Positions 1-64,000 of a DNA stretch of 64,000 bases are shown in pieces. The notes below the pieces were generated by a model. The model had not been told where the DNA came from and made no database searches. It saw only the letters and a program-made list of their open reading frames with translations. The stretch comes from Nitrospirota bacterium (lineage in GTDB: Bacteria; Nitrospirota; Thermodesulfovibrionia; Thermodesulfovibrionales; Dissulfurispiraceae). The stretch lies in assembly GCA_963710375.1 (NCBI GenBank), contig CAVPZX010000005.1, forward strand, positions 288,001-352,000, read 5' to 3'. Position 1 is the stretch's first letter. The number at the start of each line of letters is the position of its first letter. The position numbers and the translations under genes were made by a program.

Positions 1-936
1 AATTTCCGCTGCGAACATTGCTGTATAACAAAATTGCGGAGGAAAAAAGGGGAGAGGTGTTTTACGATTGTCGATGTCAAGGAGCTTTCACGCCAGGCCG
101 ATGAAATGGGGCTCGCGCATATCGTAATCACTGGAGGCGAACCGCTCGTATTCCCGGATTTCGATGATATAGTCAAGGCCATCGACCCGCAGAAATTCTA
201 CATTACCTCTGATACAAACGGATGGTTTTTGGATGCTGAAAGGGCAAAACATTTAAAAAACATAGGTATTGATAAGATCCAGTTGAGCCTCGACAGTCTT
301 TCGGCAGCTGAACATAATGAATTCAGACACAAAAAAGGTTCGCATGAGAGAGCTGTAAGAGCTATTGATGCGTCGCTGGATGCAGGATTGAATATTATAT
401 TAGCGACTGTGGTTACCAGGCAGAGAGTCAGATCGGAAGAATTTATTGAATTCCTGGAATTTGCTAAAAAGAAAGGGGTGGCCGTATTTGTTACGTACGC
501 CAAACCTGTCGGGGACTGGGAAGGGAATTTTGATGTCCTTGTAACTAGAGACGACATGGACTATATGAGAGAGTTGGAGAAAAAATACAACGTGTTTACC
601 CATTTAACGCCTTCCTACGGCATAGAAATGGGGTGTATAGCCGTCAAGCGGATGGTCTCGATCACAAAATACGGGGATGTCATGCCCTGTCCTTACATCC
701 ATACCTCGCTGGGAAATTTTTTCAAGGAACCCCTGAAAGATATAATTGAGCGCGGGCTGAATATAAAATTCTTCGGCAAATTCTTCGATTCCTGCCTTAT
801 AGCAGAGGACCGGACATTTATCAACAATTACGATGTGAAGAAAATCTATGGTAAGCTGCTTCCTGTGCCGTATTCGGAAGTATTCACAAAAGAGGACATT
901 ATTGATAAAAGTCAGCGGAAGTTGTATAAGTCCTGA
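1..936 (+). CDS. Radical SAM protein with SPASM/twitch domain (5' end outside the window)
   Basis: The frame is open from base 1 (NFRCEHCC, the tail of CxxxCxxC). It also has TGGEPL, DTNG and a C-terminal GC...GDVMPCPY. Confidence 0.88.
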   Translation, partial: NFRCEHCCITKLRRKKGERCFTIVDVKELSRQADEMGLAHIVITGGEPLVFPDFDDIVKAIDPQKFYITSDTNGWFLDAERAKHLKNIGIDKIQLSLDSLSAAEHNEFRHKKGSHERAVRAIDASLDAGLNIILATVVTRQRVRSEEFIEFLEFAKKKGVAVFVTYAKPVGDWEGNFDVLVTRDDMDYMRELEKKYNVFTHLTPSYGIEMGCIAVKRMVSITKYGDVMPCPYIHTSLGNFFKEPLKDIIERGLNIKFFGKFFDSCLIAEDRTFINNYDVKKIYGKLLPVPYSEVFTKEDIIDKSQRKLYKS

Positions 937-953
937 GCCGGTAGTGCGGCGGG

Positions 954-2060
954 ATGTCTGCGCAAAAAGTGGAGCGTTATTTGCGGGATAACCCTCTCGC
1001 GGGTGACTTAGATCACGTCCTGACCCATACTGAAGGCCTTTGGGAAGACCTCAGGGGGAAACGCCTGTTTATTACGGGCGGCACAGGTTTTTTTGGTTCC
1101 TGGCTTCTGGAGAGTTTTGCCTGGGCGAATGAAAAGCTCGATCTTAAAGCGTCAGCCCTTGTTCTTACAAGGGATTACAATTCATTCAAACAGAACCTTC
1201 CGCATCTAGCCGCCAATCCGGCTATCCGGTTTCATACAGGAGATGTCAGGAATTTCAACTTTCCCGAAGGGGAATTCTCTCACATAATTCACGCCGCAGC
1301 CACATCGGCTGTTGCCACATACAACAACGAAGACCCACTGGTGAAGTTCGATACCGTTGCAGGGGGAACAAGGCATACCCTCGATTTTGCTGTTCTATGT
1401 CATGCCGGGAAGTTCCTTCTGACCAGTTCCGGGGCTGTCTACGGCAAGCAGCCATTCGACCTGACTCACATTCCAGAAGATTATTGCGGCGCACCCGATC
1501 CAGCGGACGCAAGCTCGGCGTGGGGAGAGGGCAAACGGGCGGCAGAATTCCTCTGTGCGTATTATTCGAAAAAATATGGCATCGAAACAAAGATTGCCCG
1601 TTGTTTTTCTTTTGTAGGCCCCTACCTGCCATTGGATATCCATTACGCCATTGGAAACTTCATAAGGGACGCATTGAATGGCGGACCTATCCGGGTCAAC
1701 GGCGATGGAACGCCTTATCGGTCCTATCTCTATGCTGCTGATTTGACCGTATGGCTATGGACGATCCTTTTTAAGGGCGAATCATGCCGGGCTTATAATG
1801 TCGGCTCGGAAGAAGAAATTACTATAGCGGAGTTGGCCAATACAGTGGCACGGAGCTTTCAGAAGCCTGTTGATGTGAAAATAGCTGAATTACCAGCCCC
1901 CAATAGGCCCCCCGAACGATACGTGCCTTCTACAAAACGGGCGCAAATGGACTTGGGAGTTAGACAGATCATTGATCTGGGAACAGCCATTGAGCGAACA
2001 GCGGCATTTGTCAACATGATAAGCAAAAAAAGACTGAACCACAGAGGCACAGAGACATAG
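954..2060 (+). CDS. NAD-dependent nucleotide-sugar epimerase/dehydratase (extended SDR)
   Basis: ITGGTGFFGSW Rossmann motif, TSSGAVYG, GDGTPYRSYLY, YNVGS. Confidence 0.9.
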   Translation: MSAQKVERYLRDNPLAGDLDHVLTHTEGLWEDLRGKRLFITGGTGFFGSWLLESFAWANEKLDLKASALVLTRDYNSFKQNLPHLAANPAIRFHTGDVRNFNFPEGEFSHIIHAAATSAVATYNNEDPLVKFDTVAGGTRHTLDFAVLCHAGKFLLTSSGAVYGKQPFDLTHIPEDYCGAPDPADASSAWGEGKRAAEFLCAYYSKKYGIETKIARCFSFVGPYLPLDIHYAIGNFIRDALNGGPIRVNGDGTPYRSYLYAADLTVWLWTILFKGESCRAYNVGSEEEITIAELANTVARSFQKPVDVKIAELPAPNRPPERYVPSTKRAQMDLGVRQIIDLGTAIERTAAFVNMISKKRLNHRGTET

Positions 2061-2140
2061 AGAAACAAATGAAATTTTTAAAAGAAAGCAGCAAATCTTT
2101 GACTAAAGTAGTACTCTGTGCCTCTGTGTTCTCTGTGATT
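2037..2140. repeat. Microsatellite hairpin, CACAGAG(A/G) 8-mer family
   Basis: Left arm AACCACAGAGGCACAGAGACATAGAG (2037-2062). Complementary right arm CTCTGTGCCTCTGTGTTCTCTGTGATT (2114-2140). Confidence 0.85.
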
Positions 2141-2145
2141 ATTTT

Positions 2146-2691
2146 TTGACGATGACAACCTTTATGGGAAACGGGGTGGATATTAAACAGGCTATCAGTG
2201 CTCTTGACTCCCTGATTGGGGACCCGTCGAACGGCCTGCCCGAAGATGTCTTTTTGTTTGCCAGCAGGATCACACCCATGGTTAATGTGGACCTCCTTAT
2301 CAGGAACGAGATGAACCAGACGCTGCTGACCTGGCGTGATGATGGATATTGGAAGGCGGGGTGGCATGTTCCTGGAGGTATCATTCGATACAAAGAAACG
2401 ATTGCTCAAAGGATCAAGGCTGTCGCAAAGACAGAGCTTGGTGCGGAGGCGGAGTTTCATCCAACCCCCCTGGCAATCAATGAAATAATTTTTCCGGACA
2501 GAAGAAATCGAGGGCACTTTATGTCATTACTTTATCATTGCTCTCTTATTACAGTTCCTGATGAAGGGCTGAAGTACAAGTCAGGTGTGCCTCTACCGGG
2601 TCAGTGGTTGTGGCATGATACATGTCCTGAAAACATTATTGCAGTGCATGAAATCTACAGGGGTTATATTGATAAAACAGGCAATAGGTGA
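2146..2691 (+). CDS. NUDIX hydrolase, GDP-mannose mannosyl hydrolase (Gmm/WcaH)-like
   Basis: TPMVNVDLLI...WHVPGGIIRYKET...ELG, a variant Nudix box typical of Gmm. The exact start is uncertain. Confidence 0.75.
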   Translation: MTMTTFMGNGVDIKQAISALDSLIGDPSNGLPEDVFLFASRITPMVNVDLLIRNEMNQTLLTWRDDGYWKAGWHVPGGIIRYKETIAQRIKAVAKTELGAEAEFHPTPLAINEIIFPDRRNRGHFMSLLYHCSLITVPDEGLKYKSGVPLPGQWLWHDTCPENIIAVHEIYRGYIDKTGNR

Positions 2692-2701
2692 TAGGCGACA
2701 G

Positions 2702-3073
2702 GTGCTGGGTTATATTGATAATAAATTTATCAGGTTTCTGATTGTCGGCGGCATAAATACGGCTTTTGGATACGGGATATTTGCGCTCTTAATATTTCTA
2801 AAGGTCCACTATGCCATTGCAGCGTTGCTCGCTACATTTCTCGGTGTCCTGTTCAACTTCAAGACAACGGGCAGGCTGGTTTTCGACAGTAAAGACAACA
2901 GGCTCATTTTTAAATTCGTTGGCGTATATGCAATAATATATGCCATTAACACTGCCTCTTTGGGGGTATTTAATTTTTTTAAAGTCGATATGTATCTGGC
3001 AGGGGCTGTGATGATCCTGCCCATGGCCATGGTAGCATTTGTGCTCAACAAACGCCTTGTCTTTAAGGGGTAA
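2702..3073 (+). CDS. GtrA-family polyprenyl-phosphosugar flippase
   Basis: FIRFLIVGGINT N-terminal motif, four hydrophobic segments, ends NKRLVFK. Probable GTG start at 2702. Confidence 0.88.
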   Translation: MLGYIDNKFIRFLIVGGINTAFGYGIFALLIFLKVHYAIAALLATFLGVLFNFKTTGRLVFDSKDNRLIFKFVGVYAIIYAINTASLGVFNFFKVDMYLAGAVMILPMAMVAFVLNKRLVFKG

Positions 3074-3075
3074 AA

Positions 3076-4008
3076 ATGAAACTTGTCAGTGTTGTCACAC
3101 CGTGTTACAACGAAGAAGGAAATGTTGACGAGGTTTACAGGCAGGTGAAAGAGGTCTTTGCCGGATTGCCCGGCTACAGTTACGAACACATATTCATAGA
3201 CAATGCGTCAAGGGACAAAACGGTATCCATATTAAAAGAGATCGCAAAAAAAGACAAGAATGTAAAGATAATTGTGAATGCGAAAAACTTCGGGCATATA
3301 CGCTCAGGATATTACGCATTGCTTCAGGCTCAGGGAGATGCTGTAATAACATTAGTCGCTGACTTGCAGGACCCGCCTTTAATGATCCTGGATTTCATAA
3401 AGAAATGGGAAGAAGGATACCAGATAGTCATCGGGATTAAGAAGAAGAGCAGGGAAAATCCTTTCATGTTTATGATCAGAAAACTTTATTATAACCTGAT
3501 AGACAGGATTGCCGAAACAGAGCATATCAAGAGTTTCACCGGTTTCGGGCTTTACGATAAATCGTTTATGGATATTTTAAGGAAGCTTGACGAGCCATAC
3601 CCTTATTTCAGGGGACTTGTCGCCGAGCTGGGACAAGAGAGATTCGAAATCGAATACGAGCAGCCCGAAAGGAAAAGGGGCAAAACGAACAATAATTTTT
3701 ATACTTTATACGATATGGCTATGCTCGGGTTTGTAAATCACTCAAAGGTCCCCCTTCGTCTGGCGAGTTTCGTCGGGTTTGTCAGCGCATTTCTGAGTTT
3801 GATGGTTGCAATCGGTTATTTTATATACAAGCTTATTTTTTGGAGCGAGTTTCAACTTGGCATAGCCCCTTTGGTGGTGGGTTTCTTCTTTTTCATGTCT
3901 GTTCAATTGTTCTTTATCGGTATGCTCGGCGAATACATCGGCGCCATTTACACACAGGCTAAAAAGAGGCCGCTGGTAATAGAAAAGGAAAGAGTAAATT
4001 TCGACTGA
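3076..4008 (+). CDS. GtrB/ArnC-like GT2 polyprenyl-phosphate glycosyltransferase
   Basis: VVTPCYNEE, IDNASRD, NFGHIRS, ADLQDPP, two C-terminal TM helices and GEYIG. Confidence 0.92.
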   Translation: MKLVSVVTPCYNEEGNVDEVYRQVKEVFAGLPGYSYEHIFIDNASRDKTVSILKEIAKKDKNVKIIVNAKNFGHIRSGYYALLQAQGDAVITLVADLQDPPLMILDFIKKWEEGYQIVIGIKKKSRENPFMFMIRKLYYNLIDRIAETEHIKSFTGFGLYDKSFMDILRKLDEPYPYFRGLVAELGQERFEIEYEQPERKRGKTNNNFYTLYDMAMLGFVNHSKVPLRLASFVGFVSAFLSLMVAIGYFIYKLIFWSEFQLGIAPLVVGFFFFMSVQLFFIGMLGEYIGAIYTQAKKRPLVIEKERVNFD

Positions 4009-4077
4009 GCAGAATGTCCCTCCTCGTGTAAATATATTAATAATATGTGATAGGTTAGTACTCTTGAGAATGGATAT

Positions 4078-4947
4078 ATGTATTCAAAAATAATCAATTT
4101 ATTGCGAATCCGGCAGTACCTCAAGAACCTGTTTATTTTTGCGCCTCTTTTTTTTGGCGGCGAATTATTCAATATGAATATGCTGATCAGGACAGTCATT
4201 GTATTTTTCGCTTTCTCAATGACAGCAAGTTCGGTTTATATCTTCAATGACTATCACGATATTGAAGAAGACCGAATACACCCTATCAAAAGGAATCGCC
4301 CCCTGGCATCCGGCGACGTCTCAAAGAAAAAAGCACTGGGCGTGATGGTAATCTGCTTGACCATGGGTTTTGTTATTACCGGATTGCTCGACACTTCTTT
4401 GCTTAAATGGTTCCTTATCTATCTCATTCTGAACGTCTTATACACCCTTCGACTGAAGCACGTCAGCATCCTGGACGTATTCACAATAGCCATATGTTTT
4501 GTTATCAGGTTGTTTGTTGGGTCTGGTGTCACAGGCATTGGGCTTTCCATGTGGATTGTCCTGATGACCTTTCTCCTCGCGCTGTTCATCGCATTAGCCA
4601 AAAGACGGGATGACATTTTTATTTATCTCGAAAGCGGAGAGAAATCAAGAAGAATAGTTGATGGGTATAATTTGGAAATGCTTAACACGCTGATGGCTAT
4701 CATGGCCTCTATCACCCTTGTCTCTTATATCATGTATACCACGTCTCCCGAAGTGCTGGGAAAGTTTCACAGCGATAAACTTTATTTGACGGTTGTTTTC
4801 GTATTGCTCGGGATCATGCGATTTTTTCAGATATCCCTGGTCGAAAAAAGAAGCGGTTCCCCTACCGAGTTGCTGATAAAGGATAAATTCATCCAGTTTT
4901 CAGTCGCGGGATGGATATTTGCCTTCGGGGCAGTGATTTACAAGTGA
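4078..4947 (+). CDS. UbiA-family polyprenyl-phosphate phosphoribosyltransferase (DPPR synthase/NoeC-like)
   Basis: LRIRQYLKNLFIFAPLFF, YIFNDYHDIEEDRIHPIKRNRPLASG, ALAKRR; multi-TM. Confidence 0.9.
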   Translation: MYSKIINLLRIRQYLKNLFIFAPLFFGGELFNMNMLIRTVIVFFAFSMTASSVYIFNDYHDIEEDRIHPIKRNRPLASGDVSKKKALGVMVICLTMGFVITGLLDTSLLKWFLIYLILNVLYTLRLKHVSILDVFTIAICFVIRLFVGSGVTGIGLSMWIVLMTFLLALFIALAKRRDDIFIYLESGEKSRRIVDGYNLEMLNTLMAIMASITLVSYIMYTTSPEVLGKFHSDKLYLTVVFVLLGIMRFFQISLVEKRSGSPTELLIKDKFIQFSVAGWIFAFGAVIYK

Positions 4948-4954
4948 GGCATCG

Positions 4955-6289
4955 GTGAACTGCACAATTTCAGGTTGGGGAAACTTTCCGGTAATCAAAT
5001 CTGTTTTGTGCATCCCCGGATCTGCTAATGATCTGCGGGAATATGTGAAAAATGCGGAAACTCTTATTCCGAGAGGATTGGGACGGAGCTACGGAGATTC
5101 CTCACTGAACAACTTCGTTATTTCGATGCTCAAGCTCAACAGGATTCTGGGATTCGATGAAAAAACCGGAGTATTGGAATGCGAGTCAGGGGTCAGCTTA
5201 AGTGAGATTCTTGATGTATTTGTCCCGCGTGGATGGTTTTTGCCCGTAACGCCTGGAACAAAATACGTTACAGTGGGAGGCGCTATTGCGTCTGATGTAC
5301 ATGGCAAAAACCATCACAAGGAAGGATCTTTTTCCGACCATGTGGTGTCGATGACAGTTTTGCTTCCGGATGGAGAGACCATTGTCTGCTCGAAGGATAG
5401 TAATCCAGCATTGTTTACGATCATCTGCGGAGGTATGGGACTGACGGGCATTATAATAACCGCAAAATTCAGGCTAATAAGAGTGCCTTCGGCATATATA
5501 AAACAGAAAACCGTAATAGCACGCAACCTTGATGATATTATGGATCTTTTCGAGAACTACAGCGACTCGACCTATTCGGTGGCATGGATCGACTGTCTGG
5601 CAAAAGGCGACAACCTGGGAAGGAGCATCCTGATGGTTGGAGAGCATGCCGGCAGGGATGACATAAAGGGTTGGGATAACTCCCGTGATCTGCTTACATT
5701 AAGGAAAAGGAAAAAACTTAATGTACCGGCTGTCTTCCCCAACTTTGTGCTCAACAACGCGATGATTAAATGTTTCAATTTTATTTATTTCCATAAACAC
5801 CCTGGCGGTATTCAGGAGTCTATTGTGGATTATGAGACTTTTTTTTACCCTCTCGACGGCGTTGCAAACTGGAACAGAATTTACGGTGTACGGGGATTTA
5901 CACAGTACCAGTTCGTAATCCCTAAGGCTGCCGGCAAGACAGGTCTCAAGCAAATAATGCAGCACATATCCGATAGCGGTATGGGGTCGTTTCTAGCTGT
6001 TTTGAAGCTTTTCGGGAAAGGAAATGATAATATAATGTCCTTTCCTATGGAAGGTTACACGCTTGCCCTTGATTTCCCGATGAGTCTGAAACTATTAACA
6101 TTCCTGGATGAACTGGACAGAATGGTACTCGACTTTGGAGGACGGCTATATCTTACCAAGGATGCGCGAATGAGCTGCTTCATGGCAAAAAAAAGTTATG
6201 CGGGATTTATGGAATTTGCCGAGCGGAAGAACCGGCTCGACAATGAGGGTAAATTTCAATCCATTCAATCAAGGAGATTGGGGTTATAA
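4955..6289 (+). CDS. FAD-dependent oxidoreductase, DprE1-like
   Basis: RGLGRSYGD, PVTPGTKYVTVGGAIASDVHGKNHH, YSVAWIDC, SFLAVLK, GYTLALDF, GGRLYLTKD. Confidence 0.92.
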   Translation: MNCTISGWGNFPVIKSVLCIPGSANDLREYVKNAETLIPRGLGRSYGDSSLNNFVISMLKLNRILGFDEKTGVLECESGVSLSEILDVFVPRGWFLPVTPGTKYVTVGGAIASDVHGKNHHKEGSFSDHVVSMTVLLPDGETIVCSKDSNPALFTIICGGMGLTGIIITAKFRLIRVPSAYIKQKTVIARNLDDIMDLFENYSDSTYSVAWIDCLAKGDNLGRSILMVGEHAGRDDIKGWDNSRDLLTLRKRKKLNVPAVFPNFVLNNAMIKCFNFIYFHKHPGGIQESIVDYETFFYPLDGVANWNRIYGVRGFTQYQFVIPKAAGKTGLKQIMQHISDSGMGSFLAVLKLFGKGNDNIMSFPMEGYTLALDFPMSLKLLTFLDELDRMVLDFGGRLYLTKDARMSCFMAKKSYAGFMEFAERKNRLDNEGKFQSIQSRRLGL

Positions 6290-6290
6290 C

Positions 6291-7022
6291 ATGGCGTGGT
6301 TATTAGTGGCGGGGGCGAAATCCGATGTGGCGAGGGCTGTGGCTGCAAAATTTGCGCAGAATGGTTTTAATATTTACCTGGCCGCAAGGAATTATGATCA
6401 AGGCGTTCATGACGGTAATGATCTCGAAATAAGGTACGGAGTGAAGACGGCAGTGGTAGAATTCAACGCGCTGGATTATGCGGCCCATCAGGCAATATAT
6501 GATGTCTTTCCTGAGAAACCTCTGGGAGTCGTTTGCGCGGTGGGTTATCTCGGAGATCAGAAAAAAGCTGAAACAGATTTCGGCGAGACCAGGAAAATCA
6601 TAGAGAGCAATTTTATGGGATGTGTTTCACTCCTGAATATTGTTGCCCGGGATTTCGAACAGAGGAAAGAAGGGTTTATTATCGGCATCAGCTCTGTAGC
6701 CGGGGACCGGGGCAGACAGAGCAACTATACGTATGGAAGCGCTAAAGCTGCTTTTTCCGTTTATCTGTCGGGGCTCAGAAACAGGTTGTCGCATTACAAT
6801 GTGCGCGTCATTACTGTGAAGCCCGGGTTTATCAATACAAAAATGACAGAGGGTATGCAGTTGCCGCGTCTCCTAACTGCTGAACCGGCAGACGTAGCTC
6901 AGGACATTTTTAGAGCATATAAAAGCGGCAAGGATATTGTTTACACCAAATGGTTCTGGAAGTGGATTATGCTCGCTATACGCGCAATCCCCGAACGTAT
7001 TTTCAAGAAAATGAATCTTTAA
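6291..7022 (+). CDS. Short-chain dehydrogenase, DprE2-like
   Basis: GAKSDVARA, SSVAGDRGRQSNYTYGSAKA, VKPGF. ATG at 6291 directly follows the DprE1-like stop. Confidence 0.9.
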   Translation: MAWLLVAGAKSDVARAVAAKFAQNGFNIYLAARNYDQGVHDGNDLEIRYGVKTAVVEFNALDYAAHQAIYDVFPEKPLGVVCAVGYLGDQKKAETDFGETRKIIESNFMGCVSLLNIVARDFEQRKEGFIIGISSVAGDRGRQSNYTYGSAKAAFSVYLSGLRNRLSHYNVRVITVKPGFINTKMTEGMQLPRLLTAEPADVAQDIFRAYKSGKDIVYTKWFWKWIMLAIRAIPERIFKKMNL

Positions 7023-7029
7023 AGAAAGT

Positions 7030-7626
7030 ATGAAATTGGCCCTTTTCGACTTTGACGGCACTATAACCCGGAAGGACAGCTTTGCAGATTTCTTTCTTCA
7101 TACAGTGGGTGGTATACGTTTCTCGCTGGGATTCCTTGTCATGAGTCCGGTTATCGCTCTTTACAAGCTTGGTGTTATTGCAAATGATAAAGCCAAAGAA
7201 ATGGTCTTGTCTCATTTCTTTAAAGGATGGAACATAAACGAATTTAAAGAGACCGCCCAGCATTATTCCAACGAAAGACTGCCCGGGCTGGTCAGGAAAG
7301 AGGCCATGGAAAGGCTCTTGTGGCATAAGGAACAAGGTCATGTTGTAGTCGTTATTTCAGCCTCTATTGAATGTTGGTTGGAAGGTTGGTGTTCTATGTA
7401 TGGGGTCGATCTTATCGCAACAAAATTGGAATGCAAGGATGGAAAATTGACAGGCAGATTTTCGACGGAGAACTGTTACGGGGGCGAAAAAGTTCGGAGG
7501 CTTAGGGAAAAATATGTTCCGGAAGCTTTTGACTATATTTATGCATACGGTGACAGTCAGGGCGACAGGGAAATGTTACAGTTGGCAGATGAACCGTACT
7601 ACCAAACATTCGAAGCTACAAGATGA
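7030..7626 (+). CDS. HAD-IB family phosphatase
   Basis: FDFDGTIT, ISAS, NCYGGEK, YAYGDSQGD. Confidence 0.9.
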   Translation: MKLALFDFDGTITRKDSFADFFLHTVGGIRFSLGFLVMSPVIALYKLGVIANDKAKEMVLSHFFKGWNINEFKETAQHYSNERLPGLVRKEAMERLLWHKEQGHVVVVISASIECWLEGWCSMYGVDLIATKLECKDGKLTGRFSTENCYGGEKVRRLREKYVPEAFDYIYAYGDSQGDREMLQLADEPYYQTFEATR

Positions 7627-9224
7627 AACTGAATATTGGTTGTGGAGCAGACTATCGAGAAGGATTTATTAATATAGATGGAAGGGATGATCTTGGGAAA
7701 GTGGACAAGGTCATCAATCTTAGTGAAGAATCCCTGCTGGATTACTTCAAAGAAAGGGAAGTGGACTATATACTTGCCCATGATTTTATTGAGCATCACT
7801 TCCATTGGCAAGCGGTGGAGTTGCTGAAGTGCTTTCATGCCCTCCTAAAGCCGGGAGGAGTGCTTGAGATGCGCCTCCCCGATTTTGAGTTTATTATTTC
7901 TTCTCCGGAGATGGCGTCTGAGCCTAAAATCACCCTCCTCTTCGGTGGGCAGGATATGCCGCAGGGCGAGGCAGACCCGACTTCCAGGAAGCGGTTCCCT
8001 GAATTTTTCTGCCACAAGTACTCATATACAAAAGCAACTATGAAACGAGAGCTTGAAAAAGCCGGATTTCTTGTAACGAGGATTGAGCAGGAAGGCACTA
8101 ATTTTGTGATAAAGTCAGCTAAGCAGCCCGCCACCATAAAAGAAACATCTTCAATGATGCTCCCGGAAATGAATAGCTTACCACATATGATCAATAAGTC
8201 TGTTTCTGGTAAAATCAATACCATGAATATCCTGGTTTCTTCAACAAGGCAGTGGAATCCGGGCGACGAATTTATTCTTATGGGTGTCCGCAATCTTTTC
8301 GAAGAGGCGCTTGGACCAGTGGGAATAAATTGGGTATTGTATGACAGGAACCCGGATCTGTTTGTTGACGGATTCTCCACTCATCAGCGAAAAGAGACAA
8401 TTTGGGGGAATTCATATCACCACGATTCGCCCGAATGCTTTAATTTGGCCCTGGTGGCTGGGACTCCTGAGTGGATGGGCAGGCCCCTGGAGGGTTTCTA
8501 TAGCACGGTCAGGAGGGGGCGCCTGCCTCTTTATATTATTGGGGCGGGATATATAGATGCCCCCATAGTTTTTTCAGAAGATGAAATGTACTGCCTTAAG
8601 AACACACTTAAGTTAGCGATTACGAGGGATGAATATGCCTCTCGTGCCCTGAATGAAATTGGTGTGCAACATGAAATACTGCCATGCCCGGCCCTGTTTG
8701 CTTCAACATGGGAGAGCGTCCCTCACGTCGTTAAAAAAATAGGCTTCATTATCCAAACCAACAAGACCGTTAATCAAAAAGTAACTGAGGAGCTATCGTA
8801 TGCGTGCGCTCATACGGTCAACCAATTAAGGAAGAAGGGGTTTGAGGTCGATGTCGTTTGTCATTATATAGATGAGTTCGTGGAATTTACAAAGGTTCTT
8901 TCACCTGTCAGATATTCATACGATTCACTCGACTATATCGATATGATAGGCAGTTATGACCTCGTGCTCTCAACGCGCCTGCACGGCGCAATATTGGCCA
9001 ATTCCATGGGCAAACCGGCAATAATGCTCAACAATGATGATTCAAGGTGCACGGGCGCAGCAATGCTCTTCCCTTTTATTTATGTTTCAACCCCTGAGAA
9101 TATAATCAACGATGTCATTGCCTTTGATCCGAAGAATGCCGAGCAGCTTGTCCAATGGAAGGCCGGTATAAAAGACAGGTATCTATCTTTATTAAGGGAA
9201 GCCATTTCGCACGGTATCGAGTAA
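7623..9224 (+). CDS. Fusion of a SAM methyltransferase-like domain and a polysaccharide pyruvyltransferase-like domain
   Basis: N-terminus KLNIGCG, HDFIEH, LKPGG..PD. C-terminus NPGDEFI, TRDEYA, PCPA, STRLHGAILA. Confidence 0.8.
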   Translation: MKLNIGCGADYREGFINIDGRDDLGKVDKVINLSEESLLDYFKEREVDYILAHDFIEHHFHWQAVELLKCFHALLKPGGVLEMRLPDFEFIISSPEMASEPKITLLFGGQDMPQGEADPTSRKRFPEFFCHKYSYTKATMKRELEKAGFLVTRIEQEGTNFVIKSAKQPATIKETSSMMLPEMNSLPHMINKSVSGKINTMNILVSSTRQWNPGDEFILMGVRNLFEEALGPVGINWVLYDRNPDLFVDGFSTHQRKETIWGNSYHHDSPECFNLALVAGTPEWMGRPLEGFYSTVRRGRLPLYIIGAGYIDAPIVFSEDEMYCLKNTLKLAITRDEYASRALNEIGVQHEILPCPALFASTWESVPHVVKKIGFIIQTNKTVNQKVTEELSYACAHTVNQLRKKGFEVDVVCHYIDEFVEFTKVLSPVRYSYDSLDYIDMIGSYDLVLSTRLHGAILANSMGKPAIMLNNDDSRCTGAAMLFPFIYVSTPENIINDVIAFDPKNAEQLVQWKAGIKDRYLSLLREAISHGIE

Positions 9225-9254
9225 TGAAAATAAGATTGCCTGAGTTTTGACGAG

Positions 9255-9275
9255 AGTATAACTAATCGTCATACT
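9255..9275. promoter_or_regulatory. Putative antitoxin operator (inverted repeat)
   Basis: AGTATAAC-N5-GTCATACT, one mismatch from a perfect inverted repeat, just upstream of the RHH-like ORF. Confidence 0.45.
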
Positions 9276-9281
9276 ATAAAT

Positions 9282-9537
9282 ATGAAAAAAAGCTATATCC
9301 ATTCCAGACAAGGTTTTTAAGGAAGTCGAAGACGTCTCCAAAAAAAACAAATTTTCCAGGAGCGAACTGATAACCTTTGCAGTGAGAGAATATCTTGAGA
9401 GAATAAAAAACCGGCAGCTTTTGGAAGACCTTAACTGGTCCTATTCAGAAGAGGAAACGGAAAAAGAAATATCGGTGGAACTGCGAAAGAAGAAATACTA
9501 TACCCACAGGATTTTAAGGGCCTGCAACTCTAAATAA
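9282..9537 (+). pseudogene. RHH/CopG-type antitoxin-like gene, frameshifted, with no cognate toxin
   Basis: ATG AAA AAA +A, then AISIPDKVFKEVEDVSKKNKFSRSELITFAVREYLE. One extra A in an A7 run. Confidence 0.65.
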
Positions 9538-9609
9538 CTGCCTTGAACAATCCTAACAATTTCTTTTGAAAGCAAAACAGTGCGCTAACTATTTTGCTTT
9601 CACGCAAAT

Positions 9610-10800
9610 TTGTTGTATAAAACTCGAGTGCTGAAAGATCGGTATCTCACCCAGTATATTGTAGAAGACCTGAAGGACAAAATGGTCTTTGTCGGAGGGC
9701 CCCGACAGGTAGGAAAGACGACCCTCTGCCGGAACTTTGTTGCGGCCTCTTTCAGGAGCCACGCTTACTTCAATTGGGACAACAGGGCTGACAGAAAGGC
9801 GATTATGGCAGCCTCGTGGCCGGGTAACGCCGAACTTCTTATCTTTGATGAAATCCACAAATACCGGCACTGGAAGGGGCTCATAAAGGGCGAATACGAC
9901 AAGCTTAAGGATAGGTTCAAGTTTATCGTTACCGGCAATGCCAGGCTTGACCTCTATAGAAGGGGCGGCGATTCCCTGCAGGGGAGGTATCATTACTACA
10001 GGCTTCACCCCTTTTCATTGGCTGAGATAGAAGGCATCCCTTACAGGGCCTCGGTGTTCCGCGAAATACCTTTGGGGCAGGAATTTTATCAGGATGCCCT
10101 GGTTATGCTGGACGGCTTCGGAGGCTTTCCCGAGCCTGTCACCGGGCAGAGCAAACGGCAGCTCAGGCGCTGGCACAATGAGAAGATAGAAAGGATGTTT
10201 CGGGAAGACATACTGGATGTCCAGGCAATCCGGGATATCGGCAACATGAAACTACTGAGCGACATCCTGCCCTCAAAGGTCGGCTCCCTCCTGTCGCTCA
10301 ACGCCATACGGGAAGACCTTGAGGTCAGCCATCGCGCGGTGACGCACTGGATGGATATCCTTGAAGCATTCTACTACCACTTTCGTATCTATCCTTACGC
10401 TGCAAAGAATATACGATCTCTCAAAAAAGAGCCTAAATTATACTTATGGGACTGGTCCGAGATTGAGGATGAGGCTGCACGCTTCGAGAATCTTGTCGCA
10501 TCCCATCTTCTCAAATTCGTACATTTCATAGTAGATCATGAAGGTCATAAGGCGGAACTTTACTACCTGAGAGATGTGGACAAACGGGAAGCGGACTTTC
10601 TTGTGACCATAAACAAAAAACCCTGGTTCGCTGTCGAGGTGAAGCTCAATGATACTTCCCTCTCTCCGGGTCTGCTATATTTCAGGGAAAGGCTTGCTAT
10701 CCCTTACGTGTATCAAGTGGTGAAAAAAGAAAGGACTGACATGCTTGAGAAAGGGGCAAGGACCATTTCTGCCGGGAAATTCCTTGCGGGACTTTTATGA
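9610..10800 (+). CDS. AAA_14/DUF4143 family ATPase
   Basis: GPRQVGKT, FDEIHK, SLQGR, GGFPE, PKLY..D, FENLVA, EADF, EVK. The start may be GTG 9628. Confidence 0.9.
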   Translation: MLYKTRVLKDRYLTQYIVEDLKDKMVFVGGPRQVGKTTLCRNFVAASFRSHAYFNWDNRADRKAIMAASWPGNAELLIFDEIHKYRHWKGLIKGEYDKLKDRFKFIVTGNARLDLYRRGGDSLQGRYHYYRLHPFSLAEIEGIPYRASVFREIPLGQEFYQDALVMLDGFGGFPEPVTGQSKRQLRRWHNEKIERMFREDILDVQAIRDIGNMKLLSDILPSKVGSLLSLNAIREDLEVSHRAVTHWMDILEAFYYHFRIYPYAAKNIRSLKKEPKLYLWDWSEIEDEAARFENLVASHLLKFVHFIVDHEGHKAELYYLRDVDKREADFLVTINKKPWFAVEVKLNDTSLSPGLLYFRERLAIPYVYQVVKKERTDMLEKGARTISAGKFLAGLL

Positions 10801-10986
10801 ATACTTGACCGGATAAAAGGAAGAAAAGAGCATTTCTTCCCTTTAGAACTTCTCGAAAACCAGTTCAAGGCGTTGGAAGCGCCTCAAAATGCTATTACTG
10901 CGCAGATTCGCAAGGCGCCTGAAGAGATATGCTCGGAACTTATCGGTCAACTTGTAAGCAAAGGATTTGTTTTTATGCCCTCCTGA
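10801..10986 (+). pseudogene. C-terminal fragment of a gluconokinase-like gene
   Basis: Translates as ILDRIKGRKEHFFPLELLENQFKALEAP..., matching the GntK R..HF.P..LL.SQF..LE.P motif. The N-terminus is absent. Confidence 0.6.
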
Positions 10987-11061
10987 AGCCGGGAGGAGTG
11001 TTTTAGATGCGCCTCCCTGATTTTGAGTTTATTATATCTTCTCCGGAGATGCCGTCTGAGC
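10971..11061 (+). repeat. Degenerate 91-bp direct copy of 7833-7923
   Basis: About 7 mismatches in 91 bp by eye, including a GAG>TAG change in the original frame. Confidence 0.9.
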
Positions 11062-11112
11062 TGACTTAATGGATGCTTATGGGAAAAAATGAATACGGCC
11101 TTAACATTTTAC

Positions 11113-11190
11113 ATTAAAGGGTATCCCAATCTCGATCCCAAAGATGTCAAAGAGGCATTGAGATACGTTTCCTAGCTCGCGAAGAAGAAC
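11113..11190 (+). pseudogene. DUF433-like antitoxin C-terminal remnant
   Basis: IKGYPNLDPKDVKEALRYVS*LA resembles the DUF433 YP.L...D...AL.YA motif. Confidence 0.5.
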
Positions 11191-11280
11191 TTCAATCCGT
11201 TCCCGGCCACAGTAGACTTAAGGATATCCGGTCTGATAAATTAATAATACGTCTTCTTTTTGAATTATGGCACCTTCAAT

Positions 11281-12457
11281 ATGAAAATATCTATTGATTT
11301 CAAAATATTATGGGATAGCTTCGATGAGTGTCCGGACTCAGATGTTGACCGCACAGAGCCTTTAAAATCATGCATTCATAGCGGCAATGCCGGAGATATT
11401 ATTTATTCCCTGCCGACGGTAAAAGAGTTGGGCGCCAGCCATTATGTGATAAATCTATATTCTCAACCAGAAGGCGGGTGGCGAAAAATGGATTATTCCA
11501 CTGCCAGGTCATTGGCCTCCCTTTTATTGGTACAGTGTTATATCAAGAGAGTAACGATTGTGTCCAGCAATCTCCCCCTTGAATCCGTTCAACCTAAAAA
11601 TTGAGAACATAGACTTTAATCTTGACAAGTTCCGCCTGCAGGATTGGCGCAAGCATCATTTGGCAATATGCCATTCTATGGCGTTTGGGCTTTACGTGAA
11701 TTTGTATAAAAAATGGATCGACTTAGGTGAGGATTTGCCGACCGGGGATTATGTTGTTGTTTCGTTTTCTCCCCGCTATCGTTCATTAACGAGGGAGTTC
11801 TGGATTGATGTCTTGTCCGGGCTTGACAAAGTCGTTGCAATTGGAGTCCCCCAGGAATTTTATTGTATGCAAGGCATTACCGCTGACTTTGTCACATGTT
11901 CAAACATGCTCGAAATGGCACGCATTATCGGTGGAAGCCGTCTGTTTATCGGCAATCCAGGCTTGACGTATGCCATTGCCGAAGGGCTAAAAGTGCCAAG
12001 AATTGTTGAAATGTCTGCAGAATTTCCTAATGCCTACCCCATAGGGCGGTCCGGATATCTGGCTCCGAATTCTGTTACAGAGGCAAGGAATTTAATCCAG
12101 AATCTATTATCTGATTCATCAAGGGACAACCTCCTTTACCGTAATGAAACCCTTGTACGCAATGTCCTGAAACTTGAAGAGGAACTAGGCAACAAGAATG
12201 ACCGTATCAGCGATCTTGAAGCTCAAATTGGCAATCTCGACGTAAACTCTTCTAACCTGGCAAGAGAACTTCGCCAAAATGATGAGACACTGCAAGCCAT
12301 CTACACATCCCATGGATGGAAACTCCTCTCGCTTTACTACCGGATACGGGATCGCGTACTCCCCGCAAACAGCATGAGGAGGAACGCAGTGAAATTCCTC
12401 TGGAATCTCCCTAAACATGACAGCAAATCGGCAAAAGACAAGGGAAGAAGTGAATAG
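11281..12457 (+). pseudogene. GT9/heptosyltransferase-like protein with C-terminal coiled coil; split by a +1 frameshift at about 11596-11600 (possibly a sequencing error)
   Basis: HSGNAGDIIYSLP in one frame. DFNLDKFR...FIGNPG...AIAEGLKVPRI, a coiled coil and SHGWKLL in the next. The junction is an A5 run. Confidence 0.6.
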
Positions 12458-15400
12458 GGCTGACTTGAAAGCTATCGCGTTTTATCTGCCCCAATTCCAT
12501 CCCATTCCCGAAAACGACCAATGGTGGGGCGAGGGTTTTACAGAGTGGATCAATGTTAAAAAAGCAAAGCCGCTCTTTGAAGGCCATTGGCAGCCCCGTA
12601 TTCCCGCTGACCTTGGATATTACGACCTCCGTGATCCCCAGGTGCGGCGTGAGCAGGCCAGGCTCGCTAAGACGTACGGTCTTCACGGGTTTTGCTATTA
12701 CTATTATTGGTTCAACGGCAAAAAACTCCTCGACTTTCCATTGCAAAAAGTCCTGGAAAGCGGAGAGCCTGATTTCCCATTTTGCATGTGCTATGCGAAT
12801 GAAAACTGGACCAGGGCATGGGATGGACTGGAACAGGATATATTAATAAAGCAGGAGCACAGTCCTGAGAATGATCTGCGTTTTATTCATGACATCATCC
12901 CTATCCTGAGGGACCCGCGGTATATTAAGGTAAATAATAAACCTTTGTTACTGGTTTACAGGGCCCACCTTTTCCCGGACCCGCGAAAAACTGCAGAGTT
13001 ATGGCGTGCAGCAGTAAAAAGTGCGGGGCTGGACGACCTGTATCTCTGCAAGTGTGAAGCTTTTGGAGATTATGTGCCTCCTGAGGAAATTGGGTTTGAC
13101 GCGAATGTGGAATTCCCTCCGCTTGGCGTAAGGGAGATTCCGAGGCTGAGCGAATATGAGGAGCGTATAAGGACATCGCAGCCTCTTGTCAGCGGTTACG
13201 TCTATGATTATGAAACTGCTGCGCACGTGATTATGAGCCGGAAGTGGCCCGATTACAGGCTGTTTAGGGGTATTATGCTCGGATGGGATAACACGGCACG
13301 GCGGCGCGAGGGACCAACTATTTACCATCATTTCTCACCCGAGGTTTATGAAGAATGGCTTGCCTTTATTTCCAAACAGTCGGTGCAACAACATCTGCAA
13401 GAAGAGAGGATCGTCTTTATCAATGCGTGGAACGAATGGGCTGAGGGGACCTACCTCGAACCTGATCAGAAATACGGATTGCGTTGTCTAGAAGCAACGA
13501 AGAGGGCAATAGAATCGGCAGAGATGATACAGCATAGGGGCGCCCGTATCGGGGATCTGAAAACGTACGGCGGTAAACTGGCAGAGGTCCTGTGGTATAG
13601 AGACGCCCGTATCGGGGATCTGGAGACGCACACCAATAACATGGCCGCTCATATTACTAATCTTGAGGCTGTGATAACGGACAAAGATATGCATATTACT
13701 CATCTTGAGGCTGCGATAACGGACAAAGATATGCATATAGGGAATCTTGAGGCTGCGATAACGGACAAAGATATGCATATAGGGAATCTTGAGGCTGCGA
13801 TAACGGACAAAGATTTGCATATAGGGCAACTTGCTGCATCTTTAGGCGAAAAAGAGGCTTATATAGAGCTTATCCATTCGGGGCACGGCTGGAAACTTCT
13901 AAACAAGTATTTCCGGATGCGCGATAAACTTTTGCCTGTCGGCTCTAAAAGAAGAACTGCGGCAAAGGTGCTTTTTAGGTTGCCATGGTTGATTTCGAAA
14001 GAGAATGCCGATAAAGCCATACAGTATGTCAAAAAATATGGTCTTAAAGCCTTTCTATTAAAGTCCAAGGAAAGAGTAATTATAGACGTTGATAATCCCT
14101 ATCAACAATGGATGGATAAGAATGAACCTAATCCGATTGAACTGAAAAAGCAGAGAGAAGTAAAATTTTCTTATGAACCAAAAATAAGTATAATTGTGCC
14201 GACCTACAATACACCGGAGAATCTTTTGAAAGATATGATCGAGTCGGTTCTGGATCAATCCTATTCTAATTGGGAGTTCTGTATTGCAGATGGGAGTATG
14301 CATGATTCACTCACAAAAGAGGTTTTAAAAGAATATTCGAGGAAAGATTCAAGAATAAAAGTGTCGTTTCTTTCTGAAAATAAAGGCATAGCAGGAAATT
14401 CTAATGAGGCTTTGTCTTTAGCAAGCGGTGATTATATTGCCTTCCTGGACCACGATGATGAACTGAGTCCCGATGCCTTGTACGAAGTGGTTTCGCTCCT
14501 TAACGAGAAGCCTGAAACTGAATTCATTTACTCGGATGAGGACAAGATGAATGAAAAGGGAGAAAGATATGAGCCCCACTTCAAACCTGATTGGTCGCCG
14601 GACACATTCCGGAGCTATAACTATATTTGTCACTTCACAGTAATCAGGAAAGCGCTGGTGGATAAAGGTGGAGGTTTTCGTCCGGGGTTCGATGGCTCGC
14701 AGGATTATGATCTGTTCCTCAGGGCTACGGAAAGAACAAAGCATATAGAACATATACCAAAAATTCTGTATCACTGGCGAAGTGTAGGGGGTTCGGCAGC
14801 AGGCGATGTTACAGCGAAGACCTATGCTTTTGAAAGCGCGAAAAAGGCCCTGAGGGAGCACTTGGAGAGGGTGGGTCTGCACGGAGAAGTGCAGGACGGG
14901 CCTTTCCTGAGGTCCTACCGGACGACATACAGAATCGAGGGGAGTCCGTTGGTATCCATTATCATTCCGACCCGCGACAAAGTGGATCTGCTGAAGACAT
15001 GCCTTGAATCCGTTGCGCAGCTTACATCTTACCCGTCATACGAAATAGTAGTGATTGACAACCAGAGCGAGAGTCATGAGACGTTCCGCTATTACGATGA
15101 GTTGAAGGAAGCTGGACGAGTGCGGCTGCTGCAGTACAGCGAGCCGTTCAATTTTGCGGCGATCAACAACTATGCTGTAAAAGAAGCGAAAGGCGACCAT
15201 CTGCTCTTCTTGAACAACGATACCGAGGTTATCACTCCTGACTGGATTGAACAAATGCTTATGTACTCACTCAGGAAAGATATCGGGGCCGTTGGTGCTA
15301 AACTGTATTATCCCGATGGCTCAATCCAGCATGCAGGCGTAATTGTTGGTCTTGGCGGGGTAGCGGGACATTCACATAAGTATTTTAGCAGAGCATCCGC

Positions 15401-15770
15401 AGGTTATTTCAGCAGGCTGGAGATTGTACAAAACCTGAGTGCAGTGACGGCGGCGTGCATTATGGTCCGCCGGGATGTATTTGATGAAGCAGGCGGATTC
15501 GATGAAAGCTTTTCCCATGCCTTTAACGATGTTGATTTATGCTTGAAAATCAGACAAAAGGGGTATCTGATAGTTTTCACGCCCTATGCGGAGCTTTATC
15601 ACCACGAATCAAAAACAAGAGGGTATGAGGATTCGGCTGAAAAGCAGGAACGCTTTAAAGGGGAGATCGCACTTTTCAGACAGAAGTGGAGACATTTTCT
15701 GGAACAGGGCGACCCATACTACAATCCTAACCTGACCCTCGATAAAGAAGATTTCTCGATAAAGCTATAA
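12450..15770 (+). CDS. Multidomain protein: GH99-like/WbsX domain, coiled coil, two GT2 domains
   Basis: IAFYLPQFHPIPENDQWWGEGFTEW...NAWNEWAEG, then heptad repeats, then ISIIVPTYN..LDHDD and VSIIIPTRD..LNNDTE. Probable GTG start at 12450 (ORF open from 12417). Confidence 0.92.
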   Translation: MNRADLKAIAFYLPQFHPIPENDQWWGEGFTEWINVKKAKPLFEGHWQPRIPADLGYYDLRDPQVRREQARLAKTYGLHGFCYYYYWFNGKKLLDFPLQKVLESGEPDFPFCMCYANENWTRAWDGLEQDILIKQEHSPENDLRFIHDIIPILRDPRYIKVNNKPLLLVYRAHLFPDPRKTAELWRAAVKSAGLDDLYLCKCEAFGDYVPPEEIGFDANVEFPPLGVREIPRLSEYEERIRTSQPLVSGYVYDYETAAHVIMSRKWPDYRLFRGIMLGWDNTARRREGPTIYHHFSPEVYEEWLAFISKQSVQQHLQEERIVFINAWNEWAEGTYLEPDQKYGLRCLEATKRAIESAEMIQHRGARIGDLKTYGGKLAEVLWYRDARIGDLETHTNNMAAHITNLEAVITDKDMHITHLEAAITDKDMHIGNLEAAITDKDMHIGNLEAAITDKDLHIGQLAASLGEKEAYIELIHSGHGWKLLNKYFRMRDKLLPVGSKRRTAAKVLFRLPWLISKENADKAIQYVKKYGLKAFLLKSKERVIIDVDNPYQQWMDKNEPNPIELKKQREVKFSYEPKISIIVPTYNTPENLLKDMIESVLDQSYSNWEFCIADGSMHDSLTKEVLKEYSRKDSRIKVSFLSENKGIAGNSNEALSLASGDYIAFLDHDDELSPDALYEVVSLLNEKPETEFIYSDEDKMNEKGERYEPHFKPDWSPDTFRSYNYICHFTVIRKALVDKGGGFRPGFDGSQDYDLFLRATERTKHIEHIPKILYHWRSVGGSAAGDVTAKTYAFESAKKALREHLERVGLHGEVQDGPFLRSYRTTYRIEGSPLVSIIIPTRDKVDLLKTCLESVAQLTSYPSYEIVVIDNQSESHETFRYYDELKEAGRVRLLQYSEPFNFAAINNYAVKEAKGDHLLFLNNDTEVITPDWIEQMLMYSLRKDIGAVGAKLYYPDGSIQHAGVIVGLGGVAGHSHKYFSRASAGYFSRLEIVQNLSAVTAACIMVRRDVFDEAGGFDESFSHAFNDVDLCLKIRQKGYLIVFTPYAELYHHESKTRGYEDSAEKQERFKGEIALFRQKWRHFLEQGDPYYNPNLTLDKEDFSIKL
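13518..13631 (+). repeat. Imperfect 63-bp-period coding repeat (21 aa)
   Basis: CGCCCGTATCGGGGATCTG occurs twice, 63 bp apart (ARIGDL). Confidence 0.8.
13650..13826 (+). repeat. 42-bp tandem repeat, about 4.2 copies (14-aa di-heptad HIxNLEAAITDKDM)
   Basis: Units start at 13650, 13692, 13734, 13776, with a partial unit at 13818. Confidence 0.95.
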
Positions 15771-15782
15771 GCGCATGCAGGC

Positions 15783-18284
15783 ATGATGATGACCAGGACA
15801 AAGCTGCAGCGGTGCATTGCTATTACCGGCGTGGTTTTTCTTGTTCTCCTTGCCCTTATCCATACACTGCCGGGATTTTTCCTCCGAACGAACCTGTATA
15901 TTGAAGTGCAATCTCGGCAAGCGGATACATACCAGGTTTTTTATGATACCGCTAAAGGTTACAACGAAGCGGAATCTGTGGTATCTTCGCTCCGGGGCAG
16001 TGGAGTTTTTGAAACAATTAGATTTAGGCTTCCGGGGAAAAAAATCAACAAAATTCGGATTGATCCGGGCACGAAGCCGGTGAATATGCTTATCCGGAAA
16101 ATATGCATAAATAGCCTTTTGAGGCAGCGCTGCTGGACAGGACAGGATTTGTTACAGTACACGCCGATGCACGACATCTCAAAATTCGAGGTGACGGATG
16201 GTCTCCTGTCAATTACATCAACTGGCGGAGATCCCTATTTTGAATTCAAAGGGGATTTCTCGCGCGACCAGAGCGTTATATCTTCGTACTATCTGTATCC
16301 CGTCGCTCTACTTCTTTCTCTGGTGCTGTTCTCCTTTCTGTACTGGGAGGATAGTATTATTCGAGTTATAGACGCAGGGCTTCCCGTTCTCAAGAAAGTG
16401 ATTCGTTACAGGTATGTCATTGCGCTGGCCCTGTTTATTATTCTGGTTGCGGCAAAACTCCACGGGTCGTCATTGCCTATGTGGGACCTTTTCATCAAGG
16501 AGAAGATTGATCCGTCTGAAAAGTCGCTTCTCCTTGGGAAGCCGAGGGGAGTCCGCTCCGATGATTGGGTGGTGCAGACCCCTATGTATCTTTCCCAGAC
16601 GCAAAGCAAGGGGTTCTTCCCTGTGATCAATCCAAACATCCGTTCAGACGGTGAGAATATGCTCGTCAGTTATTACGCGCCTGTTTTTGATATCACCCTC
16701 ATCGGAAAACCTTTCAATTGGGGTTTTCTTTTGCTGGGGAAAGAATACGGTCTTTCCTGGTATTGGTGGTCGAAGCTGTTGCTTCTGCTCCTCATCTCCT
16801 ATGAGGTATGTCTTTTACTCACGCGAGGAAATGAACTTCTTTCGGCTCTTGGTGCTTTCTGGATTGCTTTCTCCCCTTTTGTCCAGTGGTGGTTCACCAC
16901 GCCACTTGTGGACCTTATAATCTATTCCCAAGCCCTCATTGTGGCTGCATGCAGTTATCTAACAGCCGCAAACAGGCGAACGAGGCTTTTCCTCGCCGTT
17001 GCTCTGGCCAGCTGCGCTACCGGTTTCATCCTCTCGTTCTATCCGCCATTTCAGGTTTCGCTGGGCTATCTTGTGCTGCTCTTTGTTTCAGTTTACGCCT
17101 ATGTGAACAAAGCGGATATAAGACTGGGGAAGCATGATCTTGCACTTTTATCCATCTCTCTCATTGCAGTTATAGCTATCATTGTATCTTTTGCCGCTCA
17201 ATCCATGGATGCTATCAAACTGATGTATGGGACAGTATACCCAGGCAAAAGGTTTGTTACGGGAGGCGGCTACGATGCAAACTTTTTGCAGTTTTACCTG
17301 ATCAACTGGCTGACCCCTTTCAAAGAGGTCCGTTTTTTGAACCGCTGCGAGGTGGCCACTTTCCTGAACTTTATTCCTGCCGGACTCTTAGTATTTTATA
17401 GGGTGTACCGAAAGGACTCTATGTCACGGACTTTGGGTTTCGCCCTTTTATGCTATATTTTGTTTCAGTTCTCCTGGCTTTTTTTTCATTACCCTGACTG
17501 GTTTGCCCGGTGGTCTTTCTATTTTGCTGTCCCTCAGTACAGGCTGCAGGAAGTGGTAAGCCTCGCGGCTGTCTACCCGAGCATCTGGATGTTCTCCCTC
17601 CTGGCGGAGCACAAGCCATTGAAGCTGTCCGAGGTCTTCGTAATTTCCCTGTTCTCTGAGCTTTTATATGTCTATTCCTTGAAGCATACTTTTATGTTTG
17701 AGTATCTTGGCCCTCTTAATGCAGCCCTGACGCTGGTTATTTTCTTCATGGGGAATTGTTTTTTCCTCCTGGGTAAAAAAAGGCTTTTCAGTCTCTTTGT
17801 CCTGCTTTTTGTTGTTGTGGCAGGCGTAACAGTAAATCCTCTTTCGAGGGGTGTCGGCCCCATTTACAACAAAGTTATTGCACGGAAGACACTCGAAATC
17901 AACAGTGCTCACCCGGGGCAGAAATGGGCGGCTGTAAACAGTCCGGTTTTAGGGAATTTCCTGATAGCACTTGGGGTGAAGTCTCTGAACAGCGTCCAAT
18001 ATTATCCTGACCTGAAGGCATGGAAGATACTAGACCCTGGTGGTAAATACGAGCAGTCTTATAACCGGTATGCTCACGTCTGGGTACAGGTTGCGACAGG
18101 GGAAACCCATTTTGAGGTCAAGCAGGATGATGCTTTCATTCTTTATATTACTCCCGAAGATTTGAGAAAAGTGGGAGTCAGATATGTGCTTTCCAATGGA
18201 GTTTTGCCGGTACAGAGCCCGATAATGAAGGAAATAGATAAAGTGGAAGGCGACAATCTATATATTTACGAGGTGCAGGCGTGA
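15783..18284 (+). CDS. Polytopic membrane protein, probable GT-C glycosyltransferase
   Basis: Periplasmic N-terminal domain (RIDP, DPY), RSDDW acidic motif after an early TM, many TMs, YPP.Q, TVYPG.R, YNRYAH. Confidence 0.6.
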   Translation: MMMTRTKLQRCIAITGVVFLVLLALIHTLPGFFLRTNLYIEVQSRQADTYQVFYDTAKGYNEAESVVSSLRGSGVFETIRFRLPGKKINKIRIDPGTKPVNMLIRKICINSLLRQRCWTGQDLLQYTPMHDISKFEVTDGLLSITSTGGDPYFEFKGDFSRDQSVISSYYLYPVALLLSLVLFSFLYWEDSIIRVIDAGLPVLKKVIRYRYVIALALFIILVAAKLHGSSLPMWDLFIKEKIDPSEKSLLLGKPRGVRSDDWVVQTPMYLSQTQSKGFFPVINPNIRSDGENMLVSYYAPVFDITLIGKPFNWGFLLLGKEYGLSWYWWSKLLLLLLISYEVCLLLTRGNELLSALGAFWIAFSPFVQWWFTTPLVDLIIYSQALIVAACSYLTAANRRTRLFLAVALASCATGFILSFYPPFQVSLGYLVLLFVSVYAYVNKADIRLGKHDLALLSISLIAVIAIIVSFAAQSMDAIKLMYGTVYPGKRFVTGGGYDANFLQFYLINWLTPFKEVRFLNRCEVATFLNFIPAGLLVFYRVYRKDSMSRTLGFALLCYILFQFSWLFFHYPDWFARWSFYFAVPQYRLQEVVSLAAVYPSIWMFSLLAEHKPLKLSEVFVISLFSELLYVYSLKHTFMFEYLGPLNAALTLVIFFMGNCFFLLGKKRLFSLFVLLFVVVAGVTVNPLSRGVGPIYNKVIARKTLEINSAHPGQKWAAVNSPVLGNFLIALGVKSLNSVQYYPDLKAWKILDPGGKYEQSYNRYAHVWVQVATGETHFEVKQDDAFILYITPEDLRKVGVRYVLSNGVLPVQSPIMKEIDKVEGDNLYIYEVQA

Positions 18285-18302
18285 GTCACGGATGGCTGAG
18301 GC

Positions 18303-19475
18303 TCATGTTGATTCTACCCGCAGGATGCTCAGAAAGAAACCGGAAAAAATGATCTGAATGCCGGCTGATAATAACGTCAGTGAAGGAATAGTGAGACGCA
18401 TCATAAAAGTCGGGACAAGCGGCCCGAAAGATGACTCACTCCAAAAGACAAAGGCATAAACTGATCCGGCTATTCCTATTAACGATAATAGTCCTCCTAT
18501 GATAAGACTTCGTTCAAGGGTCAATACTGATAAGAATGATGCAGTGCGTTTATCAATGGGCAAAAATTTGACTCTGGCCGCGAACACGTTTGTGTAGAGG
18601 GCGAAGAAAACTGTCTGAAGACCCAAAATAATTGCAACAGCAGCATACAGCATTGTATGAATATCAAAAGTTACGTGACTGATAGTTTTGGGCCCGGTAA
18701 CAAGTGCGCACATCGCTGCCAGCCCAAGGGATATCAGGGCCACACCAGGATACAGGAAAAGCCAGCGCGGACTGTAAATGAGGAGAAATCTCAAATGCCT
18801 CCATCCGTCCCTCCAGGGCTTAAGGTGTGGAGGACGGCTTCGTCCATCGGGGGAAAGAGTTGTAGGAACTTCAGCGATCCGCAGTTTGTTCAGGGTTGCT
18901 TTAACTATCATTTCAGTGGCAAACTCCATCCCGCTTGTTTGCAGATCCAGCTTGATTATAGCGTCCCTACGAAATCCCCGCATTCCACAATGGAAGTCTC
19001 CCACAGGACTGCTAAAAAATAACTTTCCTATTCCTGTAAGTACAGGGTTGCCCAGATACCGGTTCAGAAAGGGCATAGCTCCACTCTTTATCCCCCCGCT
19101 GAAGCGGTTGCCCATAACGAGGTCATAACCTTCGTGAAGTTTATTTAAAAAAGGGGTCAATTCTGCAAGGTCATAACTGTCATCCGCGTCTGCCATGACA
19201 ATGTATTCCCCCTCAGCTGCTTTGATGCCACCCATCAATGCAGCGCCATAGCCGCGCACCGGAACGTCTACAACGCGCGCCCCATGCTCTACAGCGATGT
19301 ACTGGGAGCCATCATTACTTCCATTGTCTGCGATAATAATTTCTCCCGAGATATTATTTCTTGACAGAAAGGACGCGGCTTTATCAATGCAAATAGCGAG
19401 CGTTTCCGCCTCATTAAGGCATGGCAAAACTATTGAGAGTTCACACTGATGGGCTTCTGTTCCGGTATTATTCAT
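18303..19475 (-). CDS. DPM1-like GT2 polyprenyl-phosphate glycosyltransferase with C-terminal TMs
   Basis: PCLNEAET, ADNGSNDGS, GYGAAL, DADDSYD, DFHCGMRGF, GMEFATEM. Confidence 0.9.
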   Translation of the reverse strand: MNNTGTEAHQCELSIVLPCLNEAETLAICIDKAASFLSRNNISGEIIIADNGSNDGSQYIAVEHGARVVDVPVRGYGAALMGGIKAAEGEYIVMADADDSYDLAELTPFLNKLHEGYDLVMGNRFSGGIKSGAMPFLNRYLGNPVLTGIGKLFFSSPVGDFHCGMRGFRRDAIIKLDLQTSGMEFATEMIVKATLNKLRIAEVPTTLSPDGRSRPPHLKPWRDGWRHLRFLLIYSPRWLFLYPGVALISLGLAAMCALVTGPKTISHVTFDIHTMLYAAVAIILGLQTVFFALYTNVFAARVKFLPIDKRTASFLSVLTLERSLIIGGLLSLIGIAGSVYAFVFWSESSFGPLVPTFMMRLTIPSLTLLSAGIQIIFSGFFLSILRVEST

Positions 19476-19576
19476 GGAAACTTTGTTATGTTACTCGGAT
19501 AGCCGTCGCGATGTCAACGTTTTGCGATATCTTCGTGATACGAAGTCCTTTTTTAGATTGGTGAACTCAGAGCAAT

Positions 19577-20269
19577 TCATTTTTTCGTTGCAAACACATA
19601 ATATTGCGCCCCTAACGGCACCTGCCGGAGATATCTTTCAAAGGGCCTCAGAACTTTTAGAAAATTCGGAAAGAAAAAGTAATAATCAGGAGGATTGGCG
19701 TCGTAACCTGTCTTCTCCATCAGTCCAAACAGCCTTTTTGGCTTGACAGGTACAGCATCTTTATCAAACGGGAGTATCCTCATGTTTCTCATCATCAAAG
19801 GATTATAGGGGTTATTTTCAAAAATAAATACCTTCCCGTTCTTTTTGAGAACTCTGCTCAGCTCCATTAAAATTGCCGCATGTCTTACATGCGGGATATG
19901 ATGGAATGTGCCGTTAGAGTATATAAGGTCAAATCTTTCATTTTCATAGTGAAGACTAACGCCATCCAGGGCTGAGAATTCAACTCCTTCAAGCCCAAGC
20001 TTTTGAGCCGCCACGATAGATTCCTTTGAAGTGTCAGCGGCGCATATCACGGAATTAGGGAAGTGTTGTCTCAGATGCACTTCCGTTGCCCCTATGCCGC
20101 ATCCGAAATCGAGGATAGTGTGGTTGCCGTCGGTAAACGTCTTGCCGAGCTTTTCCTTCATAAGACGGATCCTTAAATCAATAAAAAATTCGAACTCTTC
20201 TCCAATTAATTTAGTAACTTTGTTTATAGCATCCCTGTAGTCCGATGCATATCTATCAAAATCAGACAT
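19577..20269 (-). CDS. Class I SAM-dependent methyltransferase
   Basis: LDFGCGIG, FDLIY...FHHIP, ENNPYNP. Confidence 0.88.
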   Translation of the reverse strand: MSDFDRYASDYRDAINKVTKLIGEEFEFFIDLRIRLMKEKLGKTFTDGNHTILDFGCGIGATEVHLRQHFPNSVICAADTSKESIVAAQKLGLEGVEFSALDGVSLHYENERFDLIYSNGTFHHIPHVRHAAILMELSRVLKKNGKVFIFENNPYNPLMMRNMRILPFDKDAVPVKPKRLFGLMEKTGYDANPPDYYFFFPNFLKVLRPFERYLRQVPLGAQYYVFATKK

Positions 20270-20355
20270 CGATCACCCTCTCAGTTACCGTCTCCTAGCC
20301 ATGAGTTTTTGCAGCAGATAACTTTTTTAGCCTGATTCTCGATTGCAGCGCTTTG

Positions 20356-20646
20356 TCATGCATGTCTTTTTTTACTGAAGGTTATTTTTCCTTCGTTGAA
20401 TTTGTGAATAAGCATAGAAATCAGGGATTGATATGGTATCCCCTCTTCAATTGCTTTAGCACGAATTTTCTTTAAATCCCGCTCAGTCATTCGAATATTA
20501 ATCCGCATTTGTTTGTTTAGGCTATAGCGGGCATATGCTTCATATCTCTTTTTTTCTTTCTTGTTAAGGTCGGAGGTCCATTCATTTTTTTCAAGCGATT
20601 CAGCTAATTCTCTTTCGTCTGTATCCAAATAAACTGTTCTCTTCAT
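20356..20646 (-). CDS. BrnA/CopG-like antitoxin
   Basis: RINIRMTERDL..IR.KA..EGIPYQSLI RHH motif. Overlaps the toxin stop (ATGA). Confidence 0.85.
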   Translation of the reverse strand: MKRTVYLDTDERELAESLEKNEWTSDLNKKEKKRYEAYARYSLNKQMRINIRMTERDLKKIRAKAIEEGIPYQSLISMLIHKFNEGKITFSKKRHA

Positions 20647-20921
20647 TTTTTGCCTCCCAAATATTTCTTTGTTGCCTTGCTGTTAGGTATTATTGTTTTC
20701 AAAAATATGCTTTCGTCATCCTCAATATACTGTACAGAATAGACATAATCTTCAATCAGTACCAGAAAAACCTTTTGATTCGGATATTTCGCCTGGTTGG
20801 TATGTTTAACCCGGTCAAGTAAATCGCCTGATGCGATTGCCAGTTCCACCTGCTCAAATGATACATTCCGCTCTTTTTTGAGTAAATCATTTTTCTCATT
20901 ATTCCAATCGAAATATTTCAT
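20643..20921 (-). CDS. BrnT-like toxin
   Basis: FDWNNEKNDLLKKERNVSFE...YPNQ...FLKTIIP. Confidence 0.85.
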   Translation of the reverse strand: MKYFDWNNEKNDLLKKERNVSFEQVELAIASGDLLDRVKHTNQAKYPNQKVFLVLIEDYVYSVQYIEDDESIFLKTIIPNSKATKKYLGGKK

Positions 20922-21154
20922 AAGCGTATGCCTATTGTATTCAATGTTTATGATATCAACTGGTCCTTGTTTCTGTCAAATTGTTGCATTTGAAATTAGC
21001 ATCGAATGTTTGGCAGGGACGGTTAGGCTTACTTACTTATGGACATTTCCTCTTTTGCCTTTTTTGAAAATCGATGACCTTCTCAGCCTCAGTTTCTAAA
21101 TACGCCCTGTCTCATTGAGTAAATATTTTCCTTTCTTGAGTCTAATGTTTGCTT

Positions 21155-21185
21155 TGTGTAATAATATGTGTAAGATATTGTGTAA
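21155..21185 (+). promoter_or_regulatory. Three TGTGTAA direct repeats, putative VapB operator
   Basis: TGTGTAA at 21155, 21167 and 21179 (12-bp period), directly before the AGGAGG RBS. Confidence 0.55.
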
Positions 21186-21197
21186 AAGGAGGGGTTT

Positions 21198-21398
21198 ATG
21201 CCAACAAATCTGGCGATAGATAATGACCTTTTAAACGAGGCGCAGAAGATAGGCAAGCACAAAACTAAAAAGAATGCGGTCAATGAAGCACTGCGAGAGT
21301 ATATTGAAAAAAGAAAGCGGAAAGAAATTATCTCCCTGTTCGGCAATGTGGATATCGATCCTGCCTATGATTACAAAAAAGAGCGGCTGCGTAGGTGA
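21198..21398 (+). CDS. vapB: VapB-family antitoxin
   Basis: MPTNLAIDNDLLNEA...TKKNAVNEALREYI. Overlaps the PIN gene. Confidence 0.88.
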   Translation: MPTNLAIDNDLLNEAQKIGKHKTKKNAVNEALREYIEKRKRKEIISLFGNVDIDPAYDYKKERLRR

Positions 21399-21802
21399 GG
21401 ATACTCGTAGATACCTCTGTATGGTCTCTTGCCTTGAGAAGGCAATCCTCAGTGGTACATGCGGAAGCGGTACTTTTGAGGACGCTTATCGAACAGGGAG
21501 AAGATATCTCCATTATTGGTGTCATACTCCAGGAGATACTCCAGGGAGTAAGGAATCTCAAAGACTTCAATCAACTGAAAGAATATTTCGCTGCTTTCCC
21601 AATCATCGAGTTAACACGGGAAGATTATATAAAAGCAGCGGAACTAAAAAATCACCTTATGAAGAATAGGAAACAAGTAGGCACGATAGACGCTCTTATC
21701 GCATCTGCGGCAATATCTCGCGAATGCTCCCTTTTTACGGCAGATCAGGATTTCACCTATATAGCAATGCACTCGAAATTGAAGCTTCTGAATAAAAAGT
21801 AA
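21395..21802 (+). CDS. vapC: VapC PIN-domain toxin
   Basis: ILVDTSVW, QEILQG, IDALIA, TADQDF. Confidence 0.9.
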   Translation: MRILVDTSVWSLALRRQSSVVHAEAVLLRTLIEQGEDISIIGVILQEILQGVRNLKDFNQLKEYFAAFPIIELTREDYIKAAELKNHLMKNRKQVGTIDALIASAAISRECSLFTADQDFTYIAMHSKLKLLNKK

Positions 21803-21923
21803 GCTGTATCTCATGAGGGAGTCTGAACACCGGATCCTTTTTTGATAGTAAAAACAAACAGACCTGCTGCCGCTTTTTTCACATGTCAACTCATATGTGG
21901 TAAAATATGACGTTATTTAGGCA

Positions 21924-22700
21924 ATGTGGAGAAAAATGAGGAGTTTCGAGAATTACAGGGACCTGATCGCGGTACTCACGCATAAAGAGATGAAGGTTAA
22001 GTACAAGAGCAGTGTGTTCGGTTACTGCTGGTCTGTCGCTCATCCCCTTGCCTTCGCTTTTGTCTATTTCATAGCCTTCAAGGTGGTTATGAGAATACAG
22101 ATGGAGGATTACTCCCTCTTCCTAATTGCAGGGCTTTTTCCGTGGCAGTGGTTTAGCAACTCGGTAAGCGCAGCGCCCACGATATTCCTGGCGAATGTAT
22201 CTATCATCAAAAAGGTGAACTTTCCCAGGAATATCATCCCTCTCACCACTGTGCTCCAGGACATGATCCATTTTATCCTTTCGATGCCTGTAATAGTTGT
22301 CTTCCTTTTTATATATCACCGCTCCCCCTCGCTGTCGTGGCTCTATGGGGTTCCACTGCTGCTGGTTATCCAACTCATTATGACCTATGGGGCCGCCCTT
22401 TTTATCTCGTCGATCAATCTTTTTTTCAGGGATTTCGAGAGACTCACCAGCATATTCATCACCCTTTTGTTTTATTTCACTCCGATTATCTATCCCGAGA
22501 CCATGGTGCCCGAGCGATTCAGGTCGCTGGTTTACTTCAATCCCCTTGCGCCTCTTATGGTGAGCTGGCGGAACCTTTTCCTTCACGGCAAACTTGACCC
22601 TGCTGCTCTCGCAGTCAGTTTCGCCTATTCTATTGTCTTCTTTGCAGTGGGATATTTCGTCTACGGAAAACTCTCATGGAAGTTCGCTGAAGTCCTGTGA
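21924..22700 (+). CDS. wzm: Polysaccharide ABC transporter permease Wzm
   Basis: KVKYKSSVFGYCW, IIKKVNFPR, FFRD, FYFTPIIYP, NPLA; ABC-2 type. Confidence 0.92.
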   Translation: MWRKMRSFENYRDLIAVLTHKEMKVKYKSSVFGYCWSVAHPLAFAFVYFIAFKVVMRIQMEDYSLFLIAGLFPWQWFSNSVSAAPTIFLANVSIIKKVNFPRNIIPLTTVLQDMIHFILSMPVIVVFLFIYHRSPSLSWLYGVPLLLVIQLIMTYGAALFISSINLFFRDFERLTSIFITLLFYFTPIIYPETMVPERFRSLVYFNPLAPLMVSWRNLFLHGKLDPAALAVSFAYSIVFFAVGYFVYGKLSWKFAEVL

Positions 22701-23437
22701 GCGAACCGGTCATCATATTCGATTCCGTCAGCAAGAGCTATCCCCTGTATCACCACATTACAGGGGGAATCAAGAACTTCCTCTTTCACTTTCCGCGCGC
22801 GGTCAACCAGTTAAAGAACCATCGCTATGAAGCCCTGCAGGGAATATCCTTCCAGGTCAACAGGGGAGAGAGTTTCGGGATAATAGGGAAGAACGGGGCG
22901 GGCAAGAGCACTACCCTCGGTCTGATCGCCGGGGTGATCAAGCCCTCAGGAGGGACGATTGTGGTGAAGGGTAGGGTCTCACCGCTGCTTGAATTGGGCT
23001 CGGGATTCAACAGTGAGCTGACGGGCAGGGAGAATATAATGCTGAACGGCGTGCTCATGGGCCTTACCAGGGCTGAAGTGCTGCGCAAAATGGAAGAGAT
23101 TATTGAGTTCTCGGGCCTGGGTGATTTCATAGACCAGCCGCTGCGCACCTATTCCTCGGGCATGATTATGCGCCTCGGCTTTTCTGTTGTGGCGAGCCTC
23201 GACCCAGAGATACTGCTCATCGACGAGGTGCTTGCAGTAGGGGACATGGAGTTCCAGAAAAAGTGCGTGGACAAGATGAAAGGCTTCAAAGAGAATGGAG
23301 TGACTATTGTCTTTGTCTCCCATGGCCTGAATGACGTACTGGCTATATGCGACAGGGTGGTTTGGATCGAGAACCATCAGGTGCGGATGATCGGGAGCGC
23401 ACAAGAAGTGGTGAACAGCTATGCTAACCCAAAATAA
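22697..23437 (+). CDS. wzt: Polysaccharide ABC transporter ATPase Wzt, without a C-terminal CBM
   Basis: GKNGAGKST, YSSGM, IDEVLAVGD, VSH; only 246 aa. Confidence 0.93.
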   Translation: MSEPVIIFDSVSKSYPLYHHITGGIKNFLFHFPRAVNQLKNHRYEALQGISFQVNRGESFGIIGKNGAGKSTTLGLIAGVIKPSGGTIVVKGRVSPLLELGSGFNSELTGRENIMLNGVLMGLTRAEVLRKMEEIIEFSGLGDFIDQPLRTYSSGMIMRLGFSVVASLDPEILLIDEVLAVGDMEFQKKCVDKMKGFKENGVTIVFVSHGLNDVLAICDRVVWIENHQVRMIGSAQEVVNSYANPK

Positions 23438-23546
23438 AAACAGGCAGAGGGATAGGCAGAGGTAAAGTGAGAAAAAACTCGTTGATAATACATTAGGTCC
23501 TGTGATATAACTTTGTGGGGCTGAAACCCGCCTGGAATGAACGTCG

Positions 23547-25609
23547 ATGAAATCAAGTAAGGACTCTCTCAATATGAAACGTCGAAGAGTGCTGTTTATG
23601 TTTTTTGCCGTGTCTGTATTGCTCTTTTGCTATTGTGGGCTGTCTTATGCCGCCACTAGAGATGTAGGAAGCGCAGGAACGTATACAACGATTCAAAATG
23701 GCTATAACGCTGCCGGGAACGGGGATACTATCCAGGTTCAGGCAGGCACATATACGGAAAATGATAATTTCGGCACTAATAAATCAGTTGCCCTTTTAGG
23801 TGGGTATAGTAGTAGCTTTTCACCCGATAGCTCATATTCAATAATTGCGGGGACACTAACAATCAGCAATGGGACAGTGACTGTCGAGAACATAATAATT
23901 AATTCTGCAACGCTTGCGTCCATTGCGGTTACTCCGGTAAACCCCAGCATTACCCTTGGGACAACCCAACAGTTCACGGCAACAGAAACTTTTTCGGAAA
24001 ACTCCACGCCGGATATGACTACATTAGTCACGTGGAGTTCATCGAAACCGTTCGTCGCTACCATCAGCAATGCAACCGGCTCTAATGGACTGGCTTCATC
24101 CGTAGCTGCCGGCAATACACTGATAACGGCCAGATCCGGGAGCATCACAGGCTCCACTACACTTACAGTTAGTCCTCCGACACTTGTATCTATTACGGTT
24201 ACTCCGGCAAACTCCAGCATTACCCTTGGGAATACTGAACAGTTTACGGCCACAGGGACTTATTCGGACGGTACTACTCCGAATATTACTTCATCAGTAA
24301 CCTGGAGTTCATCAAATGTGTCCGTCGCCACTATCAGTAATGCGGCTGGCTCTAATGGAAAGGCTTCATCAGTATCAGACGGTGCAACAACCATCACAGC
24401 CACTTCAGGGAGTATAGCTGGTTCTACCGGACTAACGGTGACAGGTACAGGACTGACAACGTGCTTTCTTTCACTGTTAACGGTTCAACATGCAACTCAT
24501 CCTCGTCCCCCTTCACCCCATATACAAACGAACCATGCGTAAGCGTCACGGTTTGCAGCCCTACTAACACATCAAACTGTGTGACAATTAATGGCATTTT
24601 ACTGGATACGGGAAGTTTCGGACTCAGGATTTTTAAAACGGCCCTGGGCAGCGTTTCCGGTTCTCTTACGCAAGTGACTTCCGGTTCCGGCTTTCTTGCA
24701 GAATGCGTCCATTTCGGAGACGGCTCGTCGGACTGGGGGCCGGTCCAGATGGCGAACGTTACACTGGGGAACGAGCCTGCTGTGACGGTTCCAGTCCAGG
24801 TTATCGATTCCGCTTTTGGCACTGTCCCGCGCTCGTGCGGAACTCCGGATCAACGGCCCAAAGACGCAGGATTCAACGGAATACTCGGAGTTGGCCCTCT
24901 TGTTCAGGACTGCGGTTCTACATGTGAAACTTCTATCATTGGGGATTATTACACATGCAGCGGGTCGCAGTGCAGCGGAACTACAGTTGCAGTCTCTAAT
25001 CAGGTTTCGAACCCTGTCTTCTCTCTTCCCATTGATAACAACGGGTTGATAGTGCAGCTTCCCACCGTCGCTGCAAGTGGTGCGACCTCGGTGACCGGCT
25101 CCCTTGTGTTCGGGATTGGCACGCAATCGAACAATTCGCCTTCACCAAGCGTTTCTGCGTATACATTCACCGCAGAGGATGAATTGGACAACCTTGATGA
25201 ATTTAACACAACCTTTAGCAGCGCCTCTTACAACAGTTTTTTCGACACCGGTTCGAACTTCCTTTTTTTCCCTCAACCTACATCAGGCACTTACAAAGGC
25301 GATCTGCCACTCTGCAGCGGTAATTCAGGCTTTTTCTGCCCCACTACAACAAACTCGAACCCTGACGGCATTACAAACCTTTCCGCCACTATTACGGGAC
25401 TCTCCGGCTCTCCGAGCAATCCGATCTCGTTCCAGATAGGCAACTTTACCGCCCTTACAAGTTCGCCGTCCATCATGGTGTTCAGCGATATCGGCGCCAG
25501 TAGTCCTGATTTCGACTGGGGGCTTCCGTTCTATTTTGGACGAAACGTTTTTGTCGGGGTTGAGGGCACGACTTCCAGCCTTGGCACGGGTCCATACTTT
25601 GCGTACTGA
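23547..25609 (+). pseudogene. Secreted protein with two Big_2 Ig-like domains and a DUF3443-like aspartic-protease-type domain; frameshift at about 24451 (possibly an error)
   Basis: Signal peptide, then two L.SI.VTP...QFTAT...VTWSSS units. The next frame continues TDNVLSFTVNG...LLDTGSFGLRI...NGILGVG...FFDTGSN...DWGLPFYFGRNV. Confidence 0.75.
23907..24446 (+). repeat. 270-bp-period coding duplication (two Ig-like domains)
   Basis: GGTTACTCCGG...CCAGCATTACCCTTGGG occurs at 23927 and 24197. Confidence 0.85.
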
Positions 25610-25636
25610 GCCAGCTCCCTATCGACTACCAAACAT

Positions 25637-25673
25637 TTGACAGCTGACGTATAATTAATTATAATATATACGT
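25637..25673 (+). promoter_or_regulatory. Consensus sigma70 promoter with an overlapping inverted-repeat operator
   Basis: TTGACA (25637), 17 bp, TATAAT (25660). Inverted repeat ACGTATA (25647)...TATACGT (25673). Confidence 0.8.
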
Positions 25674-25689
25674 ATAAGGGAGGTGCAAA

Positions 25690-25938
25690 TTGCATACTAA
25701 ACTTACACTTCGTCTTGACGACGGATTAATAGAAAAAACCAAAAAAATTGCAAAGGCACGTAATTCAAGCCTTTCAGAAATGGTTGCTGAATTCTTTAAG
25801 TCTGTCACAGGCAGCTACGCCGGGGAGGTGAACAAATCGCCTGTTTTGACCGAGGTAACAGGAATTTTAGGCGGTAAATATAGCCCGAAGGCCCTGCGCA
25901 GCAGTTACAGGCGCCATATTGAGGAAAAATACCGTTGA
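25690..25938 (+). CDS. DUF6364-like RHH antitoxin
   Basis: TKLTLRLD..LIEK.K..A.....SLSEMV; ends HIEEKY. Confidence 0.82.
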   Translation: MHTKLTLRLDDGLIEKTKKIAKARNSSLSEMVAEFFKSVTGSYAGEVNKSPVLTEVTGILGGKYSPKALRSSYRRHIEEKYR

Positions 25939-26348
25939 AATCAGTTCTTTGCGATGTCAACTTCTTTCTTGATATATTCATGAAACGGAGGCCTTTTTAT
26001 CTCCCCGCATCTGAGCTTTTTGTTAAAATTGAGAATGAGGAAGTAGAAGGATATATCTGCTCGTTGACCTTTCCAATTCTATTTTATCTGCTCTCAAAAG
26101 AGATTGGACGTGCGCAGGCAGCTAAGATCCTTGAAAAGATTAGAATAGTGTTTAAGGTCGCTGCTGTTGATGAAAAGGTCATCGACTTATCACTCGCTTC
26201 TAACTTCGAGGACTTCGAAGATGCGGTGCAATACTATTCCGCAATGAAAACAGGTGTGACCTGCCTTATCTCGCGCGATAAAAATGACTTCGCAGATAAA
26301 AAAATCCCTGTGCTGACCCCTGAAGAGTTTGTCGCTATTAAGGGCTGA
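25935..26348 (+). CDS. PIN-domain toxin (PIN_3-like)
   Basis: VLCDVNFFLD, DFEDAVQYYSA, RDKNDF, VLTPEEF. Confidence 0.87.
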   Translation: MKSVLCDVNFFLDIFMKRRPFYLPASELFVKIENEEVEGYICSLTFPILFYLLSKEIGRAQAAKILEKIRIVFKVAAVDEKVIDLSLASNFEDFEDAVQYYSAMKTGVTCLISRDKNDFADKKIPVLTPEEFVAIKG

Positions 26349-26364
26349 CCTTTTCCCGACAATG

Positions 26365-26546
26365 TGCAATTCAGACAGTAGATGAATCTCTGAAGCATTA
26401 GCGGAGTTTTGGAAACAGTTCTTGGCGAGTGAGCGTTAAACAGGAGCGAAACTGACCGAAGGGAATTTTGCGACTGTAGCGAGACGAGTCATAGAACTGT
26501 CAAAACGGAGCGTAGCGAAAGAGAGTCATCTACTGTCTGAATTGCA
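26365..26546 (+). mobile_element. 182-bp MITE-like element, family A copy 1
   Basis: 26-bp terminal inverted repeats TGCAATTCAGACAGTAGATGA(A/C)TCTC; non-coding; second copy at 53078-53259. Confidence 0.85.
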
Positions 26547-26633
26547 GTTCCCATAATACGTTATATTTGAAAAAGTGTTAAAATTATTAAAGTGTTTATA
26601 CTATGGCTTTTCTGCAGTGTGTGAGATTATTCC

Positions 26634-27608
26634 ATGCCTAAAGTGAGCATTATCATTGTCAATTATAACGGAGAGCGGGTACTTGGGGATTGTCTCAGGG
26701 CTGTTGAGGGACAGACCTTCAGGGATTTCGAAATTGTTCTCGTAGACAACGCCTCCACTGATGGTTCACAGTCACTGGCCGGACATCTTAACTTTATCTC
26801 TTTGCCGGAGAACCGGGGTTTCACAGGAGGAAATATAGAGGGACTGCGGCATTGCGCCGGGGATTATATCGTCCTTCTTAACAATGACACGGAGCCGGAA
26901 AGGGGATGGCTTCAGGCCCTTGTGGATGCTGCAGATGCCCATCCGGAAGTCGGCATCTGCGCTTCGAAGCTGATCAAACACGGCACTAATCGTATTGACA
27001 GCGCAGGAGACCTCTTTTCCAAAGCCTTGAAAGGGTTTAAGCGCGGCGAGGGTGATGTTGACAATGGTTTTAACCGGGAGGAGTACATTTTCGGCGCCTG
27101 CGCAGGAGCGGCGCTGTACAGGCGTTCAATGCTGGATGAAATAGGCTTCCTGGATGAGGACTTTTTTTTGATTCACGAAGATACTGATTTGAACTGGAGG
27201 GCGCAGCTTGCAGGCTGGAAGGTATTGTATGTCCCATCTGCTGCGGTATATCATAAAGTAAGGTCAACTATAGGTCAGATGAGCGATCTTGCTGTTTACT
27301 ATACACTGAGAAATGCCGTATTTGTAAGGATAAAAAATATCCCCTTCCGTGTATTCCTGCGCTGCCTGCCTTCTTTTCTTGCCGGAATGCTGACGGAGTT
27401 TTTTTTGTTCGGCATAAGACACAGGCGTCCGGGGCTGTATATCAAGGCGAAAAGTGATGCTCTGCGACTGCTCCCGCGGATGTTAAAAAAAAGAACTGAC
27501 ATTATGAAGAAACGTAAAGTGTCTGATGCGTATATACTTTCGTTAATGACCTCTGTATGGGAGAAGAAATTCCTGCGGGCCAAATTCAAGAGATTGCTCT
27601 ATGGTTAG
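26634..27608 (+). CDS. GT2 glycosyltransferase (rhamnosyltransferase-like)
   Basis: IIVNYNG, VDNASTDGS, NRGF, LLNNDT, GACAGAALYRR, EDTDL. Confidence 0.9.
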   Translation: MPKVSIIIVNYNGERVLGDCLRAVEGQTFRDFEIVLVDNASTDGSQSLAGHLNFISLPENRGFTGGNIEGLRHCAGDYIVLLNNDTEPERGWLQALVDAADAHPEVGICASKLIKHGTNRIDSAGDLFSKALKGFKRGEGDVDNGFNREEYIFGACAGAALYRRSMLDEIGFLDEDFFLIHEDTDLNWRAQLAGWKVLYVPSAAVYHKVRSTIGQMSDLAVYYTLRNAVFVRIKNIPFRVFLRCLPSFLAGMLTEFFLFGIRHRRPGLYIKAKSDALRLLPRMLKKRTDIMKKRKVSDAYILSLMTSVWEKKFLRAKFKRLLYG

Positions 27609-28515
27609 CGTTATTATTCTCACTCTCAACGCGGGTGAAAGATTGCGTTCCCTCCTGGAGGCCCTGCTGCCGCAAACGGTGCCGTTGGAGCTAATGGTGG
27701 TCGATTCCTCTTCAACAGACAGTACACTTTCTATTGCTAGAGCTTACGGGGCAAAAGTCGCAACAGTGCAGAGGAGTGATTTCGATCATGGCGCTACCCG
27801 AAATTTCGGTATCCTCCAGACTTCCGGAGACATTGTGGTATTCCTAACGCAGGATGTGGTTCCTGTGGGTAGAGATACGATGGAGAGGCTTATCGCGCCT
27901 TTTTATGCCGATGAACTGGTAGGATGTGTTTATGGAAGGCAGCTGCCTTCCCCCGAAGCCACGGTTTTTGCCGCACACTCACGGATTTTCAATTATGGCC
28001 CTACTTCACTGGTAAAGTCCCGGGAGAACGGCGAAAGGGGAATAAAGGTCCCTTTTCTCTCTAATTCCTTTGCCGCATACAGGAGAAAAGCACTTGAAGA
28101 AATTGGTCTTTTTAAAGAAGGCCTTATCTCAACAGAGGACACATACGCAGGAGCCAGGATGCTCATGGCCGGTTACAGGATCGCCTACGCATCGGACGCT
28201 GCGGTATACCATTCACACAACTATACTCTCATGGAAGAATTCCGGCGGTACTTCGATATAGGGGTCTTTCACCGGAGGGAAAAATGGATTATTGAAACCT
28301 TTGGAAGGGCGGAGGACGAGGGGAGCAGATTTCTACTGTCTGAGTTGCGGTATATAGCCAGGGAGGCTAAATATGGTCTTCTGCCCGAATTTTTGGCCCG
28401 GAATAGTTTAAAATACCTTGGCTTCTCCCTTGGACGGCAGTATGAAAAACTGCCTTTGAAAATAATTAATAAAATTGAGCAAGAACAAAAATTATTGGGA
28501 AAAAAAACAGGTTAA
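27601..28515 (+). CDS. GT2 rhamnosyltransferase (RfbN/WbaN-like); C-terminus probably +1 shifted near 28471
   Basis: DSSSTD, FDHGATRN, FLTQD, YGRQLP, SNSFAAYR, HSHNY, RYFDIG. The expected LS...YW tail (LSKNKNYW) lies in the adjacent frame. Confidence 0.85.
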   Translation: MVSVIILTLNAGERLRSLLEALLPQTVPLELMVVDSSSTDSTLSIARAYGAKVATVQRSDFDHGATRNFGILQTSGDIVVFLTQDVVPVGRDTMERLIAPFYADELVGCVYGRQLPSPEATVFAAHSRIFNYGPTSLVKSRENGERGIKVPFLSNSFAAYRRKALEEIGLFKEGLISTEDTYAGARMLMAGYRIAYASDAAVYHSHNYTLMEEFRRYFDIGVFHRREKWIIETFGRAEDEGSRFLLSELRYIAREAKYGLLPEFLARNSLKYLGFSLGRQYEKLPLKIINKIEQEQKLLGKKTG

Positions 28516-28580
28516 GGTTGAGGTTGAGGTTAAGACTGGCGGTTCTTAGTTTTTCTTAACCTTAACCTTAGCCTTAACCT
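28509..28580. repeat. Microsatellite hairpin, GGTT(A/G)A hexamer family
   Basis: AGGTTAAGGTTGAGGTTGAGGTTAAG, spacer, CTTAACCTTAACCTTAGCCTTAACCT. Confidence 0.92.
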
Positions 28581-28590
28581 ATATGTGGAT

Positions 28591-30046
28591 ATGCGTATCA
28601 ATAATGGATATAAAGAAACTGCCGGTATAGCGGGCGCTTGCCTCGCTGGACATTGCATCCTTTTATCTGTCCCTGTTTCTTGCTTATTACGCGCGCAAAT
28701 TTCTAAATACTGTTTTCCCGGGTCTCATACCTCTGGAATTCGGCCTGCGCCACTTTGTCCTTTTCTGGTGGATGCCGGTCATCTTCATCCTCGTCATCGC
28801 ATACGAAGGGCAATTCACAAAGAGGATGCCTTTCTGGGACGAAGTAAGAGAATTGATAAAGGCAATTACCGTGGCCGTCGTTGTTATCTTTGCGGTCACT
28901 AGTCTCGGAAAGTTCACCTACAAAATATCCAGGCTTACTTTCATCCTGCTATACATGTGCAGCATAGTTGTCTTTCCTTTTATGCGGCTTATGGGGAAGA
29001 AGATGCTATACCGGATGAATATCTGGAGGGAAAACCTTATTATCATCGGCGCGGGAAGGGCTGGAAAGGAAATTGCCAGGGGCATCGATAGCGAAAGTCA
29101 TATGGGGTACAATATCATCGGATTCCTCGACGACGATCCGGACAAGATAGGCCGGACAATAGAGATCAATAACAAGGAACTCAAGGTCTTCGGCAAGGTA
29201 AAGAATTTCAGGAAATTCCTCTCGCTGATGGATGTTCCAACGGTGATTATTGCAATTCCCTCCCTCATTGTGGAGGAGCTCACGAAGCTGACTGAGGATG
29301 TTCAGAAATATACCAGGCGCGTCCTTCTCGTGCCCGACCTGAAAGGCATTGCCCTGGTAAACACCGAACTCGAGAACCTGTCCGGGCAGCAACTGTTTAT
29401 GCTGAAGATCAACAACAACCTGAAGTCGGACTTCAATAAATTTGTCAAGAAGTGCTTCGACGTTGTTTTCTCCATTCTCTTGTTGCCTTTCCTTTTCGTT
29501 ATGGTGGTCATCTTTGGGATTTTGATACGCGCGGATTCCAGGGGAACTGTTTTCCTAATGCAGGACAGGATCGGCAAGGGGGGGAAGCTTTTCAAATGCA
29601 TAAAGTTCAGGACCATGTTCTCGAACGCTGACGAAATATTGGACAACTATCTTGAAAAGAACGAAGAGGTCAGGGCTGAGTGGAGCCGGTACAAAAAACT
29701 TCGTGATTATGATCCGCGCGTAACACGGGTGGGCAGGTTTCTGAGAAGGACCTCCCTGGACGAACTGCCCCAGATTTTCAATGTGCTTGCCGGCGATATG
29801 AGTTTCGTGGGCCCGCGCCCCTATCTGCCTGAGGAAGAGGAGGAGATACGGGGATATTCCGATCTGATCTTAGTCGCCAGCCCCGGGATCACCGGGCTCT
29901 GGCAGGTCTCGGGCAGAAACATACTGGATTTCGATGAAAGGGTGAGGCTCGCCGTATGGTACGTCCTGAACTGGTCCCTCTGGCTCGACATAGTCATCCT
30001 TTTCAAGACTATCAGGGTAGTCCTAAACAAGGAGGGAGCGTATTAA
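28591..30046 (+). CDS. wbaP: WbaP-type undecaprenyl-phosphate sugar phosphotransferase, copy 1; +1 frameshift at about 28633
   Basis: [47 protein letters not shown]. The N-terminus MRINNGYK aligns with the paralogue if one G is removed. Confidence 0.88.
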
Positions 30047-30048
30047 AA

Positions 30049-30188
30049 CAGGTTAAGGCTAAGGTTAAGGCTGAGAAAACAGAAGGGCTTATTAAGTCAG
30101 GTTAAAGGCTAAGGCTACGAAAAACTAAGGACTGTCAGTCTTAACCTCAACCTCAACCTCAACCTTAGCCTGCCTTTTTAAGGTTAAG
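30049..30188. repeat. Nested GGTTAA/TTAACC-family arms upstream of the four-helix-bundle gene
   Basis: Purine arms at 30049-30075, 30098-30119 and 30178-30188. Pyrimidine arm at 30140-30172. Confidence 0.9.
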
Positions 30189-30206
30189 AAAACAAAAAAT
30201 ACACAT

Positions 30207-30572
30207 ATGTATAAAACTTTTAAAGAGATGCCAGTGTGGCAAAAGGCAATTGATGCTGCTGAAATAGTGCATGAGCTTACGATAAAATTACCTAGAAAAG
30301 AAGATTACGGATTTACTTCACAAATAAGAAGGTCTGCTCTAAGTATATCGGCGAATATAGCAGAAGCATTTGGAAGAAATCATACTATGGACAAAATAAA
30401 TTTTTATTATATGGCGAGAGGCTCTTTAACTGAGACTCAAAGCCATTTAGAATACGGTAAAAGAGTTGGCTATATTAATTCCCAAAAAGCTGATGAACTC
30501 GAAAAAGTTTTTTGCGATATTCACAACGCTATAAATAAAGTAATTTTAACCTTGCGAGGACCAAACAAATGA
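30207..30572 (+). CDS. Four-helix-bundle protein (23S rRNA IVS-protein/Avd-like family)
   Basis: F....VWQKA......LP..E.YGFTSQIRRSALSISANIAEAFGR.......FYYMARGSLTETQSHL; AT-rich. Confidence 0.93.
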   Translation: MYKTFKEMPVWQKAIDAAEIVHELTIKLPRKEDYGFTSQIRRSALSISANIAEAFGRNHTMDKINFYYMARGSLTETQSHLEYGKRVGYINSQKADELEKVFCDIHNAINKVILTLRGPNK

Positions 30573-30589
30573 CTGGTCGGCTTTCCCCC

Positions 30590-30619
30590 TTAACCTTAAC
30601 CTTAACCTTAACCTTAACC
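30590..30619. repeat. (TTAACC)5 tract downstream of the four-helix-bundle gene
   Basis: Five perfect hexamers starting at 30590. Confidence 0.95.
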
Positions 30620-30627
30620 TATTCTTT

Positions 30628-30840
30628 AGGGGTGTCTGAATGACAGTTCTTTTTTACATTTTAATCTTAACCTTAACCTTAGCCTATTCTTTAGGGGTGT
30701 TTAAATGACAGTTCTCTTTTACAATTTAATCTTAACCTTAACCTTAACCTTAACCTTAACCTATTCTTTAGGGGTGTCTGAATGACAGTTCTTTTTTACA
30801 TTTTAATCTTAACCTTAACCTTAGCCTTAACCTATTCTTT
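30628..30840 (+). repeat. Triplicated rmuC RBS and start region (65/77/71-bp units)
   Basis: AGGGGTGT..AATGACAGTTCT...TTAATC(TTARCC)nTATTCTTT at 30628, 30693 and 30770, with n = 3, 5, 4. Confidence 0.93.
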
Positions 30841-32182
30841 GGCGAGACTCGCCAAGTTAGAAGGAATGGCGAAGAGTGCTGAGGCAATTGTGGGGGAACT
30901 CAGGCAACAGATCCAGCAGAAGGAACAGGTTGCAAGTCAATTAAGGGACGTGCTTGATAGCGAGCGGCATCAGAGGATAGAGACGGTGACGCGTCTTGAG
31001 GAATCGCAGAAGCGGTTGGAAGATTCCTATAGGAGCCTTGAGCAGCAGAAAGAGCTTATCGAGGTAATGAAAAAAGAGATAACCGATACCTTCAGCGTGC
31101 TTTCCGGTGCTGCGTTGAAAAGCAGCAGTGAGGATTTTCTGAGACTCGCCTCGGAGAACCTGGAGAAGATCGTTGCCGATACAAAAGGGAAGCTCGGTGA
31201 GCACCAGGCCGCTATGGACGGTACGATCAAACCCCTTCATGAAATGCTGAAAAGATACGAGCAGCAACTCAGGGACATAGAGGAGAACAGACACAAAAGC
31301 TTCGGCAGTCTTACAGAGCAGCTCAGGTCACTTGCCGGGATGCACGAGCAGTTGCAGCGCGAGACAAACAGCCTTGTTACAGCGCTGAGAAGGCCCAAGA
31401 TCAGCGGCTCATGGGGCGAACTGGGGCTCAGGAGAGTTGTGGAACTTGCTGGCATGACGGCTTATTGCGATTTCTACGAGCAGGAATCGGTTTCGACTGA
31501 TTCGGGACGTCTGAGGCCGGACATGATTGTGCGGCTTCCAAACGGGAGGGAGATCGTGATTGATGCCAAAGCCCCTGTCGACGCTTTTATGGGCATGGTC
31601 TCAGCTGCTACGGAAGAAGAGAGGAAGAAGGCCATAGCGAATTACATCGGCAGTGTGAGGAACCATATGAATATGCTCAGTTCGAAGGCATACTGGGACC
31701 AGTTTGACCGGTCCCCCGAAATAGTGGTCATGTATCTGCCGGGCGAGTCCTTTTTCAGCGCAGCTATTGAGTATGATCACAAGCTGATCGAGGACGGCAG
31801 TGCAAAGAAGGTCATTCTTGCCACCCCTACCACCTGTATCGCATTGCTGAAAGCCATTGCTTACGGCTGGCAGCAGGAACAGGCAGCCAAGAGCGCTCAG
31901 GAGATCGGCAAACTGGGCAAGGAATTGTACGAGCGCTTTTCCGTCATGCTTGAGCATTACGCTAAGACAGGCCTCGCTATCCGCAAGGCGGTGGAATCCT
32001 ACAACGATGGCGCCAGGTCGGTGGAATCGCGTCTCATGCCTTCATTAAAAAAGTTTAAAGAACTCGGTGTTTCAAGTTCCAGAGACATAGCTCCCCCAGC
32101 TGAAATAGACCAGACAGCAAAAACCATAGAGCACCTTGCCCTTGAGTTTCAGGAAGAAGCTTCTGAAGATGAGAAGTTGTGA
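30782..32182 (+). CDS. rmuC: DNA recombination protein RmuC
   Basis: N-terminal TM, coiled coil, GSWGE..L.RVVE.AG, RPDMIVRLP...IVIDAK, YLPGES, ATPTT. Confidence 0.93.
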   Translation: MTVLFYILILTLTLALTYSLARLAKLEGMAKSAEAIVGELRQQIQQKEQVASQLRDVLDSERHQRIETVTRLEESQKRLEDSYRSLEQQKELIEVMKKEITDTFSVLSGAALKSSSEDFLRLASENLEKIVADTKGKLGEHQAAMDGTIKPLHEMLKRYEQQLRDIEENRHKSFGSLTEQLRSLAGMHEQLQRETNSLVTALRRPKISGSWGELGLRRVVELAGMTAYCDFYEQESVSTDSGRLRPDMIVRLPNGREIVIDAKAPVDAFMGMVSAATEEERKKAIANYIGSVRNHMNMLSSKAYWDQFDRSPEIVVMYLPGESFFSAAIEYDHKLIEDGSAKKVILATPTTCIALLKAIAYGWQQEQAAKSAQEIGKLGKELYERFSVMLEHYAKTGLAIRKAVESYNDGARSVESRLMPSLKKFKELGVSSSRDIAPPAEIDQTAKTIEHLALEFQEEASEDEKL

Positions 32183-32254
32183 AGATGAGAAGTTGCGAAT
32201 GTGGGTCTTGGGAAGTGCCTGCTCAACTTCACAACTTCACATCTTCTCATCTTC
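32165..32254. repeat. Microsatellite hairpin, GAAG(A/T)TGN 8-mer family, between convergent rmuC and trpD
   Basis: GAAGATGA GAAGTTGT GAAGATGA GAAGTTGC, then TCAACTTC ACAACTTC ACATCTTC TCATCTTC. Confidence 0.9.
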
Positions 32255-32265
32255 TCTACCATGTC

Positions 32266-33276
32266 TTATAAAGAGTTTGTGACCTTTATGATTTCCGCGA
32301 GTTTTTTTGCGGCTTTTCCGCTGCGGATGGATTCTTCGGCAATTTCCTTTGCGGCAACAAAATCGTCTGTGTGACCCGACACAACTATTGCAGCTGCAGC
32401 GTTCAGTATTACAATATCGCGCTTGGGACTGTCCACGTTATTGAGGATGGAGTGAATGATGACGGCATTTTCTTTTTTGTCGCCGCCGGCCAGATCGGTA
32501 ATGTCAGCCAGTTTGAATCCGTAATCTTCCGGCATTATATAGAAATTCTCGACAGTCTTATCTCTATACCTCGACACCTTTGTAGCGCTGCAGGTAGTGA
32601 TTTCATCCATGCCGTCTTCTCCGTGAACTACCATAGCATCCACGGCGCCCAAATTGCCGAGTACCGACGCCAAAAGCTCGGTCAGCCTGCTGCTGAATAC
32701 CCCAACGACCTGACGCTTTGCATCCGCAGGATTCGTAATGGGACCTAATATATTAAATATGGTCCTTATGCTGATTTCTCGCCGAGGCCCTATTGCGAAT
32801 TTCATGGCTGGGTGGAAAAGAGGCGCAAAGAGAAAGCCGAAATTTGTCTCGAAGAGACATTTTTCCACCCGGTCCGGGGTCAATTCAACCTTCACTCCCA
32901 ACGCCTCAAGAAGGTCGGCACTACCTGATTGGCTCGAAACGGAGCGGTTGCCGTGTTTTGCAACGGGAATGCCCGATGACGCCACCACTATTGCCGCTGT
33001 GGTGGAGATATTGAAGGTGTTGGACAAGTCCCCGCCAGTGCCGCAGGTATCGATAATGCCTTCCGGAGCTAGTATTTTTGTCGCCTTTTCACGCATGATC
33101 CGTGCTGCGCCGGTAATCTCATCGATGGTTTCACCCTTGATCCTCAGGGCGGTGAGAAATGCGCCGATCTGGGCATCGGTGGCTCTGCCCTCCATTATTT
33201 CGGTCATGCATTCCGCCATCTCGGCCTCGGAGAGGCTGATATTCTGAATTACAAGGTTTATCGCTTCCTTTATCAC
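32266..33276 (-). CDS. trpD: Anthranilate phosphoribosyltransferase
   Basis: DTCGTGGD..TFNISTT, AKHGNRSVSS.SGSAD, RTIFNILGP, DGMDE. Confidence 0.97.
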   Translation of the reverse strand: MIKEAINLVIQNISLSEAEMAECMTEIMEGRATDAQIGAFLTALRIKGETIDEITGAARIMREKATKILAPEGIIDTCGTGGDLSNTFNISTTAAIVVASSGIPVAKHGNRSVSSQSGSADLLEALGVKVELTPDRVEKCLFETNFGFLFAPLFHPAMKFAIGPRREISIRTIFNILGPITNPADAKRQVVGVFSSRLTELLASVLGNLGAVDAMVVHGEDGMDEITTCSATKVSRYRDKTVENFYIMPEDYGFKLADITDLAGGDKKENAVIIHSILNNVDSPKRDIVILNAAAAIVVSGHTDDFVAAKEIAEESIRSGKAAKKLAEIIKVTNSL

Positions 33277-33308
33277 TGTTTTATCCTCGCCTTATTGACA
33301 AAAACCTA

Positions 33309-33390
33309 ACCACAGAGACACAGAGTTACAAACTAATTTTTTGAAATACTCTATGCGAATTTTTTCTCAGTGCCTCCGTGTCTCTGTGGT
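33309..33390. repeat. Microsatellite hairpin, CACAGAG(A/G) family
   Basis: ACCACAGAGACACAGAG, then CTCAGTGCCTCCGTGTCTCTGTGGT. Confidence 0.85.
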
Positions 33391-33391
33391 A

Positions 33392-33976
33392 TTATGTTTT
33401 ACTTTCTTTTTTATTAAGTTGTATGAAATTCCTGAGCAGGTCCTTGCCTGCTGTGGTAAGTATCGACTCGGGATGGAACTGTACACCTTCGACAAGAAAT
33501 TCCTTGTGCCTGACCCCCATGATTATTTCGTCTTTTGTCCATGCGGAGATTTCCAGGCAGTCAGGAAGTGTTTCTCTCTTTATTACAAGGGAATGATAAC
33601 GGGTAGCTTCGAAGGGATTGGGAAGGCCTGAGAATAATGTTTTTCCGTCATGATGGATAATAGAGGTCTTCCCATGCATGAGCAGAGGCGCCCTTATGAT
33701 GTCGCCCCCGTAAGCAGCGCCTATCGACTGATGGCCGAGACAGACGCCGAGTATCGGGATTTTTCCGGCGAAGTGCCTGATGACCTCTATGGAGACTCCC
33801 GCCTCGTTGGGCGTACAGGGCCCGGGAGATATGACGATCCTCTCAGGTTGTTTTTTCTCGATCTCACCTATGGTTATCCGGTCATTTCTAAAGACCTCGA
33901 TTGTTTCACCCAACTCACCCAGGTATTGAACAAGGTTGTATGTGAATGAATCGTAATTGTCGATCATTAAAAGCAT
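33392..33976 (-). CDS. trpG: Anthranilate synthase component II (glutamine amidotransferase)
   Basis: [33 protein letters not shown]. Confidence 0.95.
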
Positions 33977-33991
33977 ATTTTAGCCTCGAAA

Positions 33992-34076
33992 AGCAAAGCG
34001 CAAAGTGCAAAGGGCATAGCGTAAAAGGCAGCGGCTTTCTTTTTTACCCTATGCTCTTTGCTCTATGCCCTATGCT
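33992..34076. repeat. Microsatellite hairpin, NGCA(A/T)AG heptamer family
   Basis: AGCAAAG CGCAAAG TGCAAAG GGCATAG, then CTATGCT CTTTGCT CTATGCC CTATGCT. Confidence 0.9.
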
Positions 34077-35579
34077 TATTTTTCTCCTTCAAAAAAATCT
34101 ACAGTCTTCATCATCGCCATCGCCTTGTTGACTGTCTCGTAATATTCGTTCTCCGGAACAGAGTCGGCTACAAGGCCGGCTCCGGCCTGTACAAATATTG
34201 TATCATTTTTTATGATGAGCGTTCTTATGGTAATGCACATGTCCATGTTGCCCGAATAGCTTATATATCCGACTGAACCGGCATAGGGACCCCGCTTTGT
34301 GGGCTCCAGTTCTTCTATGATTTCCATGGCCCTGACCTTTGCAGCACCGCTGACGGTGCCGGCAGGAAAGCAGGCTTTAAAAACATCAAAGGCATCGAGT
34401 CCTTTTCTTAGAATGCCCTCAACGTTTGATACAAGGTGCATTACATGGCTGTAGCGTTCCACGTTCATTACTTCAGTCACTTTGACCGAGCCGATTTGTG
34501 CGACTCTGCCGACATCGTTCCTTCCCAGATCTACAAGCATTATATGCTCTGCTATTTCTTTGGGATCTTTTTTCAGGTCTTCCTCAAGCGCTCTGTCGGC
34601 ATCTTCGGTCTCTCCCCTTTTACGGGTCCCGGCAATGGGCCTAAGCGTTATTTTGTCGCCTTCCAGCCTGACCAGTATTTCAGGTGAAGAGCCGACAAGC
34701 TGAACATCGCCGGTGTCGAGGTAGTACATGTACGGCGAGGGGTTTATAACCCTGAGGGCACGGTATAGATTAATGGGGTGTATGGGGGCATGTGTCTCAA
34801 ACCGCTGCGAAAGGACCACCTGCAGTATATCGCCTGACAGTATGTATTCTTTGGCCTTTACTACAGCGTCCATAAAGCCTTCTTTTGTGAAATTGGAAGA
34901 GAAGTTATCAGAAAAGGCTAAAGGCGAATGGCTAAAGGCTAAAGGGGAAAGTGCCTGCCGCCTTTTGCCCTTTGCCCTTTGCCTTTAGCCCAAGTTTTTT
35001 TATGATTTTATCTATCCGTTTGCCGGCATCCTCGTAGGTCTTTTCGATATTCTTGTTATCTACGTGTACGTTCGATACGATCTTTATAGTTTGCCTGAGG
35101 TTATCAAATATAAGGATCGTATCAGTGAGCATCAGAAAAATATCGGGTATGTCCAGCGCCGGTTTAGGGGAATCAGGCACCCGCTCAAAGAACTTGACCA
35201 CATCATAACCTATATAGCCTACAAACCCGCCCGAGAACCGGGGAATCCCTGCTACTTCGACAGGGGTAAACCGCGATAATATATCTTTTATAACAGAAAG
35301 CGGATCAGCTGTTTCCAAGTGGGAGGTTTTTCTGCGCTCCCGGACCGTTACTTGTCGGCCCGAACAGCTAAAGGTCATGGCCGGATCTATGCCGAGGAAG
35401 GAGTAGCGGGCCCACTTCTCGCCGCCGGTAACGCTCTCCAAAAGAAAGGACGGCTTCTTGCCGAGCTTGAGAAATGCGCTTACCGGAGTCTCTACGTCGC
35501 CCAGTATTTCCTTGTAAACAGGAATAAGATTGCCCTGCTGTGCTAATGACTTGAATTCATTGAGGTCCGGGAATAACAT
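34076..35579 (-). CDS. trpE: Anthranilate synthase component I, split by a +1 frameshift inside an inserted heptamer hairpin
   Basis: N-half [30 protein letters not shown]-half [34 protein letters not shown]. Confidence 0.93.
34913..34990. repeat. Heptamer microsatellite hairpin inside trpE
   Basis: AAAGGCT AAAGGCG AATGGCT AAAGGCT AAAGG, then CCTTTTG CCCTTTG CCCTTTG CCTTTAG CC. Confidence 0.92.
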
Positions 35580-35625
35580 TTTTTAGAATAGCATAATTTC
35601 CCATAACAAAGCATGCCAACAGCCA

Positions 35626-35759
35626 AAACGTGAAACGTGAAAGGTGAATAGTGAATAGTGAACGGCTCAAGGCAAAAAACAAACCAAAAAATCTTTAGCT
35701 TTTAACTATTCACCATTCACGTTTCACGTTTTTAACCATTCACCATTCACCTTTCACTA
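35626..35759. repeat. Microsatellite hairpin, GTGAA(A/T)N heptamer family, with a doubled right arm
   Basis: AACGTGAAACGTGAAAGGTGAATAGTGAATAGTGAA, then two TTCAC-based arms at 35702-35731 and 35733-35759. Confidence 0.9.
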
Positions 35760-35819
35760 TTTCCTGTTTTCCTTACTACAAACAACGATGGTATGTGATA
35801 AAATAGAGCACAGGAATGT

Positions 35820-36326
35820 ATGACTCTTGATCCGATAAAGTGGTATGTGATTTATACTAAGCCTAAGCAGGAGGACAAGGTTGAAGAAAGCCTTGCCCGT
35901 GCCTCGGTAGAAGTGTTTAATCCGAAACTGCGAAGGAAAAGGCTCATCCGTAGTAAGTTTGAGCACGTCAGACGGCCTTTGTTCCCTAACTACATATTTG
36001 CAAAATTCGATCCGTCACTGCAGTACCATATGATTAAATATACTCGCGGTGTAAGCGGCATTGTAGGGAATCCGGGATCGCCGTGGCCTGTCAGCGAAGA
36101 TATAATCGACATTATTAAATCGCGAATGAATGAAGAAGGGCTTATTGTTATTAACCCTGATATCAAAGTCGGCGACAAGGTTGAGATAACCGAGGGACCG
36201 TTCAGAGGGCTCATAGGCATATTTGAGCGTGAGATGAAAGACAGTGAGCGCATTATTGTGTTACTTAATACAATTGAGTACCAGGCAAGTATCGATATTC
36301 AAAAAGAACTCCTCAGGAAAAAGTGA
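35820..36326 (+). CDS. NusG paralogue, RfaH/UpxY/LoaP-type transcription antiterminator
   Basis: WYVIYTKPKQE, PLFPNYIF, TRGV, KOW motif VGDKVEITEGPFRGLIGI. First gene of a polysaccharide operon. Confidence 0.9.
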   Translation: MTLDPIKWYVIYTKPKQEDKVEESLARASVEVFNPKLRRKRLIRSKFEHVRRPLFPNYIFAKFDPSLQYHMIKYTRGVSGIVGNPGSPWPVSEDIIDIIKSRMNEEGLIVINPDIKVGDKVEITEGPFRGLIGIFEREMKDSERIIVLLNTIEYQASIDIQKELLRKK

Positions 36327-36387
36327 CACTTGGATAGGGAACCGGCAGCTGTGGTAATATGTAAGGCTATGGAGTGGTTAACTTAAT

Positions 36388-37359
36388 ATGGAAAAAATTC
36401 TGGTAACAGGGACTGCCGGGTTTATCGGCTGGAGGACTTCTCAAAAATTGCTTGAAGAGGGCAGGCAGGTAATAGGCATCGATAATATGAACGACTATTA
36501 CGACGTAAAGCTGAAAACCGACAGGCTTGAAAGGCTGAAAAAGAACAAAGGCTTTACCTTTTACCAGCTTGACATTGAAAACCTGGCTGCAATGGATCCT
36601 ATTTTCAGGGAAAACACAGTAGGTGCAGTTATCAATCTTGCCGCCCGTGCCGGCGTGAGGTACAGCATAGAGAATCCTCACGTGTATATGAGCACCAACG
36701 CCCAGGGAGTTTTAAACCTCCTCGAACTGATGCGCAAATATGACGTAAGGAAATTGGTGCATGCCTCAACATCTTCCTTGTATGCCGGGCAAAAGATGCC
36801 CTTTACCGAAGACCTGCCGGTGAACACCCCTATTTCACCCTATGCTGCAACCAAAAAAGCAGCAGAAGCAATGGCGTATTCCTATCATTATCTGTTCGGT
36901 CTTGATATATCCGTGCTGCGGTATTTTACTGTTTACGGCCCTTCCGGTAGACCGGATATGAGCATATTCAGGTTTATTAAATGGATAGATGAAGGAAAGC
37001 CCCTGGAGCTTTTCGGCGACGGCTCCCAGAGCAGGGATTTTACTTATATTGATGATATAGCGGCCGGCACTATCAAAGCGCTCAAAAAGGTCGGGTATGA
37101 AATCATAAACCTGGGCGGCGGAAAAAGTCCGCATACATTGAACTATGTTATTGCCAGGCTTGAAGAGTTGTTAGGAAAAAAGGCTTCCATAGAGTACAGG
37201 CCCTTTCTGAAAACAGACATGACCGAAACGGGCGCTGATATCACAAAGGCTTTAAGACTTCTCGATTGGAAACCGGAAACCGACCTCGATGAAGGGCTGA
37301 AAAAGACTGTTGACTGGTATCTGGACAATCGAAGCTGGCTCAAAGACGTAAAACTGTGA
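36388..37359 (+). CDS. UDP-glucuronate 4-epimerase-like SDR
   Basis: VTGTAGFIG, NDYYDV.LK, LAARAGVRYS, YAATKK, FTVYGP.GRPDM. Confidence 0.88.
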   Translation: MEKILVTGTAGFIGWRTSQKLLEEGRQVIGIDNMNDYYDVKLKTDRLERLKKNKGFTFYQLDIENLAAMDPIFRENTVGAVINLAARAGVRYSIENPHVYMSTNAQGVLNLLELMRKYDVRKLVHASTSSLYAGQKMPFTEDLPVNTPISPYAATKKAAEAMAYSYHYLFGLDISVLRYFTVYGPSGRPDMSIFRFIKWIDEGKPLELFGDGSQSRDFTYIDDIAAGTIKALKKVGYEIINLGGGKSPHTLNYVIARLEELLGKKASIEYRPFLKTDMTETGADITKALRLLDWKPETDLDEGLKKTVDWYLDNRSWLKDVKL

Positions 37360-38786
37360 TACCATCTGCGATCTTCAGGGAGTATGATATAAGGGGTGTG
37401 GCAGGTAAAGACCTTGCCGGAGATACCGCGGTCCTTATCGGAAAGGCGTTCAGCTCACTTGTAAAATCTTTTATTCCCAAAGCAAAACAGGTGAGCGTAG
37501 GAAGAGATGTAAGGCTGAGTTCTGAAGAGCTTGCTGCCGGGCTTATCAAAGGAATCGTGTCTTCCGGCATCGATGTATATGACATCGGGGTCTGCCCTAC
37601 ACCGGTCCAGTATTTCTCACTCCATCATCTGGATCTGGATGGCGGTATAATGGTTACCGGCAGCCATAATCCGCCGGAATATAACGGCTTCAAGATCAGT
37701 ATAGGGAAAGATGCCATTTATGGCGGAAACATTCAAAAGCTGGAAGAGATAATTAAAAGGCAGGATTGGACAATTTCGGAAGAAGACGGCAGAGTTAAGC
37801 ACTGTAATATAATTGACCCATATAAAGAATATATGCTGAAACAGTTTTCATATCTTAATAATGCACGGTTCAGGAGGGTCAGGGTAGTCATAGATGCCGG
37901 AAACGGCACTGCAGGCGCTATTGTGCCCGAAATCCTGGCCGGAATGGGCTGTGAGGTTGTACCGCTTTATTGTGAACCTGACGGAAGGTTCCCCAACCAT
38001 CACCCTGATCCTACGGTGGTTGAATACATGCAGGACTTGATTATGGAAACGAGGAGGTCAGGAGCGGATATCGGCGTTGGTTATGATGGTGATGCCGACA
38101 GGATTGGAGTAGTTGACAGAGAAGGGACTATTATATGGGGAGATCAGATATTGATCATCCTGAGCAAGGAAGTGTTGAAGGAAAACCCGGGGGCCAAGGT
38201 TATCGGCGATGTAAAGTGCTCGCAGGCGATGTTTGATGAGGTGAAGAAACACGGCGGCATTCCCATTATGTGGAAGACCGGGCACTCTTTAATAAAACAA
38301 AAGATGAAGGAAGAGGGGGCCCTTATCGCAGGAGAATTCAGCGGACATATTTTTATTGCTCATAACTATTTCGGCTACGATGACGCACTCTACACCACCT
38401 TCAGGATTATAGAGATCATGAAGAAAACAGGAAAGGACATAAAAGGGCTTGTTTCTGATGTAGCCAGGATGTCATACACTCCTGAAATCAGGCGCGAATG
38501 CCCGGAAGACATGAAAAAAGAGGTTGTGGGCAATGTGGTGTCCCGCCTCCTTGCCTATTCAAAAGACGGTAATGCTCCTTATAGGATTATAGACGTCAAT
38601 ACGCTTGACGGGATCAGGATTTTATTTGAAAAAGGGTGGGGATTGATACGGACCAGCAACACGCAGCCTGTAATCGTCATGAGAGCCGAGGCAGATGATG
38701 AGGAACATTTAAACCAGTACACAAGTTTTTTGGAAAATGTATTAGAGCAGGCAAAGGTAGAGGTAGAGGTAAAGGTAAAAGGCTAG
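37356..38786 (+). CDS. algC: Phosphomannomutase/phosphoglucomutase
   Basis: FREYDIRG, TGSHNP, DGDADR, GEFSGH, RTSNT. Confidence 0.93.
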   Translation: MIPSAIFREYDIRGVAGKDLAGDTAVLIGKAFSSLVKSFIPKAKQVSVGRDVRLSSEELAAGLIKGIVSSGIDVYDIGVCPTPVQYFSLHHLDLDGGIMVTGSHNPPEYNGFKISIGKDAIYGGNIQKLEEIIKRQDWTISEEDGRVKHCNIIDPYKEYMLKQFSYLNNARFRRVRVVIDAGNGTAGAIVPEILAGMGCEVVPLYCEPDGRFPNHHPDPTVVEYMQDLIMETRRSGADIGVGYDGDADRIGVVDREGTIIWGDQILIILSKEVLKENPGAKVIGDVKCSQAMFDEVKKHGGIPIMWKTGHSLIKQKMKEEGALIAGEFSGHIFIAHNYFGYDDALYTTFRIIEIMKKTGKDIKGLVSDVARMSYTPEIRRECPEDMKKEVVGNVVSRLLAYSKDGNAPYRIIDVNTLDGIRILFEKGWGLIRTSNTQPVIVMRAEADDEEHLNQYTSFLENVLEQAKVEVEVKVKG

Positions 38787-38845
38787 CAATGTATAAAATA
38801 ATAATTATGTTATCAACCTTGATCTTAACCTTAGCCTTAACCTGC
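38747..38845. repeat. Hexamer microsatellite hairpin overlapping the PMM C-terminus
   Basis: GCAGGCAAAGGTAGAGGTAGAGGTAAAGGTAAA (encodes AKVEVEVKVK), then TCAACCTTGATCTTAACCTTAGCCTTAACCTGC. Confidence 0.8.
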
Positions 38846-38859
38846 AGTTGGAGTGTTTT

Positions 38860-40251
38860 ATGAAAGCGCTTATTTTAGCAGGAGGAGGCGGGACCAGGCT
38901 TTGGCCTTTGTCCAGGAGGAACTACCCCAAGCAGTTTCTAAAGATAAACAGTGATAAATCGCTCCTTCAACAGACCGCTGAAAGACTTCTTAAAGTGATG
39001 ACCCTGGATGACCTTGTTGTTGTGACGAACGCCAAATATAAGTTTTATGTGAAATCCGACCTCCCTGACATAAAACATTTGATATTTGAGCCTGCGGGCA
39101 GAAATACGGCTCCTGCCACGGCTCTCAGCATTAAATACTTCCTGGAAAAGCTCGGATGCCACGAGGATGAAGTCATATTAATGTGCCCTTCGGACCATGT
39201 GATACGGCCCGATGAAAAATTTGCAGAATACATTGAACTCGCCGAAACAATAGCCAGAAAAGGCTATATAGTAACATTCGGCGTAAAGCCTGACAGGCCT
39301 GAACCGGGTTACGGCTATATAAAAGCAGGCAAAGGCCAAAGCGCAAAGAGCAAAGGCAAACACATAACTTTCTTTGAAGTGGAGAAATTTGTAGAGAAAC
39401 CTGACATGGAAACAGCCCGGAGATATGTGAATGACGGCTCCTATTATTGGAATTCGGGGATGTTTGCCTTCAGCATCAAAACGATGCTCGATGAAATGGG
39501 CAGGCACTCGCCTGAAATGAAAGGACTGCATACTCAGGGATTCGATGATATGCTGTCCGGCTTTGAGCGTATGCCCGACATCTCTATAGATTATGCGGTC
39601 ATGGAGAAATCAGACAGGGTGGTTATTGTGCCCCTTGACCTATATTGGAATGACATAGGCTCCTGGGATTCGCTTTACGACGTGCTTGATAAAGATGAAG
39701 AGAGGAACGTAACGCAGGGCGATGTCCTTGTAATAGATACAAAGGGAACTCTTGTTTTGGGGAATAAGCGTCAGATTACCACCATAGGGCTTAATGATTG
39801 TCTTATTGTTGAAACAGATGACGCAATACTAGTGGCGAAAAAAGGATCGGCGGAGAAAGTAAAAGAGGCGGTAAGCAGGCTGCATAAGGCGTCGAGGAGC
39901 GAAGTGGAAGACCACGTTACAACCTACAGGCCATGGGGCAGCTATACTGTCCTTGAGGATGGCCTGCGGTACAAGATAAAAAGGATAGTAGTGAATCCGA
40001 ATGAAAAATTAAGCCTACAGTTGCACTACCACCGGTCTGAGCATTGGGTTGTGGTTAAAGGCACTGCCAAAGTATTGGTCGGAGACAAGGAGATGCATAT
40101 CCATGAAAATGAATCGGCATATGTCCCGAAATCGACCATGCACAGGCTTGAAAATCCCGGCAAAGTCCCTCTCGAAATTATAGAGGTCCAGAACGGTGAA
40201 TATGTGGGAGAAGATGATATTATAAGGATGGAAGACAAGTACGACAGATAA
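38860..40251 (+). CDS. manC: Mannose-1-phosphate guanylyltransferase/mannose-6-phosphate isomerase
   Basis: ILAGGGGTRLWPLSR..PKQF, RNTAPA, SIDYAVME, C-terminal cupin RPWG..HRSEHW. Confidence 0.96.
   Translation: MKALILAGGGGTRLWPLSRRNYPKQFLKINSDKSLLQQTAERLLKVMTLDDLVVVTNAKYKFYVKSDLPDIKHLIFEPAGRNTAPATALSIKYFLEKLGCHEDEVILMCPSDHVIRPDEKFAEYIELAETIARKGYIVTFGVKPDRPEPGYGYIKAGKGQSAKSKGKHITFFEVEKFVEKPDMETARRYVNDGSYYWNSGMFAFSIKTMLDEMGRHSPEMKGLHTQGFDDMLSGFERMPDISIDYAVMEKSDRVVIVPLDLYWNDIGSWDSLYDVLDKDEERNVTQGDVLVIDTKGTLVLGNKRQITTIGLNDCLIVETDDAILVAKKGSAEKVKEAVSRLHKASRSEVEDHVTTYRPWGSYTVLEDGLRYKIKRIVVNPNEKLSLQLHYHRSEHWVVVKGTAKVLVGDKEMHIHENESAYVPKSTMHRLENPGKVPLEIIEVQNGEYVGEDDIIRMEDKYDR
39328..39360 (+). repeat. 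In-frame heptamer tract in manC (single arm)
   Basis: GGCAAAG GCCAAAG CGCAAAG AGCAAAG GCAAA encodes GKGQSAKSKGK after YGYIK. Confidence 0.75.
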
Positions 40252-40257
40252 AGGACA

Positions 40258-40337
40258 AAAACCGAAGGTGCGAAGATGTGAAGATGCGAAGATGAGCAAA
40301 ATCCCTCCCAACTTCTCAACTTCTCAACTTCGGTTTT
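40258..40337. repeat. Microsatellite hairpin, GAAG(A/T)TGN family
   Basis: AAAACCGAAGGTGCGAAGATGTGAAGATGCGAAGATG, then CAACTTCTCAACTTCTCAACTTCGGTTTT. Confidence 0.88.
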
Positions 40338-40349
40338 TGCGGAGGGTGA

Positions 40350-41678
40350 ATGAAAATATCTATTATCGGCACCGGTTATGTGGGTTTAGTCACTGGCGCC
40401 TGTATGGCACAAATGGGGAATAACGTAATCTGTGTTGACGTGAATGAGGAAAAAATAGAGAACCTGAAAAAAGGCGCTATCCCCATATATGAACGGGGAC
40501 TGGCATCAATGGTGCTGGAGAACTTCAGGCTGGGCACGCTGCATTTTACGACTTACTTAAAAGAGGCGTTGGACAACAGCGAGATATGCTGCATTGCTGT
40601 CGGCACCCCTATGGGAGGGGACGGCAATGCCGATATGCAGTATGTGTTGCAGGTGGCGCGGGATATAGGGAAAAACATGTCTCATTATATGATTGTGGTG
40701 GACAAGTCCACCGTGCCCGTTGGCACTGCAGATAAGGTCAGAGAGATTATTCAGGAAGAATTGCGGGGTAGGGGATCACAAATTACATTTGATGTGGTCT
40801 CCAATCCGGAATTTCTGAAGGAAGGCTCGGCGATTGAGGATTTCATGCGGCCTGACAGGGTCGTGGTAGGCGCGGACAATCTACACGCCCTTGAGAAGAT
40901 AAAAGAACTTTACGGGCCGTTTACCAAGAACCACGAGCGGCTGATTGCGATGGACATCAGAAGCGCCGAGATGACCAAATATGCGGCCAATGCCATGCTG
41001 GCGACAAAGATATCATTTATGAACGAGATCGCCAATATCTGCGAAAAAGTAGGCGCCGATGTCAATAAAGTGAGGATCGGCATAGGCAGTGACAGCAGGA
41101 TCGGCTACAGCTTCATTTATCCCGGGTGCGGTTTTGGAGGAAGTTGTTTTCCCAAGGACGTAAGGGCACTGGAAAAACTGGCACTCGAAAACGGCCATGC
41201 TCCGGAAATACTCAAGGCAGTGCAGACGGTAAATGAAAGGCAGAAAAAGGTGCTGGCGGAAAAGGTGATAAAGAAGTTCGGCAAAGACTTAAGCTCTTGC
41301 ACCTTTGCTGTATGGGGTCTTTCTTTTAAACCCGAAACCGATGATACGAGAGATGCATCAAGCATAACAATTATAAACGAACTCACTAGACAGGGGGCCG
41401 GAATAAAAGCCTATGACCCAAAGGCAATCGAAGTGGCAAGCAAATTTTATCTCAAAGGTAATAAGAATATTGAATATGTGAGCTCAAAATATGATGCGCT
41501 CTCCGGTGCGGATGCCTTGCTGCTCATAACGGAATGGAAAGAGTTCAGAAGCCCTGATTTCGATGAAATGGCAAAACGCCTCAAGAACAAGATTATTTTT
41601 GACGGCAGAAACCAATACAACAAAGAGAAAATGCATGAACTGGGATTTGAATACCACCAGATAGGAGTGGCAAGTTAG
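40350..41678 (+). CDS. ugd: UDP-glucose 6-dehydrogenase
   Basis: [39 protein letters not shown]. Confidence 0.95.
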
Positions 41679-41697
41679 TGAAAGGAGATACTATCTG

Positions 41698-42645
41698 ATG
41701 AGCAAACGAATATTGGTTACCGGAGGCGCAGGGTTCCTCGGGTCACATCTTTGCGAGAAACTTGTGAACGAAGGAAACGAAGTCCTTTGCGCAGACAACT
41801 TTTATACAGGGCGCAGGGCGAATATCAGGCACCTTTTAAATAATCCCTATTTTGAAGTCATGCGGCATGACGTCTGTTTCCCTCTGTATGTAGAAGTCGA
41901 TGAAATATACAATCTTGCCTGTCCTGCCTCTCCGGTACACTACCAGTTCGATCCGGTACAGACAACTAAGACATCGGTCCATGGTGCGATAAACATGCTG
42001 GGATTGGCAAAGAGGGTCAAGGCAAAAATACTCCAGGCATCGACGAGTGAGGTCTATGGAGATCCGAACATTCACCCTCAGTGCGAGACGTACTGGGGTA
42101 ACGTCAATCCAGTAGGGATTCGTTCATGTTACGATGAAGGGAAGCGCTGCGCCGAAACACTCTTTTTTGATTATTACCGCCAACATAAGCTCAGAATAAA
42201 AGTGGCGCGGATCTTCAATACATACGGTCCCAGGATGTACCCGGACGACGGCCGGGTGGTGAGCAATTTTATCATCCAGGCGTTGAAAGGAGAGGATATC
42301 ACAGTATATGGCGACGGGAGCCAGACCAGAAGTTTTTGTTATGTTGACGACCTGATTGATGGGCTTGTCAAACTAATGGACAGCCCTGATGATCTCACGG
42401 GGCCGGTGAATCTTGGGAACCCGGTAGAATTCACTATTCTTGAACTGGCGGAGAAGGTGATCGCAATGACAGGCTCCAGGTCAAAGGTGGTTTATAAACC
42501 TTTGCCCCAGGATGATCCGATGCAAAGACAGCCTGACATAACATTGGCAAAAAAGGAACTGGGCTGGCATCCGGTGATACAGTTCGAAGAAGGTCTGAGA
42601 AGGACAATCAATTACTTTGAGACAATATTGAAATCCAATTATTAG
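41698..42645 (+). CDS. UDP-glucuronate decarboxylase (UDP-xylose synthase)-like
   Basis: [45 protein letters not shown]. Confidence 0.92.
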
Positions 42646-42659
42646 CCCACTTTATGGAA

Positions 42660-42863
42660 AAATTTTATACAAGGAGCAGTCAGGCCACAGTGCTTCACTC
42701 AACTGCCACCCCAAAGGTCTGCGACCTTTCGGGGACCCTATATTCTCGCAAGGCATCCAGCCTTGCTCCGAGGCTATGACAGCCTGTGTCACCATCCTTG
42801 GTGTCACTTAGGCTGTCAAAGTCCGCTCAGCACCATGTCCAGCCTGCTCCTTGTATAAAATTT
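42660..42863. mobile_element. 204-bp MITE-like element, family B
   Basis: Perfect 20-bp terminal inverted repeat AAATTTTATACAAGGAGCAG; several internal hairpins. Confidence 0.75.
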
Positions 42864-42891
42864 ATGAATAATATGGGCTGGATACGGCAAT

Positions 42892-44175
42892 ATGAAGATA
42901 ATATCTGCTGACAGATTTGGCAGTAATTTCCCTAAGGTTATTAAGAACACAAGCGCCACCATATTTATAAGGGGCTGTTTTGGGATCGCAAGGATACTCT
43001 TGCTATTGCTTATAGCAAGAAAATTTGGCCCAAATGACTTTGGCGCACTGTCGCTCGCTCTTTCCTTTGTCGAGATTTTCAAGGTTGTAGCTGACTTTGG
43101 CGTCGATACTGTTATCCTCAGGCGATTTGTTCTCAATAAGTTGCTTTCGGAAAGGCTTCTTGGGAATGCGTTGACGCTTAAAATATTAAGCGCTACTGTC
43201 GCTTACATTATTGCAAATGTATTATGCTGGTTGATTTATAAAAATGTCGCGGCCTTTCAACTTCTTTTGATCATCGCTGCATCGCTTTATACCACCCTGT
43301 TCGTTAATGCGTTTGTGAGCTATTTCCAGGCAAACCTCAACGCTGCCAGGATTATTGCGCCTAATGTTATAAGTATGCTGATCTACGTTGGTCTGACTCT
43401 TTTCGGGTTTTATGCTGACTGGTCACTGGTTGTCCTTGTGCTCATTATTCCCTTAAGTGAGCTTATAAATCTCCTTGCTACGTCAAAAGTATACTCATCG
43501 CTGTCTCCCATAAGGCTATGTCTCGATAAGAAGATTATATGGAGTATTGTCCGGGACAGTCTTCCGGTCGGCATAGCGGGTATTATTGTTATCCTTTACT
43601 CCAGGATGGATATTCTTATGATCGGATGGTTTATGGGCCAGCAGAAATTGGGGGAGTATTCGTTTGCATACCGTATGACGGAGCCTTTTTTGCTTATATT
43701 CTCTTCGCTTTCCATATCAGTTTATGCTTTTTTTTCCGGCTTGAGCAAACCTGCTGATTTGTTAAAGGTAAGGCAAAAGATAATACAGGTGATGACACCT
43801 GTTGTGATTGTCAGCGCCGCCTGCGCTCTTTCCCTCTCCTTTTCTGCAAAGTGGGTGACGAAGCTGATCTCCAATCAATATGTAGAATCAGCCGGAGTTT
43901 TGCCTGTATTAGCGTGGGCCATAGTATTTAAGGCTGTAAATGCACAGCTTACTGCCTTTATAAACTCCAAGGGAAAATATAGGTTCATTACAGTTATAGC
44001 GATGAACAATTTAATAATTAACGTTATTCTTAATTTGCTCCTTATTCCAAGATTCGGCCTTGTAGGCGCTGCGCTCGCAGTAGTATTGACCGAGGCAATT
44101 AATACCGTAATTCAGAGCGGATGTATAGCATATCTGTTCTCTTTTTCGTTGAGGGGGGCTAAGGAAAGTGGATAA
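42892..44175 (+). CDS. wzx: Wzx/MOP-family flippase
   Basis: About 12 TM, ARKFGPNDFG, ADFGV, YSRMDILMI, LIPRFGLVGAALA. Confidence 0.9.
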   Translation: MKIISADRFGSNFPKVIKNTSATIFIRGCFGIARILLLLLIARKFGPNDFGALSLALSFVEIFKVVADFGVDTVILRRFVLNKLLSERLLGNALTLKILSATVAYIIANVLCWLIYKNVAAFQLLLIIAASLYTTLFVNAFVSYFQANLNAARIIAPNVISMLIYVGLTLFGFYADWSLVVLVLIIPLSELINLLATSKVYSSLSPIRLCLDKKIIWSIVRDSLPVGIAGIIVILYSRMDILMIGWFMGQQKLGEYSFAYRMTEPFLLIFSSLSISVYAFFSGLSKPADLLKVRQKIIQVMTPVVIVSAACALSLSFSAKWVTKLISNQYVESAGVLPVLAWAIVFKAVNAQLTAFINSKGKYRFITVIAMNNLIINVILNLLLIPRFGLVGAALAVVLTEAINTVIQSGCIAYLFSFSLRGAKESG

Positions 44176-44812
44176 TGGATCGTTTTCGAGTATAAGCCTT
44201 TTTTCTGAATTAACTAGCGAGGAGTTAACTGAAGTTCATCAGAAACAGTATGTTCGTTACTTTAAGGATGCTCCGGGCGCTGTTTTGGAAATAGGCTGTG
44301 GCAGGGGAGTTATGCTCCGCATGTTACAGGAGGCGGGGATACAGGCATATGGAATCGATTCCTCTGAAGAATCCGTTAATTTATGCGAAGGGAAAGGCGT
44401 AAAGGTGTTGCAGGATGATGCTGCTCATCATTTAGCAGATCTCCCCGATGCATCTTTAGGCGGAATTTTCTGCGCCCACATGATAGAGCACATGCAACCT
44501 GAGTATGTCATTAAATTGATTAAGGAGAGCCACAGAGTACTTAGGCCAGGTGCTGTGTTTATTATTATTACTCCGAATGCAAAAGACCTCAGGACAACAG
44601 AACGGTTCTGGATGGACATTTCTCATGTCAGGCTTTATCCTGAAAAGTTATTAACGGCAATCCTGAAAAAGGCAGGTTTCAACGAAATAAAGATAACAGA
44701 GGGAAAAGAGCCGGGCAGGAATTTTTTAGTGACGATCGCAAAAAAAATATTGAAAATATGGTTTATGGGTTTCATGTTCAGAGGAGACCTGGTTGTTACC
44801 GTGAGACGATGA
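44168..44812 (+). CDS. Class I SAM-dependent methyltransferase
   Basis: LEIGCGRG, HMIEHM, LRPG...TPN, FWMDISH. Confidence 0.88.
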   Translation: MDNGSFSSISLFSELTSEELTEVHQKQYVRYFKDAPGAVLEIGCGRGVMLRMLQEAGIQAYGIDSSEESVNLCEGKGVKVLQDDAAHHLADLPDASLGGIFCAHMIEHMQPEYVIKLIKESHRVLRPGAVFIIITPNAKDLRTTERFWMDISHVRLYPEKLLTAILKKAGFNEIKITEGKEPGRNFLVTIAKKILKIWFMGFMFRGDLVVTVRR

Positions 44813-45937
44813 GAGTATTGATGATCTCAAAGGCGCTGGTTGTCGGCGCATACCATAAAAAGCTTGAGGAGATTGCAAAGCTCGGAGTGGACTTGCACCT
44901 TGTGGTCCCACAATCCTGGGGACATCAAAAATTAGAAATAAGAAAAGGGAACGGGTATACCATATCCCCCCTGAGATTGTTTTTTAACGGCAAAAACCAT
45001 TTCCATTTTTATATTGACCTTGGCAATACCATTAAAAAAATTAAGCCCGACATAGTTCATATAGATGAAGAGCATTATAGTATAGTTACCTTCCAGGCAA
45101 TGAGACTGGCAAAACAGGCAAATGCCTAGAGTGCTTTTTTTCACATGGCAGAACATATATAAAAGATATCCTTTCCCGTTTTCATCTATTCAGAAATACG
45201 TTTTTAAAAATGCGGATAGCGCCATAGCCGGAAATGAGGAGGCTAAAGATACTTTGAAAAGAAAAGGATTCGATAAGAATATAACTGTAATTCCACAATT
45301 TGGCGTGGATCCTGATATTTTCAAAAAAATCACCTTCAGCGATACGAGAAGCGACATAGGGCTGGTGGCGGATAAATTTATAGTGGGGTTTATGGGGAGA
45401 CTGGTTGAGGAGAAGGGGGTCCTAGATCTCATACGGGCAGTTGCACGTGTAAAAGGGAGAGAAAACTTGTTGCTTTTACTCATAGGGAGCGGTCCTTTGG
45501 GAAAAAAGATAATCGATCTTGCCGCACGTGAAGAACTGGGGCAGAACATTAAACTTATTGATCAAGTGCCTTCAATGGATGTCCCTTTATACATGAATTG
45601 TTTTGATTGCCTTGTCTTGCCGTCACGGACCAGGCCGAACTGGAAGGAGCAATTCGGCAGGGTATTAATAGAAGCTATGGCATGTGAGATTCCTGTAATA
45701 GGCTCCAGTTCAGGAGAAATCCCAAACGTTATCGCAGATGCCGGTATGGTATTCCAGGAGGGGGACATAGATGATCTCGCGAAGAGGATCGAATTGCTTT
45801 TAGATGATAAAGAGCTGAGAGCATCTCTGGGTAAAAAAGGGCGTGAAAGGGTTTTGGACTGGTATACTCAGAAGAAGATAGCAGTAGATACATACAGAAT
45901 TTATGAGGATTTGATGTCAAAACAGGCTTCAGTATGA
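44809..45937 (+). pseudogene. GT4 glycosyltransferase split by a +1 frameshift at about 45127 (possibly an error)
   Basis: MRVLMISKA...HIDEEH, then FTWQN...GRLVEEKG...EQFGRVLIEAMAC in the next frame. Confidence 0.82.
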
Positions 45938-46998
45938 GTATCTATGTTAATGCAAGATTCTTAACGCAAAGGATAACGGGAGTTCAGCGATATGCGATTG
46001 AGATATCTAGGCAGTTGAAAATTTTGGGCCCGGATATAAAGTTTGTCGCCCCGGGGAATATTATCCACGAAGATTTGGCAGAGGAGTTAAATTTTGTTGC
46101 ACATGGTAAAATGTCAGGGCATTTGTGGGAGCAATTGGAGCTTCCTCGATTCTTAAAGAAAAGGGGCAATCCTTTGCTGATTAATCTTGGAAACACATCC
46201 CCCTTATATTACAAAAATAAAATTGTCGCAATTTATGATGTGTCTTTTTTGAGAAACCCGAAGTGGTTTTCAAAAAAGTTTTATTACTATTATAAATTTG
46301 TAGTTGCGAGAGCTGCCAGGGAAGCCATAAAAATCATTACTGTTAGTGAGTTCTCAAAAAAGGAGATACGCGAACTGCTCGATATCCCTGAAGATAAGAT
46401 AGAGATTGTTTACGGTGCTGCTCCAGAGGAAACAGGGGCTGAAATCGGCAAAGACATGTCCCGGCGCGGGAGATACATTCTCGCAGTATCATCTCTGGAC
46501 CCGAGGAAGAACCTTAAAAATCTGATAACCGCTTTTATCGGCAGCGGGATAAAAGGTATGAAGCTTGTTATCGTGGGATCCCGTAACACCATTTTCAGAC
46601 ATAAAGAATTCAGGGAAGCGATTGGCTCGAATCCTGACATAATCTTTACCGGATATGTTTCTGATCATGACCTGATGGGCCTTTATAGTGGAGCGGAGCT
46701 TTTTGTTTACCCTTCCATTTATGAGGGCTTTGGGATTCCTCCGTTGGAAGCTATGGCATGCGGGTGTCCTGTTATTGTTTCCAGGGCAGCAAGTCTCCCG
46801 GAGGTTTGCGGGGATGCCGCTTTATATGTGAACCCTCATGATATTGATGACATAAAGAGGGCCATGTCTGAAATTTTGGGCAACGGAGAGCTGCGGCAGG
46901 AGCTGATATTAAAGGGGAGGGAAAGGGTAAAACTCTTCAGCTGGAACGATTCGGCAAAAAGGCTTCTGAAAATAATTCAGGGAGTTGTGAACAATTGA
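45934..46998 (+). CDS. GT4 glycosyltransferase (MtfB/WbpX-like)
   Basis: [33 protein letters not shown]. Confidence 0.92.
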
Positions 46999-48116
46999 AA
47001 ATAGCTGTAGTCCATGACTGGCTGGTAAATTATGCTGGATCGGAAAGGGCTTTAGAGCAGATAATACAGCTTTATCCATCCGCCGATTTATTCAGCCTGG
47101 TCGATTTTTTACCAGAGGGAGAAAGGACTTTTATTTTAGATAAAACTGTCCGCACATCGTTTATACAGAAAATCCCTTTTGCAAAAAAGAGATACCGGAG
47201 TTATCTGCCTTTGATGCCTTTTGCTGTGGAGCAGTTTGATCTTTCCAAATATGATCTGATTATTTCTTCCTGTCATGCAGTGTCAAAGGGTGTATTGACA
47301 AAGAGCTACCAGCTTCATATTTGCTATTGTTATACGCCGATACGCTACGCGTGGGACCTTTATCATCAATATTTAAAAGAGTCCGGATTGAACGCAGGCG
47401 TTAAAGGTTTTTTTGCTAAACTGTCCCTTCACTATATACGATTGTGGGATTATGCGGCGGCCGCCAGGGTGAATTACTTCGTTGCCATCTCTGATTTTAC
47501 AGCTGAAAGGATCAAAAGGATTTATGGAAGGGATGCCGCTGTTATTTATCCTCCGGTCGATATTGATGCTTTTCACATCTCCCCGCTAAAAAAGGAGGAC
47601 TTTTATTTTACTGCCTCAAGGATGGTCCCGTACAAAAAGATCGATCTTATTGTAGAGGCATTTTCAAAAATGCCGGGGAAAAAACTTATTGTCGCAGGCG
47701 ATGGCCCTGATTTCAGAAAGATAAAATCGAAGGCGGCCAGAAATGTGGAATTTTTGGGTTATCAAACTGCTGATATGCTCCGTAGTTACATGCAACGTGC
47801 CAAAGCCTTTGTTTTCGCGGCTGAAGAGGATTTCGGCATCATCCCTGTTGAAGCTCAGGCCTGCGGGACCCCTGTTATAGCATACGGTAGGGGAGGGGCG
47901 CGTGAAACCGTTATCGAGAACAAAACAGGAGTTTTCTTTGGGGAGCAGAATGTTGAAAGCTTAATCAGCGCAGTAAATAACTTTGAGAAAAATCAGGATT
48001 CCTTTAGCATGGCTGAGGCAAGGAAGAATGCCGAGAGATTCGGCAGAGAAAGGTTTAAAACAGAATTCAAGGCGTTTGTAGAAGAAAAAGTGATAGAATA
48101 CAGGTCAGGGGCGTAA
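46995..48116 (+). CDS. GT4 mannosyltransferase (WbaZ-like)
   Basis: VHDWL...GSER, TPIRYAWD, SRMVPYK, EDFGIIPVEAQACG. Confidence 0.9.
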   Translation: MKIAVVHDWLVNYAGSERALEQIIQLYPSADLFSLVDFLPEGERTFILDKTVRTSFIQKIPFAKKRYRSYLPLMPFAVEQFDLSKYDLIISSCHAVSKGVLTKSYQLHICYCYTPIRYAWDLYHQYLKESGLNAGVKGFFAKLSLHYIRLWDYAAAARVNYFVAISDFTAERIKRIYGRDAAVIYPPVDIDAFHISPLKKEDFYFTASRMVPYKKIDLIVEAFSKMPGKKLIVAGDGPDFRKIKSKAARNVEFLGYQTADMLRSYMQRAKAFVFAAEEDFGIIPVEAQACGTPVIAYGRGGARETVIENKTGVFFGEQNVESLISAVNNFEKNQDSFSMAEARKNAERFGRERFKTEFKAFVEEKVIEYRSGA

Positions 48117-48119
48117 GAT

Positions 48120-49004
48120 ATGAAAGGTATCATTCTGGCAGGCGGAAGCGGCACGAGACTTTACCCGGTGACTTTGTCGGTGTGCAAGCAGCTTCTGCCT
48201 GTTTACGACAAGCCTCTGATTTACTATCCGCTTTCGGTGCTTATGCTTGCAGGCATAAGGGAAATACTGATCATCTCAACACCCCAGGATCTGCCGAGAT
48301 TCAGGGAAATATTTAATACCGGCTCACAATTGGGATTGAGTTTTTCATATAAGGAGCAGTCCCGGCCGAATGGCATTGCCGAGGCTTTTTTGCTGGGAGA
48401 AGAGTTTATCGGCAGCGATGACGTATGCCTTATATTGGGAGATAATATCTTTCATGGCCACGGTTTTACCGATTTGCTGAATAAGGCAGTGAGTGATATA
48501 ACGGCCCGGAGGGGTGCGACCGTATTTGGTTATTATGTCAACGATCCCGAGCGGTACGGAGTAATCGAATGTGACAAAAAAAACAAGGTCCTTTCAATTG
48601 AAGAAAAGCCCAAAATGCCCAAATCTAATTATGCTGTAACAGGGCTCTATTTTTATGATAACAATGTTACTGAGATTTCGAGGAAGATTAAGCCTTCCCG
48701 GCGGGGAGAACTGGAGATAACAGATGTTAACAAGGAGTATCTGAAAGAAGGAAACCTGAGGGTCGAGTTCCTCGGAAGGGGTTACGCTTGGCTTGATACA
48801 GGCACCCACGAAAGCCTTCTTGAAGCAGGCGAATTTATCTCCACCATAGAAAAACGTCAGGGATTGAAGATAGCCTGTATAGAGGAAATTGCTTACCAGT
48901 TGGGCTATATAGATGGCGATCAGCTTTTAAAGCTCGCTAAACCTCTTAAAAAGAACGGATACGGGCAGTATCTTTTAAAAATATTGAAAGAAGAGAGGCT
49001 ATAG
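48120..49004 (+). CDS. rmlA: Glucose-1-phosphate thymidylyltransferase
   Basis: [42 protein letters not shown]. Confidence 0.97.
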
Positions 49005-49079
49005 GCAATGGGCTATAGGCAATGGGCAAAAACTAAAAAAACTTCGTCCCTATTGCCTATAGCCTATTGCCCATAGCCT
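48996..49079. repeat. Microsatellite hairpin, (A/G)GGC(A/T)AT heptamer family
   Basis: AGGCTAT AGGCAAT GGGCTAT AGGCAAT GGGC, then CCCTATTGCCTATAGCCTATTGCCCATAGCCT. Confidence 0.9.
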
Positions 49080-49088
49080 GTATTTATC

Positions 49089-49631
49089 ATGCCATTCACT
49101 TTCAAAACACTTTCTCTGCCAGGAGTTGTTCTTATTACTTCTCAAGCTTTTGCTGATGCGCGGGGGGTTTTTGGCGAGATATATAAGCATTCTGAATTTT
49201 CCAGTGCAGGCGTGCGGGAATTTTTTGTGCAGGACAACTATTCCAAGTCTTCGCAACACGTGTTAAGAGGACTGCATTACCAAAAGGAACCTATGGCACA
49301 GGGGAAACTGGTGCGGTGTATAAAAGGCATGGTTTTTGATGTGGCAGTCGATATACGAAAAGGATCGCATACATATGGGAAATGGGTCGGCGTTGAGTTG
49401 TCCGAAGAAAATAATCAGATGCTCTATATACCCCCCGCCTTTGCTCATGGTTTTATAGTGCTGAGCGAAGTTGCGGAAATCATCTATAAATGTACAGAGG
49501 AATACTCGCCTGAACACGAGAGGGGGATAATATGGAATGATCCTGTTATAGATATTGACTGGCCGGTAAGAGACCCGGTGCTCTCCGAGAAAGACAAAGC
49601 GCTGCCTTTGCTGAAAGATGCGGATATATGA
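49089..49631 (+). CDS. rmlC: dTDP-4-dehydrorhamnose 3,5-epimerase
   Basis: DARG, VQDN.S.S, LRGLHYQ, DVAVDIR, FAHGF, YKC. Confidence 0.96.
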   Translation: MPFTFKTLSLPGVVLITSQAFADARGVFGEIYKHSEFSSAGVREFFVQDNYSKSSQHVLRGLHYQKEPMAQGKLVRCIKGMVFDVAVDIRKGSHTYGKWVGVELSEENNQMLYIPPAFAHGFIVLSEVAEIIYKCTEEYSPEHERGIIWNDPVIDIDWPVRDPVLSEKDKALPLLKDADI

Positions 49632-50479
49632 ATGTATTGATTACAGGTGCGAATGGACAGCTTGCTGTTGAGTTCCGGCGATATTTCGAACGCACCGGAA
49701 CGCACCGGTTAACTGCATTAAGCAAAAAAGAACTCGATATTTCCAATTTCGAATCGGTTTCCGAGGCCTTATCAGTTAATGACCCTTCAGTCGTCATAAA
49801 TTGTGCAGCTTACAACCTTGTGGACAGAGCCGAGGACGACAGGGATGCAGCTTTTCGCGTGAATGCCGCAGGGGTGAAAAATCTTGCAGCTTTGTGCAGG
49901 AAGAACAAGGCACTATTAATCCACTATAGCACCGATTATGTTTTTGACGGATCAAAAGAAAATTATTATACCGAGGCAGACAGCACCTATCCATTGAATG
50001 TGTATGGAGAAAGCAAGTTGTCAGGAGAGCGGCTGCTGGCAGAAGAAAATGATGATTTTCTGCTATTCCGGGTAAGTTGGGTATTCGGTCAGGGGATTTC
50101 GAACTTTCTTTATAAACTGTCTGAATGGGCAAAAGACAGAGATGTTCTGAAAATAGTATGCAATCAGGTCTCTGTCCCGACCTATACAAATGATATTGTA
50201 AAGTATACAATGACTGCTTATGATAAGGGTTTGAGAGGTATTTACCATTTAACAAACGGCGGTTATGCCTCCCGGTATGAGCTTGCACGTTATTTCATCG
50301 AAAGGCTTGGACTCAAGAGGACAGTATTGCCCACTGACTCGCATTTTTTTAACGAGCGTGCCAGACGGCCGTATTTCTCCGCGATGTCGAATCGAAAACT
50401 GTCAAGAGACCTGGGCATGGAGATACCTGAGTGGACTGATGCCGTCGATAGATTTATAGAAAGGCAGAATAAAACATAA
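49628..50479 (+). CDS. rmlD: dTDP-4-dehydrorhamnose reductase
   Basis: TGANGQL, NCAAY, STDYVFDG, YGESK, RP. Confidence 0.95.
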   Translation: MNVLITGANGQLAVEFRRYFERTGTHRLTALSKKELDISNFESVSEALSVNDPSVVINCAAYNLVDRAEDDRDAAFRVNAAGVKNLAALCRKNKALLIHYSTDYVFDGSKENYYTEADSTYPLNVYGESKLSGERLLAEENDDFLLFRVSWVFGQGISNFLYKLSEWAKDRDVLKIVCNQVSVPTYTNDIVKYTMTAYDKGLRGIYHLTNGGYASRYELARYFIERLGLKRTVLPTDSHFFNERARRPYFSAMSNRKLSRDLGMEIPEWTDAVDRFIERQNKT

Positions 50480-50481
50480 GC

Positions 50482-50558
50482 AGAAGTTGAGAAGTTGAGA
50501 AGTTGAGAAGTTGTGCTATTTTTTTCGCACCTTCTCAATTTCGCAGCTTCTCACCTTC
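50482..50558. repeat. Microsatellite hairpin, GAAGTTGA family
   Basis: (AGAAGTTG)4, then CACCTTCTCAATTTCGCAGCTTCTCACCTTC. Confidence 0.85.
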
Positions 50559-50578
50559 GTGCTCTCAGGGGGTAGTTC

Positions 50579-51547
50579 ATGAAGAGGCTTTTGGTTACTG
50601 GAGGAGCGGGGTTTATCGGGAGTGAATTTGTAAGGCAGGCAGTAGGGAGGGGATATGCTGTCAGTGTTGTTGATGCCCTCAGCTATGCCGGTGATATGTC
50701 ACGAATAGAAAAAGTTGAAAAGAAGCTCACTTTTTACAAGGCAGACATAGGGAATCTGGACTTTATGCGGTATATTTTTGAGACCGAAAGACCTGATGCC
50801 GTTATCCACTGGGCAGCGGAAAGTCATGTGGACAGGAGCATCCAGGATGCAACGCCATTCCTGGGAACGAATATAAAGGGTACCCATAGTTTGCTCGAGG
50901 CGTCACGGTATTGCAATGTTAAACGTTTCATAAATATATCGACGGATGAGGTGTACGGAGAGCTTGCAGCAGAGGGCCATTTTTATGAAACATCTCCGCT
51001 GAACCCAAACTCGCCTTATTCCGTGAGCAAGGCTTCCGCCGATATGCTGGGAAGGGCATATTTCAGAACATATGGCTTACCGGTAATAACGGTCAGGCCT
51101 TCAAATAATTACGGCCCGTGGCAATATCCTGAAAAACTTATTCCTGTGGTCATACTGAAAGCGATGCGCAATGAGAAAATCCCTGTTTATGGTAAGGGAG
51201 AGAATATAAGGGAATGGCTGTTTGTTTCTGACTGCGCCGGTGCAGTCTTTTCTGTTTTGGAGCATGGTAAGCCAGGTGATATTTATAATGTTGGAAGCGG
51301 TGAGGAAAAGAGGAATATAGATGTAGTCAGGGAAATCCTGCATTTGATGGGGAGACCGGAAAAGATGATTGAATTTGTAGAAGACAGGCCGGGCCATGAC
51401 TACCGCTATTCTCTGGATTCGACAAAGATCTGGAAGCAGCCTGGATTGAAGAAGCTGGTCTCTTTTGAAAAGGGACTCAAGGCAACAGTGAAGTGGTATA
51501 AAGACAACATTTCCTGGGTGGAACAAAAATCAGGCAATAGGCAATAG
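50579..51547 (+). CDS. rmlB: dTDP-glucose 4,6-dehydratase
   Basis: GGAGFIGS, AAESHVDRSI, STDEVYG, PYSVSKA, NNYGP.Q.PEKLIP, DRPGHD.RY. Confidence 0.96.
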   Translation: MKRLLVTGGAGFIGSEFVRQAVGRGYAVSVVDALSYAGDMSRIEKVEKKLTFYKADIGNLDFMRYIFETERPDAVIHWAAESHVDRSIQDATPFLGTNIKGTHSLLEASRYCNVKRFINISTDEVYGELAAEGHFYETSPLNPNSPYSVSKASADMLGRAYFRTYGLPVITVRPSNNYGPWQYPEKLIPVVILKAMRNEKIPVYGKGENIREWLFVSDCAGAVFSVLEHGKPGDIYNVGSGEEKRNIDVVREILHLMGRPEKMIEFVEDRPGHDYRYSLDSTKIWKQPGLKKLVSFEKGLKATVKWYKDNISWVEQKSGNRQ

Positions 51548-51608
51548 GCTCTAGGCTATGGGTAAAAGAAAGAGAATTTTTTGTTTTTTCCTATTTCCTA
51601 TTGCCTAT
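51532..51608. repeat. Microsatellite hairpin, AGGCAAT family
   Basis: AGGCAAT AGGCAAT AGGCTCT AGGCTAT GGG, then CCTATTTCCTATTGCCTAT. Confidence 0.82.
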
Positions 51609-51618
51609 CTTGTGACAT

Positions 51619-53073
51619 ATGCGGTTAGGCAATAGAAATAAGAAATTAGCATGCGTTGTTGCACTTATCACCATTGATATTCTGGCATTCTATGGGGCGC
51701 TTTCTTCAGCTTTTTTTACCAGGAAACTGCTTAATATATTTTTTGCCGGATTAATAACTTTTAAGTTCTCATTGGGTTACTATTTCCGGTTCTGGTGGAT
51801 GCCGCTGATATTTATTGTTGCTATTGCATATGAAAAACTGTATATAAAAAGGCTCTCCCTCTGGGATGAAACGAGAGCAATGATAAAGGCAGTTACCGCC
51901 TCGGTAATTGTAATTTTTGCGATTGTATCTCTGGGAAAGTTGAGCGATCTCATTTCCCGTCTCGTCATAGTTTTTTTATTGCTTTATGGCCTGGTCATGT
52001 TCCCTACTTTCAGATTATTGGGTAAGAAAATCCTGTCAGCGATCGGTCTCTGGCGGGAATACGTCATAATCATAGGTGCGGGCAAAGCAGGTATCGAAAC
52101 TGCACAGGGAATAGTGCGGGAAGCCCATCTAGGCTATAAGATTATCGGATTCCTGGATGATGCTGATGAAAAAAAGGACATGGAGATACGCATTGATAAT
52201 ACGACATATAAAGTTTTTGGGAAGGCCAGGCATTTCAGGAAATTTGTGAATTTATTGCATATATCGACCGTTATTATTGCAATCCCTTCGCTTTCTCTTC
52301 AGAAGATGTCTGAGCTTACCAGTGCTGTCCAGAGATACACAAAAAGCGTTCTTCTTGTCCCCAACCTTAAAGGCATAGCTCTGCTTAATACCGAGTTATA
52401 TCATCTTTTCATGCAACAGCTCTTTCTGTTGAAGACAAACAACAACTTAAAATCATTATTTAACAGGTTTGTAAAGAGGAGTTTTGATCTTGCAGTGGCA
52501 GTGCTTTTTTCCCCAATCCTTTTTCTGCTGGTGGGGGTTATCGGAATCCTGGTTAAAATTGACTCTCGAGGCCCTGTATTCTATTCGCATCTCCGTCTCG
52601 GTCAGAAGGGTAAGCTCATAAGGGTTTATAAAATAAGGACTATGTACCTGGACGCCACGGAAAAGCTGAAGGAATTTCTGGAAAAGGACCAATCAGCAAA
52701 AGAAGAGTGGGGGACTTTTTTTAAATTGAAGAATGATCCGAGGGTGACCAGGATTGGAAAATGGTTGAGGGAGACCTCTCTCGACGAACTGCCCCAGTTC
52801 ATGAATATAATTAAGGGTGACATGAGCCTGGTAGGCCCGCGGCCTGTACTACAGGAAGAAATAGATTATTACTATAAGGAGTATGCCGACTATTATTTTA
52901 TGGTCAAGCCCGGGATGACCGGTCTATGGCAGACAAGCGGAAGGAATATCATAAACTATGATTATAGAGTCAAGCTCGATACGTGGTATGTATTGAACTG
53001 GTCATTATGGTTTGATATCGTCATATTAGTTAAAACAATCAGGGTTGTACTCAACAAAGAAGGTGCTTATTAA
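51619..53073 (+). CDS. wbaP: WbaP-type undecaprenyl-phosphate sugar phosphotransferase, copy 2
   Basis: N-terminal TMs, KRSFD, KIRTM, DPRVTRIG, SLDELPQ, PGMTGLWQ, EGAY. Confidence 0.92.
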   Translation: MRLGNRNKKLACVVALITIDILAFYGALSSAFFTRKLLNIFFAGLITFKFSLGYYFRFWWMPLIFIVAIAYEKLYIKRLSLWDETRAMIKAVTASVIVIFAIVSLGKLSDLISRLVIVFLLLYGLVMFPTFRLLGKKILSAIGLWREYVIIIGAGKAGIETAQGIVREAHLGYKIIGFLDDADEKKDMEIRIDNTTYKVFGKARHFRKFVNLLHISTVIIAIPSLSLQKMSELTSAVQRYTKSVLLVPNLKGIALLNTELYHLFMQQLFLLKTNNNLKSLFNRFVKRSFDLAVAVLFSPILFLLVGVIGILVKIDSRGPVFYSHLRLGQKGKLIRVYKIRTMYLDATEKLKEFLEKDQSAKEEWGTFFKLKNDPRVTRIGKWLRETSLDELPQFMNIIKGDMSLVGPRPVLQEEIDYYYKEYADYYFMVKPGMTGLWQTSGRNIINYDYRVKLDTWYVLNWSLWFDIVILVKTIRVVLNKEGAY

Positions 53074-53077
53074 TATC

Positions 53078-53259
53078 TCCAATTCAAACAGCAGATGACT
53101 CTCTTTCGCTACGCTCCGTTTTGACAGTTCTATGACTCGTCTCGCTACAGTCGCAAAATTCCCTTCGGTCAGTTTCGCTCCTGTTTTACGCTCACTCGCC
53201 AAGAACTGTTTCCAAAACTCCGCTAATGCTTTAGAGATTCATCTACTGTCTGAATTGCA
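53078..53259 (-). mobile_element. 182-bp MITE-like element, family A copy 2 (inverted)
   Basis: Reverse complement of 26365-26546, with about 5 mismatches. Confidence 0.88.
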
Positions 53260-53280
53260 GATATTTTCTGTGCAGCATAA

Positions 53281-53310
53281 TTGACAGAAATGTTAAAATT
53301 ATGATAGATT
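53281..53310 (+). promoter_or_regulatory. Putative sigma70 promoter of the tRNA operon
   Basis: TTGACA at 53281; TG-A-TAGATT, with the -10 at 53305. Confidence 0.55.
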
Positions 53311-53339
53311 TTTGGATACATTTTTTCTATCAATGAATT

Positions 53340-53415
53340 GCGGGTGTAGCTCAGCTGGTAGAGCACAACCTTGCCAAGGTTGGGGTCGCGGGTCCGAATC
53401 CCGTCGCCCGCTCCA
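53340..53415 (+). tRNA. tRNA-Gly(GCC)
   Basis: Cloverleaf with acceptor GCGGGTG/CGCCCGC, anticodon arm CAACC-TTGCCAA-GGTTG, encoded CCA. Confidence 0.95.
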
Positions 53416-53421
53416 AAAAAA

Positions 53422-53499
53422 ACAGGTTAAGGCTGAGGTTAAGGTTAAGCCAAAGCCAAAGAAAATATTCCTTTAAGACGTTTCTTAACCTTAACCTGT
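53422..53499. repeat. GGTTAA-family microsatellite hairpin between the two tRNAs
   Basis: ACAGGTTAAGGCTGAGGTTAAGGTTAAG, then CTTAACCTTAACCTGT. Confidence 0.88.
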
Positions 53500-53508
53500 C
53501 TTTATTAC

Positions 53509-53580
53509 GGCGACGTACCCAAGTGGCAAGGGAGAGGTCTGCAAAACCTTTATCCAGCGGTTCGAATCCGCTCGTCGCCT
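53509..53580 (+). tRNA. tRNA-Cys(GCA), CCA not encoded
   Basis: Acceptor GGCGACG/CGTCGCC, anticodon arm GAGGT-CTGCAAA-ACCTT, GGTTCGAATCC. Confidence 0.95.
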
Positions 53581-53590
53581 TAATTTATCC

Positions 53591-53775
53591 TTACAATTCA
53601 GACAGTACAGGGTTGTTTTTCTGCAGTCGAGCGCCTGGGTTATCTGCAGTGGGCGAGTAACGCCGAGCCCACATATTCAACTGGAACAAGATTGATGTTC
53701 TGTATATACAGCAGGGCTGGCACAGTGGGCTAATCGCTCGCAAAGAAAAATTACCCTGTACTGTCTGAATTGTAA
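53591..53775. mobile_element. 185-bp MITE-like element with family A ends and a different interior
   Basis: 23-bp terminal inverted repeat TTACAATTCAGACAGTACAGGGT; shares the core CAATTCAGACAGTA. Confidence 0.82.
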
Positions 53776-53965
53776 TTAACCATTTGGTCTTGACTTTTCT
53801 ATTTAATATATGCGATTATTTATTTGAGATAACAGAAGGTTTTGCAAGCTTTCTGCCACAAAGACTTTTTGTTTTGTGGCATTTTTCGTTTCACCGATAG
53901 TTTATAACCGGTGTTATTTTGTGGTTGAGTTTTGACCACACGTATATGTAAGGAGGAAAAATTGT

Positions 53966-54166
53966 ATGGCTCAGGGCACAGTAAAATGGTTCAATGAATC
54001 CAAAGGGTTCGGTTTTGTCACCAGCGAGGACGGCAGTGATGTTTTTGTTCATTATTCATCTATTCAGGGCGATGGCTTTAAAACTCTTGCCGAGGGTGAC
54101 AGAGTGAGTTTTGATATCGAGAAAGGCCCCAAAGGTCCAAAAGCGATCAATGTAGTTAAGATATAA
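53966..54166 (+). CDS. cspA: Cold-shock protein
   Basis: [33 protein letters not shown]. Confidence 0.96.
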
Positions 54167-54220
54167 ACGGCAACAGAACGCGATTTCTTGTCGTTTCAAC
54201 AGGGGGCTCATTCATAAGAG

Positions 54221-54610
54221 ATGATGGCGAATAAACAGCATCATTCAGTTAAGGCTGAATTGATCAAGCAAAATAAGTTGGCTGCAGGCCTGGTAGCGGA
54301 ACGCTTTCCTAAAGTCAATAGTATTGTTATAAATATGACCTATTACCAGAAGGGTGTTAATCCAGTCCTGATGGTACGTACGATAAATGTTCTGCCCACG
54401 ACTTATGCATATTTTCATATGGAGTGTATGATAAGGGATTGTGTCGGCGGCGGGTTTGATTTGACGCCGATTATAAGGAGGATGGTAAAGACCCTGAAAA
54501 GGACCGTGAAGGGAAAACTGGCCTGCAAAGGAAGGAGTGACGGTCTTGAAGCTGACCATGCGAGTATAGAATACGAAATTAATATACGATACAATAATAA
54601 AAGGGTCTGA
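54221..54610 (+). CDS. Hypothetical protein with three Cys and one His
   Basis: 129-aa ORF co-oriented with csp; C....C.GGGFDL...C.....H pattern. Confidence 0.65.
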   Translation: MMANKQHHSVKAELIKQNKLAAGLVAERFPKVNSIVINMTYYQKGVNPVLMVRTINVLPTTYAYFHMECMIRDCVGGGFDLTPIIRRMVKTLKRTVKGKLACKGRSDGLEADHASIEYEINIRYNNKRV

Positions 54611-54619
54611 GTCTGATTT

Positions 54620-55336
54620 CTAATACTTTATTATTTCAAGGTAATCCCTCGTGTCTGTCTCGTCCTCTCCTTTTGACGTCAGCAGATTTTGTTTCATCTC
54701 CGTTATGAATTTTGCTTTATCGCTGTTAAAAGACGGGTCTATTTCGATTGCCCGCTCAATCATAGCGGCCGCGTCCCCATATCTGCCGGTCTTATTGTAC
54801 GCAAGGGAGAGCCCGTAATAAGCCTGCGGAGTTGATGGTGAGCGCTTTATCGAGTCTTTAAAGGCGTCGATGGCATTATCGAACAGTCCCATCCTGTAAT
54901 AGGCCATGCCAAGGTAGTAAAATCCCTTCCCGGGACTTTTATACAGAACATTTGACAGGGCCTTTTTGAGCGGCTCTATCGCCTCATTCCACTGGCGCAT
55001 TTTGATATAGGTAATGCCGAGATAAGTGTAGGCATCTGCAAATTGAGGATCGATCGAAACCGCCCTGAGAAAGAGTCCTTTTGCCTTTTCATACTCCTCG
55101 AACTGCAAATATACATATCCCAGGTTTACAAGGGCATCCTTGTTGTTGGGATTAAGCTGCAAAGTTTTCTGAAATTCGACAAAGGCTGGTTGAATATTCC
55201 CCTCGCTCAGATAGGCAATGCCCATTTTATAGTGTGAATCAGCTTCCTTCTCCTCGTTCTGAACGGGCACAGTTTTGCAACTGATCAGGGCAAGGAACAG
55301 CATGAAAAATACGCCTTTTAGTATAATACTTCGCAC
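54620..55336 (-). CDS. TPR lipoprotein (PilF/PilW-like)
   Basis: Lipobox-like LISC followed by several TPR repeats. Confidence 0.8.
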   Translation of the reverse strand: MRSIILKGVFFMLFLALISCKTVPVQNEEKEADSHYKMGIAYLSEGNIQPAFVEFQKTLQLNPNNKDALVNLGYVYLQFEEYEKAKGLFLRAVSIDPQFADAYTYLGITYIKMRQWNEAIEPLKKALSNVLYKSPGKGFYYLGMAYYRMGLFDNAIDAFKDSIKRSPSTPQAYYGLSLAYNKTGRYGDAAAMIERAIEIDPSFNSDKAKFITEMKQNLLTSKGEDETDTRDYLEIIKY

Positions 55337-55384
55337 CCGTTCAGTTTAAATCATTCAGCGGATTATAGGCAACAAGTGGCAAGC

Positions 55385-58300
55385 CTAGGCAGGTAAGGGT
55401 ACAGTCATCATTTCTGCTATTCTTTGCAGCGTCTCTTCAACTTTTTCAATAGCTTCATGCTGAGTCATATTGCGTGCGTCCAGTTCAAATCCGTCCGGCA
55501 GAAACCTGATAGTCGTGCCGGAAGAAAGTGAAAAAAGGGCTTTCATGAGCCTGTCAAAGAAATCTTCCGGAATCTTATAGGTATTGTCACTATCGAGCAG
55601 AAAGAAAAAACGATACCTTCCATCAATCTCAGTGACCTTTATTATATAGAGCTGTTTCGAAAGCAGCTTTATTTTTATCACGTGAAGCAGGTTTATTGCC
55701 TCTTCCGGCAGTGCCCCGAACCGGTCTGAGAGTTCATCCCTGAGGTCCCAAAGAGCGTCCAGGGATTTCAGCGACGATATGCGCCTATAAATGCTGAGCC
55801 TGAGAGTAATATCGGATATGTAATTATCGGGAATAAACGCCGTGAGCCGCAGCTGTATGGCAGGTTCAATCTCTTCCACTACCTCATGCCCTTTCAACTC
55901 AGCAACGGTTTTCTCGAGCATTTCCATATACATATCAAACCCTACTCCATTAATACAGCCTGATTGCTCCGCGCCAAGGAGATTGCCTGCGCCACGTATG
56001 TCAAGGTCTTTCAGGGCAAGCCTGAATCCTGCCCCAAGATAGCTCATTTCCTGTATTGCCTGTAATCGTTTTTTCGCCTCATCAGTGAGCCTGTCTTCGC
56101 CCGGGATAAGGAAATACGCATAGGCCTGGACGTTGCCTCTCCCCACCCTTCCTCTGAGCTGATAGAGATCTGCGAGTCCGAAAGTATCTGCCCTGTCTAC
56201 CATAATGGTATTGGCGGTTGGGATGTCTAGGCCTGATCCGATAATTGCAGTACACACAAGCATATTGATATCCCCGTTCAGGAAGCGGAGCATTACTTTT
56301 TCGAGCCCGGCCTCCGGCATCTGTCCATGCCCTATGGCGAGTCGGGCATCGGGCACCAGTTTTCGTATATGATCAGCTGTTTTTTCTATGTCCCCTATCC
56401 TGTTATGGACGAAGAATATCTGACCGCCCCTTCTCAGTTCTCTCTCTACAGCCTCCTTTATCGTTTTGCCGGCAAAGGGGGTTACGATACTTCTGACTGC
56501 AAGCCGTTCCTCAGGAGCGGTTTCAATAGTAGCTATCTCCCGTATGCCCGATAGCGACATATGCAGTGTCCGGGGAATAGGCGTTGCCGTAAGGGTAAGA
56601 ATATCGACACCCTTTTTAAGATCTTTAAGCCGCTCCTTCTGGGCCACACCAAAACGGTGCTCTTCGTCGATGACCAGCAGCCCGAGGTCGTGAAAACCGA
56701 TGTTCTTGTTCAGAAGCATATGCGTGCCGATAATTATATCCGTTTCACCCACAGCCAGTGCTTTGACCGACTGCTTGACCTGTTCTTTGTTTTTAAACCT
56801 GCTGAGGTAATCGATTCTTACCGGAAATCCTGAAAAGCGCATTTTAAATGTCCTGAAATGCTGTTCGGCAAGCAGTGTCGTCGGCACGAGGACAGCCACC
56901 TGTTTACCGTCAAATACAGCCCTGAAAGCAGCCTTTATCGCGACCTCTGTCTTGCCGTAACCTACATCGCCGCAAAGCAGCATATCCATGGGTGTTTCCG
57001 AATGCATATGTTTTTGTATCTCCTCAAAGGTCTTTATCTGGTCCGGAGTCTCGTCATAAGGGAAAAAGTCATCGAATTCCCTGTGCATTGGGGTGTCCTC
57101 ACTGAAGACAAATCCACGGGAAACACTTCTTTCGGCATACAGCTTGATGAGCTTGTCAGCCATTTCCCTGATTTTTTCTTTGACCCGCTGTTTTGTCTTT
57201 TGCCATTTTTTGCTCCCCAACTGGTCAATAGGCGAAGTGTGCCCTTCACCGGCGCTATATTTCTGCAGTTTATCTATGCTGTAAAAAGGGATATACAGCC
57301 TGTCTCCGTGGGCATACTCCAGGGTTATTAAATCCTCTTCGCAACTGTCGGTCCTTTGGCGCTGAAGTCCTGTGAATCTTCCTATTCCGTGATCCTTATG
57401 CACCACGAGATCACCGGTCTTCAGATCATCAATAGTAAACAGGAGCCTGGAAGCCTTTGATCGCTTCAGTGGCCTGTAAGCAGGCCTTTCGCCAAAAAGT
57501 TCCCTATCGGTCAGGACCAGTACATTGTTGACCAGCATGCCGGATGACAGTGTGCCAGTCACTATGCAGATAGTGCCAGCAAATGATTCCAGGTCTTTGC
57601 ATTTTATCACCGGAGCTATTACTCCCCCATCGAACAGGATATCCTTCAGACGCTCTGCCTGGGCTTCTGAAGGAAGGACTATCAGGGTATCATAGCCGGC
57701 TTTTTTAAGCGCATAAGGGATATCACCGAGTTCCTTGCGTTCTTCAGGCACAATGCCCATGCCTTTGATAGAATGTTCCATAGCATCAATCCCCTCACCG
57801 GTAAAAGGCAGGTGAGATACCGAATAAAAAGGAGTCTTTCTCTCCTGGAATTCCGGTAACGAAACAGCTGCGTCTTCAACGACGAACACCGCCGGATTTA
57901 TACTGTGTGCCAGCTCGTCAATTATGGCGCCGCTCAGAAGGTCCTCTCTCGCAGGGAAAATCGTCAGTTCGTCAACCTCTCTTATTGAGCGCTGTGTTTC
58001 TATATCGAAACAGCGCATAACTTCTACCTCATCCCCGAAAAATTCCACTCGCAGAGGGAAATTTTCGGTGGTAGGGTAAATATCGAAAATCCATTCTCTC
58101 TGGCTGTATTCCCCTTTTTCCACCACGACACTTACTATCTTATATCCGAGTCCGGAGAGCATTTCATCCAATGTTGCCCGCTCAATGGAAAGCCCCCTTC
58201 TGATGGTGATGACAGCATCCTTTATAATGGGCAAAGAGAATCCTGTCCTGCAGGCCTCGGGTGAGGTGACGATCCCGATGTTACTTTGTGAGCTTGCCGC

Positions 58301-58591
58301 CAGTAGCACCGATGCCCTCTTTCCTATAAGTTCAGGACTTGAGGAAGGTGGGAAGTAGCTGATTGTCCTTCCATTTACAGGTAGAATCTTTCTGAAAAAC
58401 AGCAGGTCATTGTAAAGCGCTTCAGCAGATTCGACCGAATCCTCGATTACAATAAAGGGATTGGTCTCTAATAAAAGCAATAATGCAAAATGAGGTATGG
58501 AGAGGTTATAAATCCTCGCGCCTGGTCCGGTTTTTACCTGCTCAATTAGTTTCGTGATATGATTTGTTAAATGCTGGTACAGGATTGGCAT
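55385..58591 (-). CDS. mfd: Transcription-repair coupling factor
   Basis: VVHKDHGIGRF, GDVGYGKTEVA, DEEHRFGV, TATPIPRTL, QLRGRVGR, TRCF domain. Confidence 0.97.
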   Translation of the reverse strand: MPILYQHLTNHITKLIEQVKTGPGARIYNLSIPHFALLLLLETNPFIVIEDSVESAEALYNDLLFFRKILPVNGRTISYFPPSSSPELIGKRASVLLAASSQSNIGIVTSPEACRTGFSLPIIKDAVITIRRGLSIERATLDEMLSGLGYKIVSVVVEKGEYSQREWIFDIYPTTENFPLRVEFFGDEVEVMRCFDIETQRSIREVDELTIFPAREDLLSGAIIDELAHSINPAVFVVEDAAVSLPEFQERKTPFYSVSHLPFTGEGIDAMEHSIKGMGIVPEERKELGDIPYALKKAGYDTLIVLPSEAQAERLKDILFDGGVIAPVIKCKDLESFAGTICIVTGTLSSGMLVNNVLVLTDRELFGERPAYRPLKRSKASRLLFTIDDLKTGDLVVHKDHGIGRFTGLQRQRTDSCEEDLITLEYAHGDRLYIPFYSIDKLQKYSAGEGHTSPIDQLGSKKWQKTKQRVKEKIREMADKLIKLYAERSVSRGFVFSEDTPMHREFDDFFPYDETPDQIKTFEEIQKHMHSETPMDMLLCGDVGYGKTEVAIKAAFRAVFDGKQVAVLVPTTLLAEQHFRTFKMRFSGFPVRIDYLSRFKNKEQVKQSVKALAVGETDIIIGTHMLLNKNIGFHDLGLLVIDEEHRFGVAQKERLKDLKKGVDILTLTATPIPRTLHMSLSGIREIATIETAPEERLAVRSIVTPFAGKTIKEAVERELRRGGQIFFVHNRIGDIEKTADHIRKLVPDARLAIGHGQMPEAGLEKVMLRFLNGDINMLVCTAIIGSGLDIPTANTIMVDRADTFGLADLYQLRGRVGRGNVQAYAYFLIPGEDRLTDEAKKRLQAIQEMSYLGAGFRLALKDLDIRGAGNLLGAEQSGCINGVGFDMYMEMLEKTVAELKGHEVVEEIEPAIQLRLTAFIPDNYISDITLRLSIYRRISSLKSLDALWDLRDELSDRFGALPEEAINLLHVIKIKLLSKQLYIIKVTEIDGRYRFFFLLDSDNTYKIPEDFFDRLMKALFSLSSGTTIRFLPDGFELDARNMTQHEAIEKVEETLQRIAEMMTVPLPA

Positions 58592-58700
58592 GTTCTGAAT
58601 GATTTAAATCATACCCCTTTTTAATCTATTAATTATACTATATCAGTAATGCCGGTCGTGTGACTTTAATTACGAAAAAGCGGCAGGGAGGAGCATCACA

Positions 58701-59936
58701 GTGAAATATGTCAGGCTCGGGATAGTGTTTGCTTTTATTTTTCTCATTGGCAGCGCGGCATCTGCCAGGACGCAAAGGACCGATTGTGTTGAGTGCCACC
58801 GGAAGGTAACCCCCGGTATTGTGCAACAGCACCTTCAGGGCAAGATGGCAAAGGCAGGAGTTGATTGCTCTGCTTGCCACGGCTCAGGGCACAAAAAAAT
58901 GGATGATGCAAAACTTGCCCAAATGCCAACCCCCGATACCTGCACAGGATGCCACAAGAAACAGGCTGACCAGTTTAAGGACAGCAAACATAATCTCGCC
59001 TGGGTTGCCTCGGTCGCTTTGCCAATGATAACGCACCAGCCTACTGCCCGCCCCGCCTTGGCGGGCGGGACAGACGGAGGATACAAGGGATGTTCAAACT
59101 GCCACGGGATTGGGGTAAAATCAGATGCCGAGCGGGCGCAATTCCGTTATGGGAATGCCCAGTGCGATTACTGCCATACCAGGCATTCATTTAATAAATC
59201 GGAAGCGCAGGACCCCAGGGCCTGCAAGACATGTCATATGGGATTTGACCACCCCCAGTGGGAAATGTGGTCTGGCACCAAACACGGTACGATCTGGCAG
59301 ATTGAAGGCAAGTGGAGCAAAAGGGCGCCTACCTGTCAAACCTGCCATATGCAGGACGGAACCCACAATGTTACGACCTCATGGGGCTTTCTGGCATTGC
59401 GGCTGCCTGAGGACGACAAAGAATGGATGAAAGACAGGATGACTATTCTTCAGTCTCTCGGAGTCCTGGATGATAAGGGCAATCCTGCTGCCAGGTTCGA
59501 CATAGTGAAAGCATGCAGAGTGATGCGGCTTACCAAAGAGGAGTTTAACGAACAAATAGTCAAAATGACCGCTGTCTGCGCAAAATGCCATGGCGCCACT
59601 TACGCTAAACGCCAGCTCGAAGCAGCGGACAAGGTAATAAAGGATGCCGACAGGATCATGTCAGAAGCTATCAGCGTGGTACAAGGTTTATACAAAGACG
59701 GCATACTGGAGAAGCCGGCAGGCTGGACCTTCACCCCTGATCTGCTTCAATCCTATGAAGCAAAGAACGCGGTGGAGCAGGACCTTTATGACATGTTCTT
59801 TGAATACAGGGTGAGGGCTTTCCAGGGTGCATTTCATATGAATCCCGACTATATGTACTGGTACGGTTGGGCGCCCATGAAAGAGACCTTGCAGAAGATT
59901 AAGGATGAAGCGGCAGAGTTGAGGGCGCGCGAATGA
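58701..59936 (+). CDS. Octaheme cytochrome c, HAO-family-like
   Basis: Signal peptide and eight CxxCH motifs (CVECH, CSACH, CTGCH, CSNCH, CDYCH, CKTCH, CQTCH, CAKCH); CHMGFDHPQWE, HMNPDY. Confidence 0.88.
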   Translation: MKYVRLGIVFAFIFLIGSAASARTQRTDCVECHRKVTPGIVQQHLQGKMAKAGVDCSACHGSGHKKMDDAKLAQMPTPDTCTGCHKKQADQFKDSKHNLAWVASVALPMITHQPTARPALAGGTDGGYKGCSNCHGIGVKSDAERAQFRYGNAQCDYCHTRHSFNKSEAQDPRACKTCHMGFDHPQWEMWSGTKHGTIWQIEGKWSKRAPTCQTCHMQDGTHNVTTSWGFLALRLPEDDKEWMKDRMTILQSLGVLDDKGNPAARFDIVKACRVMRLTKEEFNEQIVKMTAVCAKCHGATYAKRQLEAADKVIKDADRIMSEAISVVQGLYKDGILEKPAGWTFTPDLLQSYEAKNAVEQDLYDMFFEYRVRAFQGAFHMNPDYMYWYGWAPMKETLQKIKDEAAELRARE

Positions 59937-60104
59937 ATAACTTGTGCGTTCAGGCGCTCAAATTCAGGTCAGATTTGGCTGATCTGACTGAGCAAAAACC
60001 GCAGGCGTAGCATAGCTACGTTGAGGATTTTGCGACTGAGGATCGGGCAAAGATGGCCTAAATCTGAGATGCATCAATGTGCAAGTTATTCATTCGCGTG
60101 CCCT
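59922..60104. mobile_element. 183-bp MITE-like element, family C
   Basis: 23-bp terminal inverted repeat AGGGC(G/A)CGCGAATGAATAACTTG; central CGTAGC-ATA-GCTACG hairpin. Confidence 0.8.
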
Positions 60105-60825
60105 ATTGCGCGCTGAACAACTCAACCTCTCCGCTCTCAATGTGGTATATGCCGGCAACAACCTTAAGGTCTCCTGACTCCATAAGTTTTTTAACTACAG
60201 GGCTTTTCCTAAGCAGGTATTTCTGCTGAAGCAGCACATTTTCCCTGATAGCATTATTAAGAATATCCTCTTTAGTGCCTCCTCTCACGCTCGCTTTTTT
60301 TACAGCAGGCAGTATTTTCCTGAGTATCATAGCGATATTATCTCCGGTTTTCTCTTTTGCCTCGATAGCAGCTGATACTGCACCGCATTTATCGTGTCCC
60401 AGCAGAATGAGAAGGGGCGCATGTAAGTGTTCCGCAGCATATTCGATGCTGCCCACTAAAATTGGATCAAGCACATTGCCTGCGGACCGGACAACAAACA
60501 AAGCACCCAAGCCCTGGTCAAAAATAATTTCAGGGGGTACCCGTGAGTCTGAACAGGTAACGACTATTGCAGAAGGATGCTGTGCCTTTGAGAGTTCTTT
60601 CCTTCTTGTATCACTGGTGTCTTTTGTCGCCAGGCTCCCTGAAATGAACCGCTTGTTACCTTCCAGGAGTTTACTTAAGGCTTCATCCCCTTTTTTAGAG
60701 CCCGTTTCAGGACCCGCAAAGGAAAGACTGAAAGGAGACAGCAGGCAGTAAGAAGTAAGAAGTAAGCAGCAAAAAATCGAAAACAGAACGTTTTTTCTCA
60801 AAATAGTATCAACTCCACACTTCAT
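60103..60825 (-). CDS. Beta-class carbonic anhydrase, probably exported
   Basis: GNKRF, CSDSRV, RSAGN, GHDKCGAV; hydrophobic N-terminus. Confidence 0.92.
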   Translation of the reverse strand: MKCGVDTILRKNVLFSIFCCLLLTSYCLLSPFSLSFAGPETGSKKGDEALSKLLEGNKRFISGSLATKDTSDTRRKELSKAQHPSAIVVTCSDSRVPPEIIFDQGLGALFVVRSAGNVLDPILVGSIEYAAEHLHAPLLILLGHDKCGAVSAAIEAKEKTGDNIAMILRKILPAVKKASVRGGTKEDILNNAIRENVLLQQKYLLRKSPVVKKLMESGDLKVVAGIYHIESGEVELFSAQ

Positions 60826-60863
60826 CGTTTGTCCTCCTCACTGCCTACTGTTTACTGCTTACT
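60740..60863. repeat. Microsatellite hairpin, AGTAAG(A/C) heptamer family
   Basis: AGCAGGC AGTAAGA AGTAAGA AGTAAGC (inside the carbonic anhydrase signal region), then TCACTGCCTACTGTTTACTGCTTACT. Confidence 0.8.
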
Positions 60864-61323
60864 TCTCACTGCTGCTTAGTATCTTATTAATGATTGCGCT
60901 GGTAGATACCCCTGGCAAATATGGGAGACTGTGTGTTTCAGCCACGATATCCGAGCCGACAATATCCTCTTTCTTCCAGTCGCCGCCCTTTACGAGCACA
61001 TCGGGCCTGATGGATTTTATAAGTTCATACGGAGTATCTTCGGGGAAAAGGGTGACAAAATCCACCATTTCGAGCGATGCGATCACTTCGGCCCTCTGCG
61101 ATTCCTCATTGATAGGCCTTTGGGGCTTCAATCGCCTCACTGAAGCATCGGAGTTCAGTCCGACTATGAGAATATCTCCCAGTTTTTTGGCCTCTGTTAA
61201 ATATCGGATGTGCCCAATGTGCAGCAGGTCAAAGCAGCCATTGGTAAAGACAATTTTTTTCCCTTCGGATCTGAGCTTTGCAGCAATTTCTTTAATTTCA
61301 TTCCGTAATCGAACTTTGGACAT
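60859..61323 (-). CDS. rfaE2: D-glycero-beta-D-manno-heptose 1-phosphate adenylyltransferase
   Basis: FTNGCFDLLHIGH, GLNSDASV, VKGGD, STSAII. Confidence 0.94.
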   Translation of the reverse strand: MSKVRLRNEIKEIAAKLRSEGKKIVFTNGCFDLLHIGHIRYLTEAKKLGDILIVGLNSDASVRRLKPQRPINEESQRAEVIASLEMVDFVTLFPEDTPYELIKSIRPDVLVKGGDWKKEDIVGSDIVAETHSLPYLPGVSTSAIINKILSSSEK

Positions 61324-61756
61324 AATTCTCCAGCAGCTCAGCGGCTTTATGAAGTACTTCCCGGTCGCTTTTGTAAGAGAGTTTTTTCATGGCATCATTA
61401 ATGGGGAACCATTGTGCCTCGTCAACCTCCGGGCATTCATTGTCGATGGCTCCGCTGACATATTCCACCAGGAAGTATATGACGGTTTTCCTGCACTTTG
61501 TGTTCTCATTTTTCAGGTAAAACCAGTACGACTTTGTATCGAGCGGACTCACGATTTTACCAGTAAGTCCGGTCTCCTCACGTATTTCCCTTATGGCTGC
61601 GTCCTCGGGTTGTTCCCCCTTGTCGATTATGCCCTTGGGTAGTGTCCATACGGCTTTCCCCTTTGTTGCGATCAGGGCCGCCTCAAAACCCGAGGCTGCT
61701 TTCCTGAAGATGACTCCTCCTGCCGAGTTCAGATATTTCATTGTTGCCGGTCTCAT
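61298..61756 (-). CDS. NUDIX hydrolase
   Basis: SAGGVIF, LPKG....GE....AAIREIREETG. Start is 61756 or 61741. Confidence 0.88.
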   Translation of the reverse strand: MRPATMKYLNSAGGVIFRKAASGFEAALIATKGKAVWTLPKGIIDKGEQPEDAAIREIREETGLTGKIVSPLDTKSYWFYLKNENTKCRKTVIYFLVEYVSGAIDNECPEVDEAQWFPINDAMKKLSYKSDREVLHKAAELLENYVQSSITE

Positions 61757-61769
61757 ATCTTGCCGCCTT

Positions 61770-62852
61770 TCATGGCAGTGGTTTCCCGCTGATGATCCTG
61801 AAGATATCATTATACATTGCGAAGATCATAAGCATAAGCAGAAAGGCGAGCCCGATACGTTGCGCAATAATAAGGGCCTGCTCGCTCAAGGGCTTTTTCC
61901 GTATCGCTTCAAGACCGACAAGGAATATGTGCCCCCCGTCAAGAACAGGAATAGGAAGCAGGTTTAAGATGCCGAGATTAATGCTTATCACCGCGGCAAA
62001 AAAGAAATAGTTTAAGTAGCCTGCGGCTGCTTGTTTTTCAGCTAATTGAAATATAAGAATAGGGCCGCCGATGCTTTCAGCAGGAACTATTCTCTGTATA
62101 AGTTTTATTATGCTGACTACGGTGATAGCCGATATGTCCCACGTCTTCAGGAAAGCATTTTTAAAAGCGTCCGGGATGTTTTCCTTTTCCGTAAATGTCT
62201 CTCCCGAGGGTTTGACTCCTATAAGGCCCACCTTCCGCTCTTCTCCGAACACATCTTTCATCTTTTTGCTTTCGGGGGTTATCGAGATGGGAAGGAGCGC
62301 AGCTTTTCTCTGCACCGTCAGAATCAGGGGCTTTCCGGCGCTGCCTTGAATGATGTCGGTCATCTCAGCCCACTGCTTTACAGGACTGCCGTTGATCGCC
62401 ACAATTTTATCGCCATTCTGCAGCATGGCTTTGGCAGCAGGTGTATCGGGCATCACCTCTCCAATGGTGGGGGACAGTATCGGGACCCCTGCAATAAAAA
62501 CAAGAAAGAAGATAACGACAGCGGTCATAAGGTTGAACACCGGTCCGGCAAGGATAATCAGTACCCGCTTATATGCAGGTTTGTAACGGAATGAACGGTC
62601 CTTCTCCGCAGCCTCTTTATCACCTTCAACTTCTCCGATGTCCTCCTGACCGAGCATTTTTACATAGCCGCCAAGAGGGACAGCCGAGATCACATATTCA
62701 GTCTCCCCAATCTGTTTCCCGATGACCCTGGGCCCGAAACCGAGCGAGAACTTTAGCACCTTGACGCCGCTTAGCTTTGCCAGCAGAAAATGTCCCATTT
62801 CATGTATAAATATGATAGAACCGAATAACAAAATGGCTGAAAGGATGCTCAA
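61770..62852 (-). CDS. rseP: RIP metalloprotease RseP
   Basis: HEMGH, PLGGYVKM, one PDZ domain, NLLPIPVLDGG. Confidence 0.96.
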   Translation of the reverse strand: MSILSAILLFGSIIFIHEMGHFLLAKLSGVKVLKFSLGFGPRVIGKQIGETEYVISAVPLGGYVKMLGQEDIGEVEGDKEAAEKDRSFRYKPAYKRVLIILAGPVFNLMTAVVIFFLVFIAGVPILSPTIGEVMPDTPAAKAMLQNGDKIVAINGSPVKQWAEMTDIIQGSAGKPLILTVQRKAALLPISITPESKKMKDVFGEERKVGLIGVKPSGETFTEKENIPDAFKNAFLKTWDISAITVVSIIKLIQRIVPAESIGGPILIFQLAEKQAAAGYLNYFFFAAVISINLGILNLLPIPVLDGGHIFLVGLEAIRKKPLSEQALIIAQRIGLAFLLMLMIFAMYNDIFRIISGKPLP

Positions 62853-62869
62853 TTAATTCCTCCGGAACA

Positions 62870-64000
62870 CTATAACCCTATTGCCATTTTGCTTTCTTCC
62901 CTCGCCCATCTGTCGGCTTCAAGGATAACGGCAATATCATCGGCAGGCTGTATTTTATGGGATTCCATCACTCTTTTTATTATAGCAGGAATTTTGTTAA
63001 AGCCTATCATACCGTCCAGGAATGCCCTAACAGCGATCTCGTTGGAGGCATTCAGCACTGCCGGCAACGTGCCGCCTTCCTGCAGGGCTGCATAGGCAAA
63101 TGAAAGACAGGCAAACGTCGCAGTATCCGGTTTTTGGAAGGTGAGACCGGGCAGTCTCTCCCACGCGAGGGGTTGCAGGACCGAGCCCAGCCTTTCCGGA
63201 TAGGAAAGGGCATAGGCAATCGGTCCTCTCATGTCCGGCTGAGAAAGTTGGGCCATGTAGCTGCCGTCAGCAAACTCAACAATGGAATGTATGATACTTT
63301 GGGGATGGATAAGCACATCTATTTTATCGAGGGGCAGACCGAAGAGATAAAAGGCCTCGATCACTTCAAGCCCCTTGTTCATGAGGGTGGCTGAATCTAT
63401 GGATATTTTCTGACCCATACTCCAGTTCGGATGTTTCAGCGCGCTGTCAGGTGAAGCAGTTTCTAGCTCCTCTCTCGTCTTGCCGATAAACGGCCCCCCG
63501 GATGCGGTGAGTATTATTTTTTTGACAGAGCTTTTTTCATATCCCTGCATGCACTGGAAGATAGCGCTGTGCTCGCTGTCAACCGGCAGGAGAGTTGTCC
63601 CGTGGACGCGGACCTCTGAAAGCGCAAGGTCGCCGGCCATCACGAGGGTCTCTTTGTTTGCCAGCGCCACTGTCTTTCCCGATCTTATCGCGGCTAGAGT
63701 GGGCAGGAGGCCTGCGGCTCCCACAATAGCGGATATCACAATGTCCGCCTCCGGCATTGAGGCCGTGCTGCTTATACCGTCAATTCCGAAGCGTATCTCG
63801 GGAGCACTATGCCGCCCCAACGACTCACGGAGATCCCAATAGGTCTTCTCATCAGAGACCGCAACTATTTCGGGATGAAACAGATGGATTTGTTCCATGA
63901 GCAGCGCAGCGTTCCTGCCGGCGGTCAAGCCTATAACACTGAAACGGTCGGGAAACTTCGCGATGATATCGAGCGAGTTTTTCCCTATTGAGCCTGTTGA
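62870..64000 (-). CDS. dxr: 1-deoxy-D-xylulose 5-phosphate reductoisomerase (5' end outside the window)
   Basis: STGSIG at the window edge, LANKE, PVDSEH, HPNWSMG.KISIDSA, NASNE. Confidence 0.97.
   Translation of the reverse strand, partial: STGSIGKNSLDIIAKFPDRFSVIGLTAGRNAALLMEQIHLFHPEIVAVSDEKTYWDLRESLGRHSAPEIRFGIDGISSTASMPEADIVISAIVGAAGLLPTLAAIRSGKTVALANKETLVMAGDLALSEVRVHGTTLLPVDSEHSAIFQCMQGYEKSSVKKIILTASGGPFIGKTREELETASPDSALKHPNWSMGQKISIDSATLMNKGLEVIEAFYLFGLPLDKIDVLIHPQSIIHSIVEFADGSYMAQLSQPDMRGPIAYALSYPERLGSVLQPLAWERLPGLTFQKPDTATFACLSFAYAALQEGGTLPAVLNASNEIAVRAFLDGMIGFNKIPAIIKRVMESHKIQPADDIAVILEADRWAREESKMAIGL

Follow-up and report, generated by a model that had tools for sequence, protein, structure and literature searches.

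Paired short repeats at the gene junctions of a Nitrospirota genome are likely gene-less forms of four-helix-bundle cassettes

Gene junctions throughout a 64,000-nucleotide stretch of a Nitrospirota genome (the window) carry pairs of short tandem repeats in inverted orientation, and the question is whether these arose one by one or belong to a single system. Both abundant intergenic repeats of 6–9 nt and the PF05635 protein family are long-standing puzzles, and tying each repeat family to one protein clade renders both testable. We propose that the pairs are likely the gene-less, non-autonomous form of four-helix-bundle cassettes, with one repeat unit per cargo clade. A sequence-only reading of the window had listed 15 loci, each consisting of a G/purine-rich tandem arm, a spacer and a complementary arm, and all 15 were found where it had placed them. 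The features are as follows, with the strand given where one is assigned.

2039..2137: empty element, CACAGAG(A/G) unit, arms of the GxxExxY type; overlaps the stop codon of a gene for an NAD-dependent epimerase
28509..28580: empty AGGTTA-unit element, with a loop that is a reverse match to the one at 30050
30050..30171: complete AGGTTA element within the left arm of the filled cassette
30207..30572, plus strand: four-helix-bundle gene (TIGR02436 / PF05635, 121 aa), AGGTTA-family cargo
30588..30833: right arm (TTAACC units) with a 65/77-nt tandem amplification; enters the 5' end of rmuC
32165..32256: empty element, GAAG(A/T)TG(A/T) unit, at the convergent rmuC/trpD junction
33309..33390: empty CACAGAG-unit element, trpD/trpG
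33993..34076: empty element, GCAAAG(C/G) unit, trpG/trpE
34913..34991: GGC(A/T)AA(A/G) element at the C-terminus of ORF 34932-35579, partly in frame
35626..35761: empty GTGAANN-unit element at a divergent junction; belongs to the largest of the shared-loop clusters
38749..38843: empty AGGT(A/T)(A/G) element, phosphomannomutase/manC
39327..39360, plus strand: solo GGCAAAG arm, in frame within manC
40263..40332: empty GAAGATG(A/C/T) element, manC/ugd
48996..49079: empty GGC(A/T)AT(A/G) element, rmlA/rmlC
50482..50559: empty GAAGTTGA element, rmlD/rmlB
51532..51608: empty GGCAATA element, rmlB/wbaP
53424..53497: empty AGGTTA element, tRNA-Gly/tRNA-Cys
60745..60873: empty AGTAAG(A/C) element, carbonic anhydrase gene/rfaE-II

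An Rfam search returned two tRNAs and nothing else. The right-arm amplification spans 30596-30833, with arm units translated in frame at the 5' end of rmuC; the elements insert in-frame residues into host proteins (manC, rmuC).

The genome-wide repeat search and polarity check that had been proposed gave a clear answer. A generic detector, which recovered just 11 of the 15 loci in the window and joined the wrong arms at 51532, found 225 inverted arm pairs in 3.19 Mb, whereas four controls gave 1, 0, 0 and 0. The G-skewed arm lay 5' of its partner in all 225 pairs and the purine-rich arm in 221; "G-rich arm first" is thus the better rule, and "purine-rich arm always first" describes most pairs only. 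The G-rich rule is valid on both strands, so the arms face inward. A second detector, with family patterns derived from the genome's own arms, found 217 inward and 5 outward pairs, and none in three Markov-5 controls. The genome's gene junctions carry about 220 arm pairs resembling the arms around six cargo genes. Their units are tandem 6–8-mers of at least 11 families, and the earlier count of about six was too low.

A fixed polarity of this kind could also come from independent slippage under a gene-end rule (G-rich tracts after stops, C-rich tracts before starts) or from terminators, with pairing as a by-product. Such a rule predicts inward polarity at all junction types, this strand rule is reported by Rehm et al. 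(PMC4692102), and in 86% of 146 co-directional loci the left arm begins ≤40 nt from the upstream stop. Among loci with at least three units per arm, however, both arms belonged to the same family in 119 of 121, against 20% expected under independence, a result that largely refutes independent arms and bears out the proposal of a shared mechanism. Moreover, the controls yield 0–1 pairs, convergent junctions are not enriched (32 of 204 intergenic loci vs 436 of 3032 in the background), and the gene-end rule is inverted at the cargo genes, where the G-rich arm precedes the start and the C-rich arm follows the stop. We therefore regard this alternative as very improbable. A role as intrinsic terminators was rejected, since junction orientation matches the background and only 45 of the 146 co-directional loci have at least six T within 10 nt past the 3' arm; that number also makes the original statement that U-tails are lacking too strong. 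A consensus terminator scan of 27500-42000 found none at the elements and is weak, because it permits only 3–8-nt loops.

The link to the cassettes comes from the cargo genes. All six over-cut-off TIGR02436 genes in the genome are enclosed by arms, each with a different unit family, and all six cassettes are flanked by ORFs, while the loci in the window are found between genes for proteins or tRNAs. The protein of 30207..30572 is homologous to XCC0516, a five-chain structure (PDB 2GSC), and Xanthomonadaceae homologues are located between GGGAAT(C/G) arms. In a tree of 43 proteins, each supported clade has one unit type, with units labelled by eye. CACAGAG arms in relatives enclose nuclease-fold genes of the GxxExxY type, not four-helix-bundle genes; no GxxExxY gene was found in the genome itself. 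The four-helix-bundle cassette thus stands as the gene-carrying form, as had been suggested, with six genes in arms and with filled and empty alleles sharing junctions, but not as one cassette for all, since every unit family goes with a cargo clade of its own. AGGTTA arrays were present in 13 of the 27 TIGR02436-positive genomes and in none of the 14 genomes without a match. A pattern control for CACAGAG carries no information, since the arrays are also hit by the pattern in reverse. Arrays are also kept without cargo (AGGTTA in G001 and G003; CACAGAG in G000, G001 and G007), and there are about 35 gene-less forms for each filled one. The linkage of unit and clade could reflect co-inheritance alone.

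Orthologous comparison among congeners, which the sequence-only reading had called for, showed that a single junction may be bare, empty, occupied by another unit or gene-filled, in agreement with its notion of interchangeable units. Filled and empty alleles were both found at two window junctions: phosphomannomutase/manC is gene-filled in G002 and G007 and has no element in G009, and manC/ugd has an AGGTTA-armed gene in G007, other units in G002, G003 and G005, and none in G009. At the 28509 junction, other units occur in G002, G003 and G005 and no more than a remnant in G009, and at the 30050 site the left arm stands alone in G002 and G005. The rmuC/trpD junction carries the same unit, other units or another repeat element in seven relatives. 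The trpD/trpG element is missing from G005, G007 and G010, with a solo right arm in G002, and the trpG/trpE element from G002, G005, G009 and G010. Within the rml cluster, rmlD/rmlB has no element in G005, G007 and X10 and other units in G002, G003 and G006; rmlB/wbaP has none in G007 and 99 different letters in its place in X10; rmlA/rmlC has none in G005, and in X10 a 12-bp palindrome lies at a 4-nt direct repeat that reads as the mark of a collapse. Other units were likewise present between tRNA-Gly and tRNA-Cys in G003 and between the carbonic anhydrase and rfaE-II genes in G001, G005 and G006. Across 70 syntenic sites in G005, the regex class was the same at 17, different at 10, a solo arm at 11 and none at 32. 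The elements quickly reshape operon junctions, replacing spacers and ribosome-binding sites. Inspection by eye of 15 + 9 alignments, with about 88% flank identity, revealed no target duplication.

A second alternative is that each site is simply the scar of a former full cassette that has lost its gene, the empties being immobile. At the 38749 junction, empty loops do retain gene remnants: 13 nt that match the start of the gene in the G002 filled allele without a mismatch, and 16 nt of stop/trailer. In addition, most loops are unique (153 of 201), and filled cassettes often have an extra internal arm that would let the gene drop out. Remnants are nevertheless scarce: the gene-start motif was retained in just 3 of 71 AGGTTA loops (p = 0.10) and cassette-interior matches occurred in just 12 of 272 loops vs 5 in the null, so that gene-start remnants as a universal loop feature were rejected as not significant. 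Scars alone would require about 220 independent cassette visits, and they are at odds with loops shared by unrelated loci in both orientations. The remaining 48 of 201 loops fall into 14 shared-loop clusters, and loop pairs above the null maximum were 59 within and 3 between families. Four loops in G005 match the trailer of a filled cassette in that genome. One identical loop pair has identical flanks too and thus belongs to a larger duplication. We consider pure scars quite improbable.

Another possibility is that the elements act as RNA, like intervening sequences (IVSs) that have moved out of rRNA: selection for pairing would maintain long stems, which would either serve as RNase III substrates or make operon mRNA more stable. 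Thirteen of the 15 loci were folded as RNA on the presumed transcribed strand, and all 13 gave stable stems (z -2.8 to -9.4 vs dinucleotide shuffles). In the Coxiella IVS, 28-bp inverted repeats enclose a PF05635 protein, and RNase III cuts the element (PMC4990558); the Xanthomonas repeats are mostly transcribed (PMC4692102). Within a locus, arms were slightly more alike than permuted arms in the two largest families (0.905 vs 0.888 and 0.900 vs 0.877), but three smaller families had no such excess and in the large ones it was unchanged without register; a comparison in inner-end register had missed the small excess found elsewhere in two of five families. The excess of G-U over A-C on the transcribed strand was not significant (165 vs 143, p = 0.23; 57 vs 52 in the best register). 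Selection for RNA pairing was not supported, given the absence of G-U bias and an arm-likeness excess that is small and confined to two of five families. Loci between divergent genes (26 of 204 intergenic loci) are as frequent as in the background, and sites turn over rapidly, which also argues against an RNA function. We find that explanation unlikely, and the hairpin nature of the elements may be incidental.

MITEs are short, gene-less elements with inverted ends. The present elements resemble them in being short and gene-less with terminal inverted repeats, some multi-copy. They appear to differ in that alignments showed no target duplication by eye, a cognate transposase was not found, and most interiors are unique (48 of 201 loops clustered). 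REPINs (Bertels and Rainey 2011, PMC3337134) have several features in common with the present elements: both are inverted doublets around a spacer of variable length and lie dispersed in extragenic space, both form several groups within a genome, and both differ greatly between relatives; the spread is non-autonomous in REPINs and likely so here. A REP unit, in contrast, is a short imperfect palindrome, whereas the present arms are tandem non-palindromic 6–8-mers, and the RAYT tyrosine transposase lies beside its repeats, whereas here a four-helix-bundle or PD-(D/E)XK gene lies inside the arms. The 23S rRNA IVS of Coxiella (PMC4990558) has an S23p ORF (PF05635) between stem-forming inverted repeats, as in our filled forms only, and both are sporadic and horizontally acquired; the IVS sits within an rRNA gene, while the present elements lie between protein or tRNA genes, have tandem-unit arms and are mostly gene-less (about 35 to 1).

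Heptamer repeats offer further parallels. In Xanthomonas, Rehm et al. (2015, PMC4692102) describe GGGAATC heptamers with 70 convergent pairs in Xcc, near or overlapping stops; as here, there are about four G-rich units in convergent orientation near stop codons. An XCC0516-type gene lies between GGGAATC-type arms in Xanthomonas sp. 3075 and Luteimonas, so the Xanthomonas pairs are probably one family of the present system. Xanthomonas has one unit and this genome at least 11; the Xanthomonas loci are reported as stable in that text, while the present sites turn over. Unlike the GGG tracts of Xanthomonas, the majority of the present units contain GG or just one G, and the G-quadruplex reading is therefore not transferable. 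The TAACTGA repeats of Beggiatoaceae are intergenic 7-mer sets of 2–6 copies in fixed orientation to start codons, for which MacGregor (2015, PMC4679880) raises the idea of a repeat-binding protein as mobile element; they are nearly all solo direct sets, one being inverted, whereas the present arms are paired. The terms "four helix" and "intervening" are absent from the main text of both papers, as is "xcc0516" from that of PMC4692102. A literature search of openly available papers, main texts only, found no description of the link between arms and cassettes; a preprint on "tandem inverse repeat" cassettes may, however, bear on it.

Our preferred explanation, to which we assign a probability of roughly 0.7, is that the pairs are the gene-less, non-autonomous form of the cassettes. 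It is weakened by the scarcity of gene remnants in the loops, the many unique loops, arrays that outlast their cargo, and the failure to find a target duplication by eye or a catalytic partner. Empty elements would first form through loss of the cargo gene and would then be copied into tight gene junctions, displacing the short native spacer with no target duplication. Other families would overwrite them, probably via homologous or microhomology recombination at the arms, and elements would disappear through collapse at short direct repeats. At about even odds, the pentameric cargo protein binds 3–5 units of its own repeat, recognising a fixed core with free spacer bases, and thereby maintains the arms.

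Searches of the genome for a reverse transcriptase or Y1 transposase found no catalytic partner for the arms. There was no PF00078 match in the 98.8% complete genome, and a DGR or retro mechanism was rejected for this lack of a reverse transcriptase; the Avd model scored 20 bits against a cut-off of 80. The single Y1 transposase match had no arms within roughly 600 nt on either side, and a RAYT partner was accordingly not supported. GxxExxY partners might supply the nuclease, and in four-helix-bundle families cutting and joining might fall to a host function. Tentatively, and with the balance somewhat against it, the system could be widespread, mobile and transposase-free, with small pentameric four-helix-bundle proteins and GxxExxY nucleases each reading their own 6–9-nt repeat, spreading gene-less arms to hundreds of gene junctions, respelling older copies and using them as sites where cargo lands. 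If true, this would account for the heptamer repeats of Xanthomonas, cyanobacteria and Beggiatoaceae and would amount to a protein-to-repeat code. With six cargo genes and no fewer than 11 families side by side, this one genome is a good specificity panel.

As regards respelling, unit spelling follows the resident cassette. All 15 GTGA orthologous pairs compared between G000 and G005 shift to C-ending units in G005, and the cassettes show the same difference, with C-ending units making up 10 of 11 in the G005 cassette and 0 of 6 in that of G000, at similar GC content. The four GTGA-rich genomes are closely related to one another.

The window covers C5:288001-352000 of the source genome (G000; 3.19 Mb, nine contigs). 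On inspection of the sequence, all 15 loci listed by the sequence-only reading had a G-rich tandem arm, then an A/T-rich spacer and then the complementary arm. Across the whole of G000, a generic detector returned 225 such pairs; four controls gave 1, 0, 0 and 0. The leading arm was the G-skewed one in 225/225 pairs, so the claimed fixed polarity stands for G-skew, but as a rule that the purine-rich arm always comes first it is too strong (221/225). This arm order is identical when read from either strand, and the arms therefore face inward. A family detector, whose patterns were units taken from G000's own arms, distinguished 11 families rather than the roughly six proposed; 217 of its pairs face inward and 5 outward, and it returned none in three Markov controls. 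A C-arm of equal strength lies within 200 nt of 121 of the 192 G-arms with at least three units, and in 119 of these strong pairs both arms are of the same family (mixed in 2), where 20% would be expected, which bears out the earlier suggestion of a common mechanism rather than independent slippage. The unit of the system is the arm pair, not the single arm.

The ORF at 30207-30572 encodes a four-helix-bundle protein (TIGR02436/PF05635), a homologue of XCC0516 (2GSC, five chains; E 1.6e-16). G000 holds six TIGR02436-type genes above the cut-off, plus one weak match without arms, and six out of six are enclosed by arms, each gene by a different unit family and each on the same strand as both of its flanking genes. 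The proposal that the four-helix-bundle cassette is the gene-carrying form is thus supported for these six, but CACAGAG arms, for which no cargo gene was found in G000, surround GxxExxY genes (PF13366 nuclease fold) in relatives, in 3/7 loci viewed; of the other four, three carry arms of another kind and one carries weak CACAGAG-like arms. From 50 stretches, fetched or G000's own, we obtained 44 four-helix-bundle genes (seven stretches, including two of G000's own six, gave no match and one gave two genes), and in a tree of the 43 intact proteins each supported clade carries one unit type, with unit labels assigned by eye. Linkage alone could be a sufficient account of this match. Among the layouts are arm-gene-arm, hairpin-gene-arm and arm-gene-hairpin.

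Most likely, with a probability of roughly 0.7, the elements are non-autonomous derivatives of such repeat-armed cassettes: empty elements would be born when the cargo gene is deleted, copied and exchanged at tight junctions through recombination at the arms, and lost through collapse. The chances seem about even that a pentamer of the cargo protein recognises the unit of its own arms. Neither a reverse transcriptase nor an arm-flanked transposase was found in G000.

Orthologous junctions showed filled, empty and bare alleles, as the earlier reading had proposed to compare. The phosphomannomutase/manC junction (38749) is filled in the relatives G002 and G007, empty in G000, G001, G003 and G005 and bare in G009; the G000 loop retains 13 nt that exactly match the start region of the G002 gene, and the G005 loop retains 16 nt that exactly match the gene's stop and trailer. 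The manC/ugd junction (40263) is filled in G007 and bare in G009, and in four genomes it has empty elements, which use three different units among them. At the rmuC/trpD junction, seven relatives show G000's unit once, other units in five and an unrelated repeat in one, in line with the claim of interchangeable units. In bare alleles the junction consists of a short native spacer, whose place the element takes in occupied alleles; no target duplication was seen by eye in the alignments. In G005, compared over 1.24 Mb (about a third of its genome; flanks 87.5% identical), 70/217 sites had syntenic flanks; by regex, 17 of these were the same, 10 were different, 11 were solo and 32 had none, although by eye some "solo" sites were missed same-family pairs and some "none" sites contain REP-like elements or units that were not in the list. 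On a 7-kb contig of run X10, about 92% alike, one of three adjacent sites has collapsed, another is absent and the third is replaced. At the 28509 site, a close strain in runs X7 and X8 carries 184 other letters. REP-like palindromic elements often lie inside element loops or in their place (G005 loci L099-L158; G001 locus L008).

Of 201 loops in G000, 48 group into 14 clusters that score above the maximum of the null; the matching pairs are same-family in 59 cases and cross-family in 3. The largest cluster joins 14 unrelated loci in both orientations, 12 of them GTGAANN, including that at 35630. Counting against copying, 153/201 loops are unique. Also on the negative side, a gene-start motif is kept in only 3/71 AGGTTA loops (p = 0.10), and 12/272 loops match cassette interiors where the null gave 5, with four of the 12 matching the trailer of G005's own cassette. 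In orthologous GTGA pairs, core bases are identical at 322/327 positions, a figure inflated by pair selection, and variable bases at 156/247, near the four-fold-site level of 70.8%. G005 has more C-ending units in 15/15 of these pairs (p = 6e-5), and such units make up 10/11 in its GTGA-armed cassette vs 0/6 in that of G000. This one-way shift matches the G005 cassette, and the dispersed copies therefore track the resident cassette, by either overwriting or selection for binding.

AGGTTA arrays occur in 13/41 genomes, all 13 with a TIGR02436 match, and in 0/14 genomes without one. The four congeners that have a GTGA-armed cassette hold 66-129 GTGA arrays each, vs 0-10 in the other six. Related genomes are non-independent samples in these counts, and several genomes keep arrays without the matching cargo.

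By mechanical ORF calls, 204/217 elements in G000 are intergenic and 13 lie inside ORFs. The intergenic ones (146 co-directional, 32 convergent, 26 divergent) match the proportions of all junctions (2164, 436, 432), and no sign of a terminator role was found. Stems fold well in the 13 window loci folded, of 15. On the transcribed strand, G-U and A-C oppositions are level (165 vs 143; 57 vs 52 in a second count); arm likeness within a locus was compared with that of permuted pairs in five families, and is slightly higher in the two largest, to the same extent whether or not register is considered, but no higher in the remaining three. No sign was found that the stems are selected as RNA. Overall, the earlier observation was confirmed and its interpretation supported in part.

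In published work, convergent GGGAATC pairs are described with no cargo gene (Rehm et al., 2015; PMC4692102), a repeat-binding protein has been suggested as the mobile element (MacGregor, 2015; PMC4679880), and PF05635 is tied to Avd by structure (PMC10053308). A prediction that such arms would enclose the Xanthomonas homologue was borne out in 2/2 Xanthomonadaceae loci retrieved; a third match, from Streptomyces, is outside this count. REPINs have the closest population biology (PMC3337134), but two of their defining features, palindromic units and a cognate tyrosine transposase flanked by the same repeats, fail here; the Coxiella IVS shares the protein family and an enclosing stem, but sits in rRNA (PMC4990558). 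Our literature search, of incomplete coverage, found no paper linking arms and cassette.

Several other features were observed. A roughly 3.4-fold amplification of the rmuC 5' end lies between TTAACC arms (30596-30833), and the hydrophobic N-terminus of rmuC is partly encoded by arm units in G000, G002 and G005. Solo arms lie in frame within manC (39327-39360), where length differs between relatives, and within a CDP-glucose dehydratase-like gene, identified by reading (G000:C5:208593). Two WbaP-like phosphotransferase genes (28772-30046, 51619-53073) each have an upstream element, of differing families. Three MITE-like elements of about 180 nt (53080-53260, 53595-53775, 59922-60105), distinct from the repeat-armed ones, have inverted ends and interiors unlike one another; each has numerous matches of about 80-97% identity across G001-G006, and runs X7-X10 skip them. 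A 42-nt tandem repeat of 4.2 copies (13659-13833) lies within a 1117-aa ORF (12417-15770), and two small minus-strand ORFs (20356-20921), one matching BrnA antitoxin weakly (E 6e-4), are a possible toxin-antitoxin pair. The gene at 58701-59936 encodes a multiheme cytochrome c with a match below cut-off to a hydrazine dehydrogenase model.

Follow-up and report, generated by a model that had tools for sequence, protein, structure and literature searches.

The wbaP gene of a Nitrospirota polysaccharide locus is bracketed by two hairpins in inverted orientation, built on tandem hexamers and resembling each other in their spacers. The first-pass annotation saw in this arrangement a means of inverting or mobilising the gene, and the question raised by the locus is whether the hairpins serve wbaP in this way or belong to some wider system. 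We addressed it in the window (the whole 64-kb stretch of DNA analysed), in the genome that carries it (G000; 3.19 Mb, 98.8% complete) and in five relatives (G001, G002, G003, G005 and G009).

The hairpin pair around wbaP

The features under discussion are, in order of position:

27601..28549, + strand: family-2 glycosyltransferase; assembled stop at 28515, whereas in the run contigs the frame continues through the left arm of hairpin 1 to a TAG in the spacer
28505..28582, strand not assigned: hairpin 1, with a purine arm of AGGTT(A/G) units (28508-28533), a 22-nt spacer (28534-28555) and a pyrimidine arm (28556-28580)
28591..30046, + strand: wbaP copy 1, above the TIGR03022 cut-off; listed from 28772 owing to one extra base at 28631
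30045..30084, + strand: left (purine) arm of the cassette, with the AAAACAGG leader; overlaps the wbaP stop; same arm in G002 and G005
30067-30084, + strand: copy 1 of an 18-nt imperfect direct repeat, within the cassette left arm
30085..30179, - strand: 95-nt insert with hairpin 2 (short arm about 30099-30118, spacer 30119-30140, long arm 30141-30172)
30180..30197, + strand: copy 2 of the 18-nt repeat, 15/18 identical to copy 1 (3 mismatches), closing the insert
30207..30572, + strand: four-helix-bundle protein, 121 aa (TIGR02436/PF05635), a relative of XCC0516 and weakly of Avd
30588..30620, + strand: right (pyrimidine) arm of the cassette, 5.5 TTAACC units
30596..30833, + strand: three tandem copies of the rmuC start region with a 65-77-nt period, each ending in a hexamer array
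30782..32182, + strand: rmuC-like gene, below the NCBIfam cut-off

Both hairpin strings lie where the first-pass annotation had placed them (28508-28555, and 30119-30172 on the minus strand), and their 22-nt spacers do agree at 19 of 22 positions when 28534-28555 is set against 30119-30140 read on the minus strand. Hairpin 1 folds as RNA into a single long stem (-45 kcal/mol); hairpin 2 is its inverted counterpart, with a degenerate short arm, and is embedded in a larger structure. Together the hairpins form an inverted repeat of 61 nt around wbaP that is 89% complementary, the longest perfect stretch common to the two being 24 nt.

A search of the whole 3.19-Mb genome on both strands, of the kind the annotation had proposed, recovered no third spacer copy within 4 mismatches of either, and the match stands above shuffled background: none of 20,000 shuffles of spacer 2 attained the score of the pair. 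The best ungapped match of spacer 1 is hairpin 2, at 19/22, with a runner-up of 16/22 among the 78 other hexamer hairpins tested, and the two spacers are reciprocal best local matches among the hexamer hairpins. Nonetheless, 19 of the 3,081 pairs of hexamer hairpins in the genome score at least as high, so that the match is real yet not exceptional within this set. Chance or convergence, arising from A/T-rich spacers and decayed repeat units, would be in keeping with the recurrence of CTTAGTTTT-like stretches in other hexamer spacers and with the 31 of 14,073 cross-family pairs that reach a score of 30; it is largely refuted by the reciprocity of the match, its lead over the runner-up, the shuffles, and the finding that among six genomes both matched hairpins occur only in G000, 1.6 kb apart, and we regard it as barely credible.

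These resemblances indicate that the two hairpins are very probably related by copying, hairpin 2 probably being an inverted copy, made locally, of the element to which hairpin 1 also belongs; the copying may have gone either way between the two sites. The 95-nt insert that carries hairpin 2 is missing from G002 and G005, both of which have the four-helix cassette at that junction. The annotation had located hairpin 2 correctly, while missing that it sits inside the left arm of the cassette of the four-helix-bundle gene. Its remark on a shared leader also holds: AAAACAGG is present at 28504, 30045 and 53419. The leader is a general end of the family, found on 16 of 162 hexamer arm ends, with CAGG on 106 of the 162. 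Two further candidate traces of history were set aside. The flanks of the insert, taken as proof of copying from an older hairpin-1 site, consist of motifs that are both generic ends (6 and 9 of 162), and spacer 1, taken as a relic of the 3' end of a four-helix gene, reaches a best score of 18-19, which is not above background.

Position and orientation of wbaP

The reading frames around hairpin 1 are affected by two extra bases in the assembly, one at 28466, absent from all three covering runs, and one at 28631, absent from all four; each probably reflects an error of assembly or a difference between strains. Once both are removed, the wbaP frame is open from 28591, and that of the glycosyltransferase ends at the TAG in the spacer. 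Orthologues of wbaP, 74-87% identical, are in place in the relatives, and a second wbaP lies at 51619-53073.

The proposal that the pair could make wbaP invertible or mobilisable is not supported by either line of comparison. The gene is present in all five relatives in the same place and one orientation, before rmuC (in G001 the region is split over two contigs); the matched hairpin pair is absent from all five, and neither hairpin site is kept in any of them as a conserved inverted recombination site. The evidence from reads comprises assembled contigs, which drop rare variants, from four runs (X1 to X4) of two studies, one run being possibly the source sample. In X1 a single contig covers 26502-30618, and there both hairpins have the reference arrangement; X1, X2 and X4 bridge hairpin 1, and X1, X3 and X4 bridge hairpin 2 by single contigs. 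In the contigs of the four runs we saw no inverted joint at 28.5-30.2 kb and no excision or new insertion within the strain. Several odd joints were rejected as rearrangements: an apparent skip from 28528 to 30139 carries 36 letters belonging to another hairpin at C2:89916; in a joint of 30083 to 28549 and in short skips that begin at 30071-30079, the sides measure 20-25 letters or include foreign letters; and an opposite-strand joint of 30582 to 30808 has 33 repeat letters. They are best read as other hexamer hairpins aligned onto these arms.

Inverted repeats around part of a surface-polysaccharide locus are a feature shared with invertible promoter or gene segments of such loci, and a view in which recombination at the hairpins inverts or mobilises wbaP and so switches the synthesis of surface polysaccharide gains from the 61-nt inverted repeat, the nature of the locus and the second wbaP. 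However, the differences from such segments are several: here there is no linked recombinase, one orientation is seen and the sites are not conserved in relatives. The window contains no recombinase gene; the five tyrosine and two serine recombinase matches of the genome all lie outside it, the nearest PF00589 match on the same contig being 127 kb beyond the window and the PF00239 matches lying on other contigs, although an enzyme encoded at such a distance might still act here. Moreover, elsewhere in the genome inverted and direct spacer-sharing pairs are equally common (see below), and perfect identity across the pair is confined to 24 nt, a length close to the lower limit for homologous recombination. 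Rare, accidental RecA-type flips of wbaP may occur, but we are confident that wbaP is not a switch, and consider the switching of polysaccharide synthesis through these sites very improbable.

What does change at this locus between species is the repeat itself. The hairpin-1 junction is occupied by AGGT(T/C)AT-type heptamer hairpins in G002 and G003, by an AGGCAAT hairpin in G005 and by an AGAGCA(A/T) hairpin in G001, whereas in G009 it has about two units and no hairpin, amounting to five different contents across the five relatives. The hairpin-2 junction carries arm, four-helix gene and arm without the insert in G002 and G005, an octamer hairpin lacking the gene in G001 and an unrelated element with inverted repeats in G003; in G009 it is empty. 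The repeat word therefore turns over between species at one fixed site. Downstream, the rmuC start region is single in G002 and G005 and triplicated only in G000, where sequencing depth is raised on the triplicated pieces in X1 and X4; the hydrophobic N-terminus of the rmuC-like protein is partly encoded by hexamer array.

The four-helix-bundle gene and its repeat ‘word’

The 121-aa protein of the cassette exceeds both family cut-offs (112 bits against 24, and 115.7 against 33.8) and matches XCC0516 (2GSC, five chains) at E=1.6e-16; against the Avd model NF033474 it reaches E=5.5e-4 and 20 bits, far below the cut-off of 80. The gene is under purifying selection, with dN of 0.025-0.028 against dS of 0.18-0.31 (dN/dS about 0.08-0.15) across G000, G002 and G005. 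According to the available text of published accounts, XCC0516 is a toroidal homopentamer (PMC4990558), PF05635 proteins are said to resemble Avd (PMC10053308), and the family has no known catalytic role (PMC4990558). G000 encodes six PF05635 proteins above the cut-off, each beside a different word. Five of the six genes are preceded by a purine arm and followed by a pyrimidine arm; around the sixth, flanked by GGACTGA, the arrays on either side lie on the same strand within the stretch examined. The 98.8% complete genome yielded no PF00078 match for a reverse transcriptase and no GxxExxY/PF13366 protein. We also found no word-flanked RAYT in it, the single PF01797 (Y1 transposase) gene having its own ends and lying 21 kb from the nearest hairpin, and no match to the four-helix protein among 50,697 phage records.

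The hairpins themselves form a large family. A periodicity scan of G000 gave 164 array pairs, partly redundant, and a word-based census 197 hairpins divided among 11 word families (81 hexamer, 44 GTGAATA, 19 AGGCAAT, 16 octamer, and others), with arms made of tandem direct words of 6-8 bases. The purine arm comes first in all 197, and the reverse order was not encountered within 130 nt. Several words (AAGAATT, TGAATTT, AGTAAGC and GGAGAATC) have no four-helix gene among the six found. The suggestion that whole hairpins are copied as units is supported by 15 spacer-sharing clusters that hold 54 of the 197 hairpins, some of them spread over five contigs. At the cluster score of 33 there are 62 pairs among 4,455 within families against 7 among 14,073 across families, two of the cluster-score pairs possibly being parts of larger duplications; the wbaP pair scores 31 and hence falls outside the 54. 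Spacer-sharing pairs are direct in 46 cases and inverted in 42. Near neighbours are about 4-6-fold richer in similar pairs (7/100 at less than 20 kb against 81/4,355 farther apart, p=0.003; 3/30 at less than 5 kb, p=0.02). The hairpin pair at wbaP is thus one ordinary event within a genome-wide family, with nothing special about it.

A crude ORF caller put 158 hairpins in classified intergenic positions (117 with co-directional neighbours, 21 with convergent and 20 with divergent ones), 13 inside ORFs and 26 far from any called gene; the first arm starts a median of 6 nt from the upstream stop, and in one case the hairpin stands between tRNA-Gly and tRNA-Cys. The sense strand is not favoured, whether by base pairing (93 G-U against 72 A-C, p=0.12) or by folding energy (54 against 61), as expected of an element acting at the DNA level, and shared spacers run 6 with and 9 against transcription. 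No Rfam family matched the hairpins, only two tRNAs being found in 26000-54300.

The association between protein and word extends well beyond this genome. In a quick tree of 112 proteins and 119 columns, from which 13 rows had been dropped beforehand (five duplicates or orthologues, L037, L057, L059, L060 and L120, and eight loci for which tblastn gave no hit with the six proteins of this genome), all 68 proteins with AGG/AGA-hexamer flanks fall inside one branch of 79 (SH-aLRT 95), against none of the 33 outside it. The branch covers 14 phyla by their labels and KSB1, hence 15 phyla; 73 of its 79 members have period-6 arrays, which stand on both sides in 46 rows. Similarity to the query was the basis on which most of the 79 were gathered (the best 80 of 165), the flank label being no part of the selection. 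Each four-helix clade keeps its own word, and that of the clade of this gene is an AGGTTA-type hexamer across the 15 phyla.

Genomes carrying the hexamer clade are also enriched in dispersed hexamer arrays, with exceptions both ways; these array matches overlap and are not counts of elements, the patterns were drawn from G000, and kin are non-independent. Among 121 Nitrospirota genomes, the four with the clade (from three families) take the top four places in four-unit hexamer matches (99, 24, 18 and 7), while 105 of the 117 non-carriers have none and the remainder at most 6 (p=0.0016 without G000). Similarly, in the 101 genomes of the class of G137 four carriers have 167, 152, 40 and 3 matches (p=0.004 without G137), and 14 of the 97 non-carriers have arrays, with up to 45 matches; G137 itself uses an AGATTA sub-variant both in its gene flanks and in most of its listed dispersed arrays. 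Other words behave alike in 21 near relatives: GTGAA matches number 90-170 in the four that carry a GTGAA-flanked gene and 11 or fewer in the others, and octamer matches number 7-30 in the four that carry an octamer-clade gene and 3 or fewer in the others. As for the exceptions, a gene of the hexamer clade was not found in G003 (81 three-unit hexamer matches, 100% complete) or G001 (55), and three of five carriers from other phyla have only 0, 2 and 6 four-unit matches.

Proposed spread of the hairpins and likeness to known systems

Overall, the explanation that we rank best, and hold to be somewhat better than even, is that the hairpins are non-autonomous mobile elements that depend on the neighbouring four-helix protein and are not inversion sites of wbaP; that this protein acts in trans on gene-less hairpins we would put at even. 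By analogy with XCC0516, the protein would form a five-subunit ring, which might recognise single-stranded arrays of its own word much as Avd binds nucleic acid. Since no catalytic site is known and no reverse transcriptase was found, the ring would act as an adaptor, with host replication or repair enzymes copying the hairpin to a gene junction close by whose sequence is already similar to the word; for the same lack of a reverse transcriptase in the genome, an Avd-like retro route would be without its partner. Surviving copies would be those placed immediately after a stop codon, where the ribosome-binding site that follows is left intact.

The most serious competitor, though in our judgement an unlikely one, treats the hairpins as passive by-products: the arms would matter in cis only, as the stem of an intervening-sequence-like cassette cut from the transcript by RNase III, and gene-less hairpins would be what past cassettes left behind, as footprints or after deletion, and would have spread further through slippage and template switching. 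Hairpin 2 would then result from a nascent strand folding back onto the right arm of hairpin 1, 1.5 kb away, with no dedicated protein. The geometry of the insert fits such a fold-back template switch: its start directly follows a purine arm, its orientation is inverted and the 18-nt direct repeat closes it; arrays do promote local rearrangement, as the triplicated rmuC start attests; they exist without the gene in G003, G001 and 14 of 97 genomes in the class of G137; and the Coxiella 23S intervening sequence is described, in the text available, as having a 28-bp stem, heptamers before the ORF and an RNase III cut (PMC4990558). The usual start motif of the clade, ATGTAYAA, chosen post hoc, likewise occurs in 3 of 81 hexamer spacers against 0 of 116 others (p=0.07; 32 of 2,000 shuffles). 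However, the general test for relics was negative, spacers being as similar to other four-helix genes as to the cognate one (means of 17.0 and 17.0), and neither a G-U excess nor a folding advantage favours the sense strand. Fold-back template switching thus accounts well for hairpin 2, but not for spacer clusters over several contigs, nor does it predict the ‘code’ of one word per protein clade across 15 phyla.

If the hairpins were instead selected as stems for RNA processing or stabilisation, the four-helix rings would be RNA-binding regulators that read the repeats, with copying secondary. The placement of 117 of 158 intergenic hairpins between co-directional genes, close behind the upstream stop, the hairpin between two tRNA genes and the co-occurrence of gene and arrays would all suit this role, and a regulatory role has been proposed for the TAACTGA repeats of Beggiatoaceae in the portion of the report available (PMC4679880). 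Nevertheless, the absent sense-strand bias, the 20 hairpins between divergent genes and the indifference of shared spacers to the direction of transcription speak against it, as do the different word at one junction in every relative and the lack of any hairpin there in G009; we consider it improbable.

Among known systems, the dispersed elements that we favour as mobile recall most closely the REPINs and their RAYT partners of Bertels and Rainey. In the published descriptions, as far as their text was available, hundreds of extragenic inverted doublets form hairpins, compared with the 197 here, 13 of which are inside called ORFs (PMC3337134, PMC3116915); several groups coexist per genome, each beside its own low-copy gene, as six words accompany six four-helix genes here; and spacers vary, insertion occurs into existing elements and abundance differs between relatives. 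Yet the arms here are tandem 6-8-base words, whereas those of REPINs are imperfect palindromes (REP), and the partner is a PF05635 four-helix bundle, whereas RAYT is an HUH Y1 tyrosine transposase. The system thus works like REPIN/RAYT without being a member, for both the RAYT partner and the palindromic REP are missing. The same protein family is found within stem loops as the S23p of the 23S rRNA intervening sequences of Coxiella and Leptospira, with heptamers before the ORF in Coxiella according to the available account (PMC4990558), and here too a PF05635 ORF lies between complementary arms; in contrast, this cassette stands between the protein genes wbaP and rmuC, outside rRNA, its gene is under purifying selection, and about 200 gene-less hairpins exist. 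The likeness to the Avd of diversity-generating retroelements comprises the PF05635 resemblance, as drawn in the part of the source at hand (PMC10053308), and the weak NF033474 match, no reverse transcriptase having been found here. Short tandem words near gene ends are shared with the intergenic heptamers of Xanthomonas and Nostoc, with 70-75 inverted pairs per Xanthomonas genome (PMC4692102), and with the TAACTGA repeats of Beggiatoaceae, which are direct and not hairpins (PMC4679880); the accessible text of these reports describes neither a link to four-helix genes nor copying of spacers (PMC4692102, PMC4679880). In the titles and abstracts searched, mostly of non-subscription journals, we found none linking four-helix genes to such hairpins.

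The pair at wbaP is of value not as a phase-variation switch, but as an entry to a larger system. More tentatively, and with less than even confidence, we propose a widespread class of mobile DNA without a transposase, in which each clade of Avd-like rings would read one 6-8-base word and drive the copying and replacement of gene-less hairpins made of that word. Were this true, the pair at wbaP would represent a recent move over a short distance, seen together with its 18-nt target repeat, and a nucleic-acid-binding ring specific for one word, of which nature supplies variants for many words, might also become a tool. The system bears on two questions, namely what PF05635 proteins do and where the 6-8-base intergenic repeats of bacteria originate, and a class of this kind, if true, would explain both the orphan PF05635 family and the intergenic hexamer and heptamer repeats of many phyla.

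Inverted and direct repeats beyond the wbaP hairpins

The hairpin pair around the first wbaP copy is exceeded in both length and perfection by an inverted pair of MITE-like copies, which are 97% identical, lie 26.5 kb apart and bracket the polysaccharide region, with 19 near-full matches to this element across the source genome (G000). Further repeats in the window include inverted-repeat elements recurring in the same genome, a direct repeat whose copies share 91% identity over a separation of 3.1 kb, and a tandem repeat that is likely a coiled-coil repeat of the encoded protein:

26362-26547 and 53077-53262, MITE-like element of 186 nt, two copies inverted relative to each other
42644-42879, inverted-repeat element (6 near-full matches in G000)
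53591-53775, inverted-repeat element (11 near-full matches in G000)
59922-60104, inverted-repeat element (30 near-full matches in G000)
7830-7923 and 10968-11061, 94-nt direct repeat
13608-13859, 42-nt tandem repeat within a 1,117-aa ORF (12417-15770)

The sole Y1 transposase-like gene of the source genome (G000:C2:220024-220350) has inverted ends of 24 nt of its own, and we found no tie between it and the tandem-word hairpins in that genome.

Tandem-word hairpins and the second wbaP

Hairpins with arms of tandem words recur through the window, and a second wbaP, about 64% identical to the first in DNA across the aligned parts, is likewise preceded by one (AGGCAAT word):

35625-35757, GTGAATA-family hairpin, its spacer found in other copies
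53419-53499, hexamer hairpin between tRNA-Gly (53340-53415) and tRNA-Cys (53509-53580)
2029-2137, 32165-32256, 33993-34076, 34913-34991, 38749-38843, 40256-40339, 48991-49084, 50475-50559, 51526-51608 and 60747-60873, gene-junction hairpins of other words
51619-53073, second wbaP (TIGR03022)

The clearest example of whole-hairpin copying is the GTGAATA-family hairpin, whose spacer recurs, in either orientation, in copies spread over at least five contigs. Long perfect AGGTTA runs also occur in G231, a genome without the cognate four-helix-bundle protein gene; they lie at the extreme start (C1:4-95) and near the far end (C1:3957586-3957647) of its first contig and are probably a single array divided by circularisation.

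The wbaP-rmuC locus

Relative to the contigs of the sequencing runs, the window carries single surplus bases at 28466 and 28631, which cut short the glycosyltransferase and wbaP, the latter at its N-terminus; what look like frameshifts are therefore likely to be assembly errors. In the relative G003, the wbaP-rmuC junction is occupied by an inverted-repeat element resembling that at 59922-60104. The start of rmuC is itself touched by the repeats:

30782-30850, RmuC N-terminal region, partly written by the hexamer array

The array encodes part of the hydrophobic N-terminus of RmuC in G000 and its relative G005, in place of the differing leaders that RmuC has in G001, G003 and G009, and the rmuC start of G001 overlaps heptamer-like remnants. 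A repeat may have been domesticated as an RmuC membrane anchor.
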